From an uncultured Candidatus Saccharibacteria bacterium (lineage in GTDB: Bacteria; Patescibacteriota; Doudnabacteria; UBA920; 2-01-FULL-46-14), in the NCBI GenBank assembly GCA_964414215.1, contig CAYPVQ010000001.1, positions 1 to 46,990 of the forward strand: a stretch of 46,990 nt of DNA. The letters run 5' to 3'. Numbering within the stretch: the stretch's first letter is position 1; the number at the start of each line of letters is the position of its first letter. This document shows positions 1-46,990 of this stretch, piece by piece. Made by a program: the position numbers and the translations under genes. The notes under the pieces were generated by a model. It searched no databases. It had not been told where the DNA came from and saw only the letters and a list, made by a program, of their open reading frames with translations.

Positions 1-27
1 ATACCACTTTTCCCGGTTTCTTTCGAC

Positions 28-447
28 TTACCTGCGGGGCATTATATACTTAAAAGTATTAGGATGGATAATCGGAATATTGCGAAAAATTTTCAACCTT
101 AATAGATCCTTATCCATAGTAACAATCAAATTTGCTTCCGCTGCCACGGCGCATTCAAGTATTTTGTTATCGTCAGGATCCTCTTTGACGATATTAATTT
201 TTTCCATAGGGTAAACAATGCGTGCAGTACCTTGAACCGCATCGAGCACTATAGAGGCCCGTTGGTTGGTCAGCCACTTCTCTTTTTCAAGCTCCTTCAA
301 TCTTTCCTCCAGTTCGGAAAAAATTTCGGGAGAAATAAAAACCAAAAAGCCGCTCTCTTTGTTCAGAACGGCTTGAACTATTTCATGGCTTAAACCACCG
401 ATTTTAGTCGCTGCAATATAGATATTGGTATCCAATACAATCCTCAC
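28..447 (-). CDS. PIN-domain toxin (VapC-like), type II TA pair 1
   Basis: 139-aa ORF. The N-terminus MRIVLDTNIYIAA is the PIN opening motif, with further acidic motifs (DPDDNKILECA, TMDKD). It lies 6 nt downstream of a small RHH ORF on the same strand. Confidence 0.8.
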   Translation of the reverse strand: MRIVLDTNIYIAATKIGGLSHEIVQAVLNKESGFLVFISPEIFSELEERLKELEKEKWLTNQRASIVLDAVQGTARIVYPMEKINIVKEDPDDNKILECAVAAEANLIVTMDKDLLRLKIFRNIPIIHPNTFKYIMPRR

Positions 448-453
448 GTTATT

Positions 454-693
454 TTAACCAAAGTACTTTTCTACATCGTCATCTGTTTTGATGCCCAGTT
501 TCTTGAAAATTGGAGCCATAATCTCTGAAGCTTTCCGCCATTTCGCTTCGAGAATATAGTTCTTTATTACATCTCTAGTCAACTGGCTGACGCTAACTTC
601 CTGCTCTCGAGCATACTGCTTGAGTTGTCCTGTTAGTTCTTTTGGTAAAGAAACGGTCAAGATTTCAGTTTTTTCCCGTTTAATTTGGGCCAT
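454..693 (-). CDS. ribbon-helix-helix (CopG/Arc-like) antitoxin, TA pair 1
   Basis: 79-aa ORF. LTVSLPKELTGQLKQYAREQEVSVSQLTRDVI fits a strand-helix-helix pattern. It sits directly upstream of the PIN ORF. Confidence 0.7.
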   Translation of the reverse strand: MAQIKREKTEILTVSLPKELTGQLKQYAREQEVSVSQLTRDVIKNYILEAKWRKASEIMAPIFKKLGIKTDDDVEKYFG

Positions 694-774
694 ATTTGCA
701 AAATTAATACTCTGTAATAATTATATATTACACTGTATTAAAAGTCAAGAATCACCTTTGCTCATAGTGTGTTC

Positions 775-829
775 CCTTTCTCCCCCTGCTCCAACCCCGA
801 TCGGAGATAGGAGAAGATGAAGAGGGGGT
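775..829. repeat. GC-rich nested-palindrome element, family 1 (intergenic copy)
   Basis: Sequence ccctttctccccctgctccaaccccgatcggagataggagaagatgaagagggggt. It is nearly identical in reverse orientation to 6169-6229. Related copies are at 16856-16903, 18394-18452, 30479-30537, 37056-37096 and 41584-41627. Confidence 0.8.
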
Positions 830-878
830 TATCATTCCCCTCCGCCAAAAACCCACCCCCCGCAGACGTGTATTATCA

Positions 879-894
879 TGTTACCATGGTAACA
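879..894. promoter_or_regulatory. operator-like perfect palindrome TGTTACCATGGTAACA, site 1 of 3
   Basis: 16-bp perfect palindrome read directly. The same motif occurs at 2066-2081 (one mismatch) and 2429-2444. All three are followed by gcta on the + strand. Confidence 0.6.
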
Positions 895-901
895 CGCTAA
901 C

Positions 902-932
902 AAAAGAGAAGGGCAGGACCAAAGTCCCGCCC
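902..932 (-). terminator. putative intrinsic terminator after the HisG-like gene
   Basis: The - strand reads gggcggga/ctttgg/tcctgccc (8-bp stem with one mismatch) followed by ttctctttt, about 10 nt past the stop at 942. Confidence 0.45.
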
Positions 933-941
933 TACTGATAA

Positions 942-1598
942 CTATTTACCCTCCTTAGATGTCAGCTTTTCAGCGAGTTCATAAAACAGTTCCGCTTTTT
1001 GCATGCTCGACCAATTATTACGGCCAAGCAGGACAGGCGAAGAGCTGTCCAGTACGTCCACCACTTTGAGTTCGTTGACCTCCAGAGATTCACCAGTCTC
1101 GGTAATGGTGACGCCAAAGCGGCACCGATGAGGGATCCGGGCCTCTACTGACCCGGAAATCGCGACGACCTTAACTTCCAGCCCCAATAACAGGCCCCGT
1201 TCTGTCCAGTTAGGAAACTCCGTGCAGACCTCTTCCCCTTCGCCGGGCGCGGAAGCACTTTCGCCCTTCGCGGCGACGAACACTACCTGACACGGATAAT
1301 TCGTTCGCTTGCTATAAGAAAAGCAAGCCCATCTTCTCAAAGAGTCGAGGTTCTCTGGATAATGAGAGTAAAACCACTCGTTATAACAGTCACTACCAGT
1401 AATCCCTCCCTCCACCATTCCTTCATGAATGGAATTTGGAATATCCCGGGGATGCACCCACACAATAGTCTTCACGAGCTTGTGGCCAATCTCCACCCAA
1501 TGCCGACGTGTAGGATCAGGAATGTTAATTCCTGACCTTCGGAACAGTTCGATCGTCTTCTGCTGCAAACTGCCGGTTGGCAATGCGATCGTAAGCAT
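942..1598 (-). CDS. hisG: ATP phosphoribosyltransferase-like protein, short (HisG-S) form
   Basis: The start was trimmed to the ATG at 1598, which is preceded by GGAGGG. MLTIALPTGSLQQKTIELF matches the HisG N-terminus. IPNSIHEGMVEGGITGSD and GSVEARIP...TITETGESLEVNELK match the HisG core and PRPP-loop pattern. At 218 aa it lacks the long-form C-terminal regulatory domain. Confidence 0.65.
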   Translation of the reverse strand: MLTIALPTGSLQQKTIELFRRSGINIPDPTRRHWVEIGHKLVKTIVWVHPRDIPNSIHEGMVEGGITGSDCYNEWFYSHYPENLDSLRRWACFSYSKRTNYPCQVVFVAAKGESASAPGEGEEVCTEFPNWTERGLLLGLEVKVVAISGSVEARIPHRCRFGVTITETGESLEVNELKVVDVLDSSSPVLLGRNNWSSMQKAELFYELAEKLTSKEGK

Positions 1599-1609
1599 TG
1601 ATTTCCCTC

Positions 1610-1900
1610 CTATCTGATCGGGTTGCCGTGCGGGTCGTGGCAGGAGCAAGGAATGATTCCCGGCATACATCGCTGCTTCGGGACACGAACGATCCCCGCC
1701 CAAGTTGCACCGGCGTCGAACCTTCCTGCACAAAAACCCTTTTCCCAATCGTTTAGCATCGAGCAGGATTGAGACTCCCCGGCCAATCGAAAGAACCACA
1801 TCCTTCCGCCATCCGCGAGAAGCAGTTTGCATCCGTCCGTGTTCTGATCGCCAATAATCTGACGAATCTCCTCTACTTGATCTGCGGTCTTAATCTCCAT
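1610..1900 (-). CDS. hypothetical protein upstream of the HisG-like gene
   Basis: The ATG at 1900 is preceded by GAGGAGG at ideal spacing. Only the first ~35 aa look protein-like; the rest is Cys/Trp/Arg-rich and the DNA is unusually GC-rich. Confidence 0.35.
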   Translation of the reverse strand: MEIKTADQVEEIRQIIGDQNTDGCKLLLADGGRMWFFRLAGESQSCSMLNDWEKGFCAGRFDAGATWAGIVRVPKQRCMPGIIPCSCHDPHGNPIR

Positions 1901-2065
1901 ACTTCCTCCTCAAAAAATTCGCTGCCGGAATTGGCAACGAAAAACCCCTGCGCTTTGCAGGGGCGGGGAAGATGCGCTAATTAACCAATACCACACCTAA
2001 CCCGACCCTGCAGGCATAGAGGCGACAGTGTGGTGATCATTGATATTATTTTGCGTGTTGTATCG

Positions 2066-2081
2066 TGTTACCATGTTAACA
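2066..2081. promoter_or_regulatory. operator-like palindrome TGTTACCATGTTAACA, site 2 of 3
   Basis: 15/16 match to the perfect palindrome. It lies ~165 nt upstream of the 1900 start and 52 nt downstream of the TrpR-like stop. Confidence 0.5.
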
Positions 2082-2132
2082 TGCTAATATAGAATACATA
2101 AAAGACAACGAAATGCTAAAAATATACATCGA

Positions 2133-2429
2133 TTAAAATCTATCCAAGACCAATCTGTATCCCCCGCGGCCGTGTTTGAGCCAATGGGCAACGCGCGTGA
2201 CAGTGGAGGTACTGGCCTCGGCTTTGTCCGCAATCTCCAGATAAGACATGTCGCGATCCAGCATCCGGGCAATGCGGAACCGCTCGGCCATTTCCCGAAG
2301 CTCCCGGAGAGTCATAAGGTCGCGGAAGAAATCCTCGCACTCTTTCACATTCCGAAGCTTCAAAATCGCTTGAAAGACTGCTTTCGTATCCTCATTTTCC
2401 CAGCCATACAATGTCTCATTTGTTGCCAT
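2133..2429 (-). CDS. TrpR-related YerC/YecD-family DNA-binding protein
   Basis: 98 aa. FFRDLMTLRELREMAERFRIARML...SYLEIADKAEASTSTVTRVAHWLKHG is the characteristic YerC/TrpR helix-turn-helix core. Confidence 0.8.
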   Translation of the reverse strand: MATNETLYGWENEDTKAVFQAILKLRNVKECEDFFRDLMTLRELREMAERFRIARMLDRDMSYLEIADKAEASTSTVTRVAHWLKHGRGGYRLVLDRF

Positions 2430-2464
2430 GTTACCATGGTAACATGCTAGTAAAAATCTGTCAA
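2427..2464 (-). promoter_or_regulatory. promoter plus 20-bp perfect palindrome (site 3) overlapping the TrpR-like start codon
   Basis: The - strand reads TTGACA (2464-2459), a 17-nt spacer, TACCAT (2441-2436), 6 nt, then ATG (2429). CATGTTACCATGGTAACATG (2427-2446) covers the -10 box and the start codon. Confidence 0.55.
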
Positions 2465-2509
2465 GGGCTGTCTTGAAACTAAAAGATAGCTTATAATTAT
2501 CCTAAAGGT

Positions 2510-3121
2510 ATGTTTGGCTTAAATGCGGCGGAAATAAAGATTTACAAAAAACTCTATACTCCCAAAAAAATCCAAGATTTTTTAGAAGAGTTGCTAGCAA
2601 ATTTTGAAAAGGGGAGCGAAACTTGCTATTCCCCACGTTTCGTCCTGCGATATAAAACCGCGCACTGTCTCGAAGGCGCCATCTTTGCCGCGGCGGCTTT
2701 AAGACTTTTGGGACACAAGCCCCTGATTGTCGATCTGCGAACAACTGAGACAGACACTAATCACGTCATTGCCTTGTTTAAAATCCGCAATTGCTGGGGA
2801 GCAATTAGCAAAACCAATCATGCGGTCCTGCGGTACCGCGAGCCTATTTACCGCAATCTCCGGGAACTCGTAATCTCTTACTTTCACGAATATTTTTTAG
2901 ACAATGGCCGCAAAACCCTGCGCAGTTATAGCCAGCCAGTGGATCTTTCCCGATTTGATCATAAAGGTTGGATGACGAGTGAAAAGCCTCTCTGGTATAT
3001 TGATCGGTATTTGGACAAAGTTCCACACTTTCCAATCCTCAATCCAAGTCAGATAAAAAATTTGCGCAAAGCCGACCCGATTGAAATCAAAGCTGGCAAA
3101 CTTACGCAGTGGCAAAAATAA
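2510..3121 (+). CDS. hypothetical protein, possible transglutaminase-like Cys-His fold
   Basis: 203-aa ORF. KTAHCLEGAIFAAAALRLLGHKP...TNHVIALF...CWGAISKTN resembles a transglutaminase-core Cys...His arrangement. This rests on pattern recognition only. Confidence 0.35.
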   Translation: MFGLNAAEIKIYKKLYTPKKIQDFLEELLANFEKGSETCYSPRFVLRYKTAHCLEGAIFAAAALRLLGHKPLIVDLRTTETDTNHVIALFKIRNCWGAISKTNHAVLRYREPIYRNLRELVISYFHEYFLDNGRKTLRSYSQPVDLSRFDHKGWMTSEKPLWYIDRYLDKVPHFPILNPSQIKNLRKADPIEIKAGKLTQWQK

Positions 3122-3232
3122 CTATCTCTGTGTATAACCCAATTTGACACTGAAAAGCGACTCCTGCTAAAGTGCTAATAAGATATGAAACTTGGTCTGA
3201 AAAACCATAATCAGAAGAGTATCAACCGGTAA

Positions 3233-3258
3233 ACCGCCCGCAAAGGGCGGTATTTTTT
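3233..3258 (+). terminator. intrinsic terminator between the 2510-3121 ORF and pyrB
   Basis: accgccc-gcaaa-gggcggt (7-bp GC stem) followed by atttttt. Confidence 0.7.
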
Positions 3259-3278
3259 AATCCAAAGGAGGCTAATCA

Positions 3279-4319
3279 ATGATTCAAGTTAAACTTCAAA
3301 CCAAAGAGACTTCAAGTCCTTCAAGACATGTGCTGTCTGCGTCCCAATTCACCCCAGACCAGTTGCAAGCCCTGTTTACTCTCACCAAAAAAATAGCGGA
3401 CTTTTGGGTCCAATGTCAGTTAAATCCGAATCTCGATAGACAGCTGTTTCTCCAAGAGCACGGACTTAGAGGAAAGAAGCTTTTTATCGTCTTCTATGAG
3501 CCTTCAACCAGGACCCGGGCATCCTTTGCTGCGGCGTGGGACTTTCTTGGTGGCACCATTCCCTTTTACACGGAAAACGCCGGCAAGTTTTCCTCTGCGG
3601 TCAAAGGGGAAACTTTAGAGGATACAATCAGGATCCTTGCAAGTTACGGGCCAGATGCAATCGTCCTGCGACACCCCGAAAAGGGAGCGGCAATCAGGGC
3701 GGCAACAGCAGTGGCCAACTATCCAGTCTCTATTCTAAACGGCGGGGACGGAGACGGTGAGCATCCCGCCCAAGCGTCCCTCGATATCTACACCATCCAA
3801 AACCTCTGTGGAGGAATAACCGGGAAGTCAATCGCCTTCATGGGGGATATTGCTCACAGCCGAACAATTCGTTCTCTGGTGCTCCTCTTGATCAATTACC
3901 AAAAAGTTAAACTGTACTTCTGTGCTCCCCGCCAAACTCAGTTGCCACCCGACCTGCGTAAAACCCTGGAGGACGCGAAAGTCCCATTTTATGTGGTTGG
4001 TAAAAACTGGAGACACCTAATTCAGGAGCGGCGGATTCATGTCCTTTACCAGACCAGGCTGCAAGCGGAACGGTTTAAAAATCCGCTCGTGCTAATTTTG
4101 GTCAAGTGGCTTAAACGCCGATTCAGCATCACCGCAGAGATCGGGGCGCTCATGAGAGAAAAAAATGTTTTGCTCATGCACCCTCTGCCGCGACTGGATG
4201 AAATCCACCCTGCATGCGACCAGTTTTCGACCTCAGTCTACTTTGCCCAAGCTCAAAATGGTCTTTTTGTCCGAGCGGCACTTTGCACCATGCTGTTCGG
4301 GAAGTGCAACTTTTCTTGA
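3279..4319 (+). CDS. pyrB: aspartate carbamoyltransferase catalytic subunit
   Basis: YEPSTRTRASF (STRTR carbamoyl-phosphate motif), GEHPAQASLD (HPxQ) and LMHPLPR (HPLPR) are present. AAAGGAGG lies upstream of the ATG. Confidence 0.9.
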   Translation: MIQVKLQTKETSSPSRHVLSASQFTPDQLQALFTLTKKIADFWVQCQLNPNLDRQLFLQEHGLRGKKLFIVFYEPSTRTRASFAAAWDFLGGTIPFYTENAGKFSSAVKGETLEDTIRILASYGPDAIVLRHPEKGAAIRAATAVANYPVSILNGGDGDGEHPAQASLDIYTIQNLCGGITGKSIAFMGDIAHSRTIRSLVLLLINYQKVKLYFCAPRQTQLPPDLRKTLEDAKVPFYVVGKNWRHLIQERRIHVLYQTRLQAERFKNPLVLILVKWLKRRFSITAEIGALMREKNVLLMHPLPRLDEIHPACDQFSTSVYFAQAQNGLFVRAALCTMLFGKCNFS

Positions 4320-4338
4320 GAAATAAAAAATCCCGGGG

Positions 4339-4860
4339 TCACTGCCAGCAGTTAGTGACCGCCGGGTCCATTTTTTTCCGGGCCACTCGTCGCTTGATTA
4401 ACTCATACGCCCCAAACATCACTCCGACATAGAAGAAGTCACCAAGCAGGGTATTACGGAAAAACGGGACGGCATTGACGTATGAGGCCAACAAACCTGA
4501 CGCTGTATGCGGATACATGGTGCCAAAGGCCCAAACCGCAAAATTGGTAATTAGAAAAAACTGGATTGAGGCAAAAAGGGTGGTCCCAATTGTGTTGTTT
4601 AAATTCTTTCGGCGCCGCAGCCACAGTCCTAGAAGACCGGAGAGAGCAAAACTCAAATACACTGACAGCATAATCGGCCAGTGATAAAAACCAATAAAGT
4701 AGTCAGAGACCAGCATGGCGGCTATAGGCAAAACTATTGCCAGTTTTTTATTGGCTAAATAAGTCCCGCCAAACAAAGCCACGGCGGTAATGGGCGCAAA
4801 GTTTGGCGCGTGGGGCAGGAAGCGAAGTATGACTGCGGCGAGAATCAAAAAATAAACCAT
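4339..4860 (-). CDS. polytopic membrane protein, candidate corrinoid/vitamin transporter (ECF-S-like, DUF6580-like)
   Basis: 173 aa with ~5-6 hydrophobic helices. The motif RFLPHAPNFAPITAVALFGG is present. It is the last gene of the nrdJ / adenosyltransferase / DUF4430-like string; the function is inferred from context. Confidence 0.5.
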   Translation of the reverse strand: MVYFLILAAVILRFLPHAPNFAPITAVALFGGTYLANKKLAIVLPIAAMLVSDYFIGFYHWPIMLSVYLSFALSGLLGLWLRRRKNLNNTIGTTLFASIQFFLITNFAVWAFGTMYPHTASGLLASYVNAVPFFRNTLLGDFFYVGVMFGAYELIKRRVARKKMDPAVTNCWQ

Positions 4861-4868
4861 ACTATTTC

Positions 4869-4948
4869 GTCATTGCGAGGCTGTGTATTCAGGCCGCGGC
4901 AACCTCATTGTTAACAGGATTGCTTCGTCGAGTACTCCTCGCAATGAC
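4869..4948. repeat. MITE-like element with 12-bp terminal inverted repeats (gtcattgcgagg / cctcgcaatgac)
   Basis: The inverted repeats were read directly. The internal gattgcttcgtcg motif is shared with the element at 41690-41827. Confidence 0.7.
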
Positions 4949-4950
4949 CT

Positions 4951-5364
4951 CTAATTTTTTATGTCTTCTATCTTCCATTCTACTACGTCGCCATCAGAGG
5001 TTGATAATTGATCTGCTCCGACTTGGGATTCTTGGCCATTGTAATAAAGCTTCCAGAAATGTTTTTCATCTGGTTTTACGCCATTAATACTTTCCACAAA
5101 TACTCCAAAATCATACTTTTTAACTTCTATCTTGGCACTCTCTTGACTAAGCTCCAAAGCAGTCTTGCCAGTTTTACCTGGTAGGCGCAGATAATCTGAC
5201 ATCACAATCTTCTGACCAGCAAGTTCTTGCGGCAGTTCAAAAAGCCCAGCCTTGGGCACCACCTTTTGTCCCGGCTTGAGAAGAAAAGTTAAGCCTACGA
5301 CTGCACCAATAACTCCAGCCAGGAGCAAAATTCTCAAAATAATTTTGATTTTTGCGCTTTGCAT
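4951..5364 (-). CDS. membrane-anchored DUF4430-like (transcobalamin-like beta-domain) protein
   Basis: 137 aa with an N-terminal TM anchor. GVFVESINGVKPDEKHFWKLYYNGQESQVGADQLSTSDGDVVEW matches the DUF4430 pattern (G-FV-SING...W...NG...GA....DGD-V-W). Confidence 0.65.
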   Translation of the reverse strand: MQSAKIKIILRILLLAGVIGAVVGLTFLLKPGQKVVPKAGLFELPQELAGQKIVMSDYLRLPGKTGKTALELSQESAKIEVKKYDFGVFVESINGVKPDEKHFWKLYYNGQESQVGADQLSTSDGDVVEWKIEDIKN

Positions 5365-5372
5365 TTTAAATT

Positions 5373-5918
5373 TTAATAATCAATTCCCCGCTTCGCTAAG
5401 TGGCCTTCCTGATAAGGGTGTTTAATCATTTTCATTTCGGTAACGAGGTCGGCCGCGTCCAGTAATACATTATATTTATTGTGGCCGGTCATGGCAAATG
5501 CCTCTACTACCTTCGCGGAGGCGAACTTGGCAATTTCCAGCACTTCCGCTTCAGTTAGAAGCCCAACCTCAATGGCCGAAACGATCTCATCAGCGATAAC
5601 AACATTGTATTTTCCGGATTCAATCTCGCCCCACAGCCACTTCAATCCTTCAGCAGCGGCCTGCACGTGCTCCTGCTTCTGCTTGGTGTCGCCCAATATC
5701 CCGACAAATCCTTTACCTAGAACTTTAACTACTATATTCGGAATGCTTTGCAGAACTTTAATTTCGGACGAAAGCGGCCACTCACCCGACTCTTTGGCTT
5801 CTGCGGCTTTCACAAACTGACAAAACAAAACTTTCTTGCCGGCGCCCGCCGCGCGCACCGCCAGTCCCACCGCGGCTGTCGTCTTCCCCTTCCCATCGCC
5901 GATATAGATGATGATCAT
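5373..5918 (-). CDS. cob(I)yrinic acid a,c-diamide / cob(I)alamin adenosyltransferase (CobO/BtuR family)
   Basis: 181 aa. The N-terminal P-loop IYIGDGKGKTTAAVGLAVRAAGAGKKVLFCQFVK is typical of the CobA/CobO/BtuR family. Confidence 0.8.
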   Translation of the reverse strand: MIIIYIGDGKGKTTAAVGLAVRAAGAGKKVLFCQFVKAAEAKESGEWPLSSEIKVLQSIPNIVVKVLGKGFVGILGDTKQKQEHVQAAAEGLKWLWGEIESGKYNVVIADEIVSAIEVGLLTEAEVLEIAKFASAKVVEAFAMTGHNKYNVLLDAADLVTEMKMIKHPYQEGHLAKRGIDY

Positions 5919-6168
5919 AAAATAAACTGTGACACAAGTATACCGATCGACATACTTGTGTTTAGAGTATTTTTAATACTTCTTTTAGTTCGTGGATAGT
6001 GCAAACCGGCTGGCCGGTTTCGTCATTTGGTAATTCATGAGCAAATTTGCCTTTCTGCAGCCAGATTGAGTGTGCGGGCCCAGTCAAAAATAATGGCTTT
6101 AAGATTCATAAGCTGTAGCGTGCTGATTTATCAGCTTATTCAGATGCCGATTAATCGGCGAGCTACCT

Positions 6169-6229
6169 ACCCCCTCTTCATCTCCCCCTATCTCCGACCG
6201 GGGTCGGAGCAGGGGGAGAAAAGGTGGGG
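6169..6229. repeat. GC-rich nested-palindrome element, family 1, abutting the nrdJ stop codon
   Basis: Sequence accccctcttcatctccccctatctccgaccggggtcggagcagggggagaaaaggtggggt. It is the reverse complement of the 775-829 copy with a few substitutions. Confidence 0.8.
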
Positions 6230-8749
6230 TCACCCGCATTTCGAAAATCCGCACAGATCGCAGGTGAGGCAGCCTTCTTTCATCGTGAGGTTACTGCCGC
6301 AATCAGGGCAGGCCGGGGCAAAACCAAGATTGGCAATAGACATAGTCTGGGCGGCGTGGCCATTGGTGGTCTCTTGCCCGGTTTCCAATTGACCGGCCAA
6401 AACCATTTCCTCCGGGGTCGGAGAACTGGTTTTGGGAGACTCTGCTTCGGCAAATTTCAGATTAAGCTCGGCCTGCCCGCGTCTGACATGATTCTCCAAG
6501 ACTTTGCCAATGGCATCCGGAAGGGAATGGATAGCTCCGCCATTAGCAAAAACCATATCTGGCCCTCTAATCCCTTTGAGCTGATCAATAATCTCGATCA
6601 AAGCAATCCCCGAACGCAGGGCCAAAGAAATCATTCGGCAAATTGCCTCACTCTGGGCTTGAAAAAATCCCCCGGCTTTGCCCAGCTGCGAAAATACTTC
6701 AAAAGGCCCGTGTTCGTCTTCATTTATGGTTACAAACAAGTTGCCATAAGAGGTCCGCACCCGATAAGTCATGCCCTGCATTACATCGGGACGTTCTCGC
6801 GGGGTGGCTTTTCCTGCTAAACCGGCAGACTCGCTGCCATTGACTACTTGGCCAGTCAAAACCTTCAAGGCCTTGCTCCCCACCGTGTTTTTTTCGGAAA
6901 GAGAAACTGCTTCCAGCCCTGGAGCTAAACTTTTCGCTTTGTCCAAGTTTTTATTAAGATTTAAAACCTGGACCTGGCGGGAGCCGTCCCGATACAAAGT
7001 GCAACCTTTGCACCCTAATTTCCAAGCAAGGATATAGCCATCCTCAATATCTTTAACGGTAGCTTCATTGGGAAAGTTAATGGTTTTGGAAATGGAATTT
7101 TCCACATATCTTTGAAAAGCGGCTTGGGCGCGGATGTGATCCTCGGCCCGAATATCCATGGAAACGCGGAAAACATTTTTCAGGTCTTCGGGTAGGCCGG
7201 CAATATTCTGAAGTGATCCTTCAAAAATAATTTTTTCCATAAGTTCCTCACGGTACAACCCGCGTTCCCGTAAGGCTTTTTCCAAATATTGATTCACATA
7301 GCGGTAGGTATGACCATCTTTGTCCTGCTTGGTGTAAGAAAGCGCGAAGTTGGGTTCAATGCCCGAGGAAGTATCAAAGAACATGGAGATAGAGCCAGTC
7401 GGGGCAACGGTCGTAACCATGGTGTTGCGGCGCTTGATGCCGTTTCTGGTAGCCCAGGTTGAACTAGGCCATGCTGGAAACGCTCCCTTTTCGGAGGCGA
7501 TAGCCACAGAGGTGCGGTGCGCTTCTTCTTGAATGGTCTTCATCACCAGCTCCCCCGTGGCAAAACCTTCCGGGGAATCATAGCGAATCTTTAACTCATA
7601 AAGCATGTCAGCATAACCCATGACTCCTAAACCCAAGCGCCTGGTGTTTTTGGACATGTCTTGCACTTCTAGGACTGGATAATCAAATAAATCAATGACA
7701 TTGTCTAAAAATCTCGTGGCAACCATACTTGCGTGTTTGAGGTGTTCTAGGTCCAATTTCCTGTCTTTGACAAATGGCGCAAGATTAATCGAACCCAAGT
7801 TACAAACGTCATAGGGCGGTAAGCCCTGTTCCCCGCAAGGATTAGTCGCTTCAATCGGGGTTTTGGGCATGGTGTTGGTGCGGTTAAAAGCATCAAGGAA
7901 AACTACCCCAGGCTCGCCATTATGCCAAGCATTAGTAACAATTTCTTGGTAAAGTTCGCCGGCTGTAAGATCAACTTCTTCAATCTTGACTACCACGCCA
8001 AAGCGATCCCTCGTAATGCGGCGGGGTTTCATTTTTTGGCCATTAAATCTACAAAACCATGGGTGCTGAGGATTTTCCGTCACGGCGCGCATAAACTCGT
8101 CAGTCATCCCCACCGAGATATTAAAATTTCGAATCTCTCCTTCTGTCCGCTTGCAGTACACAAAATCTAAAATGTCTGGGTGATCTACAGGCAGGATCGC
8201 CATGTTTGCGCCGTGCCGGCCCTGCTGTTTGATGACCCCAAAGGCTTGGTTATACACTTGCAAAAACGAGACTGGACCCGAGGCCATACCCACGGAGGTT
8301 TTGACATAGGTCCCAGCAGGCCGCAACCTCCCGAAAGAAAAACCTAAGCCCGACCCCGCCTTTTGTAAAAGAGCAGCGTCTTTGAGAGTCTTAAAAATTC
8401 CTTCCATACTATCTTCAATCGGCAAGACAATGCAGTTAGCAACCACGGGGGAAGGTGCTCCGGCATTGGTTATGGTACGGCCAGCCGGGGTAAATTTTTT
8501 GTTGGCAATGATGTCAAAAAATTCCCGCTCCCATTTTTCGATCTGTTCTTGGCTTTTGCCGTAAGTTTTCTCAACTTCGGCCACGGCATGGGCAATGCGG
8601 TGAATCATCTCCGCCGGAGTTTCTTGACTCCCATCGGAACGTTTAACCAAATAGCGCTTGCGCATCACCCGTAGGGCATTCTCGGAAAAAGCTTCATTGA
8701 CTGCTTGAGCTTCCTGCGGGGAAAGAAACTGATGGTTTTGCTCATTCAT
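6230..8749 (-). CDS. nrdJ: adenosylcobalamin-dependent (class II) ribonucleotide reductase
   Basis: 839 aa with RNR catalytic-core motifs (NPCGEQGLPPYDVCNLGSINL, TVAPTGSIS). The C-terminal zinc ribbon CPDCGSNLTMKEGCLTCDLCGFSKCG is typical of class II enzymes. The start overlaps nrdR by 4 nt. Confidence 0.9.
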   Translation of the reverse strand: MNEQNHQFLSPQEAQAVNEAFSENALRVMRKRYLVKRSDGSQETPAEMIHRIAHAVAEVEKTYGKSQEQIEKWEREFFDIIANKKFTPAGRTITNAGAPSPVVANCIVLPIEDSMEGIFKTLKDAALLQKAGSGLGFSFGRLRPAGTYVKTSVGMASGPVSFLQVYNQAFGVIKQQGRHGANMAILPVDHPDILDFVYCKRTEGEIRNFNISVGMTDEFMRAVTENPQHPWFCRFNGQKMKPRRITRDRFGVVVKIEEVDLTAGELYQEIVTNAWHNGEPGVVFLDAFNRTNTMPKTPIEATNPCGEQGLPPYDVCNLGSINLAPFVKDRKLDLEHLKHASMVATRFLDNVIDLFDYPVLEVQDMSKNTRRLGLGVMGYADMLYELKIRYDSPEGFATGELVMKTIQEEAHRTSVAIASEKGAFPAWPSSTWATRNGIKRRNTMVTTVAPTGSISMFFDTSSGIEPNFALSYTKQDKDGHTYRYVNQYLEKALRERGLYREELMEKIIFEGSLQNIAGLPEDLKNVFRVSMDIRAEDHIRAQAAFQRYVENSISKTINFPNEATVKDIEDGYILAWKLGCKGCTLYRDGSRQVQVLNLNKNLDKAKSLAPGLEAVSLSEKNTVGSKALKVLTGQVVNGSESAGLAGKATPRERPDVMQGMTYRVRTSYGNLFVTINEDEHGPFEVFSQLGKAGGFFQAQSEAICRMISLALRSGIALIEIIDQLKGIRGPDMVFANGGAIHSLPDAIGKVLENHVRRGQAELNLKFAEAESPKTSSPTPEEMVLAGQLETGQETTNGHAAQTMSIANLGFAPACPDCGSNLTMKEGCLTCDLCGFSKCG

Positions 8750-9192
8750 AATTTTTGCAACTCCTTTTTAAACTCTTCCACATCCGCGAATTTGCGATAG
8801 ACCGAGGCAAAGCGCAAATAAGCCACCTGGTCATACCCTTTAAGCTTCCGGATGACAATGTTGCCAATTTCCCGAGATTCAATTTGATTGTCTTTCATTT
8901 TTTTCTGAATTTCTTGCTCAACTTGAGATATAAGTTGCTTAAATTGCTCGCGGGAAACGGGCCGTTTTTCCAAGGCCTTGTGTAAACCAGCCTCGAGTTT
9001 TTCCCGGCTGTAGACTTCCGCCGTGCCATCGCGTTTTTTCACTGTCAAATCCAAAATTTCTACCTCTTCATAGGTGGAAAAACGAAATTGACAAGACTCA
9101 CACTCTCGCCGCCTCCTGATGGATAAACCGTCAGCGGCAACTCGCGAGTCAATCACTTTGGTGTCTGGATTACTGCAAAATGGACACTGCAT
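8746..9192 (-). CDS. nrdR: transcriptional repressor NrdR
   Basis: MQCPFCSNPDTKVIDSR...ECESCQFRFSTYE forms a zinc ribbon, followed by an ATP-cone region. 148 aa. Confidence 0.9.
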   Translation of the reverse strand: MQCPFCSNPDTKVIDSRVAADGLSIRRRRECESCQFRFSTYEEVEILDLTVKKRDGTAEVYSREKLEAGLHKALEKRPVSREQFKQLISQVEQEIQKKMKDNQIESREIGNIVIRKLKGYDQVAYLRFASVYRKFADVEEFKKELQKL

Positions 9193-9290
9193 AAATTTTT
9201 TAGCCTACAAAAAATTAAGCGCCTTATTTAGAAGCTCATAAAGCTTGAGGTAATTTTGTTTTTGTTTCAAAGGGCTGTTTTTCAGTCAAA

Positions 9291-9349
9291 AACCACTATA
9301 TCTTGTGGTTCTCATGGTAAAGATACAACTAGATGTAGTTTTTTGTCAA
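9291..9349 (-). promoter_or_regulatory. putative nrdR-nrdJ promoter with two NrdR-box-like palindromes
   Basis: Box A, aaccactatatcttgtggtt (9291-9310), matches the NrdR-box consensus acaCwAtATaTwGtgt at ~13/16. Box B, aactagatgtagtt (9327-9340), is weaker. Their centres are 33 bp apart. On the - strand, TTGACA (9349-9344), an 18-nt spacer and TATCTT (9325-9320) place box B in the spacer. Confidence 0.5.
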
Positions 9350-9449
9350 GTCCTTGACAAAGGCCTAAAAAATGCCTTTATCCACAACTACTTCATCTTT
9401 TTTCTGATGAAGGCGGGCCTGCCCGCCGAAATCCCACAACCAACGAGAC

Positions 9450-10622
9450 TCACTTCATTTTCTTCCTGATGAAGGCGGGGATATCAAGTTCTGCTTCCTC
9501 TTCCTCGGCTTGCTCTAAAGTTTTTGTGGCAAACACGGGCTCCCGGTTTTTCTGGGTTTCAGCCAGCTTTACCTCCTCGGCCGCAAAAATCAGGGGGGTA
9601 GCAAGTGAGTGTTTGGCAAGCGGCTTTTTGCGCGCTCCTTCTTCAAAACCCGTGGCGATGACCGTAATCCGAATTTCGTCACTCAACTCCTCATCAATTA
9701 CCGCGCCAAAAATAATCTTGGCGTCGCTATCCACACTCCGGGTGATAATCTTCGCCGCCTCATCTACCTCATACATACCTAAATCCTTGCCCCCGGTGAT
9801 ATTAAAGAGAACCCCCTTTGCTCCATCAATCGAGACCTCCAAACGCGGCGAATCAATCGCGGCTTTGGCTGCTTCCACGGCCCGGTTTTCCCCGCTTCCC
9901 TTACCAATGCCCATGAGGGCCGAACCCGCATCAGCCATTACACTCTTCACATCGGCAAAATCCACATTGATAAGCCCGGGAGTCGTAACCAAGTCGGCAA
10001 TCCCTTGCACTCCTTGACGCAGGACATCATCAACCGTGCGAAACGCATCGAGAAGCGAGGTTTTTTTATCAATAATCTGTAAGATGCGGTCATTGGGAAT
10101 CACAATAATCGTATCCACGTGCTCTTTGAGCTCTTCTAAGGCCTTATCTGCAATTTCCCGACGTTTCGCTCCTTCAAACGCAAAAGGTTTGGTCACGACT
10201 CCGACGGGCAGAATCCCTGGACCGGTAGTAAGCTCAGGCACGACCGGGCGCGGTCCTGATCCCGTTCCTCCACCCAATCCGCACGTGACAAAGGCCATAT
10301 CTGAGCCCCGCAAGACCTCGAGAATCTCCTCTTTGCTCTCCTCGGCTGCTGTCCGGCCAGTCTCCGGATTCATACCCGCTCCAAGACCTCGGGTGGTTTG
10401 TTTGCCAATTTGGACCTTTTTGTCAGCTTTGGAATGATGCAAAGCCTGGGCATCAGTATTTATGGCCACAAATTCCACCCCCCTTAGACCCATGGTAATC
10501 ATGCGGTGGATGGCATTGTGTCCCGAGCCTCCTACGCCCACCACTTTAATGCGCGCAATAGTTTCAATTTTTGGCTTAATTTCGGGATAATTCTTATATC
10601 TATTAGGCATAATGTAATCCAA
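9450..10622 (-). CDS. ftsZ: cell division GTPase FtsZ
   Basis: Contains GVGGSGHNAI and the tubulin signature GGGTGSG, plus VVTKPFAFEG. The track start at 10622 is TTG; the ATG at 10610 is an alternative. Confidence 0.9.
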   Translation of the reverse strand: MDYIMPNRYKNYPEIKPKIETIARIKVVGVGGSGHNAIHRMITMGLRGVEFVAINTDAQALHHSKADKKVQIGKQTTRGLGAGMNPETGRTAAEESKEEILEVLRGSDMAFVTCGLGGGTGSGPRPVVPELTTGPGILPVGVVTKPFAFEGAKRREIADKALEELKEHVDTIIVIPNDRILQIIDKKTSLLDAFRTVDDVLRQGVQGIADLVTTPGLINVDFADVKSVMADAGSALMGIGKGSGENRAVEAAKAAIDSPRLEVSIDGAKGVLFNITGGKDLGMYEVDEAAKIITRSVDSDAKIIFGAVIDEELSDEIRITVIATGFEEGARKKPLAKHSLATPLIFAAEEVKLAETQKNREPVFATKTLEQAEEEEAELDIPAFIRKKMK

Positions 10623-10711
10623 TAATACTAAAGGCTGGGTAAAAAATCAATCAAGGCCACCCTTCGACCATTCGACAAGCTCATGGTGGTGAGCAGAGTC
10701 GAACCACAAGC

Positions 10712-11962
10712 TCAGGGCAAGAATTGTTTGAAAAACTTCCGGAGCCGTTCAATACTCGCATGCTCCAAAACTTTCTTGGCAAACCGGCTCACGCCAGCTC
10801 CCGCAGTGGGGCTTAGATATTCACTTCCCCATAAAACCAAACCAACGGCTGTAGCATATGCCGGATCGTCCACGCGGTCAATGATGGTGGAAATATTTAG
10901 AGGAAAACCAATCTGGACAGGCAGGCGTAATTCTTTTTTGGCCAGTTCGACAATGCCGGGCATCTTGGCACCCCCGCCCGTCAAAATGGCTCCAGCAGGC
11001 AACTGGCCATCTCGCCCTACTAACTTTAATTGTTTATTGACCATACTAAAAATTTCTTCCAAGCGCGCCTGAATAATTTCTGCCACATGGTGGCGGGAAA
11101 CCTGGCCTTCTTCTTGTCTATGGATCTTAGTTAAATTGATTTCTTCATCTTTCTTGACTGCTTGAGCCAAAGCAGTTCCGTACTCTCGCTTGACGATTTC
11201 GGCAACATCCACTGCAGTGCGGAGCCCAATTGCCAAATCATTGGTAATGTGGTCAGAACCCACAGGCAAAACCGAAGTATGTAACAAATCAGACTCTTCA
11301 AAGGCCACCACCCCGGTCGTTCCCCCTCCCAGTTCGATGAGCACTACCCCGAGCTCTTTTTGCCGCTTGGTGAGGACGGATTGGGCCGCGGCCAAAGGGG
11401 CCAAAACCAAATCATCAATATCAATCCCGGCTTGCATCACGCATTTGGTCAAATTTTTGATAAAGGGAATAGAGGCTTCAATAATCTGGCTGTCTACCTC
11501 GAGCCTGATTCCGGTCATTCCCACGGGGTCCTTAATGCCCGCTTGCCCGTCCACGACAAAATCTTTCGGGATAACATGCAAAATTTCCCGGTTAGTAGGG
11601 ATTTGAATTGCTTGACTAGCATCAATCACCCGGACCACGTCAGACTCGGTAATTTCCCCATCCGCCCGCGCAATGGCAATCACCCCGTGGCTCTCGAGCG
11701 AAGAAACGTGCGCGCCATTTAACGAAACCACGGCGTGTTCCGTGGGAATTCCCGTCATTCGTTCGGCTTTTTCTAAGGCTGTCGAAATCGCGGATACTGC
11801 CTCTTCAATATCAATAATCACTCCGCGGCGGATCCCCGCGGCGAGGGCTTCTCCCACCCCGATAATACTCGGTGGTGATTCCGGCTGCTCTCGTTTTCCC
11901 ACCACCACCCGAATGGTAGTTGTCCCGATATCCAAGCCGACTAAAATTTGGTCAGACGCCAT
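10712..11962 (-). CDS. ftsA: cell division protein FtsA
   Basis: 416 aa with an actin-like ATPase pattern (VGLDIGTTTIRVVV, ELGGGTTGV, LTGGGAKMPGI). It lies directly upstream of ftsZ. Its stop codon lies inside a repeat element (~10655-10716). Confidence 0.9.
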   Translation of the reverse strand: MASDQILVGLDIGTTTIRVVVGKREQPESPPSIIGVGEALAAGIRRGVIIDIEEAVSAISTALEKAERMTGIPTEHAVVSLNGAHVSSLESHGVIAIARADGEITESDVVRVIDASQAIQIPTNREILHVIPKDFVVDGQAGIKDPVGMTGIRLEVDSQIIEASIPFIKNLTKCVMQAGIDIDDLVLAPLAAAQSVLTKRQKELGVVLIELGGGTTGVVAFEESDLLHTSVLPVGSDHITNDLAIGLRTAVDVAEIVKREYGTALAQAVKKDEEINLTKIHRQEEGQVSRHHVAEIIQARLEEIFSMVNKQLKLVGRDGQLPAGAILTGGGAKMPGIVELAKKELRLPVQIGFPLNISTIIDRVDDPAYATAVGLVLWGSEYLSPTAGAGVSRFAKKVLEHASIERLRKFFKQFLP

Positions 11963-11963
11963 A

Positions 11964-12410
11964 CTATTTTAATTCTTCCTTGACAATTTGGGAGACGAGG
12001 ATACCGGCGGCTCTCCCTTTAACTTTAGGCATCAGCGCCTTCATGACTTTCCCAAAATCCGCTGCCCCCGCTGCTTGAACCTCGGTAATTATCTCCTTGA
12101 CGAGCGCTCTTAATTCGCTTCCGGATAAAGGCTCAGGTAAATAAGCTTGGATGAGCGCAAGCTCGGAGCGCTCTTTCTCTACCAAGTCTGCTCGATTACC
12201 AGCCGCAAATTGACTAATCGAATCTTGGTGTTTTTTAACCCTTCCTTGCAGGACTCCCAGAACCTCGTCGTCGCTAAGCTCTCTCTTTTTTTGAATCTCT
12301 TGGTTATGAATGTCCGAAAGCAACAAGCGCAACACCGAAACCGACTCCCCTTCGCGGTCTTTGAGGGCCTTAGCTAAGTCGACTTTAATTTTCCCTTTTA
12401 ATAAACTCAA
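11964..12410 (-). CDS. GatB/YqeY domain protein
   Basis: 148 aa. The pattern LKDREGESVSVLRLLLSDIHNQEI...EKERSELALIQAYLP...DFGKVMKALMPKVKGRA is typical of YqeY. Confidence 0.8.
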   Translation of the reverse strand: MSLLKGKIKVDLAKALKDREGESVSVLRLLLSDIHNQEIQKKRELSDDEVLGVLQGRVKKHQDSISQFAAGNRADLVEKERSELALIQAYLPEPLSGSELRALVKEIITEVQAAGAADFGKVMKALMPKVKGRAAGILVSQIVKEELK

Positions 12411-12413
12411 AGC

Positions 12414-12659
12414 TTAACGACTCCCTCGACGGGTGGGCCGGAAAGGCAGAAGTTTTCCCTGCTTGCGCAAATCCTCACGTTCTTGGGCAAGTTCTTGCCT
12501 TCGCCTGGCACTCTCCCTCAGCAAGTTTCGGGATTTTGGTGGGTCATAAAACTGAATTTTCCGCGCTCTCACTAGAACTCCGCTCTGCTGAATTTTGCGG
12601 TTGAACCGCCGCACTAGGCTTTCGAAAGATTCCCCCTCCTTCCGCTTCACTTCAACCAC
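12414..12659 (-). CDS. rpsU: 30S ribosomal protein bS21
   Basis: MVEVKRKEGESFESLVRRFNRKIQQSGVLVRARKIQFYDPPKS matches bS21. Confidence 0.85.
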   Translation of the reverse strand: MVEVKRKEGESFESLVRRFNRKIQQSGVLVRARKIQFYDPPKSRNLLRESARRRQELAQEREDLRKQGKLLPFRPTRRGSR

Positions 12660-12730
12660 TTAAACTCCTCACCCCTTTCTAAAAATTAAATAGTCCTAAA
12701 GTCCTAAGCCGCATTATACCATAACCCTCC

Positions 12731-13999
12731 CTATTTGCCCAGTCGCTTTTTGACTTCCTCAATAAGCCGATCATTGCGGAAGACTTCCTGCATGCCGCTG
12801 CGCATATCACGCAGGATCACGGTTTCCTCAATCGCTTCTTTCTGACCAATAATGAGGGTAATCGCCGCATGACAGTCCTGGGCTTTTGCGAGCTGATTTT
12901 TAATTCCCGAATTACCCAACATGGCCTCGGCTGTCAAGATCCCGGCGCGCTGTAGCTCCCGATACAACCCTAAAGTCCGCCGCGAGGCCACCTGTCCTAA
13001 AGAAATAATAAAAACCTCAACTTGCGGCCCAAGGCCCTTTTTCGCTGGAGAAACGGCTGACCACAACTTTTCGAGGGAAACTAAAAATCCAATAAGCGGA
13101 GCCTCCTCCCCAAGATATTTAACCCACGAAGTGTAGCTTCCCCCGTACCCTAAAACTTCGCTTCGCTCGGGAAGGCTCAAACGAAACAAGACCTTCTCTT
13201 GCAAAAAGTTGCTATTCAAGACGGGATTTAAGGTATAAGGTATTCCTAACTCATCAATTGTCTCCAGTACGGAAACGAGAGTCGTCCGGCAGGATTCGTC
13301 CAAAAAATCTACTATTTGCGGAGCCGTCGCCAGAAGGGTTTGGCAAGAATTCTTCTCACAACTCCAGACGGTCATAGGAACAGTCTCCAAATTTGTCAGA
13401 CAATCAGTGCATAATTCAAAACTGGTCTTCCGCAGGTATTCCCGCAAGGTGCTCAAATAGTCTTTCTGGCAAGTAGCGCAACCTAAACTATTAACCTCTG
13501 CCAGAAAATCGCCAATTCCCAACTCATTAAAAAGTTGGGTCACCACATTAATCAATTGGGCATTGGCCAAAGCCGAATCCTCACCTAAGATAAAAATTCC
13601 CAATTCGTGACTTTTCAAAAGCTGACCTTCCTTCAGATCGATAACCGGCGAGAGGTAAAACCACTTCGCCACATGCGCCCCGCGGGAGCGGAAATTTTGT
13701 AAATAGCGTTTACAAACACTCAAAAAGTAAGTGGGACACAAACTTAAAGCTTCCGCCCCAGGGAAGGAACTGCTGCTCATCAGTCCCCACAGTCGAGAAC
13801 CAAAGTGCTGTTTTAAGAGCGGATCGCGCAGAAAAACTTCCCGTTCCTCCACCACGGGAAGCACAATTTGCTGAAACCCAAAATTCCCAATAATCCTCGA
13901 GAGCTGATCTAAGGAAGCCTCTTCTCCTCCTAGCGGAACCGTCAGGCGCAGTGAGGGACGCTGCAGAGCGATTAAGTTTCGCTTGCGTTTCGTCATCAT
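12731..13999 (-). CDS. histidyl-tRNA synthetase-like protein with degenerate catalytic motifs (HisZ-like?)
   Basis: HisRS architecture is recognisable (INSLGC..C..Y pattern as EVNSLGCATCQKDYLSTLREYL). An anticodon-binding-like C-terminus is present (VEVFIISLG...TLIIGQKEAIEETVILRDMRSG). Motif 2 (fRyErPq.GR.REF) reads PVIDLKEGQLLKSHE, and GGRYD reads GGSYT. The start was trimmed to the ATG just after the lepB stop. Confidence 0.55.
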   Translation of the reverse strand: MMTKRKRNLIALQRPSLRLTVPLGGEEASLDQLSRIIGNFGFQQIVLPVVEEREVFLRDPLLKQHFGSRLWGLMSSSSFPGAEALSLCPTYFLSVCKRYLQNFRSRGAHVAKWFYLSPVIDLKEGQLLKSHELGIFILGEDSALANAQLINVVTQLFNELGIGDFLAEVNSLGCATCQKDYLSTLREYLRKTSFELCTDCLTNLETVPMTVWSCEKNSCQTLLATAPQIVDFLDESCRTTLVSVLETIDELGIPYTLNPVLNSNFLQEKVLFRLSLPERSEVLGYGGSYTSWVKYLGEEAPLIGFLVSLEKLWSAVSPAKKGLGPQVEVFIISLGQVASRRTLGLYRELQRAGILTAEAMLGNSGIKNQLAKAQDCHAAITLIIGQKEAIEETVILRDMRSGMQEVFRNDRLIEEVKKRLGK

Positions 14000-14000
14000 G

Positions 14001-14612
14001 TCATAAGGAAGGGGTATCAAAAACGGGTTTAGCAAAAATATCAAATTCTTTCAAGGGGAATAACCGGACATAGACGCGCCCCACAATATCTTTGCGGGGA
14101 AGTGGTCCCCAAATCCGGGAATCCGAAGAAGCTAAACGGTTATCGCCTAAAACAAAATATTCCTCCGCCTTGAGCCGCCGATCCACATTCCCATAAGTTG
14201 CTTGGTTCGGCGCGAGATAGTCTTCGTCCAAGACCGAACCTTGCGGGTAGCTCTCGTTAAAGATAGTGACGTGGCCATTTTCAATTATTATCCGTTCATC
14301 AGGCAAGGCCGCAATGCGTTTGATAAAGAACTGGGAAGGATCATGGGGAAAGCGCATCACCACTACTTCTCCGCGCAGAGGCTCGCGGAAACGATAGGTG
14401 AGTTCGTCAATAATCAGGTAGTTCCCATCCTGAAAAGTCGGACGCATCGAATCTCCAGTTACGACAAACGGTTGAAACAAAAACCACCGGACCGGAATAA
14501 TAATCGCGACTGCAATAATAAAAACCTTTAAAAAATCAAACGCAAAGAGCCGAATCGCACTTAAGGTGCTCATTTGCTCCTCGGAAGCTTGGTTTTTGGT
14601 TTCATCATTCAT
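14001..14612 (-). CDS. lepB: signal peptidase I
   Basis: TM anchor followed by the catalytic-Ser box GDSMRPTF, then GDNRLASSDSR and the RVYVRLFP boxes. Confidence 0.9.
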   Translation of the reverse strand: MNDETKNQASEEQMSTLSAIRLFAFDFLKVFIIAVAIIIPVRWFLFQPFVVTGDSMRPTFQDGNYLIIDELTYRFREPLRGEVVVMRFPHDPSQFFIKRIAALPDERIIIENGHVTIFNESYPQGSVLDEDYLAPNQATYGNVDRRLKAEEYFVLGDNRLASSDSRIWGPLPRKDIVGRVYVRLFPLKEFDIFAKPVFDTPSL

Positions 14613-14707
14613 AATCAGAATAGCTGCTGTTTTTCGTACGTGTCTTAAACACTATAGCATTAGGAAAAATAAAATTCAAATGCGCTTGGAGCCGGAGCGA
14701 GGTGAAA

Positions 14708-14779
14708 TGGACGGTAGTGGATTCGAACCGCTGACCCCTCGCATGTGACGCGAGTGCTCTACCGCTGAGCTAACCGTCC
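14708..14779 (-). tRNA. tRNA-Val (anticodon CAC)
   Basis: The - strand reads GGACGGT-TA-GCTC-AGCGGTA-GAGC-A-CTCGC-GTCACAT-GCGAG-GGGTC-AGCGG-TTCGAAT-CCACT-ACCGTCC-A. This gives a 7-bp acceptor stem and a TTCGAAT T-loop, with one C/A mismatch in the T-stem. CCA is not encoded. Confidence 0.85.
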
Positions 14780-14831
14780 ATGTTGCCCTCAATATACCAG
14801 ATTCTTCAAGGGTTTGCTATAATAAAGAACA

Positions 14832-16205
14832 ATGCTTGATTCGCTTGATTCAATTCAACCTCCACATTCGCCCAAGCCAAGACCAAAGCGCAAATTTAAA
14901 ACTCGGTTGTGGTTTGGTCTTCTTTTGTTGCTGCTTTTGGCAGGCGGCATATTTCTGGGCCAAAAACTCGTGATCTTTGCCCAAAAAATTCTTGAAGGAA
15001 AGCAAACAACCTTGTCCTTCAAACAATTTTTTATTGCCTCCGATAAAAAACTTCTGGGGGAAGAGCAAGGAGAGATCCGCTTTCTTTTGATGGGGATTGC
15101 CGGAGAGCGACATGACGGCCCTAAACTTACTGATACAATGATCTTCGCAACCCTGAAGCTCCCGGAGGAACGAGACGAGGAACTAAAACTCAATCTAGTC
15201 TCAATTCCACGGGATCTGATGGTAAATATTCCTGGTTACGAATATCGCAAAATCAATTCGGCCTATGCTTACGGCGGAACAAATCTAGCCCTCAAGACCG
15301 TGGAGGAAGTCATTGATCAAAAGATCCCCTACTATGCCGTGATTGACTTCGAAGGCTTTAAAAAAATTATTGATGATGTTGGCGGAGTAGTAATTGATGT
15401 CCGGGAAAGTTTTACTGACCACCAGTTTCCAGATGACAAAGGCAGCTATCTTGATCCTCCCTTAACTTTTGAAGCAGGTCACCAAAAAATGGGGGGGGAA
15501 CGCACTCTGCAATTTGTGCGCTCCAGACACGGCAATAATAATCAAGGTTCAGATTTTGCCAGATCCCGCCGCCAACAATTAGTCTTAAAAGCTCTCCGAG
15601 ACAAACTCACTACTTTTCGGGTCTTAACTAATTTAGGACTTCTTGACCGCATCTTAACTGATCTGGGTGATCACCTGCGCACCAATCTTCAGCTTTATGA
15701 ACTCAAACGGCTTTATGACCTTGGTAAAAATCTCAAAAGTGAAAACATTTCCTCCTTAGCAATTAGTGGGGAGTTTGGTTTAGTGTGCGACCAAATCGCG
15801 GAGGATACCGGAGCTTATCTTTTGCTTCCTTGTGCCGGCCTTAACAACTACCAAGCAATTCGCGACCTTCTTAAAAATCAATTCCTCATCTCCAAGTTGG
15901 CGGAAGAAAAAGCGATAATTGAAATTCAAAATGCCTCAACAGTGAGTGCCTTGGGTCAAAGGACGGCCTTGGCTCTCGCCCTCCCTGGCCTCACGATTTT
16001 AAGCTCCAATTTCAAAGGCCAAGCCCGTTATGACGAAACTATTATTTACGATAACACGGGCGGCGGAAAACTGCAGACCTTGCGGTATTTGCAAGGAAAA
16101 CTCGAGGTACGTACAGCCCAAAGCCCTTTTCCTTTTCCTACCAGTAGCCAAAGTCCTGACTTTGTAATTATTTTGAGCGATGACTTGGAAGGAAAAGTCC
16201 TGTGA
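14832..16205 (+). CDS. LytR-CpsA-Psr (LCP) family protein
   Basis: N-terminal TM segment, then LLMGIAGERHDGPKLTDTMIFATL, SIPRDL and FVRSRHG, the LCP core motifs. Confidence 0.85.
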   Translation: MLDSLDSIQPPHSPKPRPKRKFKTRLWFGLLLLLLLAGGIFLGQKLVIFAQKILEGKQTTLSFKQFFIASDKKLLGEEQGEIRFLLMGIAGERHDGPKLTDTMIFATLKLPEERDEELKLNLVSIPRDLMVNIPGYEYRKINSAYAYGGTNLALKTVEEVIDQKIPYYAVIDFEGFKKIIDDVGGVVIDVRESFTDHQFPDDKGSYLDPPLTFEAGHQKMGGERTLQFVRSRHGNNNQGSDFARSRRQQLVLKALRDKLTTFRVLTNLGLLDRILTDLGDHLRTNLQLYELKRLYDLGKNLKSENISSLAISGEFGLVCDQIAEDTGAYLLLPCAGLNNYQAIRDLLKNQFLISKLAEEKAIIEIQNASTVSALGQRTALALALPGLTILSSNFKGQARYDETIIYDNTGGGKLQTLRYLQGKLEVRTAQSPFPFPTSSQSPDFVIILSDDLEGKVL

Positions 16206-16248
16206 GCCCCGTTAGAAATCTCAATTCTAACGAGGTTGATTAAAGATT

Positions 16249-16893
16249 ATGATTATGGGCATTAAACTAAAAAGGATTTCTAACGTGGTGAGATTAATCG
16301 TGGGCCTGGGTAATCCCGGGAAAAAATATGAAAAAACCAGACACAATCTGGGTTTTCTCATTCTCGATGAACTTGCAAAAGAACTGGAGATTAAATTTAG
16401 ACTACACAAAAAAGTTCTTTCCGAGATTGCTAAAACTTCGGAAATTATCCTCGCCAAACCTCAAACTTTTATGAACAATTCGGGCAAAGCCGTCCAAAAA
16501 TTGCTTACAACTTATCTCCCTACGGGAGATCTTTACGACAACTTATCTCCCTACGGGAGATCTCCCGAAGGGAGACAACTTACTAACTTAATTGTCGTTC
16601 ACGACGAAATTGATCTCCTGTTTGGCACATTGCGATTGTCTCAAGATTCGGGAGCGGCCGGACACAAAGGAGTAAAATCAATAATTGCCGCCATTGGCAA
16701 AAACTTTATGAGATTACGTATTGGGATCGAAAATCGGGAAAAAATCAGGATTCCTGAAACCGAAACTTATGTGTTGCAACCCTTCACAGAAGAAGAGCAA
16801 CAACAATTAAGGCAGACAATCATTCCCGAGGCTTTGGATGAAATTGAGAAATTCTACCCCCTCTCTTTCTTCCGCCTTAGGCGGAGGAGATGA
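16249..16893 (+). CDS. pth: peptidyl-tRNA hydrolase with a repeat-derived internal insertion and C-terminal tail
   Basis: Contains LIVGLGNPGKKYEKTRHNLGF and VVHDEIDL. About 20 extra residues (LPTGDLYDNLSPYGRSPEGRQ) come from the hairpin repeats at 16507-16582. The stop codon lies inside the palindromic element at 16856-16903. Confidence 0.85.
   Translation: MIMGIKLKRISNVVRLIVGLGNPGKKYEKTRHNLGFLILDELAKELEIKFRLHKKVLSEIAKTSEIILAKPQTFMNNSGKAVQKLLTTYLPTGDLYDNLSPYGRSPEGRQLTNLIVVHDEIDLLFGTLRLSQDSGAAGHKGVKSIIAAIGKNFMRLRIGIENREKIRIPETETYVLQPFTEEEQQQLRQTIIPEALDEIEKFYPLSFFRLRRRR
16507..16582 (+). repeat. tandem hairpin repeats inside pth
   Basis: acaacttatctccctacgggagatct occurs twice exactly (16507-16532 and 16538-16563). 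A third hairpin, tctcccgaagggaga, follows, and then acaactta recurs. Confidence 0.85.
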
Positions 16894-17093
16894 AAGAGGG
16901 GGTCGCAAAATAAATAGTGCCCTCTGACCTACCAACGAGCGTAAGCCCGTATCCGATAAAAGGATCCTGACTTAAACTTTAGGTTACTTGCGAGCTCTAG
17001 GAGGGATGAAACTCGCTTTGGCCACTCGAAGGTAGGAAGGAAAGCACTATTCCAGAAAAATAGCTTAGCAGTTTTTCCACAACCTGTCAAGAA

Positions 17094-18182
17094 ATGAACC
17101 AAGAACACCTCTATTTTAACGCCTTTAACCAAATTTCTCAAATCGGCTCGGTGCGGTTCCGCAAGCTCTTGAATTTTTTTGGGGGCCTTAAAGAGGCCTG
17201 GCAAGCCTCAGCCCCAGAGCTTATCGCCTCTGGTCTGGAAGAGGGAGTGGTGCAAAAAATTTTAGAAACTCGAGGACAAATTGATCCTGAGACCGAATTT
17301 AAAAAACTGCAAAAACAAAATATTAACCTCATCACCTTCAGCGAAGAGAGTTATCCGAAATCCTTGAAGGAAATTCCTAATCCCCCAGGGGTTTTGTATA
17401 TCTTGGGAGGTTTAGAACCAGTGGACGAACTAGCAATTGCCGTGGTGGGCAGCCGCAAGTTTAGCCCGTATGGAAAACAAGTAACTCTTGACCTTGCGCG
17501 CGATTTGGTACGAGCAAACCTCACGATTATCTCTGGGTTAGCCTTCGGCATTGACGCTTTGGCCCACCAGACCGCAATTGAGTTTTCCGGCCGGACGATT
17601 GGGGTGCTGGCCTGCGGTGTTGATGCGATTTATCCCGCCCAACATCGCGTGCTGGCCCAAAAAATTCTTGAAGGCCGCGGCGCCATTCTTTCAGAATTGC
17701 CTCTGGGAACTCCGCCTTTGAAACATCATTTTCCTCATCGCAACCGAATTATCTCGGGCTTAGCTTTAGGCACAGTGGTAATTGAAGCCGGACTTGATTC
17801 CGGAGCCCTAATTACGGCTCGGCACGCTTTAGAGCAAAACCGGCAAGTTTTTGCCGTGCCGGGTTCAATCTATAACGAAGCTTCCGCTGGACCAAATAAT
17901 CTTTTGAAAATGGGAGCAAAACTTGTTGCCTCGGTTAACGACATTTTGGAAGAGTTAAATCTGGGATCCTTACAAGCCCAAGTGGCAACTTCGCAAATTT
18001 TGGGAGATAATGAAGAAGAGCAAAAAATTTTAAATGTCTTAACCCGGCAACCTCTTCACTTTGACCAAATTACCAAAGCGATTAATCTGCCGGCTTCCAC
18101 CGTAGCCGCTGCTCTGACGATCATGGAAATGAAAGGCAAGGTGCGAAACCTCGGCGGAAATCAGTATGTTAAAAGCAGATGA
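17094..18182 (+). CDS. dprA: DNA processing protein DprA (Smf)
   Basis: 362 aa. Contains VVGSRKFSPYGKQ, GLAFGIDALAHQ and SGLALGTVVIEAGLDSGALITA, with a C-terminal winged-helix-like tail. Confidence 0.85.
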   Translation: MNQEHLYFNAFNQISQIGSVRFRKLLNFFGGLKEAWQASAPELIASGLEEGVVQKILETRGQIDPETEFKKLQKQNINLITFSEESYPKSLKEIPNPPGVLYILGGLEPVDELAIAVVGSRKFSPYGKQVTLDLARDLVRANLTIISGLAFGIDALAHQTAIEFSGRTIGVLACGVDAIYPAQHRVLAQKILEGRGAILSELPLGTPPLKHHFPHRNRIISGLALGTVVIEAGLDSGALITARHALEQNRQVFAVPGSIYNEASAGPNNLLKMGAKLVASVNDILEELNLGSLQAQVATSQILGDNEEEQKILNVLTRQPLHFDQITKAINLPASTVAAALTIMEMKGKVRNLGGNQYVKSR

Positions 18183-18324
18183 ATCACGAATCATGAATCA
18201 TGAATTACGGGGCAGCCCTCACTCTCTCCCCCTTTCCGCCGAAGGCGGATCTCAGCCGAAGGCTGACCAGCCTCCGGCTGGCGCAAAAGCCTCTGGCGGA
18301 AAAATAAGAGGGGTAGGGGGAGTT

Positions 18325-19452
18325 ATGAACCTAGTAACTTTAAGCATCATAATATCTTTATTCTGGCACCAAAAAGTCCTCGCCCCCTCTGCTCCTTCTC
18401 CCCCTGCTCCCCGATCTGAGGTCGGGGAGATAGGGGGAGACAAAGAGGGGGTTCAAACCATCCTCGCGGTCGGCGACATTCTCTTATCAAGAAACGTCGG
18501 CGCCAAGATTGACCAAGCCAATGATCCGACCCTGCCTTTTCAAAATCTCCAAGAGTTACTCGTAAGTGCCGACATCGCCTTTGGCAATCTCGAATGTCCG
18601 CTTTCAGATTCCCCCATCCCGATTCGCGAGGGACTAGTGTTTCGCTGTCTGACGAAATATGTTCCCGGATTAACATTCGCTGGATTTGATATTTTATCAA
18701 CTGCCAATAATCATGCGCTCGATCAGGGAACAAAATATGTTGGCTTTACCAGAGATTATTTATTTTCGCAAAATATCTTGCCAGTGGGCACTGGAGAAAA
18801 TCAAGACGAAGCATGGACTCCAGCCATTATTTCTCCTCACCCTACCCTCTCCTCTCAGAGGAGAGGGGGTGGGGGTGAGGAACCAAAAATCGCCTTCCTC
18901 GCCGTCTCCTATGCCTCCCACAACGACGGCGGCAAATCCCGCAACGATTATGTCGCGCGAATTGAAGATATTGAGATTCTAAAATCTAAAATCTTAAATC
19001 TAAAATCTTCCGACTACTTCGTCGTCGTCTCCATGCACGCCGGCACCGAATACACCCGCAACCCGAATCAAGAGCAGATTAATTTCGCCCACGCCGCCAT
19101 TGACGCCGGCGCCGACATTGTCATCGGCCACCACCCACATTGGATTCAGCCTGTAGAGGTGATAAAGCGAAAGGCCCCTGCCCCGTACCGAACCGAAGGT
19201 TCTGGTACTGGGGTCATCTTCTACTCCTTGGGCAATTTTATCTTTGACCAATCCTGGAGCCAGGAAACCAAAGAGGGACTGGTAGTAAAATTAAATATTA
19301 AATATCAAAAATCAAATATTCACTTGGAAAGCGCGGAACTCATTCCTGTGATCATCGAAAACAACTGCTGCCCGCGAATCGCGACAGAAGAAGAAAAAGA
19401 AAGAATCCTCAAAAAGATAAATCTCGAAACAGATACGCTATTCTTCCCCTAA
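18325..19452 (+). CDS. CapA-family (PGA-synthesis/metallophosphatase-like) protein carrying two palindromic insertions
   Basis: The start was trimmed to the ATG at 18325, preceded by GGGGGAG. Contains AVGDILLSR, FGNLECP, TANNHALD, SMHAGTEY and IGHHPH. Repeat-derived segments are at 18394-18452 (PPAPRSEVGEIGGDKEGV) and 18835-18880 (PHPTLSSQRRGGGGEE). Confidence 0.75.
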   Translation: MNLVTLSIIISLFWHQKVLAPSAPSPPAPRSEVGEIGGDKEGVQTILAVGDILLSRNVGAKIDQANDPTLPFQNLQELLVSADIAFGNLECPLSDSPIPIREGLVFRCLTKYVPGLTFAGFDILSTANNHALDQGTKYVGFTRDYLFSQNILPVGTGENQDEAWTPAIISPHPTLSSQRRGGGGEEPKIAFLAVSYASHNDGGKSRNDYVARIEDIEILKSKILNLKSSDYFVVVSMHAGTEYTRNPNQEQINFAHAAIDAGADIVIGHHPHWIQPVEVIKRKAPAPYRTEGSGTGVIFYSLGNFIFDQSWSQETKEGLVVKLNIKYQKSNIHLESAELIPVIIENNCCPRIATEEEKERILKKINLETDTLFFP

Positions 19453-20484
19453 CCACAATCCCTGCCAATTCAAAATCTCCTGCCGCAATTTGAAACTGTT
19501 GCCGTGGCTTAGCAAACCCAAATAGGACTGCAGGGTTTCATTGATGGGATGGTCACAGATTTTTCTAAATGCTCGCCGCTTTGTTGCCGCTCGTAAAACT
19601 CTATGATGCGGAAAATGCACCCATCCCAAAAAATCCACGCCTGAAGCCAACGGCTTGAGAATAATTTTGTCTGGATGCAGTGATAGACATAACCGCCGTT
19701 CCAAAAACCCTGAAATCTTACTAATCTGATCGGCTAGCCATTCGCGGTTTTCTGACAGCAAAACAAAATCGTCTGCGTAGCGGATATAGTATTTCGCTTT
19801 CAGCCCGTGCTTCACAAACTGATCAAGCTCATTGAGGTAAACGTTGCAGAATAACTGCGAGGTCAGATTCCCAAGCGGCAGACCTCGACCTATGTCATTC
19901 CCGACCTGATCGGGAATCCACAACATAGATTCCCGCTTTCGCGGGAATGACAGCACAATTTGCTCCAAAAGCCAAAGGATATTTTTATCCGGAATATAAG
20001 CTACCAAAATTTTCAGCAGGTTTGCATGATCAATGCTCGCGAAAAACCTTTTGATGTCTAGCTTCAGAACCCAAACAGTTTTGGTATTATTACTGCCAGC
20101 TTTTCGGCCAAATTCCCGCAAACGATTTAGTGCCTTATGGACTCCCCTGTTTAAGCGGCAAGAAAACGAATCAGCGATAAAAGTTCTGTCAAAAAACGGA
20201 TATAGCTGCCTGTAAATCGCGTGATGCAAAATCCTATCCCTCACCGCGGCCTTATGGATATTGCGCGGTTTCGGGTCAGAAATGTTAAAAGCATGGTAAC
20301 CGCCGTGCTCATAGGTAAAATTGGCAAGCTCGCTATGAAGCTGGACAAGGTGATCAGCGAGCCTTAAACTAAACTCCTGGACGTCTCGCTTGGCTCGTTT
20401 GCCAGGGATGAACTCCCGCCAGGCAGCCAGCAGGTTTTCCAGGGAAATAATCTCATCATAGGTTTTGTTAAATTGTTTCTTCAT
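19438..20484 (-). CDS. DGR-type reverse transcriptase
   Basis: 348 aa with RT motifs (LKLDIKRFFASIDH, GLPLGNLTSQLFCNVYL, YIRYADDFVLL, LGWVHF). The (I/L)GxxxSQ motif is typical of DGR RTs. An adjacent TR/VR pair and an Avd-like gene are present. Confidence 0.85.
   Translation of the reverse strand: MKKQFNKTYDEIISLENLLAAWREFIPGKRAKRDVQEFSLRLADHLVQLHSELANFTYEHGGYHAFNISDPKPRNIHKAAVRDRILHHAIYRQLYPFFDRTFIADSFSCRLNRGVHKALNRLREFGRKAGSNNTKTVWVLKLDIKRFFASIDHANLLKILVAYIPDKNILWLLEQIVLSFPRKRESMLWIPDQVGNDIGRGLPLGNLTSQLFCNVYLNELDQFVKHGLKAKYYIRYADDFVLLSENREWLADQISKISGFLERRLCLSLHPDKIILKPLASGVDFLGWVHFPHHRVLRAATKRRAFRKICDHPINETLQSYLGLLSHGNSFKLRQEILNWQGLWLGEE
19892..19952. repeat. 61-bp palindromic element (TIR tgtcattcccg / cgggaatgaca) inside the RT ORF
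   Basis: Encodes the extra segment (F)PRKRESMLWIPDQVGNDI just before GLPLGNLTSQ. The ORF continues through it. Related copies are at 20493-20580 and 40778-40836. Confidence 0.75.
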
Positions 20485-20492
20485 AGACGCAC

Positions 20493-20580
20493 TGTCATTC
20501 CCGATCTAATCGGGAATCCAGGTTCTGGATCCCCGTCGCAGTTTACTCTCGTGGAGACGGGGGGGGGGGCGGGAATGACA
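20493..20580. repeat. 88-bp element of the same family between RT and avd, containing a G11 tract
   Basis: Sequence tgtcattcccgatctaatcgggaatcc...cgggaatgaca. The G run spans 20559-20569. Confidence 0.75.
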
Positions 20581-20612
20581 AAAGATGAACTTTAAATTTT
20601 AAACTTTCCTTT

Positions 20613-20984
20613 ATGCCCCCCCCCAACGCAAATTTTTACACAACAACGGACTTACCCGTTGTCCAAAAAATTTCTACTGCTTTTAGACTATGGTATCAAT
20701 ACTTGCCGCACATTCCAAAATTGTTAAAACATTCGCTCGGCGAAAAAATCACTTCCCTGTTCATCCAGTTGGTTGAGCTAACTTTAATTGCCGGTTACTT
20801 CAGCAAAGACAAAAAACCAGAAATAATAAATAAGGCCATCCTGACATTGGATTTGCTAAAATACTTTCTGCAAATGGCCTTTGACGTGAAGGCCATTGAC
20901 AGCAAACAAACGGCATCAATAATTGCCCCGCTCGGTGAAGTTGGTAAAATGCTTGGCGGCTGGAAAAAACAATTGGCACAATAA
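20613..20984 (+). CDS. avd: Avd-like four-helix-bundle protein (DGR accessory variability determinant family)
   Basis: 123 aa with the helical pattern FRLWYQYLPHIPKLLKHSLGEKITSLFIQLVE...LDLLKYFLQMAFDVKAI...EVGKMLGGWKKQL. This is typical of the four-helix-bundle / 23S-IVS protein family to which Avd belongs. It lies between the RT and the TR but on the opposite strand. Confidence 0.7.
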   Translation: MPPPNANFYTTTDLPVVQKISTAFRLWYQYLPHIPKLLKHSLGEKITSLFIQLVELTLIAGYFSKDKKPEIINKAILTLDLLKYFLQMAFDVKAIDSKQTASIIAPLGEVGKMLGGWKKQLAQ

Positions 20985-21009
20985 ACCCTCTCTATGAAAA
21001 GAGAGGGTT
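20984..21009. terminator. 9-bp-stem hairpin between the avd stop and the TR
   Basis: aaccctctc-tatgaaaa-gagagggtt. It begins at the last base of the avd stop codon and ends 15 nt from the TR. Confidence 0.45.
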
Positions 21010-21024
21010 GTTCCCAACTTACTT

Positions 21025-21152
21025 GCGGACAGCGGGAAAACGATAGTTGTCGTTCCAGTCACCGGCCAGCTGATTCAGGTTGAGCTCGCGCTTCCTGTTC
21101 CAGTTGTTGAGCACCGGCGCACACTGGTTGTCGTTGTCATCGAGACAGACCG
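21025..21152 (-). repeat. DGR template repeat (TR)
   Basis: 128 bp, 115/128 identical to 21527-21654. It carries A (- strand) at every mismatch position. In the VR frame it reads VCLDDNDNQCAPVLNNWNRKRELNLNQLAGDWNDNYRFPAVR, with nine AAY Asn codons. Confidence 0.9.
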
Positions 21153-21425
21153 CCGTGAAATGTGCGATGCACCATCTATTACACTGCCTAAAGAATACTC
21201 TTTATGGCTGTATTTTATTTGCGGGGATTAAACCCGTCCAATGCACCGCACCGAGTTTCGTTGGAAACCTCTCTGCCAAGGAATACTCTGCCGCAAGCCG
21301 TAACCGGCGGCACTCTGATACTTGGCAGTGCGAGATAAACAATCCGAAAGTTTACCTGCCTTTGGCAGGCGTGCCCGCGGATTTTTCAAATTTATCTGGA
21401 TTTATTATAACAAACTTTCTAGAAC

Positions 21426-21474
21426 AAAAAAAGAACTCTTGGACCCCTGCAAAAAAACTGCAAGAGTCCAAGAG
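21426..21474 (-). terminator. intrinsic terminator downstream of the DGR target gene
   Basis: On the - strand, ctcttggac...gtccaagag (9-bp stem, 21474-21436) is followed by ttcttttttt. Confidence 0.6.
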
Positions 21475-21502
21475 CATAAGCACCATCGGAAGAGCCAAGG
21501 AT

Positions 21503-22165
21503 CTAAGTGTCCAAGAACTCTTCCTCGCGGACAGCGGGAAAACGATAGTAGCCGTGCCAGTCACCGGCCAGCTGAAGCAGGTCGAGCTCGCGCTCCCGGC
21601 TCCAGTTGTTGAGCACCGGCGCACACTGGCGGGCGATGTCATCGAGACAGACCGATGCCTCATCCAATAGCACGAGCGGGTTCTGCCGCTGACGTTCCGG
21701 GAACTTATAACCAATACCTGTTCCGTCGTCCAAATCACAGGGCCGGTCGCCAGTCTCCTTCATCCGCCGCTTCATCTCCTCGGTGGAGGCGTAGCCGCCC
21801 GGATTGTAGAGAACTATACGGCGGCGCATCCTGCGCTTCAGCTTGGATTTGTCCACCGTGATGTTCGGGTGGACGCCTCCTTTGAAATCGCAGAGCCGCA
21901 GACGTTCCGGGAACGAAACGGCCGGGTCAAGCTCGATCCAGCCCAGCTCCTCAACCTCTTCCTTGGGTTTGGGTGCAGGATGTTCCGCTTCCGGCTTCGG
22001 TGGCCGAGCGGCGATGGAAAGCGCCGCGATCTGCGGAGCTAAACTCTCCAGTCTAGCCACGTCGTCATCGTCACCATCGGCAGCGAGTATGGCATCAATA
22101 ACCGCATTAACAATAACGGTCATCTTCCCCCACCCGCGTCGAAAATCACTCTTTTTTTGAGCCAT
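21503..22165 (-). CDS. DGR target (variable) protein
   Basis: The start was trimmed to the ATG at 22165, preceded by GAGGAGG. 220 aa with an acidic/Pro-rich linker (DGDDDDV...PPKPEAEHPAPKPKEEVEE). The C-terminal ~42 aa are VR-encoded. A sample line was hand-counted at 57% GC, against 43% for a line in the LCP gene. Confidence 0.8.
   Translation of the reverse strand: MAQKKSDFRRGWGKMTVIVNAVIDAILAADGDDDDVARLESLAPQIAALSIAARPPKPEAEHPAPKPKEEVEELGWIELDPAVSFPERLRLCDFKGGVHPNITVDKSKLKRRMRRRIVLYNPGGYASTEEMKRRMKETGDRPCDLDDGTGIGYKFPERQRQNPLVLLDEASVCLDDIARQCAPVLNNWSRERELDLLQLAGDWHGYYRFPAVREEEFLDT
21527..21654 (-). repeat. DGR variable repeat (VR) at the 3' end of the target gene
   Basis: Encodes VCLDDIARQCAPVLNNWSRERELDLLQLAGDWHGYYRFPAVR. 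It has 13 substitutions relative to the TR, all at TR adenines, and ends 21 nt before the stop codon. Confidence 0.9.
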
Positions 22166-22365
22166 GGTTCCTCCTCGGTCTGCTTCCTGCTTTTCCAAAG
22201 CCTAAAGCCTACCGATGTTCTTTGGTTGTAATCCGTGAATTACGTCACGTGCGGACAGGTCTCAACAATTGAGACGAGCAGTTTAACTATCAAACTTTGA
22301 TAATCAAATTGCCCTACTCAATTAACAAACTATGCTAGCATTTTTTGCCGTCTCTGTCAATGCCG

Positions 22366-23446
22366 TGTACTAGATGACTACATCGGTAACAAGGGTCTGC
22401 TGGAAGTGGTATGCAAAGGGGGTTAAATAATTAAGGGATTGGTGAGGCCGGTAGCAGTTGTATTTGAGTAGCCATTTGGCGAGCTTGCGGTTGAACTCCT
22501 GGACATCTGCCGTCCAGTTCCCTTGCCGCAGAAACTCCTGCTTCAGAATGCCGCTTCAATCGTTCACAGACAGGGTTGTCTTTAGCGGTCTTGACCCGGG
22601 AGAAGTACTGGGGAATATCCAGGCTCTGCAAGGTCTTGGCAAACTCCTTTTCAAACTCACTCCCGTTATCCTGGCAGGTATTGAGGATGTTTCCTTTAGC
22701 TACCGCATAGAGTCGGATGAACAGGTCTTTGGCCGTGGCCGAGGAATGGGTTGTGTACATTCTTGCCCAGGCAATCTTGCTGACCGTATCTATGCCGGTG
22801 ACAATGTATCGGCGCAGTCCATTGCGGTGCAGAACAATGCTGTCAAAAGCCACCAGGAAGCCAGGGGTTTGCTGTTTCGTGAGTTCAATGGTTTTCCGCT
22901 TGGATACCGCCTGTTTTTTGAATTGCCGGTCAGTCTTTCCTGGTCTCCTCTGTAGATGGTACTTCTCAATCACCCGCTGGATTTTCCAGGAGGAGATGCG
23001 TTCGGGGTTCTCCCGTTCGTAGATGGCTTTGAGTTTCATCTTGCCATACTCGGGATTGAGATGTCGGAGGGCGAGGATACGATTCTCCTCAAGACGGGTG
23101 ATTTGAATATCCCGCCTGGTGACGGGGGCGCGGGATCCCTCCTCCAGAGATTTAAGGTTAACCAGGTCAAAAACAGCCTGCCATTTGTAGAAGGTTTTGG
23201 GAGTGATACCAAAATACCTGGCAGTTCTGCGGGCGTTCTTTTGGCCCCGGGTACGGTAATAGATAAACCACTCCAACTTCTGCTTGGCCTTAGAAGAAAG
23301 CTTCAACAGGGCAGCCTGTCTGCGCCAACGATCATATTGGTTTAACAAAGGACGGTCTTTCCAGAGAGGTTTGAGATAGAAATTCATGGCAACTCCTTTC
23401 TTTGCTATTCTAGCAAAGGTGTTACCGATGTATCTCATCTTTTACA
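22366..23446 (-). mobile_element. IS481-like insertion sequence (1081 bp)
   Basis: Imperfect terminal inverted repeats: tgtactagatgactacatcggtaaca (22366-22391) against the reverse complement of 23420-23446 (tgtaaaagatgagatacatcggtaaca). About 22 positions match, including a 12-bp perfect core. It is flanked by a direct repeat tgccg (22361-22365 and 23447-23451). Confidence 0.75.
22370..23387 (-). pseudogene. DDE (rve/integrase-type) transposase with a +1 frameshift near 22550
   Basis: The ATG at 23387 is preceded by GGAG. HTH region, FDSIV...QDNGSEF...NPVCER DDE core. After CERLKR the conserved continuation ILKQEFLRQGNWTADVQEFNRKLAKWLLKYNCYRPHQSLNYLTP is in the next frame and ends at 22370. 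Confidence 0.75.
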
Positions 23447-23533
23447 TGCCGCGCGCCTGCCTGCGGCAGGCAGGGAATCCGCCGAAGCTTGACAGCAATT
23501 TCCCGCTTTGCCTTAATTTTTGCAAACGTGGTT

Positions 23534-24022
23534 TCAGCTTATCGTAATCCCGAATAGCGAGCGAAACCCCAAACCAATCACAAAAGATATAGTCGCAACC
23601 CCTAAGCTAAAGACAAACATCTCGCCAAACTGCTTCGCGAAATTCCGGCCAAAAAGTCGTGCGGTGGAATAAGAAATAACGGCAATAATCACCAGCGCAA
23701 TTATCAAAGTTAGGACCAAAGCACTAAAAACGTCCCCGAAAATGAAAAATGGCGCCACCAACAAAAGCACCACCGCCAGATAAGAAATACCGGTATAGGT
23801 GCCGGCTAATTTAGCGTCTTTGCCATCCTCGTGCCGGGCTTGCATGTAGGCTGAAGCTGCCATCGACAGCGCGGCCGCCACTCCAGTCACCAGCCCTGTT
23901 AGGGCCACAAGCTTCAGCTGCTGCAAGGCAAATGACAGACCGACCAATACCCCGGTCAATTCGATGAGCGCATCATTGGTCCCCAAGACAATACTAGAGA
24001 TGTACTCGCGGTGCTGTTTCAT
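23534..24022 (-). CDS. VIT1/CCC1-family (iron/manganese) transporter
   Basis: 162 aa. VLGTNDALIELTGVLVGLS is the family motif (G-NDG/A-L...L-G), followed by several TM helices. Confidence 0.7.
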   Translation of the reverse strand: MKQHREYISSIVLGTNDALIELTGVLVGLSFALQQLKLVALTGLVTGVAAALSMAASAYMQARHEDGKDAKLAGTYTGISYLAVVLLLVAPFFIFGDVFSALVLTLIIALVIIAVISYSTARLFGRNFAKQFGEMFVFSLGVATISFVIGLGFRSLFGITIS

Positions 24023-24100
24023 TTATATCACGCTGACAACCGCAGCAAATGACGATTTAAGATGAGAGCTTGAGTTTTTCATGGCTTTTTTAATTGTAAA

Positions 24101-26275
24101 TTATAGAGACTTGCGGCGCAAGAACAGAGCATTTACGGCAACAATCACAGTGCTCAAAGACATAAACACCGCGGCTAGGGCCGGCTCGAGGAGAATTCCT
24201 TTTGATGCCAAAACCCCGGCCGCCAGAGGAAGCGCTATCACATTGTAGCCAGTTGCCCAAAAAAGATTCTGGATCATCTTGGTATAGGTAAGGCGCGACA
24301 GTTTAATAATTCTCACGATGTCGCGCGGATCGTTTTTGACCAAAATTATTCCGGCGGATTCAATGGCCACATTGGTGCCCGCGCCAATCGCCACTCCCAA
24401 ATCAGCTTGGGTCAAAGCCGGAGCATCGTTTACCCCATCGCCAATCACGGCAACTTTTAACCCGCGGCTCTGCAAGAGCTTGACCTTTTGAGCTTTTTCC
24501 GAGGGCAAAACTTTGGCAAAGTGCTCGTCTATCCCAAGTGTGGCGGCAACCCAAGCAGCAACGTCTTCGGAATCCCCGGTAATCATCGCGGTTTTTAATC
24601 CCATTGCTTTCAAAGCCCCGATAGCGCTTTTTGATTCCTCACGAATGACATCTGCTAAGGCAATAGCGCCAATTAATTTTCGTTCGGCAATCACATAGGT
24701 CACAGTCTTACCCTGACTTGCCAATTGGCCAATTTGTTTTCGCAAATTCTCGACCACATTTTCGGGAAATTTCGCATTCGCTTCCTGCAGCAAAAGTTCG
24801 TTGCCGACCACAATCTTTTTCCCCTCAATTTCGCCTCGAGCCCCTTTGCCCGCAATCCGTTGAAAATTTTTGACTTCCATAAGTTTTAACCCGCGCTGTC
24901 TTGCCTCCCCCGTCATGGCCTTGGCGATTGGGTGTTCCGAATGACTATTAACCGAGGCGGCAAGCCGCAACACTTCGGCTTCGGAAGCCTTCGCAACCGG
25001 GATTATGGTATCCACGCCAAATTCACCGCGGGTTAAAGTTCCGGTTTTGTCAAATAGCACTATGTCAATTCGCCTCGCTGCCTCCAAAGCCAGCCTTTGT
25101 TTTATTAAAAGTCCGTTTCGGGCGGCCATAGTTGTGGAAATCGAAGCCACGAGCGGAACCGCCAATCCCAAAGCGTGCGGGCAGGTAATAACCAGCACGG
25201 CGACCAGTCTCTCGGTTGCAAAAACCATTCCGGCTTTGGCCACGAGCCAGAGGACAAAAGTCAAGGTGCCGGTTGCGAGGGCGAGCTGAGTAGGATAGAA
25301 GGCAGTGCGGTCAGTGAGAAGTTGTGGGCGCGATTTCGAAGGTTTAGCTTCCGCAACAAGTCTCATCACGCCAGCCTATAACGTATTTTCGCCAAGTTGA
25401 TTGACCCGGATCTGAAGGCTTCCGTCGCCATTGATGGTTCCCGCAATGACCTCACTGCCAATAGCTTTGGAAACTGGCCGTGATTCGCCGGTTGCAATGG
25501 CTTCATTGACTTCTGATTTTCCTTCGATCACCTCGCCGTCAGCGGCAATTTTCCCTCCCGGCCTTGCCAAGATAACATCGCCAAGCTTGAGCTCCGAAAG
25601 CGGCACGGTTTCGGTTTTTGAGCTCCGGATTACTTCGGCTGTATCAGGAAGAAGTTTGGAAAGTTCTTTTAAGGCACTTTGCGCGCCGCGCACTGCCCGC
25701 ATCTCAAGCCAGTGCCCGAGGAGCATGATGGTAATAAGTGTCGTAAGCTCCCAAAAGAGCGTATGTTCCGGCTCGCCAAATGTTGCCTGCCCGCCGAAGC
25801 CTTGTCGAAGGAGGGCGTAAATGCTGTAAAAGTACGCCGCCGAGATAGCAATGGCAATTAGCGTCATCATGCCGGGAAGCTTGGCTTTAAGCTCCCTTAA
25901 GGCGCCTACTAGAAATACCCAGCCGCCGTAAAAAAACACAATTGAGCCCAGAGCAAGCGGCAAATATTCCGAACCTGCAAATTGCGGAGCCTTGAAGCCC
26001 AAAAGCTTTTGCGCAATGTCAGAATAAAGCACGACCGGAATAGTCAAGATCAAACTCACCCAAAATTTACGCAAGAACATAGCCAAACTATGCCCTTCGT
26101 GCTTATCGTGATGTTTGTTTTGCGCTTTGCGTTTTGCGTTTTTCGCTTCTAGCAAATTCATCCCGCACTCCGAACACATCCCGGGCTTATCCCGCATAAC
26201 CTCCGGATGCATGGGGCAGGTATAATAAATTACATTGGTATTATGCTGGTGGTGCATATGTGTTCTCCCTTTCAA
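24101..26275 (-). pseudogene. P1B-type heavy-metal P-type ATPase (CPH-motif, CopB-like) interrupted by one in-frame TAG
   Basis: N-terminal part (25376-26275): His-rich start, YYTCPMHPEV...CSECGMNL metal-binding domain and the TGES actuator motif. C-terminal part (24101-25369): CPH, DKTGTLT and GDGVNDAP. The junction reads GENTL-TAG-AGVMRLVAEA in a single frame (TAG at 25376-25378). Confidence 0.85.
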
Positions 26276-26939
26276 AATTATGATAATTCATCATATCGGA
26301 TGGCATGCTCTCGATTTGATATGCACCTTCTGGTTCCCGATACGAGATTAGAAGCAACGACGTGATAAACAGAAATACTATCCAGGGATAAGCAAGCCAA
26401 GGGTATTGATTAACCCAAAGGACTTCTGCAAATTTCAGGATCCCAGCAATAATCAGGGTGAATCCCAGCCACTGGTGGATTGCTGCAGTTCTTAATACCG
26501 CTTCGCTAGTACCGTGCTGCGGATGAGTAAAAAACAAAATCCCTATTACCGCTAATACAACTGGTGTAACAGATTGTAGAGCGGTTATATTTCTATTCGA
26601 GCGCAAATACCTTATTTCTGCACCCCCTGCCATTATCAAAAGAATCGCCATAAACATATGCTGTCGTTGCTGGGCATCCAAAATTGTCGCTTTCCAAGCA
26701 AGCGCAAGTTCGTCAAAGTGATGTGTAAATAAGAACAGGGGAAGAAAAAGACCTGCGGCAAGAATCAGAATTGGCCAAGAATACTTCCAAGCTTTTCCTT
26801 TCGCAAACTTTGCTGCCACCAACACTGCCAAAACACTGACCAGTGCAAATAAGCCACCCTCAATCCAATGGGCAAGGTTAGAAAAAAATTGAAGTTCATC
26901 CGGTGTATGAAGTTGTAAAATAATTGCTAATGAATCCAT
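26241..26939 (-). CDS. His-rich polytopic membrane protein of the metal operon
   Basis: 232 aa with ~6 TM helices and conserved-looking His motifs (THHFDE, QQRQHM, THPQHG, AAIHQW). It lies between the CsoR-like gene and the ATPase. Confidence 0.5.
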   Translation of the reverse strand: MDSLAIILQLHTPDELQFFSNLAHWIEGGLFALVSVLAVLVAAKFAKGKAWKYSWPILILAAGLFLPLFLFTHHFDELALAWKATILDAQQRQHMFMAILLIMAGGAEIRYLRSNRNITALQSVTPVVLAVIGILFFTHPQHGTSEAVLRTAAIHQWLGFTLIIAGILKFAEVLWVNQYPWLAYPWIVFLFITSLLLISYREPEGAYQIESMPSDMMNYHNFERENTYAPPA

Positions 26940-26947
26940 TTTTTTGT

Positions 26948-27199
26948 CTAGACGTAAAGATACTTATAAAACAACTGCGCCTGGTCGGTGATCGCCTGCA
27001 AGATGGCCTGCTCGTTCTCTGCCGCGGCTGTTCTGGGCAGAGTCAGGCGGGTTTCAAACTCCGCGGGAATAACCGGCGCCGGTAGCCGAGCGCTCTGCCT
27101 GGAGTTTACTGGATAATTCCAGACCAAAGCTGCGATCAAAAAAACCACCGATATTTGTAATATTTTATTTGCGCTTAGAAACATTGAAGACCGAAACAA
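26948..27199 (-). CDS. small membrane-anchored/secreted hypothetical protein
   Basis: 83-aa ORF with an N-terminal hydrophobic segment (ILQISVVFLIAALVW). The start is uncertain because it overlaps the upstream gene's 3' end. Confidence 0.35.
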   Translation of the reverse strand: MFRSSMFLSANKILQISVVFLIAALVWNYPVNSRQSARLPAPVIPAEFETRLTLPRTAAAENEQAILQAITDQAQLFYKYLYV

Positions 27200-27434
27200 T
27201 CTCTTTAATGGCTTTTTGTTCTTTGCCGGATTTTACCTGCTCGATAACATGGGTCGAGAGGTGGTTTTCCAGAAGTAAATCCTCGAGGCTCGAAAGCGCC
27301 CGCTTGACTGCCAAGGACTGATTAATAATATCAATGCAGTACTGGTCCTCCTCCACCATCCGCTCAAGTCCCCGCACCTGCCCTTCTAGGATTTTGAGCC
27401 GCCGTACGGCCCGTGTTTTCAAGCTCTTTTTCAT
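27165..27434 (-). CDS. CsoR/RcnR-family metal-sensing repressor
   Basis: The start was trimmed to the ATG at 27434. RRLKILEGQVRGLERMVEEDQYCIDIINQSLAVKRAL is the family core. The ligand positions read C33-H58-H62 (C-H-H rather than the C-H-C of Cu-CsoR). Confidence 0.8.
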   Translation of the reverse strand: MKKSLKTRAVRRLKILEGQVRGLERMVEEDQYCIDIINQSLAVKRALSSLEDLLLENHLSTHVIEQVKSGKEQKAIKEIVSVFNVSKRK

Positions 27435-27444
27435 GGCATTTTGT

Positions 27445-27473
27445 ATGATACCCCCTGGGGGTATTCTTGTCAA
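27445..27473 (-). promoter_or_regulatory. promoter with a CsoR-type operator ATACCCCCTGGGGGTAT
   Basis: The - strand reads TTGACA (27473-27468), a 17-nt spacer and TATCAT (27450-27445). The 17-bp perfect palindrome at 27448-27464 (C5-T-G5 flanked by ATA/TAT) fills the spacer. The ATG is 10 nt downstream. Confidence 0.7.
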
Positions 27474-27731
27474 GTCCTCGCGAAATCGACACAATTCTGC
27501 TTTCTCCTCCTAGTCCGCCTGAGACGGAGGGAGATGAAGCGAAGCCCCGTAGTGTCGCCGCTTGAGGCGACTACTACTGGGGAGGGGGTGGGAGAAAAGG
27601 CTGAATAATCTTTTGTCCGTTTTTTTCGTCGCCTGCCGCGGCATAGCCTTCCTCCTTTCGTTGATTTTGCCCCTTATCTTAACATAGGGTAATTCTATTT
27701 GACAAACCCTCCCAATCATTCAAAAATGAAT

Positions 27732-27760
27732 TTGACACCAAAATTTATGAAGCATAATAT
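27732..27760 (+). promoter_or_regulatory. promoter giving a (near-)leaderless mRNA for the 27767 ORF
   Basis: TTGACA (27732-27737), a 17-nt spacer, TAATAT (27755-27760), then 6 nt and the ATG at 27767. Confidence 0.5.
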
Positions 27761-27766
27761 GAGCTT

Positions 27767-28066
27767 ATGGATAAAGACATGAACAAAACAGATTCTCTGA
27801 CACCCAACGACCTTGATAAAATCGCCGGCTTGCTTGATAATCGCCTCGCCCCCTTAGCGACCAAAGAGTTTGTCAAAGAAGAAATAACAGCATCCGAAAA
27901 CCGCGTGAAGACAGAACTTAAATCATATATCGACGAAGGAGTGGAGACGATTATGGAAGGAATAGACAATATTTCCAAGCAACTGGCCGAAAAAGAGCGG
28001 GTCGATAGATTAGAAAAATGGGCCCATGAGGCTGGGGAAAAAATCGGCGTGAAATTGGAAATCTAA
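27767..28066 (+). CDS. hypothetical coiled-coil protein
   Basis: 99-aa ORF rich in charged residues with heptad-like character. A canonical promoter lies upstream and a terminator downstream. Confidence 0.5.
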   Translation: MDKDMNKTDSLTPNDLDKIAGLLDNRLAPLATKEFVKEEITASENRVKTELKSYIDEGVETIMEGIDNISKQLAEKERVDRLEKWAHEAGEKIGVKLEI

Positions 28067-28172
28067 ACATGATCCATCTCAACTCCGGAAATCTGATTTT
28101 CACCGTTAATTTCAGCACAGCTGCTGGCGGCGGATTTTAGAACCGGCTTTCTAAACACTATGTTTCCGAAAG

Positions 28173-28191
28173 CCGGCATCGCCGGTTTTTT
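28173..28191 (+). terminator. intrinsic terminator
   Basis: ccggc-atc-gccgg followed by tttttt. An alternative longer pairing is possible between accggctttc (28142-28151) and gaaagccggc (28168-28177). Confidence 0.6.
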
Positions 28192-28218
28192 AATTATTAG
28201 GGCCATCTTTCTACTAAT

Positions 28219-28856
28219 ATGACTAAACCTACCAAAATTCAAATCATCTTCTTAGCAGTATTCGTTCTGTTCTCGATCCTGGCCTCAAACATAAACTTTA
28301 CCCCGTTCGTGGTTGGCAAACTTAAGTTCAGCCTGTTTGACCTCTATGCTCCCGTGGCAGGCGGATTCTTCGGGCCGCTTCTGGGAATAATATCCGTCTT
28401 CATAGTAGGTGTTGTCAATCTGCTCATTGAACAAACCTTGAATCTCGCCACAATACTCATGTCTTTCCCGTTCTTTTTGGGGTTTGGTATTTTGCCTCAA
28501 AAAACAGATTGATTAACATCCTCATTCCGGTGGCGGCAATCATTGGTTTTCTAGCCTCGCCCATTGGCCGCGAGGTTTGGTATTATCCCTTGTTCTGGCT
28601 GATTCCAATCGTCATGAGTTTCTACAAAGAAAAGTCAGTCGTGGCCAATGCTTTAGGGGCAACATTCACCACTCATGCGATTGGCGGAGCGCTGTGGATC
28701 CAGTTCTTTGCCCCCCCAGCCTCGGTCTGGATTGGCCTCATCCCAATTGTCATAGTGGAACGGACAATCTTCACGATTACGACAGTCGGCGTTTACCTTC
28801 TAGCAAAGCAAGTCCCTAACCTCATTCGTATATTCGTACCAATTCGTAATTCGTAA
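28219..28856 (+). pseudogene. ECF-S-component-like membrane protein split by a frameshift at an A6 run
   Basis: The 28219-28512 and 28509-28856 ORFs are both all-TM. The second starts at TTG with no SD. Adding one A to the A6 run (28499-28504) fuses them as ...GFGILPQKNRLINILIPVAAI..., giving ~212 aa and about 6 TM helices. Confidence 0.55.
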
Positions 28857-28861
28857 AGTTC

Positions 28862-29602
28862 ATGCAGTTCCTTCCTATCAAAACCCGCCCGTTTCTCCCG
28901 CCTAAAGACGACATCTACGACTTGCTAAATAGTTTCCTGCCGCCGCTTCGAAACGGCGACGTCTTGATCATCACCTCCAAAGTCCTGGGCATCCATCAAG
29001 GCCGCTGCGTCAAGATCCAAAAAGACACTCTCGAGGAAAGAAATAGTCTGATCATGCAAGAAGCAGACTGGTATGTCCCTCCGCAAAAACGCAAAGGTCT
29101 GCACTGGCACCTGACCATCAAAGACTATACACTCATCGCAGACGCTGGGATTGACCGCAGTAATGGTCGAGGCTACTACATCCTCTGGCCTCGGAATACC
29201 AAAAAACTCATCCGGGAAATCAGGACCTTCCTCAAAAAAAAGTTTCGCCTCAAAAAACTTGGAGTCATTGTAATTGATAGCCACCTCGTGCCTCTGCGAG
29301 CGGGAACCATGGGCATTTCCACTGGCTTTTACGGCTTTGCGCCCCTGGTTGACTACCGGGGCACACCCGATGTTTTTGGCCGAAAACTCAAATATACCAG
29401 AGCGAATATTGTCGATCCCCTGGCCGCCATCAGTTCGCTGCTAATCGGCGAGGGCAATGAGCAAACTCCCATGCTTTTGATTCGCGGACTGAAATTCATC
29501 AAATTCACTGACCACGATACGACTCGACAGCTTGTCTATCCTCCACACATTGATATTTACCGGCCGCTTTTGCAAGTTTATCGCAGAAACAAAAAACGTT
29601 AA
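28862..29602 (+). CDS. CofE/FbiB-like gamma-glutamyl ligase family protein
   Basis: 246 aa. The pattern GDVLIITSKVLGIHQGR...IADAGIDRSN...IVIDSHLVPLRAGTMGISTG...ANIVDPLAAISSLLIGEGNEQTP is the F420-0:gamma-glutamyl ligase-like fold signature. Confidence 0.65.
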   Translation: MQFLPIKTRPFLPPKDDIYDLLNSFLPPLRNGDVLIITSKVLGIHQGRCVKIQKDTLEERNSLIMQEADWYVPPQKRKGLHWHLTIKDYTLIADAGIDRSNGRGYYILWPRNTKKLIREIRTFLKKKFRLKKLGVIVIDSHLVPLRAGTMGISTGFYGFAPLVDYRGTPDVFGRKLKYTRANIVDPLAAISSLLIGEGNEQTPMLLIRGLKFIKFTDHDTTRQLVYPPHIDIYRPLLQVYRRNKKR

Positions 29603-29609
29603 ATACTTG

Positions 29610-29712
29610 ACCCCGTTAGACAATACTTGTTACCATAATTTTACCTTGCTTGCCTATAGATATTTAATGACCAAGATAAGACCCTGCTTGGCAAATTATT
29701 GTCTAACGGGGT
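29610..29712. repeat. 16-bp inverted repeat (accccgttagacaata / tattgtctaacggggt) enclosing 71 nt
   Basis: Read directly. The arms share ccccgttaga...tctaacg with the short hairpin at 16210-16232 just after the LCP gene. Confidence 0.6.
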
Positions 29713-29818
29713 TGACAAAAAAACAAAAACCTAGTAAAAGTTAAACTTATGAATTGCGAAGTCTCATAACTCACCCTCCCCTCTCTTATCTTAAGAGGGG
29801 GTTACGGGTCCCAATTCT

Positions 29819-32104
29819 ATGCCAAAGCTAGTTGTGGTGGAGAGCCCCACAAAAGCAAGGACAATCAGCAAATTTTTAGGCAAGGATTACAAGATCGAAT
29901 CCTCGTTTGGCCATATCCGCGATCTGCCGAAGAGCAAAATGGGCATTGATATTGCGCATGATTTTGCGCCCGAATATGTCATTCCCAAAGAGGCTGCCAA
30001 AAGAGTAGCGGCCCTGAAAAAACTCGCTAAGTCAGCGCCAGAAATAATTCTGGCGACTGACGAAGACCGCGAAGGAGAAGCTATTGCCTGGCATTTAACG
30101 CAAGCCCTCGGGCTTGCCACCCAAATTCCCTCGCCCCTCGCGGGAGAGGGTGCCCGAGCGAAGTCGAGGGCGGGTGAGGGGGGCAAAGCAATTAAAAGGA
30201 TCGTATTTCACGAAATCACCAAAACTGCCATTGAAGAAGCCCTCAAAAATCCTCGCGAGATTGATATAAAACTCGTGGACGCCCAGCAAGCGCGGCGCAT
30301 CTTGGACCGTCTCGTGGGCTATGAACTTTCGCCTTTTTTGTGGAAAAAAGTCAAAGCCGGTTTGTCGGCCGGCCGGGTGCAGTCAGTAGCTTTGCGTCTC
30401 ATTGTCGAGCGCGAGCGGGAGATTGAGAAATTTAAGCCTCGGGAATACTGGACCATTGAAGCCCGGTTGTCGCCTGCTACCCCCTCTTCATCTCCCCCTT
30501 CTCCCCTTCGGGAGAGAGGGGGAGAAAGAGTGGGGGTATTCACGGCCAAACTTCACAGCATTGAAGGCAACGCTCTCAAAAAATTTGATCTGGGAGATAA
30601 AGCCAGTTCCGACAAAATCATCGCTGATCTCAAAGGCGCCAGTTACCAAGTTGCCGAGATCGCAGAAAAAGAAGCCAGACGCTATCCGGCCGCCCCCTTC
30701 ACCACCTCCACTCTCCAGCAGGAAGCCGCACGCAAACTTGGTCTTTCAGCCAAACAAACCATGATGTATGCACAGCAGCTTTACGAGACTGGCTACATCA
30801 CTTACATGCGCACGGACTCGGTAAATATCGCGGAGCAATCGCTCAGGCAAGCTCAGCGAGTCATTGAGGAAAAATTTGGCAAAAATTATGTATTGAGTTC
30901 CCCGCGCCGCTACAAAACCAAAACCAAAGGAGCGCAAGAAGCTCACGAAGCCATTAGGCCCACTGATCTCTCGCAGGATTCACAAATTCTGGAAGGCACG
31001 CTCGAAAAAAGGCAAGCCCAGCTTTATGACCTCATTTGGAAACGTGCCATTGCCTCCCAAATGCCCGAGGCGGTATTTGATCAGACTGTGGTGGATATTA
31101 CAACAACCCCCTCACCCCGCCCGAGTACGGGCGTACCCTCTCCCGCGAGGGGCGAGGGGAAAAAGGAATATTCTTTTCGCGCCACAGGCCAAGTCCTCAA
31201 ATTTGACGGCTTTATCAAAGTCTATACCGAAGGCCGGGACGAAAAAGATGAAGAAGAACTCGCCGAGGGTGAACTTCCGAAACTACAGAAATCTGAAATC
31301 CTCAATCTCGTATCCTTGGACGGCAAACAGCATTTTACCGAACCGCCGCCGCGATACACTGACGCGACCTTGGTCAAAACTTTGGAAGAATACGGCATCG
31401 GCCGTCCTTCAACCTACGCGCCGACCATCTCGACGATTCTTGAAAGAAAATATGTCGAGCGCAGGGAGCGAAAATTTCATCCAACCGAAATCGGGGTCGT
31501 GGTCAATGATCTCTTGGTCGAGCATTTCCCCAAAATCGTGGATTACCAATTCACGGCCCACATGGAAAAAGAGCTTGACGATATTGCAGAAGGCAAGCTC
31601 AAGTGGCAGCCGGTAATTAAAGAATTCTACGATCCCTTCAAAAAAAATCTCGAAGAAAAAAAGGCCACGGTCGAAAAACAAGTTCAGGCAACGATTGTGC
31701 CTTGCCCCAAGTGCGGCAAACTCATGGTCATTAAGTTTGGCAGATTTGGCCAATTTCTGGCCTGCCCAGATTTTCCTAAATGCAAAGGAACCAAGCCCTT
31801 GCCAGCAGAAGAAGCAGCCCAAAAAAAATTAGAATCAGAAGTAGGGGGTAAGACTTGTCCGAAATGCGGGGAAGGAACACTGGTGGTAAGACGCGGCAAA
31901 TTTGGCTATTTCCTCGGCTGTTCTCGCTATCCCGAGTGCAAACACATTGAAAAGATCGAGAAAAAAACCGGGGTGGTTTGCGAAAAGTGTCAGGAGGGCG
32001 AACTCGTCGAGAAACGCACGCGCAAAGGCCGCACCTTCTGGGGCTGCAACCGCTATCCCGAGTGTGAATATGCCACCTGGCAGTATCCGGGAAAGAAAAC
32101 TTAA
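29819..32104 (+). CDS. topA: DNA topoisomerase I with three in-frame palindromic-element insertions
   Basis: Toprim start (MPKLVVVESPTKARTISKFLG), DEDREGEAIAWH, active-site region YITYMRTDS, and C-terminal Cys4 zinc ribbons. Insertions are at 30127-30184, 30479-30537 and 31107-31160. Confidence 0.9.
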   Translation: MPKLVVVESPTKARTISKFLGKDYKIESSFGHIRDLPKSKMGIDIAHDFAPEYVIPKEAAKRVAALKKLAKSAPEIILATDEDREGEAIAWHLTQALGLATQIPSPLAGEGARAKSRAGEGGKAIKRIVFHEITKTAIEEALKNPREIDIKLVDAQQARRILDRLVGYELSPFLWKKVKAGLSAGRVQSVALRLIVEREREIEKFKPREYWTIEARLSPATPSSSPPSPLRERGGERVGVFTAKLHSIEGNALKKFDLGDKASSDKIIADLKGASYQVAEIAEKEARRYPAAPFTTSTLQQEAARKLGLSAKQTMMYAQQLYETGYITYMRTDSVNIAEQSLRQAQRVIEEKFGKNYVLSSPRRYKTKTKGAQEAHEAIRPTDLSQDSQILEGTLEKRQAQLYDLIWKRAIASQMPEAVFDQTVVDITTTPSPRPSTGVPSPARGEGKKEYSFRATGQVLKFDGFIKVYTEGRDEKDEEELAEGELPKLQKSEILNLVSLDGKQHFTEPPPRYTDATLVKTLEEYGIGRPSTYAPTISTILERKYVERRERKFHPTEIGVVVNDLLVEHFPKIVDYQFTAHMEKELDDIAEGKLKWQPVIKEFYDPFKKNLEEKKATVEKQVQATIVPCPKCGKLMVIKFGRFGQFLACPDFPKCKGTKPLPAEEAAQKKLESEVGGKTCPKCGEGTLVVRRGKFGYFLGCSRYPECKHIEKIEKKTGVVCEKCQEGELVEKRTRKGRTFWGCNRYPECEYATWQYPGKKT
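30127..30184 (+). repeat. palindromic element family 2 inside topA (PSPLAGEGARAKSRAGEGG)
   Basis: Sequence tccctcgcccctcgcgggagagggtgcccgagcgaagtcgagggcgggtgagggggg. Its ends match the reverse complement of the 31107-31160 copy. Confidence 0.75.
30479..30537 (+). repeat. palindromic element family 1 inside topA (PSSSPPSPLRERGGERVG)
   Basis: Sequence accccctcttcatctccccc...gggggagaaagagtgggggt. It has the same terminal sequence as 6169-6229. Confidence 0.8.
31107..31160 (-). repeat. palindromic element family 2 inside topA, opposite orientation (PSPRPSTGVPSPARGEGK)
   Basis: Its reverse complement reads cccctcgcccctcgcgggagagggtacgcccgtactcgggcggggtgaggggg. This aligns with 30127-30184 apart from the central loop. 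Confidence 0.75.
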
Positions 32105-32145
32105 GCCCTTCGCGAAAAAAACTGCGAAGGGCTTTTGCCGGGGTC

Positions 32146-33096
32146 TTAATCCAAAAACTCGTATTGAAGCTCCACCAGTAGGCGATAAGCTCGATCCGGG
32201 CTATGGCTATAGTGATCAGCTCTTCGGATACAAGACAGACCGCCGTAAAGCTGGAGGTACTGGGCCTCTTTATCCCGAAACCACTCCGTGGAATCAGGTT
32301 CATCAAGCTGGGGGTAAAAAGTTTTTCCTAGCCACAAGAATTCGGCGGCCGAGGGACAAGTGATGGCATTACTGGCGTGGCTACCATACACTTGGGGAAT
32401 GATTTGATCAAAAATCTCTCGCGCGGAATGGTCAAACCGTTCCTTGGGAAGCTTAGAACGTGGCGTCGTCTCGAAAGCAACTAACTTAGCTCCGAGATTG
32501 AGACTCCGCCGAACCGAGTTACTGGTTTTGGGGAGGAAATCTTCGGGTAAGACGCAGGGCGGCAAAAAATGAGTTGCGAAACAGAGGCTCAAGAGACGGA
32601 GTTCCTCAAGCAAAGCCAGACTTTCTTGCTGGAGCCGGCCTGGTCTCCTGACGATTATGAGCCCTAACTTCTTCACTAACGGCTGCCAGTTTTCTTCCGC
32701 ATGAGGGATAATCGGCGCTTGCAAAACTCCTTTGCCAAACATCTCTCCTCCCTTCCCCCGCCGGTCAGATGAAAAATAATCAGCTTTTTCTGGGTGCAAG
32801 CGCCAGTGATGTTGCGCTTCAAATCGCCTTTGAAATTCTTTGAGCCCTTTGCAGAGCTCGGCGATATCTCGAGCCGCAAACTCTGAAGTCACCTTCTGCG
32901 GATGATTGTACACCGGATGAACCTCTGCTCGAAACTCTGGTGGTGAATCTGGAGAGTCAGTCATGATGATCATCGCCTCAAAAGCCATGCCGTCTCGCTC
33001 AAAATTACAAAAAAAGCTAGTCGGATCATGGCCTTGAGGATCTTTTTGCCATCCCTGCATGAGTAGATACTTCTCGAAACTATCCGCAATTACCAT
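32146..33096 (-). CDS. hypothetical protein (GC-rich orphan)
   Basis: 316-aa ORF with AAGGAGG 6 nt upstream of the ATG at 33096. No motif was recognised. Confidence 0.6.
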   Translation of the reverse strand: MVIADSFEKYLLMQGWQKDPQGHDPTSFFCNFERDGMAFEAMIIMTDSPDSPPEFRAEVHPVYNHPQKVTSEFAARDIAELCKGLKEFQRRFEAQHHWRLHPEKADYFSSDRRGKGGEMFGKGVLQAPIIPHAEENWQPLVKKLGLIIVRRPGRLQQESLALLEELRLLSLCFATHFLPPCVLPEDFLPKTSNSVRRSLNLGAKLVAFETTPRSKLPKERFDHSAREIFDQIIPQVYGSHASNAITCPSAAEFLWLGKTFYPQLDEPDSTEWFRDKEAQYLQLYGGLSCIRRADHYSHSPDRAYRLLVELQYEFLD

Positions 33097-33140
33097 TTTT
33101 TCCTCCTTCTTTGAGATTAATATTCTAGCACAAAATTAAA

Positions 33141-33173
33141 GGGACGAGAACCTTCTCCGAAAGTTCTCGTCCC
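33141..33173. terminator. bidirectional hairpin terminator
   Basis: gggacgagaac / gttctcgtccc (11-bp stem) with T-runs on both strands. It lies 12 nt past the stop of the 66-aa ORF. Confidence 0.6.
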
Positions 33174-33184
33174 TTTTTGCCAGT

Positions 33185-33385
33185 CTAACGCTCGGGTGCC
33201 GGCAGAATGTCTCTGCCTTGAAAAGTCTTTAGGCACCTCTGGCAAACATATATGTCGCCACTGCAGGCTTTCACTGTTCCTCCACAGTTGCCTTCCTCAT
33301 GTAAAAGCTCACGGGTTTCTCGAGAGCGCACTACCACTGGCCCGGGTACGGCCAGACAAATCTGCCTAACAAATGACGACTTCAT
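33185..33385 (-). CDS. small Cys-rich protein (zinc-ribbon-like or secreted-peptide precursor)
   Basis: 66 aa with AGGAGG upstream of the ATG. Contains NCGGTVKAC...VCQRC (four Cys). Confidence 0.55.
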   Translation of the reverse strand: MKSSFVRQICLAVPGPVVVRSRETRELLHEEGNCGGTVKACSGDIYVCQRCLKTFQGRDILPAPER

Positions 33386-33408
33386 GGGTTTCCTCCTGGT
33401 AATAAAAA

Positions 33409-33436
33409 ACCTGGCCCCAGTTTTGTGGGGTCAGGT
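33409..33436. terminator. 11-bp-stem hairpin immediately upstream of the 66-aa gene RBS
   Basis: acctggcccca / tggggtcaggt (one wobble or mismatch) with T-runs on both strands. Confidence 0.5.
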
Positions 33437-33759
33437 TTGGTTTTCTGTGTTTTTGCTTAAAACTACCGAAATTTCACACAAAATTTAGATGACAACCAGC
33501 AACCTGAACCCCAACGAGGCCAGTAAAGAAGTAGAAGAAAAACCAGTTGGTCAGGTGTTTGGTCATGATCTTGATGGTAGTATAATAAAGATGATAAAAT
33601 AATGTCAAGACCTAAGTGGAAAGCTCAGGACTAACAGAAAATGGCTAGGTAAAATCAGATAAAGAATTTCCGAATCTCGCCCCGTAGTGTCCGCCCAGAA
33701 AAAGTTCTGGAGGAAATGGCCCGCAATGCTTTTCGCATCCTTCGCGGCACCGGCCCTCT

Positions 33760-34221
33760 TTATTTCCAAATCACAATCAATCTTCGAATTATCAAGTCGT
33801 TTTTGTTTCGCAAGAAATCCCCGGGAAAATCAAACCACACCCGCTGGAAAGTTTGCCGGTCAATCCTGCGCGGCCTACCCCACTCGGGGTCTTGCAGATA
33901 AATATATTTTCTATCCAGGCCTACGGCGACCGAATAATGCCCGTCGTCCTCGGAAAACCAGTCCACGATCACGGGAATGCCCCGCGTGAGATATTTGCGA
34001 ATATCCTCAAAAGTGGCGAAATTTTTGACACTTGCCTTGAGGCCCAGCTTTTTGGCCGCGCGCACGAGCCCCGCGGCTTCAACTCCACGCGGGCGTGTGG
34101 CTCCAGATAATTTTACCAAAGCCGCCTCGCTTCTGCGCACGCCAAAAAACTCCAGCACCATTTTAAGCGACGCCGGCCCGCAGTATCCCGTGGTTTGGCG
34201 AAAGGATTTGACTTTGAGCAT
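33760..34221 (-). CDS. stand-alone papain-like peptidase, C39-like family
   Basis: 153 aa. QTTGYCGPASLKMVLEFFG (catalytic Cys context), DDGHYSVAVG (His) and YLQDP. Confidence 0.7.
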   Translation of the reverse strand: MLKVKSFRQTTGYCGPASLKMVLEFFGVRRSEAALVKLSGATRPRGVEAAGLVRAAKKLGLKASVKNFATFEDIRKYLTRGIPVIVDWFSEDDGHYSVAVGLDRKYIYLQDPEWGRPRRIDRQTFQRVWFDFPGDFLRNKNDLIIRRLIVIWK

Positions 34222-34226
34222 AAATA

Positions 34227-34550
34227 CTAAAACTTAACTTCAAATACTTTCCATGGACTTGCAGACAAATCAGAATACCTTATCCACTTAGGAACAACTT
34301 TGAAATGTCGGATGACGTCCGTATCCATAAACTTTTTCGCCTTTGGAAGTTTTGTTACATGAATGTTCTGGCATTCTTTTAACTCCTCGCCTTTGAGTTC
34401 AATTGCAATGCCTTCATACTGAACTGTAATATCATTGTCCCACCCGATAACAAAAGCGGTCTGCGGATTAGACCGCAAATTTTCATATTTTATGACCGCC
34501 AGAGTATGCTGTTTAATAAAATCGAGAATTGTTTTTTCATTATCATGCAT
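34227..34550 (-). CDS. hypothetical protein (possible split-barrel/PNPOx-like fragment)
   Basis: 107-aa ORF. TILDFIKQHTLAVI resembles PNPOx-family N-termini, but the protein is short. Weak call. Confidence 0.3.
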   Translation of the reverse strand: MHDNEKTILDFIKQHTLAVIKYENLRSNPQTAFVIGWDNDITVQYEGIAIELKGEELKECQNIHVTKLPKAKKFMDTDVIRHFKVVPKWIRYSDLSASPWKVFEVKF

Positions 34551-34736
34551 AAACCAATTCTACCAAAAAACCGCTCCCTTTCCTATACCCTCTCCCCTCT
34601 GTGGGAGGGGGTGAGGTGGAAAAGCCTCGTCGATCGGCCAACCTGAAGCCTCTTTCAACCACTCTATCAAAAACTTTGCCCACCTCGCTGAAACAACAGC
34701 AAAGTGGGCAATACTAGAACAAACAACCGATGGACA

Positions 34737-35102
34737 TCAACCGATGTACGGCTTATAGCACCACAGGCAGGTCACAATCTGGCCCTTGATACACTGGTTA
34801 AAACCGCCGCAGTATGGACACATGGATCGTCCCAAGTACCGCTCGAGTCTTTTTGGATAACTCGGCTCTGGCAAAGGCGTTTTGGACAAAGGCCTCTTAG
34901 AACTGCCCTCCCGCGAACTGCCCTCCCGCTCCCGCGCCCAGATCATGCTCCGCAGAATACCCACCTGCCGACGGGTGAGGCTACCGAGTCGTGGTATCTG
35001 ATTGCACTTCAGGCGCCCCCTGGCCATTGGGCGGAAGGTTGGTCCGCCTAGTGCACTAACTGTCTCAATCTCTTCGGAAGTCAGGGTAATTTCCTTCGTC
35101 AT
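34737..35102 (-). CDS. hypothetical protein with a C-terminal Cys4 zinc-ribbon
   Basis: 121 aa with AAGGAGG upstream. Contains CPYCGG...CLWC. An internal tandem repeat encodes EGSSREGSS. Confidence 0.5.
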   Translation of the reverse strand: MTKEITLTSEEIETVSALGGPTFRPMARGRLKCNQIPRLGSLTRRQVGILRSMIWAREREGSSREGSSKRPLSKTPLPEPSYPKRLERYLGRSMCPYCGGFNQCIKGQIVTCLWCYKPYIG

Positions 35103-35225
35103 CTCTCCCCTCCTTGAATTTTCACTCTATGAGACTACACTACTTCGGACAAGTGATTATATAACATACCAGGATTTGATGTTTCGTGCAAACAAAACCC
35201 CGCTGGTTGGCGAGGCTGGCGGGCG

Positions 35226-35654
35226 CTATGCTTTCAGTTGATCCGGTTCAACTCTACCCACATCCAGTTTGTCAAAATCTTTATCGTAAGAAACTATTTT
35301 TGCCTTTCCTTTCACTATCGCGGGGTTTGACGCGATTAAAGCGTCAATAAATTTTATCCTCTGAAACTCATAAGTTTGAATCGCCAAAAAAGGATTTGTC
35401 TTGTCCTCTATTTTCAGGTTCTTGATGCTCAAAATGCCCTGAACGATTTTTATCACCTCGGCTTTACTGATTTTATAAAACCCCAGGCACGTCCAGACCA
35501 ATTCTGCTAAAACCAAACTGGAGGTGTAGGCCCTGATGTCTTTTCTGCTGATCGCTTCGATTAAATTTTCACACTCGGCCGCTTTTCGCGGGTCGTCTTT
35601 TACGACTATTCGCAAAAAAATGTTGGTGTCCAAAAAGAAGCTAGAATCTCTCAT
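35226..35654 (-). CDS. PIN-domain toxin (VapC-like), TA pair 2
   Basis: 142 aa starting MRDSSFFLDTNIFLR. It overlaps the upstream antitoxin ORF by 14 nt. Confidence 0.8.
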   Translation of the reverse strand: MRDSSFFLDTNIFLRIVVKDDPRKAAECENLIEAISRKDIRAYTSSLVLAELVWTCLGFYKISKAEVIKIVQGILSIKNLKIEDKTNPFLAIQTYEFQRIKFIDALIASNPAIVKGKAKIVSYDKDFDKLDVGRVEPDQLKA

Positions 35655-35880
35655 AAGACTTCTCCAGGGCCTGCCTCGCTTTCAAGGGGTTCGCCTTCTT
35701 TTTGACTTTGACCCTTTTGGCAATCTCCAAAAAGTCAGCCGACGGCATGATTTTGATTTCTTTTCCGTTTTTTCCAAGCTCGAGAAAAATTTTCCGGAAT
35801 CTCGTGAGGTTCAAAACCGCCCGCATATCTTTTGGGATAGTAATTTGGCCTTTTTTGGTTATTGTGGTAAAGTAAGGCAT
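35641..35880 (-). CDS. AbrB/SpoVT/MazE-fold antitoxin, TA pair 2
   Basis: KKGQITIPKDMRAVLNL is the swapped-hairpin AbrB-type motif. The start was set to the ATG at 35880; the track start at 35889 is TTG. Confidence 0.7.
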   Translation of the reverse strand: MPYFTTITKKGQITIPKDMRAVLNLTRFRKIFLELGKNGKEIKIMPSADFLEIAKRVKVKKKANPLKARQALEKSYERF

Positions 35881-35944
35881 GAAATTCAAAACTTACTTAT
35901 TTTCAAAATCTTACTTTTAGTATAACATGTACCAATAGATTATC

Positions 35945-36010
35945 AACCATCCGCAAGCTCGCCGGCCCGCAATACCCCGTGGTTTGGCGAAAGGATTTGA
36001 CTTTGAGCAT
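35945..36010 (-). pseudogene. duplicated 5' fragment (22 codons) of the C39-like peptidase gene
   Basis: 35961-36010 matches 34172-34221 at 48/50 nt. It translates MLKVKSFRQTTGYCGPASLRMV and then diverges. Confidence 0.8.
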
Positions 36011-36148
36011 TAATTTAATTCTACCAAAAAACGCCTCGGTGAGGCAGGCGCCGCAAAAGGGAGTTGTGCTGGAACTTGATTAAATCAACCCTAGTCTTTG
36101 AAGATCATCCTCTATCCACCGCGCCTGCATCTCAATCATACTTTTCAA

Positions 36149-36406
36149 TTACCCATACACGGTCACGGCAACTACAGGATCCTCTGAAACTGTGACACTC
36201 TTGGGGACCTGCTGGCCATCTTCTATCAATTCTTCGATTACCATCTGGGCGACTTCTTGGATGTTCCTTAACGCTTCTTCTCTGGTATGTCCCCAGGTTG
36301 AAGCCCCTTTATCTTCCAGTTCAGGAATAAATGCCCGCCAAGACTCGCCGTCTGGCTCAAGTGAAACGCGAAAAATATAAGATTTGTTTTGATCAATATA
36401 TTTCAT
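36149..36406 (-). CDS. HicB-like (UPF0150) antitoxin-family protein, apparently orphan
   Basis: 85 aa. The pattern YIFRVSLEPDGESWRAFIPELEDKGASTWGHTREEALRNIQEVAQMVIEEL is typical of HicB N-domains. No HicA-like ORF was seen adjacent. Confidence 0.65.
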   Translation of the reverse strand: MKYIDQNKSYIFRVSLEPDGESWRAFIPELEDKGASTWGHTREEALRNIQEVAQMVIEELIEDGQQVPKSVTVSEDPVVAVTVYG

Positions 36407-36412
36407 AGCTCT

Positions 36413-36441
36413 AGATTATCCAAAATCTATGGAACTGTCAA
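36413..36441 (-). promoter_or_regulatory. promoter giving a (near-)leaderless hicB-like mRNA
   Basis: The - strand reads TTGACA (36441-36436), a 17-nt spacer, TAATCT (36418-36413), then 6 nt and the ATG at 36406. Confidence 0.5.
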
Positions 36442-36853
36442 CTCTTTGGGACAATGAATCCCCCTGCCCTTGCGGCTCAAATGGCGCCAAATGAGCCGCA
36501 TACTAAAATCTCTTGAACCGCAACCCTAGCAACCCTAAATTGGCTCATACATACCGGCGCCAGAAGGCGCTGCCGCGAGATAAACCCCGCACTATGATAG
36601 AGTTAATTCGGAATTGGGGCGGGAACAATTTTCCGCCAGAGGCCGTGCCAAAGGTAGGTAAACGGGCAGGCAAGTCACGCGCCCCAGCGGCGATTGATTA
36701 TTTTGTCCAAGATTATTATACTTATTGCATAAGTTTTTGCGCCCATAGCTTCCGCCGACGCTTTCGTTACACTTAAGCTTTGGCGGACAAGTATACGTTA
36801 TTAAACGCCCTGCTTGCCCGTCGAAGCTCTGGTGTTAACCAGAGCGTAGTCGC

Positions 36854-36926
36854 GCGCCCATAGCTCAGCTGGTAGAGCAGTGGCCTTTTAAGCCAACGGT
36901 CGCAGGTTCGATTCCTGCTGGGCGCA
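36854..36926 (+). tRNA. tRNA-Lys (anticodon TTT)
   Basis: GCGCCCA-TA-GCTC-AGCTGGTA-GAGC-A-GTGGC-CTTTTAA-GCCAA-CGGTC-GCAGG-TTCGATT-CCTGC-TGGGCGC-A. The cloverleaf is read directly, with a G/A mismatch at the base of the anticodon stem. CCA is not encoded. Confidence 0.85.
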
Positions 36927-37100
36927 TTTTGATTTTTTATTTTTAATTTTTGAACTTATTATCTATCCCGCTTCCCGATTGGCTTTATGGCCTAGGAGCA
37001 ACAGCAGAACAATGGGTGCTAAGGCCGAGTAGAAAAGCACGGTGTTGCTGACAAATCCCCTCGACCGCAGATCGGGAAGCAGGGGGAGAAAGGGTGTTTT

Positions 37101-38264
37101 TTAAAAATTCTCCTTAAGCTTGTCCCACAAACTTTCGTCCACACCCACACTCTCGCCGCGCTCCTCGGCTAATTTTTGGAAAAGCTCTTTTTCTTTCCGG
37201 GTTAGTTTGGTTGGCGTTACCACCCGCACTGTCACCAAATGATCCCCGCGCTTGCTACTCTCTAAATGCGGCACCCCTTTTGAGCGCAACCGCAAAACTT
37301 TGCCCGATTGCGTGCCGGCCGGTAGTTTCATCATCACTTTGCCATCCACAGTATTGGCTTCTACTTTTCCTCCCAAGGCCGCTTGGTAAAAACTAATTGG
37401 GATCTCGGAGAGAATATTAAACCCTTCGCGCCGAAATTCGGGATGAGGCCTGACTTTAATCACAATATATAAATCACCAGCCGAACTACCGCGATACCCA
37501 ACCTCTCCTTCGGTAGGGACTTTGATTCGCTGACCATCTTCCATGCCAGGCGGGATAAGAACTTTCAGGGATTTGCTTTGCTTTTTGACACCCTCCCCAC
37601 GGCATTCCAGACAAAGTTTCTCGGGAATCTTTCCTAGACCTTTGCACTCCTCACAAACTCGCACTTGCTGAAAACTTCCCAAGATCGTCCGCCGGTAATC
37701 AGTAATTTGGCCAGAGCCGTGGCAACGCGGGCAAGTGATAATCTTGCTTTCAGTTTGCGCCCCAGACCCTTGACAATACGGACAGCGATCCTTTTTTTCA
37801 ATAGTGATCTCTTTGTTTACCCCAAACACACTCTCGAGAAAATCAATCTCGATACTCATCTCCAAATCAATGCCTTGCTCGCGGCGCCCCTGACGGGGGG
37901 CACCAAAGATGTCGGAAAAAATATCGCCAAAGTTAAATTCCACGCCCGAAAAAGGTCCGCGGGAAAAATCCTGCCCAAACCCGCGCATGAACTCGGAAAA
38001 ATCATTAAACCCGCCGAAACCGCCAAATCCGGTATGCCCTTGAGCTCGGGCTTGTTCAAAAGTCTGGCCAAACTGGTCATACTGGGCGCGCTTAGCTTCA
38101 TCAGACAGAACCTCATAGGCATAGTTGATTTTCTTAAATTTTTCCGCTTCCCCGCCGCCTTTGTCTGGATGATGCTCGTGCGCCAGCCTGCGGTAGGCGC
38201 GCTTAATCTCGCCCTTGGAGGCAGTTTTGCCGACTCCTAAAATTTCGTAATAGTCATGGGGCAT
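37101..38264 (-). CDS. dnaJ: molecular chaperone DnaJ
   Basis: J-domain (DYYEILGV...HPDK), G/F-rich region and four CxxCxGxG zinc motifs. Confidence 0.9.
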   Translation of the reverse strand: MPHDYYEILGVGKTASKGEIKRAYRRLAHEHHPDKGGGEAEKFKKINYAYEVLSDEAKRAQYDQFGQTFEQARAQGHTGFGGFGGFNDFSEFMRGFGQDFSRGPFSGVEFNFGDIFSDIFGAPRQGRREQGIDLEMSIEIDFLESVFGVNKEITIEKKDRCPYCQGSGAQTESKIITCPRCHGSGQITDYRRTILGSFQQVRVCEECKGLGKIPEKLCLECRGEGVKKQSKSLKVLIPPGMEDGQRIKVPTEGEVGYRGSSAGDLYIVIKVRPHPEFRREGFNILSEIPISFYQAALGGKVEANTVDGKVMMKLPAGTQSGKVLRLRSKGVPHLESSKRGDHLVTVRVVTPTKLTRKEKELFQKLAEERGESVGVDESLWDKLKENF

Positions 38265-38335
38265 AATAATTTTTCAACTGCTCCAGTACGTCCTGGGTCC
38301 CGGATCGCTGTCCGGGATGACTCCACTTTGTGGAG

Positions 38336-40178
38336 TCATTTTTTCTCTTCAAACTTCGCGTCTTCGGGCTTATCTTTGTTTTTGTCTTCCCCGGTCTGCG
38401 TTTGTCCGCGGTCCCCTTCCTGTCCGTGCTTGTCTGCGTCTTTGTACATCGCGGCACCAACCTTCTGGACCTCCTGACTTATCTCATCCATCTGTTTTTT
38501 GATGGCCTCGACGTCATTGCCGTCTTTGATTTTTTTAAGTTCTGCCACCTTTGTCTCCAGAGAAGTCTTGGTCGCGGCGTCAACTTTATCACCCGCATCT
38601 TTCAAAGTTTTTTCCACCACGTGGATCAGCTGGTCAGCTTGGTTGCGGGTATCAATTAATTCGCGGCGCTGACGGTCCTCTGCCGCATGGGCTTCGGCTT
38701 CTTTTTTCATGCGCTCAATTTCCTCTTTGGAGAGATTGGACGAGCCGGAAATCGTGATGTGCTGTTCTTTGCTGGTAGCCTTGTCCTTGGCCGTAACTTT
38801 CAAAATCCCGTTGGCATCAATGTCAAATGCAACCTCGACCTGCGGGATACCGCGCGGGGCGGGCGGAATGCCGTCGAGAATAAATCGGCCCAAAGATTTA
38901 TTGTCCGCGGCCATGGGCCGTTCGCCCTGGAGCACGTGAATCTCAACCGAAGTCTGACTATCTGAGGCCGTGGAAAAAACTTGAGACTTGGCTGTGGGGA
39001 TAGTGGTATTACGCTCAATGAGCGGGGTAGCCACGCCGCCCAAAGTTTCAATTCCTAAAGTTAGAGGAGTGACATCAAGAAGCAGTACATCCTTGACTTC
39101 TCCGCCCAAAACTCCGGCCTGAATCGCCGCCCCTTTGGCCACGGCCTCCATGGGATCAACCCCACGTTCAACTTTTTTCCCCAAAAAATCTTCAACAAAT
39201 TTTTGGACCAAGGGCATACGCGTCGGGCCACCAACCATAATAATTTTGTCAACTTCTTGCGGGGAGAGTTTGGCATCCGCTAAAGCCTGCTCAATGGAGC
39301 CGCGCGTTCGCTCCACAATTGGTTTAACTAACTCTTCGAGTTTGGCCCGGGTAATTTTCATGGTCAAATGCCGCGGCCCTGTCTGCCGTGATAAACGGCA
39401 GATTGAGCTCCGTCTCAAGCGTAGTCGAGAGTTCAATCTTGGCTTTTTCCCCGGCTTCTTTGAGCCGGTTAAAGGCCATTTTGTCACTGCGGACATCGAT
39501 GCCCGAATCCTTTTTGAATTCACTGGCAATATAGTCAATGATGACATTATCCATGTCTGTGCCGCCCAAGTGCGTGTCTCCCGAAGTCGACACGACCTCA
39601 AAAACTCCCTGGCCAAAATCCATGATCGTGACATCCAAAGTCCCGCCGCCAAAATCAAAAACCATAATTTTTTGTTCGGCTCCGGCTTTGTCCAGGCCAT
39701 AGGCCAGCGCCGCGGCCGTAGGCTCGTTAATAATCCGGATCACTTCCAATCCCGCAATCTCGCCAGCATTTTTTGTTGCTTGCCTCTGCGCATCATCAAA
39801 ATAAGCCGGAACCGTAATCACGGCTTGCTTGAGTGGGGTACCCAAATAAGCTTCGGCATCTCGTTTAATTTTTTGCAAAATAAAAGCGGAGATTTGTTCC
39901 GGGGTATATTCTTTAGTGCGCAACGCAATTTTTTCTTTAGTACCCATCTTGCGCTTGACCGCATAAGCTGTGCCTTCGGGATTGGTTACCGCCTGGCGCC
40001 TCGCTGGTTCGCCAACCAAAAGTTCGCCATCTTTCGCAATGGCCACATATGAAGGAAAAGCTTTACCGCCCCCGACAGTAGTCCCCTCGGCCGAAGGGAT
40101 AATCACCGGCTTGCCGCCTTCAAGCACAGCGGCGGCACTGTTGGAAGTTCCTAAATCGATTCCGATAATTTTGGGCAT
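38336..40178 (-). pseudogene. dnaK: molecular chaperone DnaK, reading frame broken near 39380
   Basis: The N-terminal ORF (39324-40178; [19 protein letters not shown]) is correct up to ...LPFITAD. The conserved continuation [18 protein letters not shown]...GGPTRMP... is in the frame of the 38336-39700 ORF. Only one nt separates gac (D) from ggg (G). Confidence 0.85.
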
Positions 40179-40308
40179 AAATGAATCCTTTCAAAAATTA
40201 ATTCCAAATATCAAATTACAAATTTCAAATCAATGACTAAAGCTCAAACTTGTTTTTGTCATTTGGATGTTGGGCTTGATTTGACATTTGATATTTGTAA
40301 TTTGAAAT

Positions 40309-40770
40309 TTATTTGGCGACCTTGACCTTTGCTGCTCTAATTACCTTCCCATTCAACTTGTATCCCGCCTGAACCTCTTCGACAATGATCCCCGAATCCC
40401 CGCCCTCCACCATCTCCACGGCTTCGTGCAGTTCATGATTAAACTTCTCACCCACGGACTTGATCTTCTCAATACCCATTTCCAATAAAACTTTCTCCAA
40501 TTGCTGGACAATCTTTATCACTCCTTCTGACCAATTTTTAAATTTCTCATCAGCAGGGGCTTGCTTTAAAGCTTGCTCCAAACTTTCCAGAGTCGGCAAC
40601 ATTTTGACGACCGTAATTTCCTGGGCGAATTGGACGATCTCTTTGGCTTCTTTCTCTTGCCGCTTCTTGTAATTCTCAAAATCCGCGGCCGTGCGCTTCC
40701 AGGCGTTTAGGTATTCGTCAGCTTTTTGCTTATATTCGGCTAATTCTGGATTTTCTTGATCGTTGCTCAT
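40309..40770 (-). CDS. grpE: nucleotide exchange factor GrpE
   Basis: 153 aa. KRTAADFENYKKRQEKE followed by the C-terminal beta domain (HEAVEMVE...VQAGYKLNGKVIRAAKVKV). Confidence 0.85.
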   Translation of the reverse strand: MSNDQENPELAEYKQKADEYLNAWKRTAADFENYKKRQEKEAKEIVQFAQEITVVKMLPTLESLEQALKQAPADEKFKNWSEGVIKIVQQLEKVLLEMGIEKIKSVGEKFNHELHEAVEMVEGGDSGIIVEEVQAGYKLNGKVIRAAKVKVAK

Positions 40771-40777
40771 ATCTCTT

Positions 40778-40836
40778 TGTCACTCCCGCGAAGGCGGGAG
40801 TCCATTCTTACTGGATCCCCGCCTGCGCGGGGATGC
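40778..40836. repeat. double-hairpin element between hrcA and grpE (tgtcactcccgcgaaggcgggagtcc...ggatccccgcctgcgcggggatgca)
   Basis: Read directly. Same architecture as the elements at 19892-19952 and 20493-20580. Confidence 0.7.
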
Positions 40837-40838
40837 AA

Positions 40839-41570
40839 TTATAAATTGAAAATTATAATCGCTCCCAACCCGCTCGACAATAACTTCGATATATATTCCA
40901 GCAAACTGATATTCCTCGCATACTTCATCCGCTTCGGGCCGACGATGCCAATGAGGCCTTTCGCCCCGCTGGGCAGGCGCACACGGCTCACCACCAGACT
41001 GAAATCCTGCGCCAGAGGCAGCGGGGCTTCTTTGCCGATAAAAGTCGCGACATTCCGAATATCTTGTTTTATTAGCGCCTGGCCTCGCTCTTCGAGTTCG
41101 TCAAAAAAATTCGCCACTTCCCGGAGCTCCTCGCGGCCCACACCCTGCGCAATCACCTGCGACAAGCCGCTCGTGGCAACTCCTTCCGGCAAAAGCGCGA
41201 ATGCCGCGCCGTGCGCCTGCTCGGACAAAAGTTTGCTGATGCTCCGGCCAAGCTCCAGATACTGTTTCTGCAATCTCGCTAATTCTTGCCGCAGCTGCGC
41301 CTGTTCCGCAGTGCTCAACTCCAAGTGATGCATGAGCTTATTCACAAAATACCGATAGCCTTTATCAGTCGGCATCCGGCCAGCAGAAGTATGCGGCTGC
41401 ATAATGAAACCGACCTTCTCCAAAGCCTGCATTTCGTTGCGGATCGTGGCGGGACTCACTTGAAAATGATATCCCTTGACCAGTTCTTCTGATCCCACAG
41501 GACTGCCGGTTTGGCTATATTCCTTCACAATCGCCGCTAAAATTTGGGCTTGTCGGGTTGTAATTTCCAT
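40839..41570 (-). CDS. hrcA: heat-inducible repressor HrcA
   Basis: Winged-helix N-terminus TTRQAQILAAIVKEYSQTGSPVGSEELV...SPATIRNEMQALEKVGFI.QPHTSAGR.PTDKGYR. The start was set to the ATG at 41570, because the 22-codon extension to 41636 is read from a repeat element. Confidence 0.85.
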   Translation of the reverse strand: MEITTRQAQILAAIVKEYSQTGSPVGSEELVKGYHFQVSPATIRNEMQALEKVGFIMQPHTSAGRMPTDKGYRYFVNKLMHHLELSTAEQAQLRQELARLQKQYLELGRSISKLLSEQAHGAAFALLPEGVATSGLSQVIAQGVGREELREVANFFDELEERGQALIKQDIRNVATFIGKEAPLPLAQDFSLVVSRVRLPSGAKGLIGIVGPKRMKYARNISLLEYISKLLSSGLGAIIIFNL

Positions 41571-41650
41571 ATTATCTTCCGTGCTTTCTCCCTCTCCTTT
41601 CAAGGAAGGGGGAGACAAAGAGGGGGTAAGTTCCAAATATTATTATACTT

Positions 41651-41677
41651 TTAGCACTCGACCCTGTCAAGTGCTAA
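41651..41677. promoter_or_regulatory. CIRCE operator (HrcA binding site)
   Basis: TTAGCACTC-N9-AAGTGCTAA compared with the consensus TTAGCACTC-N9-GAGTGCTAA (one mismatch). It is upstream of hrcA. Confidence 0.85.
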
Positions 41678-41689
41678 TCCTCCTTTTCT

Positions 41690-41827
41690 CTGAGACCGTC
41701 CGAGAACTGTCTTTGCGAGGAGCCCCGACCCGGATCGGGACGACGAAGCAATCCCATTGATTAGCCAAAAAGATTGCTTCGCTTAAGCTCGCAATGACGG
41801 AAAAATAGAGTTTTCGGACGGTCTCAG
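41690..41827. repeat. 138-bp MITE-like element with 19-bp terminal inverted repeats
   Basis: ctgagaccgtccgagaact (41690-41708) pairs with agttttcggacggtctcag (41809-41827) with one mismatch. The internal tttgcgagg...gattgcttcg...ctcgcaatgac is related to 4869-4948. Confidence 0.75.
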
Positions 41828-41947
41828 ATGGAGGGGGTTATTTTCACTAGACAACTCCTCAAATCTCTGCTACCCTTCCACTTTGCTATCTTCGGTGTTG
41901 GTTTCTCGATAGTCAATAGTCAACTTTTCCCGAAGGAGGAAAAAGTT

Positions 41948-42331
41948 ATGGAAGGTCAATACGGACCGAACACGGCCCTAGTTGAGCGATTCTTCGCTCG
42001 CCTGCGCGAGGGGTTAACCCTTGCGCAATGGATCGTGGTTGCACAAGCGGGCAAGTTTGCCCAGCCGTGGTGGGATGCTTGCCAGCGGGCCCAAAAAGCG
42101 GCTGACGAAATGCAGATCAAAAACCTGTTGCTGGCCGCGGTGCGCGATGATGTTACCCTGTGGTACAACACACACGGGGCCAAAACCGCACACAGTTTGG
42201 TAATAGGCACATCGCTTGCCCTCGCGACAAAGGGCAAGATCACAGAACAGGAGTTTCAAGAGCTCTATTCACCTCTTGAACCCATAATCCCATTCGAAAG
42301 CCTGAAGGCCAAGGAGGCTCCATGTCCATAA
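41948..42331 (+). CDS. hypothetical protein
   Basis: The start was trimmed to the ATG at 41948, preceded by GAAGGAGG. 127 aa, GC-rich, no motif recognised. Confidence 0.5.
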   Translation: MEGQYGPNTALVERFFARLREGLTLAQWIVVAQAGKFAQPWWDACQRAQKAADEMQIKNLLLAAVRDDVTLWYNTHGAKTAHSLVIGTSLALATKGKITEQEFQELYSPLEPIIPFESLKAKEAPCP

Positions 42332-42498
42332 TCTGGAATGACGAAAGAGGAAACGACCTCAACCGCGAGATCGAGTCCTGGGTCGAGCAGAAGCTCGATC
42401 GAGCTGAGGCAGTGCTGACGGCCACGGCCTGGACTCTCATTGCCCTCATTTTCCTCGGAGCGCTGGTCACGATTTTCGCCGCACTCGCGGCAAGATAA
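42322..42498 (+). CDS. small C-terminally membrane-anchored protein (58 aa, below the ORF-track cutoff)
   Basis: The ATG at 42322 is preceded by AAGGAGG. Reads MSIIWNDERGNDLNREIESWVEQKLDRAEAVLTATAWTLIALIFLGALVTIFAALAAR. It overlaps the previous stop by 10 nt. Confidence 0.5.
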   Translation: MSIIWNDERGNDLNREIESWVEQKLDRAEAVLTATAWTLIALIFLGALVTIFAALAAR

Positions 42499-42519
42499 AA
42501 TCGTGCCCGCCGCAACAAG

Positions 42520-42558
42520 CCGCTCGCGATTCGTCCCCCACGCGAGCGGTTTTTTTTA
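42520..42558 (+). terminator. intrinsic terminator
   Basis: ccgctcgcg-(12 nt)-cgcgagcgg followed by a run of nine T. Confidence 0.75.
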
Positions 42559-42603
42559 TTTCCCTATTTCAGTTCCCAGTTATAGTTATTGTTATAGTTA
42601 TTG

Positions 42604-45495
42604 TTATCGATTCACAAGTACTCTTTTCAAGTACTGCCCGGTGTAACTTTTCTTGACCATGGCAACTTCTTCAGGGGTGCCCTCGGCCACGAGGTAACCG
42701 CCCTTTTCCCCGCCCTCCGGCCCCAAATCAATAACCCAGTCCGCATATTTAATCACGTGCAAATTGTGCTCAATCACAATTACAGTGTTGCCTTTGTCCA
42801 CGAGTTTGGTAAGGACATCCAAAAGCCGCTTCACATCATCAAAATGCAAACCCGTGGTCGGCTCATCCAAAATGTACAAGGTTTTGCCAGTCTGCATCCG
42901 CGAAAGTTCGGTTGAGAGTTTAATGCGCTGGGCTTCTCCGCCCGAGAGCGTGGTGGCCGGTTGCCCCAAATGCATATAGCCTAGGCCCACCAGTGACAGC
43001 ACGTCGAGTTTGCGGAAAATCGCCGGAATATTGCGGAAAAAAATCCGCGCCTCATCCACAGTCATTTCCAAAACATCGGCAATGGTTTGGCCTTTGTAGT
43101 GAATGTCCAGGGCCTCTTTGTTGTAGCGCTGGCCCTTGCACTCCTCGCAAGTCACATACACGTCTGGCAGAAAGTGCATCTCAATTTGAATGACGCCGTC
43201 GCCCGCACAAACCTCGCACCGCCCGCCTTTGACATTGAAAGAAAACCTCCCTGGGTGATAGCCGCGCATCCGCGCCTCGGGCGTTGCGGCAAACAAGTCG
43301 CGGATATAGGTAAAGACGCCGGTGTAAGTGGCCGAATTAGAACGGGGGGTGCGGCCAATGGGCGATTGATCAATACTGATGACTTTATCAATATGGTCTA
43401 ATCCCAAAATCTTTTTATGCTCCCCAGGAGCGTCTTTGGCATTGTAAAAGTAAGAGGCCAAGGCCTTGGCCAAAATATCATTTAAGAGCGTGGATTTGCC
43501 CGAACCAGACACGCCGGTGATGCAGATAAATTTTCCCAAAGGAATGTCCACGTTGAGGTTTTGCAGATTGTGTTCAACCGCTCCCATAATTGAGAGCTTC
43601 CGGCCATTCCCAGGGCGGCGGCGAGTGGGTACCGGAATAATTTCCAGACGGGCTAAATATTTGCCCGTGAGAGAGGTCGGGTGCTTTTTGATGGCTTGCG
43701 GCGGGCCAGCCGCGACCACCTCGCCGCCGTGTTTGCCAGCACCAGGGCCAATATCCACGACCCAATCTGCGGAAAGAATCATCTCTTCGTCATGTTCCAC
43801 CACAATTACGGTATTACCCAAATCCCGCAATGCTTTGAGTGTTGCTAAAAGCCTCGCATTATCACGCTGGTGAAGACCAATTGAGGGTTCGTCTAAAATA
43901 TACAAAACCCCGGTTAAGCCTGAACCAATCTGGGTCGCAAGTCTAATCCGCTGCGCTTCGCCTCCGGAGAGAGTATCAGCCGAGCGAGCCAGGGTGAGAT
44001 ACTCCAGTCCCACATTTTGTAAAAATCGTAAGCGGGCCCGAATCTCTTTGAGGATTTGTTTGGCAATCTTTTTTTCTTTGTCAGTAAGTTTTTTTTCCAA
44101 ATCTTCAAAAAAGTCTTGCAAGGCTCCGACATTCATGGCCGCGACATCAGTGATTGATTTTTGCGCGACCGTTACGGCCAAAACCTCGGGCCGCAAGCGC
44201 TTGCCGCGGCAAGTTGGGCAAAGCTTGAGGCGCATATACTGCTCAATCTCGCTTCGCATATAGTCAGAATCAGTCTCTTTGTACCGGCGCATGAGATTGG
44301 GAATTACTCCTTCAAAATCCCCCTCCCCATAGAGCACGAGATTAATGTATTTCTGGTCGAGATTTTTGACTGGCTCCATGGTGGAGAAGCCGTGATCTTG
44401 GGCGACTTCTTCGAGAATGCGGTCGTACCACGAAAGCCGGGCCGTGGTCTTGCTCCACGGCCGGATCGCCCCTTCTGCCAAAGATAAGCGCGGGTTAGGG
44501 ATAACTAGTTCGGGATCAACCTCCAGTTTTGTGCCGAGTCCCGTACAATCTGGACAAGCCCCGTGCGGAGAATTAAAGGAAAAATTTCGCGGATGAAGTT
44601 CTGGCAAAGCGACATGGCCCTCGGGACAGGCAAACTTTTGCGAGAGGATAATTTCTTTGTAACCCTCTCCGTTGCCTGCCCGCCTCTGGAGGGAGGGGAG
44701 GGGGGCGCCCGCAGGGAGGGAGGGGTCTTTACCAACAATTACGAGAATGGCTGTCTCATTTCCCAAATCCAGAGCCGTCTCCAGAGAATCGGCAATTCGA
44801 GCCCGGTCTTTTTTTTCCACGGTCAGCCGATCCACGACTACGTCAATCGAATGCTTTTTCTTTTTATCAAGATTCAAGGTCAAAGCCTCACCGAGATCCA
44901 TGAACGTGCCATCAAGGCGGACTCTCGCGTACCCCGCTTTTTTAATTTCTTCTAAAATGTGTTTGTGCTCCCCTTTGCGGTCTTGAACAAAAGGTGAAAG
45001 CAGGATAATTTTGGTACCCTCTGGATAGCCCAAAATTTGATCCGCCATTTGCGTCACGCTCTGGCCGGAAATTTTTTTGCGGCAAACCGGGCAGTGCGGC
45101 ACCCCAATGCGCGCAAACAGCAGACGCAGGTAATCGTAAATCTCGGTGACAGTGCCCACGGTGGAGCGCGGATTGTGAGAGGCTGATTTTTGGTCAATGG
45201 AAATCGCGGGCGAGAGTCCTTCAATCTGCTCGACATCAGGCTTGTCCATGAGACCCAAAAACTGCCTAGCATAAGCCGAGAGGCTTTCTACATATCGGCG
45301 CTGGCCCTCGGCATAAATCGTGTCAAAAGCCAGAGAAGATTTACCTGAACCAGAAATGCCGGTAAAGACAATTAATTTATGACGCGGCAAATCCACATCA
45401 ATATTTTTGAGATTGTGCACCTTGGCGCCGCGGATCCGGATGAGGCCAAATTCTGCTTTGTCTATAGACTTTGCTTTGGAATTGAGATTTTTCAC
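42604..45495 (-). CDS. uvrA: excinuclease ABC subunit UvrA with one in-frame palindromic insertion
   Basis: 963 aa with two ABC ATPase modules ([26 protein letters not shown] twice) and zinc modules. GTG start. Inserted segment [22 protein letters not shown]. Confidence 0.9.
44663..44727. repeat. GC-rich palindromic element inside uvrA
   Basis: Sequence accctctccgttgcctgcccgcctctggagggaggggaggggggcgcccgcagggagggaggggt. Confidence 0.7.
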
Positions 45496-45625
45496 AACGC
45501 GAGATTAGCCACCCCTTGGCGGATAAAAATAAAGTGGCCTCCATTGTAACACGGCTGTCAAGAATAATCAATAGTGCGCTGATCGCCTTAACCCAAAACA
45601 AAACAGGAGGCTGATCAACTTGCAA

Positions 45626-45901
45626 TCAACCCCCTGCGCCATGCTTGGTCGCGCCGATGCCGGCGCGAGTTAGGACAGCGGCCCGTGCTGGCAGTTGCTT
45701 CTGTTTGAGGCGAATCCGAAGGACGGGCCGGGACGGGAGCCAAACGACTCCATACGAGAACAATACAGCAGCCGCAATGAGAAGTACCCACTCGAAATGC
45801 GCCCCCCACCCCATTTCGAAGTATGCCGCCGCGGTAATGACTGCTAGACTCGCAGTCACATACAACTGTACTGCGAGTTTCCACCTTTGCTCCTTGCGCA
45901 T
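45626..45901 (-). CDS. small two-TM membrane protein
   Basis: 91 aa with a GGAGGGAGAGGAGG tract upstream of the ATG and two hydrophobic helices. Confidence 0.45.
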   Translation of the reverse strand: MRKEQRWKLAVQLYVTASLAVITAAAYFEMGWGAHFEWVLLIAAAVLFSYGVVWLPSRPVLRIRLKQKQLPARAAVLTRAGIGATKHGAGG

Positions 45902-45919
45902 CCTCCTCTCCCTCCTTTC

Positions 45920-46111
45920 TCACGAAATGGCGATCCGCTGAAACGACCGCAGAATCGCCCCGCCGTAAAACCAAACCAGAGCTACAATTATTGCCACTAC
46001 GACCGCCGCGACGAGCAGTAGCGCGGTCTGGACGAGAAACTTCGCGACCCTTCCTGCCTGATTAAAGGGCTCGCTGGTCCCTTCACCGAGAAATCCTAAG
46101 ATTCCACTCAT
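45920..46111 (-). CDS. small one-TM membrane protein
   Basis: 63 aa with AAGGAGG 6 nt upstream of the ATG. Contains the helix LLLVAAVVVAIIVALVWF. Confidence 0.5.
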   Translation of the reverse strand: MSGILGFLGEGTSEPFNQAGRVAKFLVQTALLLVAAVVVAIIVALVWFYGGAILRSFQRIAIS

Positions 46112-46137
46112 GAAAGCCTCCTTTGGAAAGATTTGCC

Positions 46138-46446
46138 TTAATTAAATCCCTTTTGGGCACCCCTTGTCAATTCCAAAAAGAAAAAGCGGCTTGCGGATTC
46201 GGGAAGGTCCCGAACGCGAGCCGCATCAGAGGGTAAAACAGGCTCCGAATAAACCGATAGGGGCAATTGTCGTTCGGCTTGCTTCTTCTCCTGGCGGAAG
46301 CTAAGCCATGAGAAGAAGAAGATTATTAGCAGTATAAGCATGACTCCTGCTAATATCCACGTAACCATCCCGCATGGAATGAGCTGCGGTAGCCATCGGT
46401 ACAACTTACAGAGATGCGAAAGTCTTCTGGTTCCAACATCTCTCAA
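46138..46446 (-). CDS. hypothetical membrane protein (start uncertain)
   Basis: 102-aa ORF from a TTG start. It has one strong TM helix (VTWILAGVMLILLIIFFFSWL). The GGAGGAGG upstream is better spaced for a 29-codon ATG ORF in another frame. Confidence 0.3.
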   Translation of the reverse strand: MRDVGTRRLSHLCKLYRWLPQLIPCGMVTWILAGVMLILLIIFFFSWLSFRQEKKQAERQLPLSVYSEPVLPSDAARVRDLPESASRFFFLELTRGAQKGFN

Positions 46447-46520
46447 CCTCCTCCAGATTTGCCTCTATTTAATACCCAATCCGCACTGTTGTCAATGATA
46501 ATTATTGTCATTCCTTCATT

Positions 46521-46602
46521 CCTCCCCTAGAATAGGGGAGGTTAGGAGGGGTAGATTTAGCGCCATTAATACCTCCCCTTCCCCCTCCTATTCTAGGAGG
46601 GG
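46521..46602. repeat. ~82-bp compound palindrome upstream of uvrC
   Basis: It contains cctcccctagaataggggagg (46521-41) and cccctcctattctaggagggg (46582-602). An inner pair, ttaggaggggta / tacctcccctt, lies between them. Confidence 0.7.
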
Positions 46603-46620
46603 AACAAAAACCGCAACTAC

Positions 46621-46990
46621 AATGCCTAACTTGTCCAATAAACTCAAATCCCTTCCCCAAAAGCCCGGGGTTTATCTATTTAAAGATTCCCAGGGCGAGG
46701 TTTTGTATGTGGGTAAAGCCAAGAATCTAAAAAAGCGGGTACAGAGTTATTTCACCCCTCACCCTCCCCTCTCCCCCAAGGGGCGAGGGTTAAGGAGGGA
46801 AATCGCTGATCTGGACTATATCATCGTCTCCTCGGAACTTGAAAGCCTGATGCTGGAGAATAACCTCATCAAGCAGTACCGGCCGCGGTTTAATGTCCGA
46901 TTGCGCGATGACAAAAATTATCAGTTTATAAAAATTGATTATTCTTACGAGATCCCGCAGATATATACTGTTCGCAAAATAACCCCCTCT
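46621..46990 (+). CDS. uvrC: excinuclease ABC subunit UvrC, 5' partial (runs off the window)
   Basis: The ATG at 46621 is followed by the GIY-YIG domain (KPGVYLFKDSQGEVLYVGKAKNLKKRV...LENNLIKQYRPRFN). An in-frame palindromic insert is at 46754-46800 (PHPPLSPKGRGLRRE). Confidence 0.85.

Follow-up and report, generated by a model that had tools for sequence, protein, structure and literature searches.

Yeast mitochondrial GC clusters, or 'byp' elements, are short GC-rich mobile palindromes that are found in a compact genome of lower GC content and can land in coding regions; byps disrupt the reading frame, and the ribosome bypasses them. In bacteria, REP sequences carry a conserved GTAG motif, and are handled by a single-strand transposase of the HUH/Y1 type.

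Rickettsia palindromic elements (RPEs), as a review presents them (Ogata et al., 2000, via PMC10969869), are ∼100–150 bp long, confined to Rickettsia, and encode a conserved peptide in each family. MITEs usually exceed 100 bp and are rich in AT; their terminal repeats match those of an IS, and they have target-site duplications (PMC10969869). The EDxHD family is selfish, and its members are found in introns, in inteins or free-standing (PMC3239194). These DUF559/Vsr-like proteins are homing endonucleases that form homodimers, recognize pseudopalindromic targets and often nick (PMC3239194; PMC9403480; PMC3424549); the prototype, I-Bth0305I, acts as a homodimer on a pseudopalindromic target, which it frequently nicks (PMC3239194). 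Here I compare these systems with a hairpin family found in a 46,990-nucleotide stretch of DNA (hereafter referred to as the window) from a member of the Patescibacteria/CPR related to Doudnabacteria, an organism with a tiny genome.

A family of nested palindromes across the window

The window contains ∼20 copies, intact and decayed, of short GC-rich nested hairpins of 25–60 nt. These possess a C/T-rich (pyrimidine) 5' arm and a G/A-rich (purine) 3' arm, with the core ACCCCCTCTTYRTCTCCCCCT-loop-AGGGGGAGA...GGGGGT. The motif ACCCCCTCT is present in 10 places, where 0.41 would be expected (0 of 100 shuffles reach 10), and CTCCCCCT occurs 11 times, against 1.96 expected. 'C-first' hairpins number 21, compared to 7.15 in dinucleotide shuffles (shuffle maximum 11), while there are only 2 of the mirror 'G-first' hairpins, compared to 7.35.

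A covariance model, R1, was built from copies of other organisms only, and then run on the window. Both R1 and the cross-phylum set described below were seeded with the window's left arm, so that agreement in the left arm is partly circular; neither the right arm nor the loci sampled through DUF559 depend on this seed. The elements are as follows, with R1 E-values and fold z-scores.

773–829, minus strand: decayed type A element, intergenic, between an RHH antitoxin gene (454–693) and a hisG-like gene (942–1832); R1 E=0.033, DNA fold z=0.16.
6169–6230, plus strand: intact type A element, ACCCCCTCTTCATCTCCCCCT-[inner hairpin]-AGGGGGAGAAAAGGTGGGG; R1 E=2e-8, DNA fold -21 kcal/mol, z=-4.7.
10655–10716: member of a separate repeat family at the ftsA stop, containing CCTTCGACAAGCTC; weak fold, z=-1.2.
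16546–16575: twin mini-hairpin TCTCCCTACGGGAGA|TCTCCCGAAGGGAGA inside pth, earlier overlooked; fold z=-5.2, weak R1 match (E=3.8).
16856–16903: type A variant at the pth 3' end, a near-perfect 48-nt palindrome; R1 E=1.5e-6, fold z=-4.3.
18214–18322, plus strand: nested composite in the capA 5' region, three small hairpins inside outer arms CTCCCCCT (18226) and AGGGGGAG (18315–18322); fold z=-3.2.
18389–18452, minus strand: in-frame type A element of capA, encoding PSPPAPRSEVGEIGGDKEGV; R1 E=1.5e-4 (18389–18448), element fold z=-4.8.
18833–18880: variable loop of capA with a type B element, CCTCACCCTACCCTCTCC-loop-GGAGAGGGGGTGGGGGTGAGG, D2 repeat family; R1 E=6e-3 (18844–18876), element fold z=-3.6.
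20985–21008: small family member ACCCTCTCT-loop-AGAGAGGGT, immediately 3' of the bAvd stop, earlier overlooked; R1 E=1.5e-3, also in the hairpin list.
27500–27600: intergenic composite whose arms CTTTCTCC and GGGAGAAAAGG enclose two hairpins, a weak or decayed member; fold z=-2.6.
29772–29806: type B element, intergenic, with the topA start 13 nt downstream, D2 repeat family; R1 E=0.09 (29773–29802, marginal).
30120–30185, plus strand: topA site 1 (aa ∼101–126), type B hairpin with a second GC-rich arm.
30479–30537, plus strand: topA site 2 (aa ∼220–240), intact type A element; R1 E=1.3e-12, fold z=-4.5.
31108–31159, plus strand: topA site 3 (aa ∼430–447), two nested or adjacent hairpins, type B at 31134–31159.
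34587–34617: type B element, intergenic, D2 repeat family; R1 E=0.12 (34587–34612, marginal).
37056–37096, plus strand: located 3' of tRNA-Lys (36854–36926), the right half of a type A element with TTTTTT after it.
41575–41627, minus strand: decayed type A element, 5' of the probable hrcA ATG (41570); R1 E=0.02, fold z=-0.5.
44662–44727: in-frame insert of 66 nt (22 aa) in uvrA, a decayed G/C-rich palindrome with family-type termini ACCCTCTCC...GGGAGGGGT; fold z=-0.2.
46510–46604: inverted pair of hairpins, CCTCCCCTAGAATAGGGGAGG and TCCCCCTCCTATTCTAGGAGGGGAA, just 5' of the uvrC ATG (46622); R1 E=2e-3 (46510–46552) and 0.2 (46580–46604, marginal).
46754–46800: type B element in the GIY-YIG domain region of uvrC, SYF[ TPHPPLSPKGRGL ]RREI; R1 E=0.023 (46755–46800).
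46982–46990, plus strand: start of a further copy, ACCCCCTCT, inside uvrC and ending at the window edge, earlier overlooked.

The first-pass annotation had claimed a family of related, nested GC-rich palindromes throughout the window, in intergenic, intragenic and gene-end settings. This is confirmed, with family members at nearly every position it gave, far above chance; its gene names are borne out by Pfam. It had also set the element at the end of ftsA apart, and this holds, as that element lies outside the C-arm/G-arm family; its 14-mer (allowing at most one mismatch) occurs 8 times in the loci of other phyla examined, against an estimated ∼0.4 expected. The composite at 27500–27600 is present as described, but its family resemblance is weak, and R1 run on the window gave no significant match there, nor at 44662–44727. 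Related copies can also be recognized by complementarity, 773–829 being 91% complementary to 6169–6224 over 56 nt, and the terminator-like 37056–37096 being 89% complementary to 18396–18431.

Several window copies are decayed. The palindromes at 774–829 and 44662–44727 have a fold z of about 0, and the decayed 41575–41627 one of -0.5. The annotation's view that the elements are actively remodelling proteins is thus not supported, with several copies decayed and the nearest TopA only 75% identical.

Copies in coding regions and at gene ends

About half of the window copies lie within coding sequence, in both orientations, and the others are intergenic or at gene ends. As read from the sequence, the intragenic copies are translated into Pro/Ser/Leu...Gly/Glu/Arg linkers, in surface loops of housekeeping proteins. 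Compared to syntenic orthologues, the copies in topA (three, at aa ∼101–126, 226–240 and 438–452), capA, pth and uvrA are lineage-specific in-frame insertions.

For TopA, 26 homologues were aligned, the nearest TopA among 5.8 billion proteins being only 75% identical. The site 1 insert is missing from 20 of the 25 closest TopA homologues, and that of site 2 from 24 of 25. All three sites are in coil, with pLDDT<50 for residues 103–121, 223–237 and 434–447, respectively. In the related locus L001, site 1 is occupied by a canonical type A element of 47 nt (R1 E=2e-13), and other hairpins are present at site 3 in L002 and L003; R1 also matches site 2 in L002 and site 3 in L003. At the DNA level, the three sites hold a different palindrome in each lineage, and the intergenic position 5' of topA is occupied by a different hairpin in L001. 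The same TopA loops have been struck repeatedly by different family members, and presence or absence varies among related genomes.

In pth, the twin hairpin falls within an 18-aa insert that is absent from the Pth proteins of L001 and L002, while the 3' palindrome codes for the last ∼12 residues of the protein (YPLSFFRLRRRR). The pth stop codon (16891–16893) lies inside this palindrome, as had been noted earlier, and Pth orthologues end before it. In capA, the element at 18389–18452 adds a net 12 aa relative to CapA orthologues. Two starts are possible for this gene, 18166 or ∼18325, which would make the composite at 18214–18322 an N-terminal extension or a leader, respectively; orthologues lack ∼31–40 residues in this region. 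A string of hairpins preceding the capA start had been proposed here; the hairpins are present, but form one nested composite, which precedes the start only if this is at ∼18325. The uvrA insert is missing from L001 UvrA. The uvrC copy at 46754–46800 does match the family, but a net insertion is not supported, as the segment is of about normal length.

In orthologue alignments, all intragenic copies have a net length that is a multiple of three, and are stop-free in the host frame. The earlier view that these copies preserve the frame while altering protein loops, and one C-terminus, is therefore upheld, as the orthologues in L001–L003 lack them or carry other members. The multiples of three nevertheless reflect a survivorship filter, rather than a demonstrated property of the element.

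At gene ends, the minus-strand nrdJ stop (6230–6232) was correctly described as abutting the element at 6169–6229, and the nrdJ assignment is backed by Pfam. The proposal that elements supply start regions fared less well, since those at hrcA and uvrC lie upstream of the real starts. For hrcA, a 22-codon N-terminal extension from TTG 41636 had been put forward. HrcA of L001 begins at a methionine aligned with ATG 41570, which places the element (41584–41627) 14 nt upstream; the segment is most likely a 5' leader, and the TTG-started extension probably an ORF artefact.

Spread across phyla and association with DUF559 genes

The hairpin family extends beyond the window genome, and is common to at least 15 phyla. 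GTDB species genomes yielded at least 107 stretches with the exact 21-nt arm, from at least 15 phyla. The right arm, which was unconstrained in this search, matches in 102 of the 108 arm occurrences listed, with a chance expectation of ∼0.7% each. The common ∼47-nt hairpin reads ACCCCC-TCTTYR-TCTCCCCCT-loop-AGGGGGAGA-nnnAGn-GGGGGT. Only 3 matches were found among 2.9 million viral contigs, so that phages are no obvious vehicle.

In other genomes, the hairpins directly flank DUF559 genes that are small and free-standing. DUF559 genes are present in 10 of the 107 hairpin-centred loci listed, mostly flanked directly by hairpins, and in these loci no other nuclease- or transposase-like family recurs across several phyla. 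A second sample was assembled from 80 loci picked by DUF559 peptide motifs alone. In these, hairpins number 4.59/kb up to 150 nt from the gene, compared to 0.33/kb elsewhere, and R1 matches are mostly at the gene borders. A hairpin lies upstream of DUF559 in 47 of 76 cases (62%), versus 6 of 94 other ORF ends (Fisher p=2e-15), and downstream in 40 of 77 (52%), versus 6 of 92 (p=2e-11); control genes have hairpin flanks in 6.5%. The two flanks are alike in 34 of the 80 loci, being in direct orientation in 15 (up to 98 nt), inverted in 18 and ambiguous in 1.

Hairpin-DUF559-hairpin modules are also found in frame inside AlaRS, EPSP synthase, Lyase_1/fumarase, TatD, HsdR and N6_N4 methyltransferase genes. 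Each junction of these modules has a hairpin, that of L037 showing the window's own arm ACCCCCTCTTTATCTCCCCCT, and no intein domain or splicing element was detected in them. In close homologues of the EPSP synthase, no clear solo hairpin was seen where P0121 has its DUF559 module. The hairpin-bounded proteins are ∼120 aa long and without NUMOD domains; E66, D68, H72 and D81 are invariant in the DUF559 alignment (A2).

The window and L001–L004 yielded no DUF559 gene, and nor did the other Doudnabacteria loci examined or the loci examined from two relatives' genomes. The nuclease is therefore a candidate driver, as yet unproven, for the window lineage.

Origin of the hairpins and comparison with known systems

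The evidence tips somewhat towards the window repeats being RPE-like selfish hairpins, probably sites cognate to a DUF559 homing element, or its remnants. The hairpins would be selfish, non-autonomous DNA elements akin to those of Rickettsia, and the DUF559 nuclease would be the source of both their spread and their uniformity across phyla. An EDxHD homodimer would recognize the pseudopalindromic DNA and nick or cut it, and repair of the broken site would copy from another hairpin-bounded locus. Solo hairpins, as in the window, could be target sites, or leftovers after loss of the nuclease gene through recombination between its flanking hairpins. In this gene-dense genome, only in-frame, stop-free insertions in tolerant loops would survive, and some intergenic copies may have been co-opted as terminators, such as 37056–37096 with its T6.

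A DUF559 gene may move the hairpins that bracket it, but their association would be expected just as much if this gene simply homed into hairpins that were already there. The hairpins could then be an independent selfish repeat on which DUF559 genes merely land, spreading through an unidentified REP/RAYT-like or other transposase, or through gene conversion between copies, in parallel to the class C group II introns that use terminator hairpins. I consider this possible, if on the unlikely side. Solo hairpins vastly exceed DUF559-linked ones in the CPR loci examined, no DUF559 gene was seen in the window or its relatives, insertion into the enzyme's own target site is the classic behaviour of homing endonucleases, and the mixture of direct and inverted flanks follows no single fixed architecture. 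Against this, DUF559 alone recurs as a nuclease- or transposase-like family in the listed hairpin-centred loci of several phyla, and it is bracketed by complete hairpins on both sides rather than by two half-sites. In addition, a non-coding hairpin of ∼47 nt that is nearly identical in at least 15 phyla calls for a horizontally moving, sequence-specific partner.

It is improbable that the hairpins are host functional structures (intrinsic terminators, RBS or leader structures, protein-binding sites) that selection has retained or produced, and not mobile DNA. The T6 3' of tRNA-Lys, the copies at the nrdJ, pth and bAvd gene ends, the T-runs after some copies of other genomes and the GGAGG-like sequence just 5' of the DUF559 ATG in some copies elsewhere would fit this, but about half of the copies are in coding sequence, in both orientations, and most window copies have no T-run. 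Moreover, orthologous positions in relatives are empty or hold different members, and 21-nt arms common to many phyla cannot be convergence.

More improbable still is that they are MITEs of a DDE insertion sequence mobilized in trans. The window does have an rve integrase gene (22431–23438), and the elements resemble terminal inverted repeats by construction, but the inverted repeats of this IS (best TACATCGGTAACA, 13 nt) are unlike the ACCCCC/GGGGGT arms, and the elements are far below typical MITE length (PMC10969869). No target-site duplication or defined insertion junction was established for the window elements, and no transposase recurs beside the hairpins in the listed loci of other genomes. 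Finally, stable folds and the location of some inserts within conserved domains, for instance the GIY-YIG region of uvrC, could suggest that intragenic copies are cut out of the mRNA or that the ribosome skips them, as for byps, but this is hardly credible, since multiple-of-three, stop-free inserts would be needless, and since these copies are open in 4–6 of 6 frames, versus 2 of 6 for some intergenic copies, as expected under selection for read-through.

Each known system shares some features of the window repeats. Like byps, these are GC-rich palindromes in coding regions, but they leave the frame intact, and their read-through is evident. As in REP/REPIN-RAYT (TnpA-REP) systems, short imperfect palindromes occur in many copies, a putative enzyme gene is bracketed by repeats, often inverted, and solo copies far exceed enzyme-linked ones. 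However, REPs are extragenic and species-specific, whereas this family is often intragenic and spans phyla, and its linked gene codes for a DUF559 nuclease of the PD-(D/E)XK/Vsr-like type. Bacterial MITEs (Correia/NEMIS, ERIC, BOX, Chunjie) are similarly non-autonomous and hairpin-forming, and are sometimes fused in frame to genes or act as terminators or promoters (PMC10969869); length above 100 bp, AT-richness, IS-matching terminal repeats and target-site duplications were not found for the window elements.

DUF559 shares with I-Bth0305I the Vsr-like nuclease fold and the E-D-x-H-D residues (PMC3239194), and the homodimeric, nicking mode of the latter on a pseudopalindromic target is compatible with a palindromic hairpin site. 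Known EDxHD members are in group I introns, in inteins or free in phage genomes, whereas here the genes are hairpin-bounded, and can be in frame in host genes with no splicing element detected. Finally, the window family differs from RPEs in its length of 25–60 nt, its C/T 5' and G/A 3' arms and its variable or expandable loop, as well as in its presence in at least 15 phyla and its link to a nuclease gene elsewhere, the review describing no such partner for RPEs (PMC10969869). It resembles RPEs in consisting of dispersed palindromic repeats that, in a small genome, lie both between genes and in frame in unrelated housekeeping genes, where they are translated as extra peptide segments tolerated at surface positions (PMC10969869).

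Dispersed hairpin elements in the window

The window has a GC content of ∼48%, and Pfam searches identify nrdJ, nrdR, ftsZ, ftsA, lytR, pth, dprA, a PGA_cap/CapA-like gene, an F420-ligase-like gene, topA, dnaJ, dnaK, grpE, hrcA, uvrA and uvrC, together with toxin-antitoxin pairs and a 9.4-kb island. The nearest homologues of its TopA are 68–75% identical, and those that are named belong to Candidatus Doudnabacteria and other Patescibacteria; the host can thus be placed among the CPR bacteria, and the databases contain neither a close strain of it nor another record of the window TopA. Synteny was compared with three relatives (loci L001, L002 and L003), of which L001 has the gene order lytR-pth-dprA-capA...F420 ligase-topA...dnaJ-dnaK-grpE-hrcA...uvrA-uvrC.

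De novo repeat finding in the window returned two interrelated groups of nested GC-rich palindromes, types A and B, with a C/T-rich 5′ arm and a G/A-rich 3′ arm (C-first polarity). The elements span 25–62 nt, with composites of up to ∼109 nt.

Hairpin elements in the window. Type A is a 55–62-nt nested palindrome, ACCCCCTCTTCATCTCCCCCT-variable inner hairpin-AGGGGGAGAAAAGGTGGGG; type B is a ∼26–46-nt palindrome, (CCTCACCCT)ACCCTCTCC-loop-GGAGAGGGT(GGGGTGAGG).
774-829 and 6169-6224: type A, 91% complementary to each other across 56 nt
18394-18452, 30479-30537, 41584-41627 and 16856-16903: other type A copies
37056-37096: half copy of type A
18843, 29777, 30126, 31134, 34586 and 46765: type B copies
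16546-16575 (inside pth), 20985-21008 and 46982-46990 (cut off): copies beyond those listed in the first-pass annotation

These groups, and their enrichment over expectation, bear out the window-wide family of related hairpins described in the first-pass annotation. The motif ACCCCCTCT is observed 10 times against 0.41 expected, and CTCCCCCT 11 times against 1.96. Hairpins with a pyrimidine 5′ arm are enriched (21, versus 7.15 in shuffles), and their mirror images, with purines in the 5′ arm, are scarcer than in shuffles (2, versus 7.35). A C-first hairpin stays C-first when reverse-complemented, so the polarity belongs to the DNA element itself and not to the direction in which it is transcribed. 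When the copies were folded as DNA, well-kept ones gave z-scores of −4.3 to −5.2, and decayed ones (774-829, 41584-41627, 44662-44727, 46754-46800 and the topA site 1 stretch 30120-30190) scored ∼0; these values are conservative, since C-rich/G-rich shuffles also fold well, and folding alone cannot tell decayed copies apart. A search of the window against known RNA families (Rfam, gathering threshold) matched two tRNAs only, and none of the hairpins.

Several of the gene-end assignments required revision. A 22-codon N-terminal extension of hrcA, read from the element at 41584-41627, is probably an ORF-calling artefact: the start of the HrcA orthologue matches the Met at ATG 41570, and the element is thus leader DNA. 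Similarly, uvrC starts at ATG 46622, so that 46521-46604 is its upstream leader. The copy placed inside uvrC at 46754-46800 does contain a type B element, but in a segment of ordinary length, and is at most a candidate insertion. The string of small hairpins noted before the CapA-like start is present, as one nested composite (18214-18322), and the capA start itself is ambiguous; 27500-27600 is a family member, albeit a weak one. The element at the ftsA end was correctly assigned to a different family, which also recurs in other phyla: its 14-mer has 8 matches in distant phyla with up to one mismatch, against ∼0.4 expected by my own estimate.

This second family (…CCTTCGACAAGCTC…GTCGAACCAC…, 10655-10716) is also found in L002 and in four loci from other genomes (L008, L063, L079 and L096). 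A third family surrounds the reverse transcriptase gene of a diversity-generating retroelement (DGR), and in Binatia and Deltaproteobacteria loci (L008, L059, L067) type A hairpins are nested inside GGAATCC...GGATTCCCGC...GCGGGAATGAC repeats of this kind. In the DGR, 14 of the 15 differences between the repeats fall where the template copy has T on the plus strand, and hence A on the gene strand, which is the adenine-specific pattern of such retroelements. The split in the P-type ATPase of the same island may reflect a sequencing error, read-through or decay to a pseudogene, and the AT-rich palindromes are probably operator sites.

Other repeats, the DGR and the island in the window.
867-900, 2054-2087 and 2417-2450: 34-nt AT-rich palindrome, centre GTTACCATGGTAAC, flanking a Trp-repressor-family gene (2133-2429) and a hisG-like gene
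19453-28861: ∼9.4-kb island between capA and the F420-ligase-like gene, with the DGR, an integrase/IS, VIT1, P-type ATPase, YTP1-like membrane protein and CsoR-type repressor; the same interval in L001 holds one 90-aa gene
19438-22198: DGR
19438-20484 (−): reverse transcriptase
20613-20984 (+): bAvd
21018-21152: template repeat
21520-21654: variable repeat, at the 3′ end of the target gene 21503-22198 (−)
19893-19935 and 20493-20535: third hairpin family, TGTCATTCCCGAyCTrATCGGGAATCC
22431-23438: rve-family integrase/IS
24101-26275: heavy-metal P-type ATPase in two ORFs, with one in-frame TAG at 25376-25378 (−), ...NQLGENTL*AGVMRLV...

Lineage-specific in-frame insertions at recurring loops

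At least nine hairpin copies lie within intact genes of the window. In protein alignments with relatives, window-specific extra segments correspond to palindromes at three sites in TopA (around residues 101–126, 220–240 and 430–452), in CapA and in the CapA 5′ region. UvrA has a window-specific 22-aa segment at a palindrome, and in Pth both an internal stretch of 18 aa and the last ∼12 residues, with the stop codon, are palindrome-coded and specific to the window. The same alignments revealed no palindrome inserts in LytR, DprA, the F420-ligase homologue, DnaJ or GrpE.

In the DNA itself, all three TopA sites are occupied by differing palindromes across lineages, and each is empty in others. 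Site 1 has a canonical 47-nt type A element in L001 versus a type B in the window, and site 2 has a type A in the window versus two other hairpins in L002. In an AlphaFold model of the window TopA, of modest quality (mean pLDDT 68.8), all three inserts are in coil with pLDDT below 50, and two are located at beta-hairpin tips. Together with the alignments, this indicates that they are tolerated loop expansions, read through in frame. The encoded peptides differ between copies, the elements being read in different frames and orientations. The earlier view that the elements remodel proteins is therefore partly supported: it holds for the lineage-specific inserts in TopA, CapA, UvrA and Pth, including the Pth stop, but not for the supply of start regions to hrcA and uvrC. 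In the flanks inspected, a T or TA stands directly before many copies; the empty sites are too diverged (∼75% amino-acid identity) to define junctions, and no junction duplications or polymorphic sites are established.

Other in-frame repeats occupy the same TopA loops in relatives, namely AAATC-type runs (encoding KSKIKNQKS) and AGCTACA tandems (KLQATS), at L002 10280-10330, L003 4154-4213 and L001 11237-11272. One EPSP synthase contains the peptide ELRAQNSEL twice, at separate sites (proteins P0123 and P0124). Such insertion of repeats in frame may be a general feature of CPR genes.

Additional differences from the relatives are apparent. The window dnaK (38336-40178) is frameshifted near ...LPFITAD|, with overlapping ORFs in different frames (39324-40178 and 38336-39700), whereas relatives possess an intact DnaK of 601–610 aa. 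Toxin-antitoxin modules are located at 28-693, 35226-35889 and 36149-36406 (PIN/RHH, PIN/MazE-like and HicB-like), and a 55-nt direct repeat, 95% identical, lies on both sides of the second (34171-34225 and 35960-36014). Free-standing GIY-YIG nuclease genes of ∼95 aa are present in L001 (16462-16746, between dnaK and grpE) and L002 (4894-5181, between dprA and capA), with none in the window. Absent there, and placed differently in relatives that are otherwise syntenic, they represent a further type of small mobile nuclease gene in the lineage.

The hairpin sequence in other phyla and its association with DUF559 genes

The exact 21-nt left arm ACCCCCTCTTYRTCTCCCCCT was scanned against one genome per GTDB species, and gave at least 107 stretches, against ∼1 expected at uniform base composition (my own estimate). 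The matches listed come from Doudnabacteria, relatives of the window, other CPR groups and Candidatus Binatia, where one MAG holds dozens of copies, as well as from Deltaproteobacteria, Ignavibacteria, Bacteroidota, Dehalococcoidia, Acidimicrobiia, Verrucomicrobia, Planctomycetes, Spirochaetota, Saganbacteria, Margulisbacteria and others. The matching right arm AGGGGGAGA, which the search did not constrain, follows downstream in 102 of the 108 matches listed (chance ∼0.7% each), and the outer GGGGGT is also present in 41. The resulting 47-nt consensus is ACCCCC-TCTTTG-TCTCCCCCT-TAGCA-AGGGGGAGA-TTTAGT-GGGGGT. A covariance model built from 28 foreign copies only (R1) detects the window copies, with E-values down to 1e-12, and the TopA inserts of relatives.

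Many of the foreign copies also lie within long open frames, and the 47-mers from other phyla mostly have 2–4 open frames. Six-frame openness was considered as a defining property of the arms and rejected, the effect being modest (72 of 108 stop-free frames, against ∼57 expected).

All ORFs of the hairpin-centred loci were clustered in order to survey gene content. The only nuclease- or transposase-like family common to several phyla among the loci listed is a ∼120-aa DUF559 protein (PF04480, E = 1e-32), found by HMM search in 10 of 107. Most of those inspected have family hairpins immediately on both sides, and in one (L098) an identical two-hairpin composite lies both upstream and downstream. 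Solute-binding proteins, ABC ATPase, IF-2 and CoA-transferase also recur near hairpins; by inspection of the sequences, rather than by Pfam, these have the appearance of housekeeping genes or of expanded paralogues.

To avoid the bias of choosing loci by their hairpins, 80 loci from metagenome contigs were fetched by DUF559 peptide motifs alone, taken from a three-sequence alignment. In these, the density of C-first hairpins is 4.59/kb within 150 nt of the DUF559 gene, versus 0.33/kb elsewhere. A hairpin lies within 150 nt upstream of 47/76 DUF559 genes versus 6/94 other ORF ends (p = 2e-15), within 150 nt downstream of 40/77 versus 6/92 (p = 2e-11), and on both sides in 29/73. The two flanks are alike in 34 of the 80 loci, against a 5% null (15 direct, up to 98 nt, 18 inverted and one ambiguous), and R1 matches concentrate at the gene borders. 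In an alignment of the linked proteins (A2), E66, D68, G69, H72, D81 and R84 are invariant, the EDxHD residues being kept.

A survey of PD-(D/E)XK nucleases placed Vsr, DUF559 and DUF2726 in one group, with a group I intron homing endonuclease (PMC3424549), and in a paper on a cyanobacterial genome a DUF559 gene is identified with the EDxHD family (PMC9403480). I-Bth0305I, the prototype of that family characterised by Taylor et al., is homodimeric; its nuclease domain is Vsr-like, its target has a pseudopalindromic core of 14 bp, and nicking is frequent. Its relatives are known from inteins and introns as well as free-standing (PMC3239194).

Whole nuclease modules are also present in frame within housekeeping genes. 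At nine loci, a DUF559 domain with hairpin-coded linkers on either side is part of a larger protein, and in seven of these ORFs Pfam shows that it splits or precedes the host domains. L145 and L165 have the same arrangement outside the Pfam set, L165 resembling the methyltransferase proteins by eye.

Host proteins of in-frame DUF559 modules.
L037: TatD; the upstream junction is the window's own arm, ACCCCCTCTTTATCTCCCCCT
L157: EPSP synthase
L150: alanyl-tRNA synthetase
L162: class II fumarase/Lyase_1
L131: HsdR type I restriction subunit
L146 and L166: N6/N4 methyltransferase proteins

Inteins were rejected as an identity for these modules: Pfam shows host domains and DUF559 only in the seven, with no intein/Hint domain, the inserts are apparently too short (∼120–170 aa), and hairpins encode the junctions. 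Where the EPSP synthase module lies, close homologues have short, mostly unrelated inserts, one of them SP..RG..GG-like, and no clear solo hairpin, although these homologues do contain other in-frame repeat peptides.

Proposed mechanism and comparison with known systems

A tentative reading, which I consider possible but short of probable, is that hairpin-bounded DUF559 cassettes are an undescribed class of mobile element, consisting of a free-standing EDxHD nuclease whose ∼35–60-nt C-arm/G-arm hairpin is both terminus and target. Such elements would move between phyla, insert in frame in essential genes without intron or intein, and leave solo hairpins that are now scattered through compact genomes, those of CPR bacteria among them, and alter protein loops. 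In the mechanism favoured here, a homodimeric DUF559 nuclease would recognise the palindromic site and nick or cut it, and repair would copy hairpin-bounded DNA from another locus. The nuclease gene could later be lost through recombination between its flanking hairpins, leaving solo copies, of which selection would retain only those in frame and stop-free in tolerant loops, or intergenic. Some intergenic copies may serve as terminators (37056-37096, followed by T6). One may speculate that the conserved T:T and G:T stem mismatches would suit a Vsr-type enzyme, if the site were extruded as a cruciform.

The main rival, which fits the same data, is that hairpins spread by other means, and that DUF559 genes merely home into them. 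In its favour, DUF559 is absent from the window and from the fetched loci of its relatives. Phages were rejected as carriers of the hairpins, with only 3 matches in the 2.9 million viral contigs of IMG/VR, as was a MITE of the resident rve IS (22431-23438), whose ends are unrelated to the hairpin arms.

If the cassette reading is true, much of the protein length variation in CPR bacteria, and their "PSP...GEG" low-complexity loops, would be selfish hairpins, neither adaptive nor assembly error; the very widespread DUF559 domain would gain a testable function, and homing endonucleases a new route of persistence, hairpin-bounded and read through in frame, without intron or intein. The hairpins confound gene-start calls (hrcA, capA), inflate orphan ORFs, and affect alignment and structure prediction of CPR proteins. 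They could also mark horizontal exchange among distant phyla in a common habitat.

Palindromic elements in frame within coding genes are known from Rickettsia as RPEs (PMC10969869), and the window likewise has such repeats both in frame in coding genes and between genes. However, RPEs are ∼100–150 bp long with a family-specific conserved peptide, whereas the window elements are 25–62 nt and encode differing peptides. REPs and REPINs similarly consist of a 20–40-nt imperfect palindrome in many dispersed copies, but REPs are extragenic, in contrast to the intragenic copies in the window; a Y1/HUH RAYT gene was found neither among the window ORFs scanned with Pfam nor recurring in the 107 hairpin-centred loci listed. 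MITEs differ in having terminal inverted repeats that match an IS. For an EDxHD/DUF559 homing-endonuclease element, the linkage of gene and repeat is present in other genomes only. An incomplete literature search, which can yield only absence of evidence, returned no report in which DUF559 is tied to dispersed hairpins or to insertion in frame without an intein. Taken alone, the window extends RPE-like behaviour to a further host group, through an element that is new and much shorter. To the extent checked, neither the distribution across phyla nor the DUF559 link has been described, and the two make the mechanistic hypothesis directly testable.

Follow-up and report, generated by a model that had tools for sequence, protein, structure and literature searches.

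A Patescibacteria locus that is very probably a complete diversity-generating retroelement, with a proposed leader RNA 5' of TR

Introduction

A reverse transcriptase (RT) gene, an Avd-like gene and a pair of 128-bp repeats, TR and VR, lie close together in the 46,990-nt stretch of DNA analysed here (the window; contig CAYPVQ010000001.1). Do they make up a complete diversity-generating retroelement (DGR), and what RNA would carry TR to the enzyme? The original prediction took the locus for a DGR, and our analysis supports that interpretation, with each of the refuting checks suggested beforehand turning out in its favour. The locus is very probably a complete chromosomal DGR of a Patescibacteria (CPR) lineage, which would work by the leader-RNA mechanism proposed below. 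As a DGR it belongs to a known group and is ordinary within it.

Results

TR and VR differ at adenines

21025..21152, − strand: TR, from repeat comparison; 30 adenines, 9 AAY codons; homology reaches 21018
21527..21654, − strand: VR, encoding target residues about 170-211; homology reaches 21520
21503..22165, − strand: target gene, 220 aa; N-terminal helical segment, Pro/Glu/Lys-rich linker, C-terminal domain with VR
21489..21528, − strand: IMH (GCGAGGAAG) and adjoining 8-bp inverted repeat across the target stop codon, from the DNA fold; sequence conserved in the related loci L002, L003, L004 and L009
21010..21026, − strand: IMH* end of TR (GCAAGTAAG) and flank AGUAAGUUGGGAAC; the flank pairs with the leader's proposed primer strand, a pairing recovered by single-sequence MFE

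Hand alignment had given 115/128 identity between the two repeats, and a machine comparison at an offset of +502 returned the same value. The 13 mismatches fall at the TR positions that had been claimed (21048, 21050, 21054, 21074, 21075, 21081, 21093, 21096, 21098, 21128, 21129, 21131 and 21134), and in the machine alignment, run as a check, every one of them lies at a T on the + strand, that is, at an A on the coding (−) strand. Within the 128-nt repeat 13 of the 30 TR adenines thus differ and no other position does, the VR bases at these sites are a mixture of A, C and G (+ strand), and the last 23 nt (21025-21047) are invariant, all as originally predicted. The probability that 13 random mismatches would all land on the 30 T's of TR is 5.7e-10, and that of their confinement to any single base type is 4.6e-8.

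The repeat is longer by 7 nt than first described (21018-21152 / 21520-21654, 135 nt). This extension contributes two mismatches, one at TR adenine 21024 and one at a TR thymine (− strand) at 21021; the latter is a non-adenine difference and lies within the IMH/IMH* zone. Of the TR adenines, 11 occupy the first codon position and 19 the second, with none at the third, and only one TR codon is able to mutate to a stop. No further VR-like copy of TR is present in the window.

At the boundary, the proposed IMH/IMH* pair gains support from the recurrence of GCGAGGAAG (VR) and GCAAGTAAG (TR) in related loci. The 8-bp inverted repeat downstream of IMH (21489-21523) is not GC-rich and is found in relatives too; it may form a cruciform or hairpin by which the target is recognised.

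VR is indeed the 3' end of the 220-aa gene, and the hypervariable columns of the target family alignment coincide with it. This family is large (35 close homologues; 1341 representatives of 50% clusters at E<=1e-3). Pfam and NCBIfam searches with the target gave no match, no Pfam family was found in 26 diverse family members, and no PDB chain showed sequence similarity. The AlphaFold model has a pLDDT of 85, and nearly every top Foldseek match to it in PDB and BFVD is a C-type lectin-like domain, at weak scores (E 0.03-0.3, target-normalised TM about 0.5), with known DGR variable proteins absent among the 50 matches listed. The model thus weakly suggests that the C-terminal domain, the carrier of VR, is C-type-lectin-like.

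The RT, an inverted avd and the gene order

19438..20484, − strand: DGR reverse transcriptase, 348 aa; GLPLGNLTSQ and YADD; Pfam RVT_1, E 4e-20
20613..20984, + strand: avd accessory gene, 123 aa; Pfam bAvd PF22296, 55.8 bits (cut-off 40)

The expected (I/L)GxxxSQ motif is present in the RT as GLPLGNLTSQ, accompanied by YADD, and the RT start at 20484 is 541 bp from TR (540 bp had been claimed). The best PDB match is the Bordetella phage DGR RT, bRT (8ub7; E 1.4e-40, 143 bits), whereas group II intron and retron RTs reach about 70 bits (about 1e-18). By its motifs and its closest solved relative, the enzyme appears to be an RT of the DGR type. It has more than 8000 homologues, and those with a named source come from Patescibacteria, Doudnabacteria or Jorgensenbacteria.

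The gene between TR and RT that had been called Avd-like exceeds the Pfam bAvd cut-off; with NCBIfam DivGenRetAVD it scores 68 bits (E 7e-19), under the cut-off of 80. It is encoded on the + strand and RT, TR and VR on the − strand, an inversion that the first reading missed. The locus order is therefore target(VR) - TR - (avd, inverted) - RT. The inverted position is kept in L003, L004, L008, L009, L039, L042 and L045-L058, and the same order together with A-biased TR/VR pairs is seen in L003, L004, L008, L009, L039, L042, L045-L047, L053, L054, L057 and L058; L049-L051 have the core order with VR on the opposite strand. This arrangement (TR 21152->21025 on −, avd 20613-20984 on +, RT 20484->19438 on −) matches architecture B3, TR-(avd)-RT, which has a reverse-strand avd and RT on the TR strand and is already catalogued (Wu et al. 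2018, PMC5758913).

A conserved structured RNA lies between VR and TR

21425..21475, − strand: intrinsic-terminator-like hairpin, 18 pairs, with a T-run, after the target gene; terminator scan and DNA fold; conserved in relatives
21404..21412, − strand: extended -10 box TGTTATAAT, from conservation in relatives
21153..21396, − strand: structured leader RNA 5' of TR, conserved in related loci; 5' end placed from the promoter box
21285-21317, − strand: leader P2 (loop CGGUUACGGCUU), which accompanies P1
21254-21269, − strand: proposed primer strand of the leader, complementary to the TR 3' flank
21240-21252 (5' strand) and 21162-21176 (3' strand), − strand: leader P3
21222-21236, − strand: leader P4
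21209-21221, − strand: leader A-rich CAAAUAAAAUACA
21186-21208, − strand: leader P5
20986..21007, − strand: 8-bp hairpin directly 3' of TR; terminator-like scan; compensatory changes in L004 and L008

The VR-TR interval of roughly 350 nt holds the terminator, the extended -10 box and a structured leader RNA of roughly 240 nt, and this spacer, which the original prediction missed, is conserved as a structured RNA. TTTGnTATAAT occurs at the matching place in L002, L003, L004 and L009, with variants in L008, L039 and L025, and the TGTTATAAT box is by analogy the putative promoter of a leader-TR RNA.

When nine leader sequences were compared (RNAalifold, pair counts), 94.8% of cells were paired, against 41-49% in slid controls, and two-sided changes were seen in 25 of the 45 pairs. 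The corresponding values for an 18-sequence alignment were 97.3% and 28 of 36 pairs, which are inflated because that alignment was fitted to the model structure; across the leader alignments the slid controls gave 38-49%. With the covariance model, 21158-21319 scores 170 bits, as high as in the relatives, and in loci left out of model building the model also finds a leader whose end is at the TR start. When the 421-nt window RNA was folded by itself, the MFE structure recovered all helices (z = -5.3). For the duplex between leader and TR flank, the energy sum of cognate partners was -174 kcal/mol, against -103 +/- 10 for permuted partners (0/20000 as low; z = -11.7 against composition-preserving shuffles), in windows picked after seeing the data and with no significant duplex in 3 of the 15 loci.

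What does the hairpin at 20986-21007 do? By analogy it may be a stem-loop of the Avd-binding type; it may also, or instead, be a weak terminator, perhaps one that acts in both directions. Only UUUAUUG comes after it, which makes it a poor terminator, and the 3' end of the RNA is therefore uncertain. This leaves room for a different reading, which we regard as doubtful and yet worth weighing, in which the leader would be no more than a 5' UTR, an element for promotion or stability, or a small RNA unrelated to the DGR, and the true spacer is 3' of TR as in the Bordetella phage BPP-1 DGR, with the transcript running antisense through avd to the RT gene. The poor terminator fits such a transcript, and so do the avd and RT start codons, which in relatives are only 20-45 bp apart and leave little room for an RT promoter, favouring read-through. 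Published surveys also put the Avd-binding stem-loop and the partner of the stop duplex downstream of TR. However, the distance from the leader end to the TR start never exceeds about 10 nt, and the leader has, in the BPP-1 order, a TR-flank complement, a 12-bp duplex next to where TR begins, then a short stem-loop and finally an A-rich strand. In addition, the 12-nt loop of P2 recurs on a hairpin 6 nt 3' of TR in the distant loci L099-L103, which have no avd between TR and RT and retain a 170-nt spacer before RT. We infer that the control region of the template RNA seems to be placed 5' rather than 3' of TR, and this upstream-spacer reading is the novel part of the finding.

Signs of recent diversification

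19893..19955, no strand: MITE-like palindromic repeat, copy 1, 63 nt, with inverted ends TGTCATTCCCG...CGGGAATGACA; repeat families D2 and I2
20493..20580, no strand: MITE-like repeat, copy 2, in the divergent avd-RT intergenic region, made 128 bp by the insertion; avd and RT matches separated by only about 20-45 bp in the relatives L003, L009 and L039

The exact end motif of these repeats occurs in the window only at the two elements. Copy 1 is an in-frame insertion in a variable RT loop, immediately before GLPLGNLTSQ, and the site appears permissive because in many homologues this loop holds in-frame inserts, 0-50 aa long.

An independent assembly, L001 (SRR12113383), took the place of reads in a comparison with the window. 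Across 2451 bp, in a match that excludes TR, the two have 4 differences, each at a VR site templated by a TR adenine. Since four VR adenine sites are the only differences over 2.4 kb, diversification is more recent than any other mutation there. A sister element gave the same picture: L039 and L041, compared over 3810 bp, have 16 differences, every one at an A-templated VR site, and are identical in TR, leader, avd and RT. Both sequence comparisons suggest that the DGR is probably still active.

Could the A-to-N differences instead be traces of past activity in a recently inactivated, fossil DGR, later silenced by the MITE-like insertions? Either copy, the one in frame in the RT ORF or the one in the avd-RT promoter region, could have cut or abolished activity, and decayed relatives do exist (L006 with the target only, L007 with the target and an RT fragment, L002 without avd or RT). 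We consider this improbable, as the RT ORF is uninterrupted, homologues tolerate inserts at the same loop, and Avd, TR, the leader (still at 170 bits), IMH and every RT motif are intact, while the sole differences between the two assemblies are VR adenine sites. Finally, an ordinary segmental duplication or gene-conversion tract near an unrelated group II intron or retron RT, with a coincidental adenine bias, draws on an NCBIfam best match of the RT to a group II intron RT/maturase (125 bits, cut-off 300; no DGR RT family among the NCBIfam matches), but it is refuted, and next to inconceivable, given the P value of 5.7e-10, an adenine bias common to more than 15 related loci, bRT as by far the closest solved RT, the presence of an Avd gene, and an Rfam search that found no intron or retron RNA at the locus.

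Discussion

With a control region 5' of TR, the DGR may work as follows; promoter use, binding of the leader by RT and Avd, cis-priming, the stop at P3 and integration are modelled on the BPP-1 DGR. The element's own extended -10 promoter, just past the target terminator, would drive a non-coding RNA in which the structured leader (about 240 nt) is followed by the 128-nt TR and then, at the 3' side, by a short hairpin. The RT-Avd complex would bind the leader, one segment of which would pair immediately 3' of TR and set up cis-primed reverse transcription. Synthesis of cDNA would then cross TR with misincorporation opposite adenines and may be stopped by the 12-bp P3 duplex, which lies about 9 nt 5' of TR. 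The mutagenised cDNA would take the place of VR, with the direction of transfer presumably fixed by the difference between IMH (VR) and IMH* (TR). In this way up to 20 codons could be rewritten (about 4e17 peptides) in the C-terminal lectin-like domain of the 220-aa protein.

No description of such a leader RNA was found in the part of the DGR literature that was searched. Among known RNAs, the Rfam motifs RT-1..RT-19 (Weinberg et al. 2017, PMC5737381) are located close to RT genes; RT-7 (RF03028) is one of them, and another, RT-10, is the spacer of BPP-1. The first hairpin of RT-7 can be aligned to that of P2 (CAGAGU - stem - GGUUACGGC loop - stem - AGAGU) at E about 6e-4. As an RT-7 RNA, the leader was rejected: this local match covers one hairpin, scores 25 bits against a gathering score of 116.8 and leaves the other ~145 model positions unmatched. 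RT-10 gave no match, and no RT motif matched at E<=0.01 in the seven related loci scanned.

The BPP-1 DGR (mtd-avd-TR-brt) resembles the present one in its adenine-specific transfer from TR to VR, its RT with IGxxxSQ and YxDD, its Avd, its IMH/IMH* pair with a hairpin after VR (pair and hairpin being candidates here), and a lectin-fold domain that has VR at its C-terminal end, the fold being here a weak prediction. In BPP-1 and other DGRs Avd binds a stem-loop directly 3' of TR (preprint 10.1101/2023.10.23.563531), and the spacer elements described there for BPP-1 are matched in order by the leader, namely a primer strand, a stop duplex at the TR start, a short stem-loop, adenosines and a further stem-loop. 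The two systems differ in that avd is here inverted between TR and RT, and that the structured RNA module is 5' of TR instead of 3'; a structured spacer of the BPP-1 type was not found between TR and RT, where only a 22-nt hairpin separates TR from the avd end. They differ also in that our element is chromosomal in a small-genome bacterium whereas that of BPP-1 is in a phage, and that the target is a 220-aa protein without a recognisable domain rather than a tail fibre. Like the C-type-lectin-fold variable proteins Mtd, TvpA and archaeal AvpA, the modelled target would hold VR as the C-terminal part of a compact alpha/beta domain, but it has neither PDB sequence similarity nor a Pfam family, and its Foldseek E is about 0.03.

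The element also resembles the DGRs of the CPR (the 'CPR set' with architecture B3, Wu et al. 2018, PMC5758913; clade 2, Roux et al. 2021, PMC8144416). These share the same order with a reversed avd, RT homologues at 60-76% identity whose named sources are of the Patescibacteria group, a chromosomal place among housekeeping genes, and a target that has neither a transmembrane segment nor a known domain, in keeping with published reports on DGR clade 2. There is no difference in kind from them, and the element is therefore a further member of this group.

Identification of a complete diversity-generating retroelement

The original prediction placed a complete diversity-generating retroelement (DGR) at 19438-22165, with a reverse transcriptase (RT), an Avd-like gene, a template repeat (TR) and a target gene carrying the variable repeat (VR). 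Our analysis bears this out: the DGR is real and complete, and it was very probably active recently. Its components are listed below.

19438-20484, minus strand: RT, a 348-aa ORF with Pfam RVT_1, GLPLGNLTSQ and YADD
20613-20984, plus strand: avd, above the Pfam bAvd cut-off and just under the cut-off of the NCBIfam DGR Avd model
21025-21152, minus strand: TR
21527-21654, minus strand: VR
21503-22165, minus strand: target gene, 220 aa, with no Pfam or NCBIfam domain

TR and VR belong to a direct repeat whose two copies (21018-21152 and 21520-21654) start 502 nt apart. Machine comparison of the 128-nt core (21025-21152 versus 21527-21654) gave 13 mismatches at exactly the predicted positions, and all 13 mismatched TR sites are T on the plus strand, that is, A on the coding minus strand. 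The TR has 30 adenines, as had been counted, and the probability that 13 mismatches would all fall on them by chance is P = 5.7e-10. When read in the target frame, all 30 adenines occupy codon position 1 or 2, and nine of the TR codons are AAY; the 20 variable codons could give ~4e17 peptides, with a stop reachable at only one codon. The repeat continues for 7 bases past the core at the minus-strand 3' end, where there are two extra differences, one at an adenine and one at a non-adenine. This extension is the zone of IMH and IMH*, the boundary sequences at the VR end and the TR end that would set the direction of TR-to-VR transfer. No further VR was found in the window when the TR was used as a query with its adenines as N and up to 12 other mismatches. 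In two related loci (L025 and L057), the target genes are tandem paralogues, and two VRs in them match the same TR.

As predicted, the RT is of the DGR type. Its nearest solved relative is bRT, the RT of the Bordetella phage prototype DGR, BPP-1 (8ub7, E 1.4e-40, 143 bits), whereas group II intron and retron RTs scored ~70 bits against it; no DGR RT family was among its listed NCBIfam matches. The Avd gene was confirmed by its passing the Pfam bAvd cut-off. It is encoded on the strand opposite to the RT, TR and VR, and its product had no match among PDB sequences.

In the survey of Wu et al. (PMC5758913), the order TR-(avd)-RT is catalogued as architecture B3. The neighbours of the DGR are housekeeping genes (among them RNR, UvrA, TopA, DnaK/J, FtsA, HisRS and DprA), and a prophage context was rejected on this ground. 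RT homologues with a named source came from Patescibacteria, Doudnabacteria or Jorgensenbacteria, and by these names the DGR fits clade 2 of Roux et al., which is restricted to Patescibacteria and whose targets are typically without recognisable domains (PMC8144416). Because both this Patescibacteria clade and the TR-(avd)-RT architecture are known, the DGR is not new in kind; it is one more well-resolved example in a group already common in Patescibacteria.

Two genes elsewhere in the window appear to be broken. The dnaK gene is apparently split (38336-40178), with a 454-aa ORF that covers only 284-599 of the HSP70 profile and an overlapping 284-aa ORF upstream, and a P-type ATPase is apparently in pieces (24101-26939), one of 422 aa and two ORFs upstream of it. 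Frameshifts, pseudogenes or assembly errors could account for both cases.

Evidence of recent diversification, and decayed relatives

A contig from an independent assembly (L001, SRR12113383) overlaps the window by 2451 bp with four differences (21552, 21556, 21607 and 21609), each at a VR site that has an adenine as its TR template; the contig stops short of the TR. The DGR is accompanied by direct evidence of recent diversification. Two assemblies of a sister element (L039 and L041; RT identity 70%) differed at 16 positions in 3810 bp, 16/16 at A-templated VR sites, while their TR, leader (the structured RNA 5' of the TR, described below), avd and RT were identical. This pair is a clean natural case of ongoing DGR diversification. 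A-biased TR/VR pairs were found in all intact relatives examined. Decayed or partial relatives were also observed: one consisted of the target gene only (L006), another had the target followed by a C-terminal fragment of the RT and a remnant of the leader 5' end (L007), and a third kept the target, leader and TR, with no avd or RT in the ~2 kb of contig remaining downstream (L002).

Directly upstream of the target, on the same strand, is an IS481-family transposase gene (22431-23438, under the NCBIfam cut-off). L001 has the same transposase-target junction and departs from the window past 23688, in its last 19 nt, a departure that could come from a true breakpoint or from an artefact at the assembly end.

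The target protein represents a large family

The target has 35 close homologues, and the hypervariable columns of their alignment coincide with the VR, while the flanking frame CAPVL...W...LAGDW...RFPAVREEEFLD is conserved. A profile search with the family gave 1341 representatives of 50% clusters (E<=1e-3), and genome and metagenome scans with it gave at least 4 loci. There were no Pfam matches among 26 diverse members, and the family profile had no match among PDB sequences. The DGR brings with it a large family of small targets (>1300 cluster representatives) without a Pfam family. In the AlphaFold model (pLDDT 85), an N-terminal helical segment is joined by a disordered linker to a compact C-terminal domain. 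The best Foldseek matches in PDB and BFVD were nearly all C-type lectin-like domains (E about 0.03), which weakly supports a divergent lectin-type fold for the target.

Palindromic repeats in and around the RT gene

Two copies of a MITE-like palindromic element were found, both with 11-bp inverted ends (TGTCATTCCCG...CGGGAATGACA).

19893-19955: copy 1, in frame in a loop of the RT, encoding ...SFPRKRESMLWIPDQVGND...
20493-20580: copy 2, between the start codons of avd and RT

At the same RT site, homologues have inserts of 0-50 aa, so the loop seems permissive; in many of them the insert is repeat-like but unrelated to this element, which points to an insertion hot spot or to the only site where insertion is tolerated. 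The two copies may affect DGR activity. The intergenic copy contains a G11 run (20559-20569), and a C9 run (20616-20624) covers avd codons 2-4 (MPPPN...); these homopolymers could give rise to phase variation or assembly errors affecting avd. A near-perfect 26-nt inverted repeat at 18830-18882 (TTTCTCCTCACCCTACCCTCTCCTCT / AGAGGAGAGGGGGTGGGGGTGAGGAA), inside a PGA_cap (CapA-like) ORF (18166-19452), is apparently a further case of a gene with a palindromic repeat in frame.

As a terminator, the hairpin after the TR is weak. With only 20-45 bp between the starts of avd and RT in relatives, the RT mRNA might come from read-through antisense to avd.

A conserved leader RNA upstream of the TR

Between VR and TR we observed a structured leader RNA, one strand of which is complementary to the 3' flank of the TR. 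The VR-TR spacer (~350 nt) is as conserved among related loci as the coding regions are, and it contains the following features.

21489-21523, minus strand: inverted repeat over the target stop codon, directly after IMH
21475-21425, minus strand: strong terminator-like hairpin with a T-run
21404-21412, minus strand: extended -10 box, TGTTATAAT
21153-21396, minus strand: leader, up to the TR, its 5' end predicted from the -10 box

RNAalifold predicted helices P1-P5 from 9 loci, with changes on both sides in 25 of the 45 pairs; 94.8% of the cells were paired, compared with 41-49% when the partners were slid. A covariance model built from the core scored 170 bits at 21158-21319 and also detected the leader in 9 loci outside its building set. 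In 8 of these 9 loci, in which the RT match begins at 2501, the leader match ends at ~1963-2010, which is the TR start; the layout differs in the ninth (L056), yet the leader match again ends at the TR start. All loci detected by the model have the TR-(avd)-RT order and an RT identity of >=44%. When aligned over 18 sequences, 28 of the 36 pairs changed on both sides and 97.3% of the cells were paired, in an alignment that was fitted to the model and so favours the leader structure.

The possibility that the leader is a decayed avd was ruled out, as tblastn with Avd found nothing in it. A coding ORF (53 aa, TTG start, 21228-21389) was also ruled out, since the indels would shift the reading frame and the sequence changes compensate one another within base pairs.

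At gathering thresholds, Rfam detected two tRNAs only in the window and no family for the leader RNA. With relaxed thresholds, the only match was local, between P2 and the first hairpin of RT-7 (25 bits; gathering score 116.8), and no RT-motif signal was seen in seven related loci. RT-7 is an RT-associated motif of Weinberg et al., and RT-10 in the same set is the BPP-1 spacer (PMC5737381). A 16-mer of the leader had 29 matches in viral contigs, among which L025 was the sole real relative. We found no description of this RNA in the literature covered, which did not extend to Paul et al. 2017 and the journal version of Handa et al.

Long-range pairing between the leader and the TR flank

The single-stranded stretch just 5' of P3 (GGUUUCCAAC...ACU, 21254-21269) is complementary to AGU AA GUUGGGAAC (21010-21023), which begins at the TR/VR homology boundary. 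This pairing is kept with different sequences in other loci.

Complementary strands in four related loci
L009: leader strand GUUUUCAAC; TR 3' flank GUUGAAAAC
L008: leader strand AAUGAAC; TR 3' flank GUUCAUU
L050: leader strand GAUUUUAGA; TR 3' flank UCUAAAAUC
L058: leader strand AGACAUU; TR 3' flank AAUGUCU

Over 15 non-redundant loci, the energies of the cognate duplexes summed to -174 kcal/mol, compared with -103 +/- 10 for permuted partners (0 of 20000 permutations were as low) and -83 +/- 8 for composition-preserving shuffles (z = -11.7; 12/15 loci singly <0.05). Folded on its own, the 421-nt window RNA also showed P1-P5, the leader/TR-flank duplex and the 3' hairpin in its MFE structure (z = -5.3). 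An extension of the pairing, in which AGAGAGG of the leader joins the 5' arm of the hairpin after the TR, was seen only in the window's own subgroup and was dropped as a general feature.

Comparison with the BPP-1 RNA

The BPP-1 spacer (Sp) is located 3' of the TR; its first element is an Avd-binding stem-loop (Sp 3-33), followed by a primer strand (Sp 53-56) that pairs with the TR 3' end, with priming from A56, and by Sp 59-70, which pairs with 11 nt just upstream of the TR as the "cPRT Stop" (preprint 10.1101/2023.10.23.563531). Next come a short stem-loop (Sp 71-78) and A-minor adenosines (Sp 79-81), then a single-stranded thumb ring and a long bRT-binding stem-loop (10.1101/2023.10.23.563531). 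The window leader presents the P2 stem-loop, the proposed primer strand, two nucleotides and a 12-nt P3 strand in the same succession, and continues with P4, a short stem-loop, then the A-rich CAAAUAAAAUACA and the stem-loop P5. Next in the chain is the partner strand of P3, ending 9 nt short of the TR, and then come the TR, the putative primer-binding site and the hairpin. The shared succession suggests that the same parts are present but, unlike in BPP-1, the whole module lies 5' of the template.

In five IMG/VR contigs of distant relatives (L099-L103; RT ~31% identical), where TR and RT have no avd between them and the spacer before the RT measures 170 nt, a hairpin with P2's 12-nt loop, CGGUUACGGCUU, lies about 6 nt 3' of the TR. 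An upstream/downstream stop duplex is predicted after this P2-like hairpin, and this is consistent with homology. The CGGUUACGGCUU loop, which is also similar to the first RT-7 hairpin of Rfam, may be widely conserved among DGR RNAs as an element for protein binding.

We propose, as a hypothesis open to testing rather than a demonstrated mechanism and with our confidence evenly poised, that the window DGR and the whole TR-(avd)-RT clade have an RT-Avd-binding, cDNA-priming and -stopping module upstream of the TR. By analogy with BPP-1, the leader would take on the priming, stopping and protein binding, and the DGR RNA would be a rearranged canonical form, made from a dedicated promoter as a small RNA in its own right, in the order primer strand, stop strand, stem-loop, A-rich strand, stem-loop, stop partner, TR and primer-binding site. 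The published survey took in only 40 nt on the upstream side of the TR and 100 nt on the downstream side (10.1101/2023.10.23.563531), so that the leader would go unseen in this clade.

The conserved leader RNA, with its strong covariation, is more useful than the DGR itself and may be of specialist interest, including its reading as an upstream spacer. If the leader does the work of the BPP-1 spacer, an RNA scaffold restricting mutagenesis to a single template can be rearranged around that template, which would bear on the annotation of DGR RNAs and on the engineering of compact DGR mutagenesis systems with separable template and control RNA.

Follow-up and report, generated by a model that had tools for sequence, protein, structure and literature searches.

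The window, by which we mean the whole 46,990-nt stretch of DNA analyzed here, carries a DGR cassette in the order target-VR-TR-avd(reversed)-RT (Table 1). The RT, avd, and template repeat (TR) directly adjoin the 3′ end of the target, and avd lies on the strand opposite to that of the target, TR, and RT. The element is chromosomal and resides in an uncultured, ultra-small CPR (Patescibacteria) bacterium; the cassette has housekeeping genes as neighbors (DprA, Pth, TopA, and LytR). DGRs of CPR bacteria were reportedly treated by Paul et al. in 2017 (Nat Microbiol).

The reverse transcriptase (RT) aligns end to end with Bordetella Brt at 32% identity, and was also aligned with three CPR RTs; it contains the motifs LGNLTSQLF and YADD, and LGNLTSQLFCNVY and YADD are conserved in the Brt alignment. 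Its NCBIfam matches, from libraries without a dedicated DGR-RT HMM, all fall below cut-off, and where it matches phage RT genes over the full length, those of Bordetella phages among them, identity stays under 60% (36 to 39% among the matches listed). The protein has a 14-aa in-frame insertion encoded by palindromic repeats; the RT of a homologous cassette, L008, carries an insertion in the same loop. Avd scores 55.8 bits against PF22296 (cut-off, 40) and matches NF033474 (DivGenRetAVD) with an E value of 7e-19 and 68 bits, under the curated cut-off of 80. Most DGRs, though not every one, have an Avd.

A GGAGG ribosome-binding site lies 5 nt before the ATG of the target gene. In the protein, residues 1-55 form an N-terminal helical module and residues 56-68 a linker rich in Pro and Glu, after which the variable domain occupies residues 69-220; the full-length AlphaFold model has a pLDDT of 87.6. 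That the ORF is a genuine coding sequence, as a sequence-only reading of this DNA had assumed, is borne out by 35 close homologs, by a family of ∼1,900 clusters (50% identity) in CPR bacteria, and by conserved residues outside the VR. Ca. Doudnabacteria and Saccharibacteria are the sources of close homologs. Neither tblastn against 50,697 phage records nor a scan of IMG/VR found a homolog in viral or phage DNA, which argues against a role as a phage tail fibre.

Table 1. Features of the cassette, in the direction of target transcription
Feature	Coordinates	Strand	Basis
Promoter-like site upstream of target, TTGACA-17 nt-TAGCAT with TG	22332-22360	-	Consensus match only
DGR target gene, 220 aa + stop	21503-22165	-	ORF, translation, 35 homologs
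N-terminal three-helix module, residues 1-55	22001-22165	-	Alignments, AlphaFold helices
Variable domain, residues 69-220 (152 residues)	21506-21961	-	AlphaFold + Foldseek
Variable repeat (VR); last three β-strands + loops of target	21520-21654	-	
IMH-like 3′ boundary, 19-nt, adenine-free, GC-rich, TCGTTTTCCCGCTGTCCGC	21527-21545	-	TR = VR, then divergence
18-bp hairpin + T-run, just past target stop/VR, 45 nt downstream	21435-21475	-	Sequence
Extended −10 box, TGTTATAAT	21404-21412	-	Conserved in 5/6 aligned homologous cassettes (lacking in L007)
Conserved structured element, 161-nt, abutting TR 5′ end	21158-21320	-	Covariation
Template repeat (TR); no ORF of its own	21018-21152	-	Repeat alignment
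8-bp hairpin + U-rich tail, 13 nt past TR	20986-21005	-	Conserved with compensatory changes
avd accessory gene, 123 aa	20613-20984	+	PF22296 bAvd, E = 7e-15
DGR reverse transcriptase, 348 aa	19438-20484	-	RVT_1 (Pfam), E = 4e-20

Adenine-directed differences and codon design

TR and VR are the two copies of a 135-nt direct repeat; they lie 502 nt from each other and are 89% identical. The sequence-only reading was right about the pair, but its boundary at 21527 does not stand: homology reaches 21520, its end marked by two extra differences (21526 A>G and 21523 T>G). Within 21527-21654, VR differs from TR at 13 positions, every one of them a TR adenine (13/13; hypergeometric p = 5.7e-10, against a background of 30 A in the 128-nt TR segment); over the full 135 nt, 14 of 15 differences fall at TR adenines (p = 4.6e-9). 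The substituted adenines became C (n = 5), G (n = 5), or T (n = 3). Read in the target frame, TR encodes VCLDDNDNQCAPVLNNWNRKRELNLNQLAGDWNDNYRFPAVR and hits a TAA just past the end of homology, while the 42 codons of VR (21527-21652) encode VCLDDIARQCAPVLNNWSRERELDLLQLAGDWHGYYRFPAVR, which corresponds to residues 172-213 of the 220-aa ORF; re-translation matched the earlier translations exactly. We found neither a second VR nor a target paralog within the window.

The codon table reproduces each change that the sequence-only reading had described. Seven of the nine TR Asn codons (eight AAC and one AAT) are altered, to I, R, S, D, L, H, and Y; two GAC codons are changed at their A (GAC>GCC, D178A; GAC>GGC, D205G); AAG>GAG gives K191E; and AGG>CGG is silent. 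The claim that the conserved scaffold residues lack adenine proved exact, in that all 22 scaffold codons are adenine-free, as did the identity between TR and the window's VR of the NN pair (186/187) that precedes a W; in a second natural allele, this pair reads SH. TR thus comprises 22 codons without adenine and 20 with adenine, and its adenines are distributed 11, 19, and 0 over codon positions 1, 2, and 3, nine of the codons being AAY. Since all 30 TR adenines occupy the first two positions of 20 codons, ∼4e17 protein variants would be reachable. AAG is the sole TR codon that can mutate to a stop. The 20 residues programmed to vary are 175-180, 186, 187, 189-191, 193, 195, 197, 198, 202, and 204-207.

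Nine adenine-bearing codons are unaltered in the window allele; these positions vary among homologs. Across 16 homologs, mean entropy was 2.17 bits for the 20 adenine codons versus 0.09 bits for the 22 adenine-free codons, and the two sets of positions separated completely (U = 440, p = 4e-9). What had been described as the classical DGR design, with adenines in the first two positions of AAY codons, is conserved in the four homologous cassettes with translated TRs (L004, L006, L007, and L008), which keep both the TR-encoded peptide and the positions of its Asn codons.

Recent activity is indicated by a natural allele. Over 2,451 nt, the Logan contig L005 (SRR12113383) is identical to window positions 21238-23688 save for four bases, and all four are VR sites opposite TR adenines (chance, ∼4e-8). 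Comparison of these two assembled alleles indicates that the DGR is active, or was so very recently. The alleles have 9 of 13 substitutions in common and differ at four non-contiguous sites, a pattern that a single 3′-to-5′ replacement does not explain. This mosaic may be the assembly consensus of a mixed population.

Other cassettes show the same bias, with 10/11 to 24/24 TR/VR mismatches at adenines (L002, L004, L006, L007, L008, L014, L015, and L018). Avd and RT follow in the same order in L002, L006, and L008 (by tblastn) and in L014 (by called genes); L015 has a reversed avd and then the contig ends. Some loci are incomplete, and these, together with the insertion in the window RT, are what one might expect if the repeat pair were a decayed duplication or the relic of a dead DGR with no current function: L001, L009, L016, and L017 have a target with no nearby TR or RT; L004 and L018 retain TR but lack avd and RT beside it; and in L007 just a fragment of RT is left. 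However, such a relic is extremely improbable, and effectively refuted, given that the mismatches in the window are confined to adenines (p = 6e-10), that its RT, avd, TR, RNA element, and hairpins are all intact, and that all differences between two natural alleles, whose DNA is otherwise identical, fall at TR-adenine sites.

Fold, exchange, and location of the variable protein

Searches of Pfam and NCBIfam (E ≤ 1), PHROG, and PADLOC yielded no match for the target, and Pfam found no family over 115 of its relatives; ten longer, multidomain relatives gave sub-threshold noise only when searched with Pfam for informative fusions. By HMM and profile searches, the target has no sequence membership in the CLec target families (FGE-sulfatase, DUF1566, and Mtd-like). 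The family profile found no solved DGR variable protein among all PDB sequences, and the family had no hhalign match to Bordetella Mtd (probability, 0.2%). Searches of the PDB with phmmer and the family profile returned a designed repeat protein and a 59-residue match to the ankyrin region of OspC3 (E = 1e-3), which we took as chance.

AlphaFold modeled residues 69-220 from 127 sequences with a pLDDT of 97.1 and a pTM of 0.91. In two Foldseek searches of the PDB, all 50 listed matches were C-type-lectin-like domains (CTLDs), including those of MCL, BDCA-2, NKR-P1B, and Bdellovibrio Bd2740, with probabilities up to 0.98, and most of the named matches in a BFVD search were C-type lectin proteins. 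These matches are weak (E, 0.01 to 0.1; TM, 0.40 to 0.55; RMSD, 4 to 10 Å; identity, 5 to 13%), and no solved DGR variable protein appeared among the top 50 PDB matches. On the basis of this model, the variable domain is predicted to adopt a divergent C-type-lectin-like fold. The sequence-only reading had recognized no CLec consensus in the module; this holds for the sequence, which has no Pfam or profile link, but probably not for the fold, since the model matches CTLDs, albeit weakly.

The same DGR could instead diversify a separate α/β fold that only resembles the CTLD in topology, which would be a new scaffold beside CLec and Ig. The low scores just cited (best TM of just 0.40 to 0.55) and the failure of HMM and profile searches to connect the target with any CLec family would fit such a scaffold, as would the additions to a minimal CTLD seen in the model (an extra strand that separates the first helix from the second, and two more helices at 145-161). 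We nonetheless consider it quite unlikely, because the listed PDB matches are all CTLDs, as are most of those in BFVD, and because the VR falls on the C-terminal strands, where known CLec variable proteins carry theirs. In addition, the C-terminal YRFPAVR (aromatic-R-x-hydrophobic-hydrophobic-R) may resemble the ends of CLec VRs, which would also speak against a non-CTLD scaffold. Similar VR classes of CPR bacteria, UVR1-6, are left unassigned by Wu et al. (2018, PMC5758913) because their fold was undecidable, and this can be read in favor of a new scaffold.

Under the preferred CTLD-like model, the variable residues fall in the β3-β4 hairpin, where they alternate on β4, and in the loops before β3 and β5; along strand 191-198, variable and invariant residues alternate strictly. 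Because the variable residues are placed in this hairpin and two loops, we propose that they would form one diversified, ligand-binding face, a suggestion that draws on secondary structure and alternation.

The N-terminal module has a basic start, an amphipathic/hydrophobic helix, and a GG(D/S)D(D/E)D motif, with AlphaFold helices at 7-10, 12-28, 33-37, and 43-52. Used alone as a database query, it retrieved two fragments and nothing else. It is nearly unchanged in targets that have a different variable domain: 54 of 59 residues are identical to those of P0025. At the DNA level, identity to L014 and L002 is ∼80% and ends at 21983. These alignments provide evidence for exchange of a variable-domain/VR/TR unit behind a constant N-terminal module. 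Direct hhalign comparison of type i and type ii variable domains, from shallow alignments, was too weak (E = 0.011; probability, 3.7%), so we claim their homology solely via a joint profile.

Neither a signal peptide nor a TM segment is present in the window protein, as the sequence-only reading had stated (its maximum Kyte-Doolittle 19-residue mean, KD19, is 1.35, below 1.6), and it has no lipobox. For this reason, a surface location is a guess. Our best guess is that the target acts at the cell surface or the cell-cell interface of an episymbiotic lineage, held there by its N-module. The earlier view that the location of the variable protein is unsettled agrees with what Roux et al. (2021, PMC8144416) say of CPR DGR targets.

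It is possible, if somewhat unlikely, that the target does its binding in the cytoplasm, perhaps as a diversified sensor of, or decoy for, phage or host-derived molecules, and is a protein whose N-module docks it to a conserved cytoplasmic partner. Besides the missing export signals, the N-terminus is a small helical bundle in the AlphaFold model, and the constancy of the N-module across cassettes whose variable domains are unrelated in DNA suggests a conserved partner. CPR targets may truly be non-membrane-bound (Roux et al. 2021, PMC8144416), and intracellular DGR-diversified sensors of multicellular bacteria are known (PMC10907252). However, relatives carry the same domain outside the cytoplasm: P0071 has a lipobox (LVAAGC), P0093, P0153, and P0155 have signal-peptide-like N termini, and P0044 and P0104 have a TM anchor. 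Helix 1 of the N-module reaches a KD19 of 2.48 in relatives such as P0070, a hydrophobicity sufficient for a membrane helix. Two Cys residues that flank the first variable loop, C173 and C181, are invariant in the target's subfamily and could form a disulfide, and the target is fused to no effector or NTPase domain, nor is one conserved next door; both observations also count against a cytoplasmic target. The lipoprotein and Sec signals in relatives are a testable hint of an extracytoplasmic function for the domain.

RNA elements and comparison with known DGRs

At the 3′ boundary of TR/VR identity, the adenine-free stretch at 21527-21545 would act as an IMH, on the model of the one in Bordetella (Wu et al., PMC5758913). 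The hairpin just past the target is a terminator and might also be the DGR inverted repeat that lies downstream of an IMH. The extended −10 box is likely the promoter of the TR-containing RNA, as judged from its conservation; a σ70-like site at 21240-21212 was set aside as TR promoter in favor of this box (21412-21404) because it lies inside the structured RNA element. In the 161-nt element, pairing stands at 93.8%, versus 38 to 48% when partners were slid, and 0 of 500 shuffles equaled this; 19 base pairs have changed on both sides. The element adjoins TR at nine loci and probably belongs to the DGR RNA. Because the 8-bp hairpin sits between TR and the converging avd, it would serve both as a bidirectional terminator and as the 3′ end of the DGR RNA.

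RNA motifs RT-1 to RT-19 were found beside RT genes, and some are suspected to be parts of DGRs (Weinberg et al. 2017, PMC5737381). Flanked by CAGAGU...AGAGU, the first hairpin of the element 5′ of TR resembles the 5′ hairpin of Rfam RT-7 (RF03028), but the match (25 bits, E = 3e-4) covers this hairpin only, leaves 145 model positions unmatched, and scores far under the gathering threshold of 116.8 bits. By the Rfam definition, the element is not an RT-7 member.

We propose that a minus-strand RNA of ∼400 nt would run from the −10 box through the structured domain (21320-21158) and TR (21152-21018) to the terminator (21005-20986). RT and Avd would copy TR into cDNA, with misincorporation opposite template adenines, and the cDNA would replace VR, using the adenine-free 19-nt stretch at its 3′ end as a homology anchor; the 22 adenine-free scaffold codons would remain untouched by mutagenesis. 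Computation shows the anatomy of the cassette, its adenine specificity, the variation between natural alleles, the conserved codon design, and the predicted fold; we infer how far the transcript reaches, what Avd and the RNA do, how homing proceeds, that the variable positions make up a single binding face, the ligand, and the site of action. The DGR reading itself is upheld by the RT, Avd, adenine-only mismatches, VR at the 3′ end, natural alleles, and conserved Asn-codon design. Taken as a whole, we think it quite likely that the 128-nt segment is the VR of an active chromosomal CPR DGR that diversifies a target with a divergent CTLD-like domain.

[quoted passage not shown] It differs in that the window element is cellular whereas BPP-1 is phage borne, in a target that shows no sequence relationship to Mtd, and in having a structured RNA 5′ of TR, where the BPP-1 structure (Rfam RT-10, spacer) is 3′ of TR. 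Like the CLec DGR proteins Mtd, TvpA, TaqVP, and archaeal AvpA, the target has a predicted CTLD-like α/β scaffold, with variable residues in C-terminal strands and loops and an invariant scaffold on adenine-free codons. Unlike them, it has no sequence, HMM, or profile similarity to CLec DGR proteins, FGE-sulfatase (PF03781), or DUF1566 (PF07603), and its nearest structures are animal NK-receptor and myeloid CTLDs and Bdellovibrio Bd2740 (TM, 0.40 to 0.55).

Closest in kind are the CPR DGRs of Wu et al. 2018 (PMC5758913, “CPR set”) and Roux et al. 2021 (PMC8144416, clade 2), which likewise are chromosomal elements of CPR hosts. According to those papers, DGRs are enriched in CPR bacteria, and their targets are small, with a C-terminal VR and no recognizable domain, TM, or signal peptide, their fold and location being unsettled; architecture B3/CPR set of Wu et al. 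2018 (PMC5758913) comprises avd, TR, and RT only, in a set order and orientation (their Figure 5). The present locus differs in that a confident model assigns its target a CLec-like fold, and in its module swap and structured RNA 5′ of TR, which are absent from the parts of the Wu and Roux accounts considered here.

The locus is a typical CPR-type DGR, an ordinary case of a known mechanism that it leaves unchanged. A bolder reading, rather unlikely as a whole, is that the Pfam-less family represents a distinct CPR DGR scaffold lineage of exchangeable parts with its own 5′-of-TR RNA architecture. An N-module without a classical signal peptide would anchor or dock the protein, the CTLD-like domain/VR/TR unit would be swappable behind it, and the 5′ RNA domain would replace or supplement the 3′ spacer used in Bordetella to prime cDNA synthesis. 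If true, this RNA domain would imply a different geometry of the RT-Avd-RNA complex.

For the family, the locus fixes the exact set of 20 positions programmed for variation, and the model would assign a large target family, described in no database, to a CTLD-like fold. Exchange of units behind the N-module bears on the evolution of DGR targets, and the covarying 161-nt RNA 5′ of TR bears on how non-Bordetella DGR RNAs are built; to specialists, these two features may matter more than the codon pattern.

The DGR cassette and its codon design

The two copies of a 135-nt direct repeat (21018-21152 and 21520-21654; spacing, 502 nt; identity, 89%) are part of a complete diversity-generating retroelement (DGR). 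On the minus strand, the second copy, the variable repeat (VR), forms the last part of the target open reading frame (ORF), which encodes 220 aa counted from an ATG preceded by GGAGG; the first copy, the template repeat (TR), is intergenic. An end-to-end alignment of the reverse transcriptase (RT) with Brt of Bordetella phage BPP-1 shows 32% identity and takes in the LGNLTSQLF.N.Y and YADD segments; phage RT genes, including those in Bordetella phage records, gave full-length matches to the window RT at <60% identity.

Features of the DGR in the window, in minus-strand order, and occurrences of its 161-nt element in homologous loci
Feature	Position	Strand	Remark
Promoter-like site	22360-22332	-	first in order
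Target gene with VR	21503-22165	-	follows promoter-like site
18-bp hairpin and T-run	21475-21435	-	after target gene
Extended -10 box, TGTTATAAT	21412-21404	-	conserved
Conserved element, 161 nt	21320-21158	-	5' of TR
TR	21152-21018	-	after 161-nt element
8-bp hairpin and U-run	21005-20986	-	after TR
avd (accessory gene)	20613-20984	+	opposite strand; PF22296 and NF033474
RT	20484-19438	-	RVT_1
161-nt element, L002	6841-7000
161-nt element, L004	4345-4505
161-nt element, L006	4443-4604
161-nt element, L007	5956-6117
161-nt element, L008	2463-2623
161-nt element, L014	6841-7000
161-nt element, L015	4830-4992
161-nt element, L018	4811-4971

All 13 differences between TR and VR within 21527-21654 fall at adenines of the intergenic copy (hypergeometric p = 5.7e-10, with 30 A per 128 nt in the TR segment), which are replaced by C, G, and T in roughly equal numbers. 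Homology ends with two further differences (21526 and 21523), which follow 19 adenine-free nucleotides shared unchanged by TR and VR. The TR and VR translations of the sequence-only reading were reproduced exactly, and our codon table bears out the changes that it listed: seven of nine Asn codons (eight AAC and one AAT) become I, R, S, D, L, H, and Y; two GAC codons become GCC and GGC; AAG becomes GAG; AGG changes silently to CGG; and the NN pair is the same in both repeats. All 22 scaffold codons are adenine-free. Each of the 30 TR adenines occupies codon position 1 or 2, so placed that random adenine replacement can reach ~4e17 proteins, with a stop possible at one codon only (AAG). At the codon level, this is the classical DGR design (compared with PMC5758913).

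The neighbors of the DGR are chromosomal housekeeping genes (DprA, peptidyl-tRNA hydrolase, topoisomerase I, and LytR). Close target homologues come from Ca. Doudnabacteria and Saccharibacteria metagenome-assembled genomes, and none was found in IMG/VR or among 50,697 phage records. An IS481-family transposase gene (22431-23438, minus strand) lies immediately upstream of the target; L005, a contig from a Logan assembly, has one in the same place (321-1277). Also on the minus strand, a heavy-metal P-type ATPase is represented by two ORFs (24101-25369 and 25376-26275) that cover Pfam E1-E2 profile positions 1-92 and 98-181; this split within the E1-E2 domain reflects a frameshift, a pseudogene, or an assembly error.

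The palindrome ATTCCCG-N-CGGGAAT occurs three times in the window (0.01 copies expected by chance), each time as part of a 43-nt repeat: twice inside the RT ORF (19897-19917 and 19929-19948) and once just upstream of the RT start (20497-20517). The two internal copies encode a 14-residue in-frame insertion (RKRESMLWIPDQVG) in the loop preceding the LGNLTSQ motif; the insertion is absent from the RTs of L002 and L006, and the L008 RT carries a different insertion at the same spot. The repeat may represent a small palindromic mobile element that this RT loop tolerates.

Conserved and recent diversification

Eight homologous loci (L002, L004, L006, L007, L008, L014, L015, and L018) each carry a TR downstream from the target, with TR/VR mismatches at adenines ranging from 10 of 11 to 24 of 24. 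The order target, TR, reversed avd, RT recurs in L002, L006, and L008 (tblastn) and in L014 (called genes); in L015, a reversed avd is followed by the contig end. Among cassettes with type i variable domains, the four whose TRs we translated (L004, L006, L007, and L008) encode nearly the same TR peptide as the window, AVCLDDNDNQCAPVLNNWNRKRELNLNQLAGDWNDNYRFPAVRK, with Asn codons at the same positions as in the window; a stop follows the peptide in all but L008. Across 16 homologous proteins, mean entropy was 2.17 bits at the 20 adenine-codon positions versus 0.09 at the 22 adenine-free positions, a complete separation (U = 440, p = 4e-9); thus, the nine adenine codons unchanged in the window allele, including the NN pair, are diversified elsewhere.

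In several homologous loci, neither RT nor avd is found near the target. L018 (4001-5110) and L004 (3539-4645) still have the RNA element together with a TR whose mismatches are adenine-only; in L001, L009, L016, and L017, only the target is present, and its VR looks diversified. An RT encoded elsewhere in the genome may serve such loci in trans, or these cassettes may be decaying.

Contig L005 (2,470 nt; SRR12113383) differs from window positions 21238-23688 at 4 sites over 2,451 nt: 21609, 21607, 21556, and 21552. All four lie in the VR, opposite TR adenines (chance, ~4e-8), and change the NN pair to SH and HG to DD. By sequence comparison, this is the pattern that recent mutagenic homing leaves in natural populations. 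The two alleles have 9 of 13 substitutions in common, and the four differing adenine sites are non-contiguous, a mosaic that one complete 3'-to-5' VR replacement would not yield; consensus assembly of a mixed population and patchy repair or conversion are both possible causes.

Predicted fold and N-terminal module of the target

The target matched nothing in Pfam, NCBIfam, PHROGs, or PADLOC, and no relative was found among PDB sequences. It has 35 homologues in a set of 5.8 billion proteins, none with a Pfam domain; a profile search of 1.84 billion representatives placed 1,906 clusters in its family (E <= 1e-3), and 115 members scanned gave no credible Pfam match. Members are mostly ~200 aa, some with two or three tandem domains: in P0045, P0104, and P0158, each variable-type copy ends in RF.AVR(K), and P0104 has two copies after a transmembrane (TM) helix. 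No match was found between the family profile and solved DGR variable proteins, and hhalign of the family against Mtd, the BPP-1 target, was negative.

AlphaFold modeled the full-length target confidently (pLDDT 87.6) and residues 69-220 very confidently (127 sequences; pLDDT 97.1, pTM 0.91). We compared both models with the PDB and the full-length model with BFVD, using Foldseek. Among the PDB matches listed, all were C-type-lectin-like domains (CTLDs; MCL, BDCA-2, NKR-P1B, DCIR, and Bdellovibrio Bd2740); most named BFVD matches were poxvirus and herpesvirus lectins. Probabilities reached 0.98, yet E values were 0.01-0.1 and TM scores 0.40-0.55. On these models, residues 69-220 probably adopt a divergent CTLD-like fold, one not demonstrably of the same subtype as Mtd or TvpA. 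On the model, the VR comprises strands 180-188 and 191-198, the loop leading into the former, loop 199-207, and the initial half of the final strand (208-217). Variable residues 191, 193, 195, and 197 strictly alternate with invariant R192, L194, and L196, as would be expected for one exposed face of the predicted sheet; the remaining variable residues lie in a hairpin turn (186, 187, 189, and 190) and loops 175-180 and 202-207.

Residues 1-55 form three predicted helices (AlphaFold), with a basic start (MAQKKSDFRRGWGK), an amphipathic/hydrophobic helix (MTVIVNAVIDAILAA), and an acidic GG/DGDDDD turn, followed by a Pro/Glu-rich linker. That the protein has no signal peptide or TM segment, as claimed from the sequence alone, is true of the window protein: its Kyte-Doolittle 19-residue mean peaks at 1.35 (usual threshold, 1.6), and it has no lipobox or signal-peptidase site. 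As for its relatives, P0070 and about a dozen other members have an equivalent helix whose hydrophobicity (1.6-2.5) would suffice for a membrane helix, and the module is replaced by a lipoprotein signal in P0071 (LVAAGC), by Sec-like signals in P0093, P0153, and P0155, and by a TM anchor in P0044 and P0104. These features of relatives suggest that the variable domain may act outside the cytoplasm; according to Roux et al. 2021 (PMC8144416), it "remains to be established" whether targets in CPR (Candidate Phyla Radiation) bacteria are truly non-membrane-bound.

The N-terminal module is exchangeable, judging from sequence relationships. It matches that of P0025 at 54 of 59 residues, with variable domains only ~20% identical. 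The 5' untranslated region and module (22279-21983) share ~80% DNA identity with L014 (5888-6183) and L002 (5870-6183); this similarity ends at the linker, the variable domain, VR, and TR being unrelated, and is found again immediately before the TR, in L002 only, and within the RT gene. The pattern points to exchange of a domain-VR-TR unit behind a constant module, which would be a concrete case of the intragenic recombination proposed by Roux et al. (PMC8144416).

A structured RNA adjoining the TR, and the proposed mechanism

The conserved 161-nt element lies immediately 5' of the TR and occurs even in cassettes with unrelated TRs. It is covarying and structured: across six helices, 93.8% of cells are paired (38-48% with slid partners), and 19 pairs are changed on both sides (1-6 in slid controls), a value attained by 0 of 500 shuffles. 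Its covariance model recovers the element in two loci outside the building set; Rfam gave only a partial sub-threshold match, to RT-7 (25 bits versus 116.8). Whereas the known structured region in Bordetella (RT-10, spacer) lies 3' of the TR, this element lies 5' of it, and may represent a different DGR RNA architecture.

The hairpin and U-run 13 nt after the TR stand between it and the stop codon of the converging avd. An equivalent hairpin with compensatory changes is present in L002, L004, L006, L007, and L008 (arms CCCTCTCT/AGAGAGGG in the window and CCCCGCTTA/TAAGTGGGG in L002); it is probably a bidirectional terminator, which would leave the DGR RNA with hardly any 3' spacer. Because avd converges on this hairpin from the other side, we propose that transcription of the RNA probably begins downstream of the extended -10 box, runs through the 161-nt domain, and stops at the hairpin. 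By analogy with the Bordetella model (PMC5758913), RT-Avd would reverse-transcribe this minus-strand, TR-containing RNA with misincorporation opposite adenines, and the cDNA would replace the VR starting from the adenine-free 3' boundary.

The cassette parts, adenine specificity, allele variation, conserved design, and predicted fold were computed here. CPR bacteria are episymbionts, so the usual hypothesis for such a protein is a variable adhesin or receptor recognizing the surface of host cells or phages; with moderate confidence, we regard the target as a putative protein of this kind. The DGR is a member of a CPR group already surveyed, reportedly also by Paul et al. 2017. Surveys of CPR DGRs include those of Wu et al. 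2018 (PMC5758913) and Roux et al. 2021 (clade 2; PMC8144416). To these, our analysis adds a predicted CTLD-like fold for one large target family that lacks annotation, evidence that the element is currently active, a map of the positions programmed to vary, the putative module swap, and a structured RNA adjoining the TR.

Follow-up and report, generated by a model that had tools for sequence, protein, structure and literature searches.

Here we show that the topA gene of a Candidatus Doudnabacteria contig carries three GC-rich palindromic segments within its open reading frame, and that elements of the same build are dispersed through the stretch of DNA around it (46,990 nt, hereafter the window). 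The three segments are probably copies of short dispersed palindromic repeats, which entered topA as DNA and have persisted there by virtue of the site and manner of their landing. The host was assigned to Candidatus Doudnabacteria by its nearest TopA sequences. The topA product possesses Toprim, Topoisom_bac and three Zn-ribbon domains, and the active-site motif GYITYMRTDS is present. An earlier reading of the window by a model, from the letters alone (the sequence-only reading), had pointed out three palindromic in-frame segments in topA. All three were found, within 1-3 nt of the coordinates it gave (Table 1), and their peptides occurred in the topA ORF as it had listed them. Its premise of an unbroken reading frame was also borne out, as positions 29819 to 32104 run uninterrupted in the contig. 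The peptide of insert 2, PSSSPPSPLRERGGERVG, covers aa 222-239 (nt 30482-30535). GC content of inserts 1, 2 and 3 was 0.79, 0.62 and 0.78, respectively, as compared to 0.51 for the whole topA gene. Elsewhere in the contig, dnaK is frameshifted and an ATPase gene is interrupted by an in-frame stop; the quality of the contig sequence is therefore not to be assumed. An element was considered as the cause of the dnaK frameshift and dropped, since a single indel lies at ~39381 and no repeat is present there.

Table 1. Positions of topA, its inserts and related elements in the window
Feature	Position	Strand	Gene context	Sequence or remark
topA, type IA DNA topoisomerase I	29819..32104	+		761 aa, uninterrupted ORF
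Insert 1, BoxC/TMECO-like three-block element	30128..30184	+	topA, aa 104-122	PSPLAGEGARAKSRAGEGG; coding strand bears the G-rich blocks; 21-nt second loop with mini-hairpin
Insert 2, family B long pyrimidine/purine hairpin	30479..30538	+	topA, ~aa 221-240	TPSSSPPSPLRERGGERVGV
Insert 3, family of insert 1 in reversed orientation	31107..31160	-	topA, aa 431-448	PSPRPSTGVPSPARGEGK (peptide nt 31109-31162); 18-nt second loop with mini-hairpin
Triplex-type hairpin	29767..29801	-	non-coding, 18 nt upstream of topA start codon	
Family B copy	774..829	-	intergenic	
Family B copy	6169..6224	+	intergenic, 5 nt beyond ribonucleotide reductase gene stop codon	
Extra residues in peptidyl-tRNA hydrolase	16519..16584	+	pth	~17-22 residues (…SPYGRSPEGR…); tandem hairpins at 16546-16575
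Family B copy	18396..18452	-	in frame in PGA_cap gene	PSPPAPRSEVGEIGGDKEG
BoxC-like palindromic triplex-type element	18831..18885	+	in frame in PGA_cap domain	SPHPTLSSQRRGGGGEEP
Triplex-type hairpin	34571..34615	-	intergenic	
Family B copy, 5'-truncated	37055..37096	+	just past dnaJ stop codon	
Family B-related copy	41587..41628	-	between CIRCE operator and likely hrcA start codon	
Insert in UvrA, 21 aa as compared to Geobacillus UvrA	44668..44730	-	uvrA	decayed pyrimidine/purine element, folds poorly now
Inverted pair of triplex-type elements	46519..46604	.		CCTCCCC-TAGAATA-GGGGAGG-TTA-GGAGGGG and partner
Near-canonical BoxC/TMECO-like element	46755..46789	-	apparently intergenic	CCCTCGCCC-CTTGG-GGGAGAGGG-GA-GGGTGAGGG

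Inserts 1 and 3 had been described as reverse complements of each other apart from the central loop. The comparison bore this out, as positions 30128-30151 and 31135-31158 were complementary at 24/24 nt and both inserts had the common outer arm GGG(C)GGG(G)TGAGGGGG, their sole difference being the central mini-hairpin (GCCCGAGCGAAGTCGAGGGC in insert 1 and GCCCGTACTCGGGC in insert 3). This complementarity also bears on a plainer account of the segments, namely that they are ordinary lineage-specific low-complexity loops, produced by slippage or biased mutation, whose likeness to intergenic sequence is coincidental. Loop length at these sites does vary among Patescibacteria, where many of the variants do not form hairpins. 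However, such an origin is contradicted by the 24/24 nt identity, in reverse complement, of two loops of one gene, by the 23-nt exact arm common to insert 2 and an intergenic copy, by a 23-nt core which recurs in E. coli as well as in >120 contigs from metagenomes, and by the lack of matches in shuffled sequences; we regard it as extremely improbable.

The arms of inserts 1 and 3 resemble the BoxC/PIT/TMECO repeats known from E. coli and other proteobacteria, PIT standing for potential intrastrand triplex. Holder et al. (2015, PMC4666352) give the TMECO pattern as CCCTCNCCC-N3-6-GGGNGAGGG-N-GGGNGAGGG, the second loop being fixed at 3 nt. The first part of this pattern, CCCTCNCCC followed by a first loop of 3-6 nt and GGGNGAGGG, occurred exactly at 30128-30150, 31136-31158 and 46767-46789 and not once in 100 shuffles. 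A relaxed three-block pattern likewise gave three matches in the window (insert 1, insert 3 and 46756-46789) as against none in 100 shuffles. The second G-rich stem, GGGNGAGGG, was present in all of these, after a loop of 21 nt in insert 1, 18 nt in insert 3 and 2 nt in 46756-46789. Since none of the three has the 3-nt second loop of the published pattern, they are variants and not canonical TMECO. Judged by these blocks, inserts 1 and 3 are members of the BoxC/PIT/TMECO group of G/C-rich repeats with an intrastrand triplex motif, bearing an added mini-hairpin in the second loop, an assignment that is new here. All three inserts pass the three-block scan, which looks at sequence grammar including the mirror purine block, and in insert 2 the grammar is found on both strands.

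The likeness to BoxC/PIT/TMECO covers the blocks CCCTCNCCC, GGGNGAGGG and mirror GGGNGAGGG, the dispersed multi-copy occurrence, at times in inverted pairs, and the lack of an associated transposase in both. A 42-nt consensus, built from the metagenome core copies and the upstream CCCCTCACCC module, matched 5398 of 5426 E. coli genomes at a median of 16 places per genome. Its matches include the copy upstream of fabI in MG1655, which reads CCCCTCACCCTAACCCTCTCCCCAGAGGGGCGAGGGG; the window copy at 46755-46789 reads CCCCTCACCCTCCCCTCTCCCCCAAGGGGCGAGGG. The 23 motif copies of MG1655 are stated to be 'always' intergenic, and the TMECO census covered 262 proteobacterial genomes (PMC4666352). In contrast, topA houses two of the window copies within its ORF and PGA_cap a related one. 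The second loop departs from 3 nt and in the topA copies bears its own mini-hairpin, and the host is a Patescibacteria genome of ~48% GC. The density of elements in the window is also far above that of BoxC/TMECO, though measured by a different scan. A literature search, mostly outside subscription journals, returned no report of in-frame palindromes, MITEs or BoxC in CPR/Patescibacteria.

A different family, here called B, includes insert 2. The sequence-only reading had linked this insert to intergenic kin at 775-829 and 6169-6229, and both links stood: the 5' arm of insert 2, CTACCCCCTCTTCATCTCCCCCT, was identical over 23 nt in 6169-6224, and the insert aligned with the reverse complement of 774-829. 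With these two counted, the window has at least five copies of family B besides insert 2, mostly intergenic. The copy at 18396..18452 and insert 2 lie in opposite orientations relative to their genes, and in the relative L012 a family B copy occupies topA site 1, but site 2 in the window. No match to family B was found among plasmids, hence it appears clade-specific. On its sequence, insert 2 thus appears to represent a family of long hairpins, specific to the clade, that follows the same grammar of pyrimidine block, loop and purine block.

This grammar (pyrimidine block, loop, purine block and, in some elements, a mirror purine block) may explain how the elements are accommodated in reading frames. 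Arms of almost only C/T or G/A cannot hold a stop codon, and the frame therefore stays open. As both strands read the pyrimidine arm before the purine arm, either orientation yields a Pro/Ser/Leu-rich and then a Gly/Glu/Arg-rich linker. The compositional cause put forward by the earlier reading was thus confirmed, and its statement that either orientation is free of stop codons was nearly right, as five of the six frames are open in each insert. The same family is read in differing frames and orientations, as PSPLAGEG, PSPARGEG and PLPQGER. Insert 2 forms a near-perfect 25-bp hairpin (-46.4 kcal/mol, z = -4.7) and insert 3 also folds better than shuffled sequence (-30.8 kcal/mol, z = -2.7). 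Insert 1 folded no better than its shuffles (z = -0.23), and the uvrA copy gave z = +1.0. The window contained 14 pyrimidine-to-purine hairpins as compared to one of the reverse kind, and shuffled windows contained 0-2 (20 shuffles). Density of such hairpins was ~2-4 per 10 kb in close relatives as compared to 0.11 per 10 kb in 59 non-CPR loci. Rfam, searched at the gathering threshold over the whole window and permissively over 29700-31300, had no family for the elements; its output consisted of two tRNAs and chance matches to microRNA-like hairpins.

In-frame copies in the window occur in topA (three), pth, PGA_cap (two), uvrA and a reverse transcriptase, and about 11 copies are non-coding. 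In two further loci, called genes contain 7/7 (L084) and 3/4 (L085) of the pyrimidine-to-purine hairpins. The phenomenon, therefore, reaches well beyond topA and beyond the genome of the window, a point absent from the earlier reading. No target-site duplication was seen on comparing filled with empty topA sites, no terminal repeats apart from the palindrome were found, and Pfam analysis of ~36 ORFs of the 47-kb window revealed no transposase, RAYT or Y1 domain. Hence, the elements are called mobile solely from their distribution. The window does encode a DGR reverse transcriptase with an adjoining rve-like integrase, neither of which is linked to the repeats.

Alignment with TopA orthologues, proposed earlier as a check, showed the inserts to be lineage-specific. 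They are missing from most relatives, the nearest of which, P0003, has none of the three, and a codon alignment of seven topA genes revealed precise empty sites. In other relatives the same three sites are filled by unrelated GC hairpins, and the same three loops are reused over 120 Patescibacteria TopA proteins. Insert 3 is also present in P0010/L081, from another clade whose other members lack it, and there it shows 88% nucleotide identity as compared to 69% across the gene. The idea that L081 shares a recombination tract surrounding insert 3 was rejected, the flanks being 77-81% identical. This is close to the 75% that L083 reaches in these stretches and exceeds the 69% for the gene as a whole only modestly, hence no long tract has been transferred. 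Conservation of insert 3 across the two lineages could reflect selection on its sequence instead of recent insertion.

The sequence-only reading had also suggested that placement of the inserts in surface loops be checked on a TopA structure. In an AlphaFold2 model of only moderate quality (mean pLDDT 68.8, pTM 0.35), residues 103-121, 223-237 and 434-447 are coil with pLDDT < 50, flanked by H84-96/E125-129, E209-219/E241-248 and E418-430/E451-462, respectively. The insert positions are gaps in the alignment to E. coli TopA. The expected placement thus agrees with low-confidence coil lying between regular elements and with these gaps, and the model places all three inserts in predicted disordered loops, site 1 following a Toprim helix and sites 2 and 3 being beta-hairpin tips.

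We propose that the elements entered topA at the DNA level, in frame, at three structurally permissive loops, and that their survival in this essential gene is owed to such in-frame landing. The copies would most likely be selfish or near-neutral passengers, with selection acting as a filter on where copies persist. That ribosomes read through the inserts and that TopA activity is retained is what we infer, as is the manner in which the elements are copied. The nucleic-acid structure could instead be useful in itself, for transcription or translation pausing, for mRNA stabilisation of the REP/BIME type or as a hot spot where a triplex induces recombination and variation, in which case the peptide would be a by-product. 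The high identity of insert 3 between lineages whose topA genes differ far more, the long hairpin kept in insert 2, the repeated use of the three loops and the presence of elements at gene ends and in 5' leaders (6169-6224, 37055-37096, 29767-29801 and 41587-41628) are in favour of such usefulness, and TMECO sites have been tied to local genomic instability (Holder et al., PMC4666352). On the other hand, most close relatives thrive without any insert, the filling of the same loops by unrelated sequences argues for tolerance and not for a specific function, and the decayed in-gene copies, in uvrA and as insert 1, no longer fold. Moreover, the earlier work on PIT elements is summarised in PMC4666352 as having seen no promoter, terminator or polymerase-blocking activity in vivo. 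We consider a useful structure distinctly unlikely.

It is very improbable that the segments are present in DNA yet missing from the protein, through ribosomal bypass or RNA excision. Bypassed GC-rich inserts do have precedents in the 'byp' elements of Magnusiomyces mitochondria and the gap of T4 gene 60, and the topA inserts are strong GC-rich hairpins inside coding sequence. Bypass or excision, however, would demand neither frame retention nor stop-free reading, whereas every in-gene copy seen, in the window as well as the ten in L084/L085, is free of stops and keeps the downstream frame. The inserts showed neither take-off/landing codon pairs nor intron-like features, and they had no Rfam match. 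Reads of other BoxC-carrying bacteria could, in principle, have been spliced into a low-GC contig during assembly or binning, as many bacteria possibly present in the same sample commonly carry the core motif, and the contig carries the dnaK and ATPase defects. Such an artefact is hardly conceivable, given that the same gene continues in the same frame on both sides of each insert, that comparable inserts are present in independent NCBI, ENA and Logan assemblies, and that family B had no match outside its clade in a search of plasmids.

A wider reading, which goes beyond the insertion of dispersed repeats into topA that we favour, is that BoxC/PIT-type repeats form a single cross-phylum class of mobile DNA, routinely colonising ORFs of Patescibacteria and serving as a general source of new protein loops. 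We offer it tentatively and think it rather unlikely; copying would in that case possibly be directed by structure. If it were true, the reuse of the TopA loops and the recurrence of one element variant at one and the same codon in two lineages that are not sisters would point to targeted or recombinational insertion and not to selection alone.

The parallel to Rickettsia palindromic elements (RPE), drawn in the sequence-only reading, held for behaviour, while length and peptide speak against family membership. In both cases palindromes are found between genes as well as in frame in several unrelated genes (here topA, pth, PGA_cap and uvrA), the protein fold accommodates the insertion and the inserts are read as extra peptide (here predicted, from the model and the ORFs), and the hosts are reduced-genome lineages, the present one probably host-dependent. 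RPE are described as ~100-150 bp long with a conserved peptide per family, in the account of Ogata et al. (2000, 2002) that PMC10969869 gives. The topA elements, in contrast, are 54-60 nt long, use all three frames and both orientations with no family-specific peptide, and possess pure pyrimidine and then pure purine arms with a triplex-type third block. Like REP/BIME and MITE-type repeats, they are short, GC-rich, hairpin-forming, dispersed and often located at gene ends. They differ from MITEs in having no target-site duplication, no terminal inverted repeats beyond the hairpin and no matching IS in the 47-kb window, and from REP/BIME in their frequent coding insertion, not confined to extragenic space. 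REP sequences are extragenic palindromes of 20-40 nt that go with a Y1 (IS200/IS605-like) RAYT gene, and no such gene was found among the ORFs of the window. GC clusters of yeast mitochondria occur in var1. Coding palindromes are known in mitochondrial genes of Nematomorpha (PMC6649704), and Cod-2 of Corynebacterium diphtheriae is a very small repeat present in various CDSs, giving different peptides in different frames (PMC2267715). In all of these, hairpin repeats lie within reading frames and are translated, as we infer for the present ones, but they belong to other hosts and have other sequences, and none is reported to contain the BoxC triplex-motif blocks.

BoxC/PIT repeats have been known for 30 years, still with no function assigned, and these findings would widen their range to the Candidate Phyla Radiation and to essential gene interiors. 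After Rickettsia, they would add a second clear example among bacteria of the translation of selfish palindromes, predicted here from the ORFs. A simple rule is offered, that arms of pure pyrimidine or purine are free of stop codons whichever way they lie. Natural filled and empty alleles of one loop provide a means to test instability or triplex formation in cells. Such inserts inflate and fragment protein alignments of CPR genomes and may confound CPR protein models. They also extend ORF calls upstream of the true start codons, here in the PGA_cap gene and in hrcA.

The topA reading frame (29819-32104, + strand) was found to be unbroken and to encode a type IA topoisomerase I of 761 aa, with Toprim, Topoisom_bac and three Zn-ribbon domains and the active-site motif GYITYMRTDS. 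Its nearest database matches were TopA proteins of Candidatus Doudnabacteria and other Patescibacteria. The three palindrome-encoded peptides quoted in the sequence-only reading were all recovered in frame in this ORF; the observation was real and its interpretation is supported. The GC content of the whole gene was 0.51, as against the higher values within the inserts (see table).

Inserts 1 and 3, the outer two palindromic segments, had been described as reverse complements except at the centre, and this was confirmed by perfect complementarity over 24 nt (30128-30151 versus 31135-31158) and by a common outer G-rich arm, the central mini-hairpin being the sole difference. Insert 3 folded into two inner hairpins within an outer stem (-30.8 kcal/mol, z = -2.7), while the fold of insert 1 was no better than that of shuffled sequence (z = -0.23). 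Insert 2 formed a long, near-perfect hairpin (-46.4 kcal/mol, z = -4.7 versus shuffles). Its proposed kinship with intergenic elements was borne out by a 23-nt arm identical to that of the copy at 6169-6224 and by alignment with the reverse complement of 774-829; three more copies of this long pyrimidine/purine hairpin family, termed family B, are present in the window. Absence of stop codons in either orientation, also claimed earlier, held for five of the six frames of every insert but not for the sixth, shut for example by the TGA within GGGTGAGGG. Since runs made only of C/T or only of G/A cannot hold TAA, TAG or TGA, stops are confined to loops and block junctions. The pyrimidine arm is read first in both orientations, since reverse-complementing such a hairpin leaves its arrangement unchanged.

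When metagenome contigs were scanned for exact copies of the 23-nt core that inserts 1 and 3 share, at least 120 DNA stretches matched, 80 of which were taken as loci. Among the matches listed, contigs ranged from 38% to 72% GC, most copies had a common upstream module, CCCCTCACCC, and in some a variable mini-hairpin separated the modules. The 42-nt consensus of the metagenome copies matched 560 plasmid records (from Rhizobium, Klebsiella, Sinorhizobium, Azospirillum, Escherichia and other hosts) and was found in 5398 of 5426 complete E. coli genomes at a median of 16 places per genome, one copy in E. coli MG1655 lying upstream of fabI. Full-length insert 3 was 80-84% identical to intergenic repeats of Azospirillum. 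The core repeat is the one that Holder et al. 2015 (PMC4666352) describe under the name BoxC (alternatively PIT element or TMECO), an intrastrand triplex motif rich in G/C, CCCTCNCCC-N3-6-GGGNGAGGG-N3-GGGNGAGGG, with 3610 copies in 262 proteobacterial genomes and 23 in MG1655. There it is always intergenic and shows no transposon association; in vitro the motif adopts a triplex, and it has been connected with local instability of the genome. By sequence the two inserts are variants of this element, but their second loop is not 3 nt long and they do not lie between genes. When the second loop was relaxed to 2-25 nt, the TMECO pattern gave three matches in the window and none in shuffles. A three-block scan (pyrimidine stem, complementary purine stem, mirror purine stem) gave 13 matches at 11 loci, compared with 0-2 in shuffles; all three topA inserts matched, insert 2 on both strands, and the inserts may thus be capable of triplex formation. 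Family B matched nothing in the plasmid collection and is apparently clade-specific.

The metagenome contigs L086-L165 include cases in which the BoxC-like core sits within a long open frame of what seems to be a real gene of another organism (GC 0.38 to 0.68), and therefore in-frame copies are not confined to this genome. Two of these contigs, L086 and L110, are low-GC groundwater contigs, and the gene in L112 is Kdo-transferase-like; the encoded peptides include PHPIPLPQGERE, SPLPLRERARVRG, PSPQPSPARGEG and PSPLAGEG.

Coordinates of the repeats and other features (window positions unless a metagenome contig is named)
Feature	Position (nt)	Strand	Details
Insert 1 peptide	30128-30184		aa 104-122; local GC 0.79
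Insert 2 peptide	30482-30535		aa 222-239; local GC 0.62
Insert 3 peptide	31109-31162		aa 431-448; local GC 0.78
Relaxed TMECO match	insert 1	+	
Relaxed TMECO match	insert 3	-	
Relaxed TMECO match	46756-46789		
Family B copy	18396-18452		
Family B copy	37055-37096		
Family B copy	41587-41628		
In-frame BoxC-like core, example	L110:2217-3341		
In-frame BoxC-like core, example	L086:2-1288		
In-frame BoxC-like core, example	L112:10388-11761		
In-frame BoxC-like core, example	L109:3535-5310		
Diversity-generating retroelement	19438-21670		
Reverse transcriptase of retroelement	19441-20484	-	
bAvd-like accessory gene of retroelement	20613-20981	+	
Direct repeat pair of retroelement, 135 nt	21018-21152, 21520-21654		89% identical
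rve-like integrase	22434-23438		adjoins retroelement

When the 26 nearest TopA proteins (66-75% identity) were aligned, the three insert positions, sites 1-3, were empty in most, and codon alignment of seven topA genes showed that the empty sites are clean in the DNA as well. P0003, the nearest relative on a quick neighbour-joining tree, had none of the three GC-rich inserts, in agreement with the lineage specificity expected of them. Other GC-rich hairpins occupied site 1 in P0002/L012, P0015 and P0019, site 2 in P0007 and P0023, and site 3 in P0005, P0007, P0015 and P0022; family B was at site 1 in L012 and at site 2 in the window. Insert 3 recurred at the identical codon in P0010/L081, which belongs to a different clade whose remaining members are without it; the two copies were 88% identical at the nucleotide level and the genes 69%, with flanks not unusually similar. 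Such a distribution does not fit simple vertical descent and is in line with independent acquisition or local transfer, although an old conserved insert lost several times may also account for it. The three sites are hot spots across the phylum: at least eight extra residues were present at sites 1, 2 and 3 in 25, 18 and 19, respectively, of 120 Patescibacteria TopA proteins, and many of these segments were Pro/Ser-rich and then Gly/Glu/Arg-rich, like the hairpin-encoded peptides.

The expectation that the inserts fall in loops was upheld. They lay opposite gaps or very short loops of E. coli TopA, and an AlphaFold2 model of moderate quality (26-sequence alignment, mean pLDDT 68.8, pTM 0.35) showed coil with pLDDT <50 at residues 103-121 (between helix 84-96 and strand 125-129), 223-237 (between strands 209-219 and 241-248) and 434-447 (between strands 418-430 and 451-462). 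These flanks place insert 1 after a Toprim helix and inserts 2 and 3 at beta-hairpin tips.

The window contained 14 hairpins in which the 5' arm is pyrimidine and the 3' arm purine, as against one of reverse arrangement and 0-2 in shuffles. Per 10 kb there were about 2-4 of them across the window and close relatives, 0.11 in 59 non-CPR loci and near zero in more distant Doudnabacteria, these values and the published BoxC survey being counted by different scans. Of the copies in the window, about 20 altogether, about 8 were coding, and in the relatives with gene calls, L084 and L085, 7/7 and 3/4 such hairpins were inside genes. In-frame copies were found in peptidyl-tRNA hydrolase (about 17-22 extra residues compared with a relative), in UvrA (a 21-aa gap versus the Geobacillus structure) and, twice, in the PGA_cap protein. 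We infer that the inserts are translated and not skipped, because every in-gene copy preserves the downstream frame and sits in an open frame, neither of which bypass or excision would need.

The parallel drawn earlier with Rickettsia palindromic elements (RPE) held for the behaviour of the topA inserts but not for family membership, since they are 54-60 nt long, compared with about 100-150 bp for RPE (as summarised in PMC10969869), and are read in several frames. No target-site duplication was seen on comparing filled and empty sites in the seven-gene codon alignment, and no transposase among the ORFs within the window. The elements most likely spread at the DNA level: copies that break the frame, or that hit structured regions of essential proteins, are lost, and in-frame copies in tolerant loops are retained. 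Pure pyrimidine or pure purine composition eases in-frame survival, and the product would be a flexible linker with a Pro/Ser/Leu-rich start and a Gly/Glu/Arg-rich end. Our search, which reached few subscription journals, found no report of translated BoxC-type or other palindromic repeats in CPR genes. What is added here is that inserts 1 and 3 fall within a cross-phylum class of triplex-motif repeats previously described as intergenic, and that such repeats commonly lie within reading frames in this Patescibacteria branch.

Other repeats were also noted. A-rich tandem repeats of 6-7-nt period (AAATCAAAAATCA…, CCAAACCCCAAACC…) lay within the reading frame at site 1 of TopA in L083, L084, L085 and L012, with peptides KSKIKNQKS, NPKPQTPNPK and NSKSQIPNP among relatives; they resemble intergenic A-rich repeats of the window (19287-19317 and 40195-40314) and are a second, non-palindromic kind of repeat entering reading frames. 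A third palindrome family (TGTCATTCCCG…CGGGAATGACA; 19893-19952, 20493-20535 and 40778-40837) has one copy in frame within the reverse transcriptase (…SFPRKRESMLWIPDQVGND…), and peptides related to it (RRPELDSGP) are found at TopA site 3 of P0015 and P0008. Stop-free repeat elements at 18166-18324 and 41571-41636, 5' of true start codons, extend the ORF calls of PGA_cap by 53 codons ahead of the likely start (MNLVTLS… at 18325) and of hrcA by 22 codons ahead of the likely ATG; gene callers may give false N-terminal extensions in genomes with such repeats. A CIRCE-like operator (TTAGCACTCGACCCTGTCAAGTGCTAA, 41651-41677) lies 5' of hrcA-grpE-dnaK-dnaJ, with a family B-related element between it and the hrcA start codon.

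One frameshift at about 39381-39382, either genuine or due to sequencing, breaks dnaK (38336-40178, - strand) into two ORFs that overlap. Each half shares 82-89% identity with a relative's intact DnaK, and a repeat looked for at the frameshift site was not there. A heavy-metal P-type ATPase gene (24101-26275, - strand) has one in-frame TAG at 25376-25378 (…GENTL*AGVMR…), reflecting a pseudogene, an error or a recoded codon. Both this stop and the dnaK frameshift call for caution over the quality of the contig sequence. The 135-nt repeats of the retroelement look like a template/variable repeat pair. An AT-richer palindrome of 34-47 nt centred on TGTTACCATGGTAACA has three intergenic copies (863-909, 2054-2099 and 2411-2460), close to the genes for a HisG-like protein and an aspartate/ornithine carbamoyltransferase, and these look like putative operators. 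A 55-nt direct repeat (34171-34225 and 35960-36014), its copies 95% identical and 1.8 kb apart, bounds a region of small ORFs including a PIN-domain gene.
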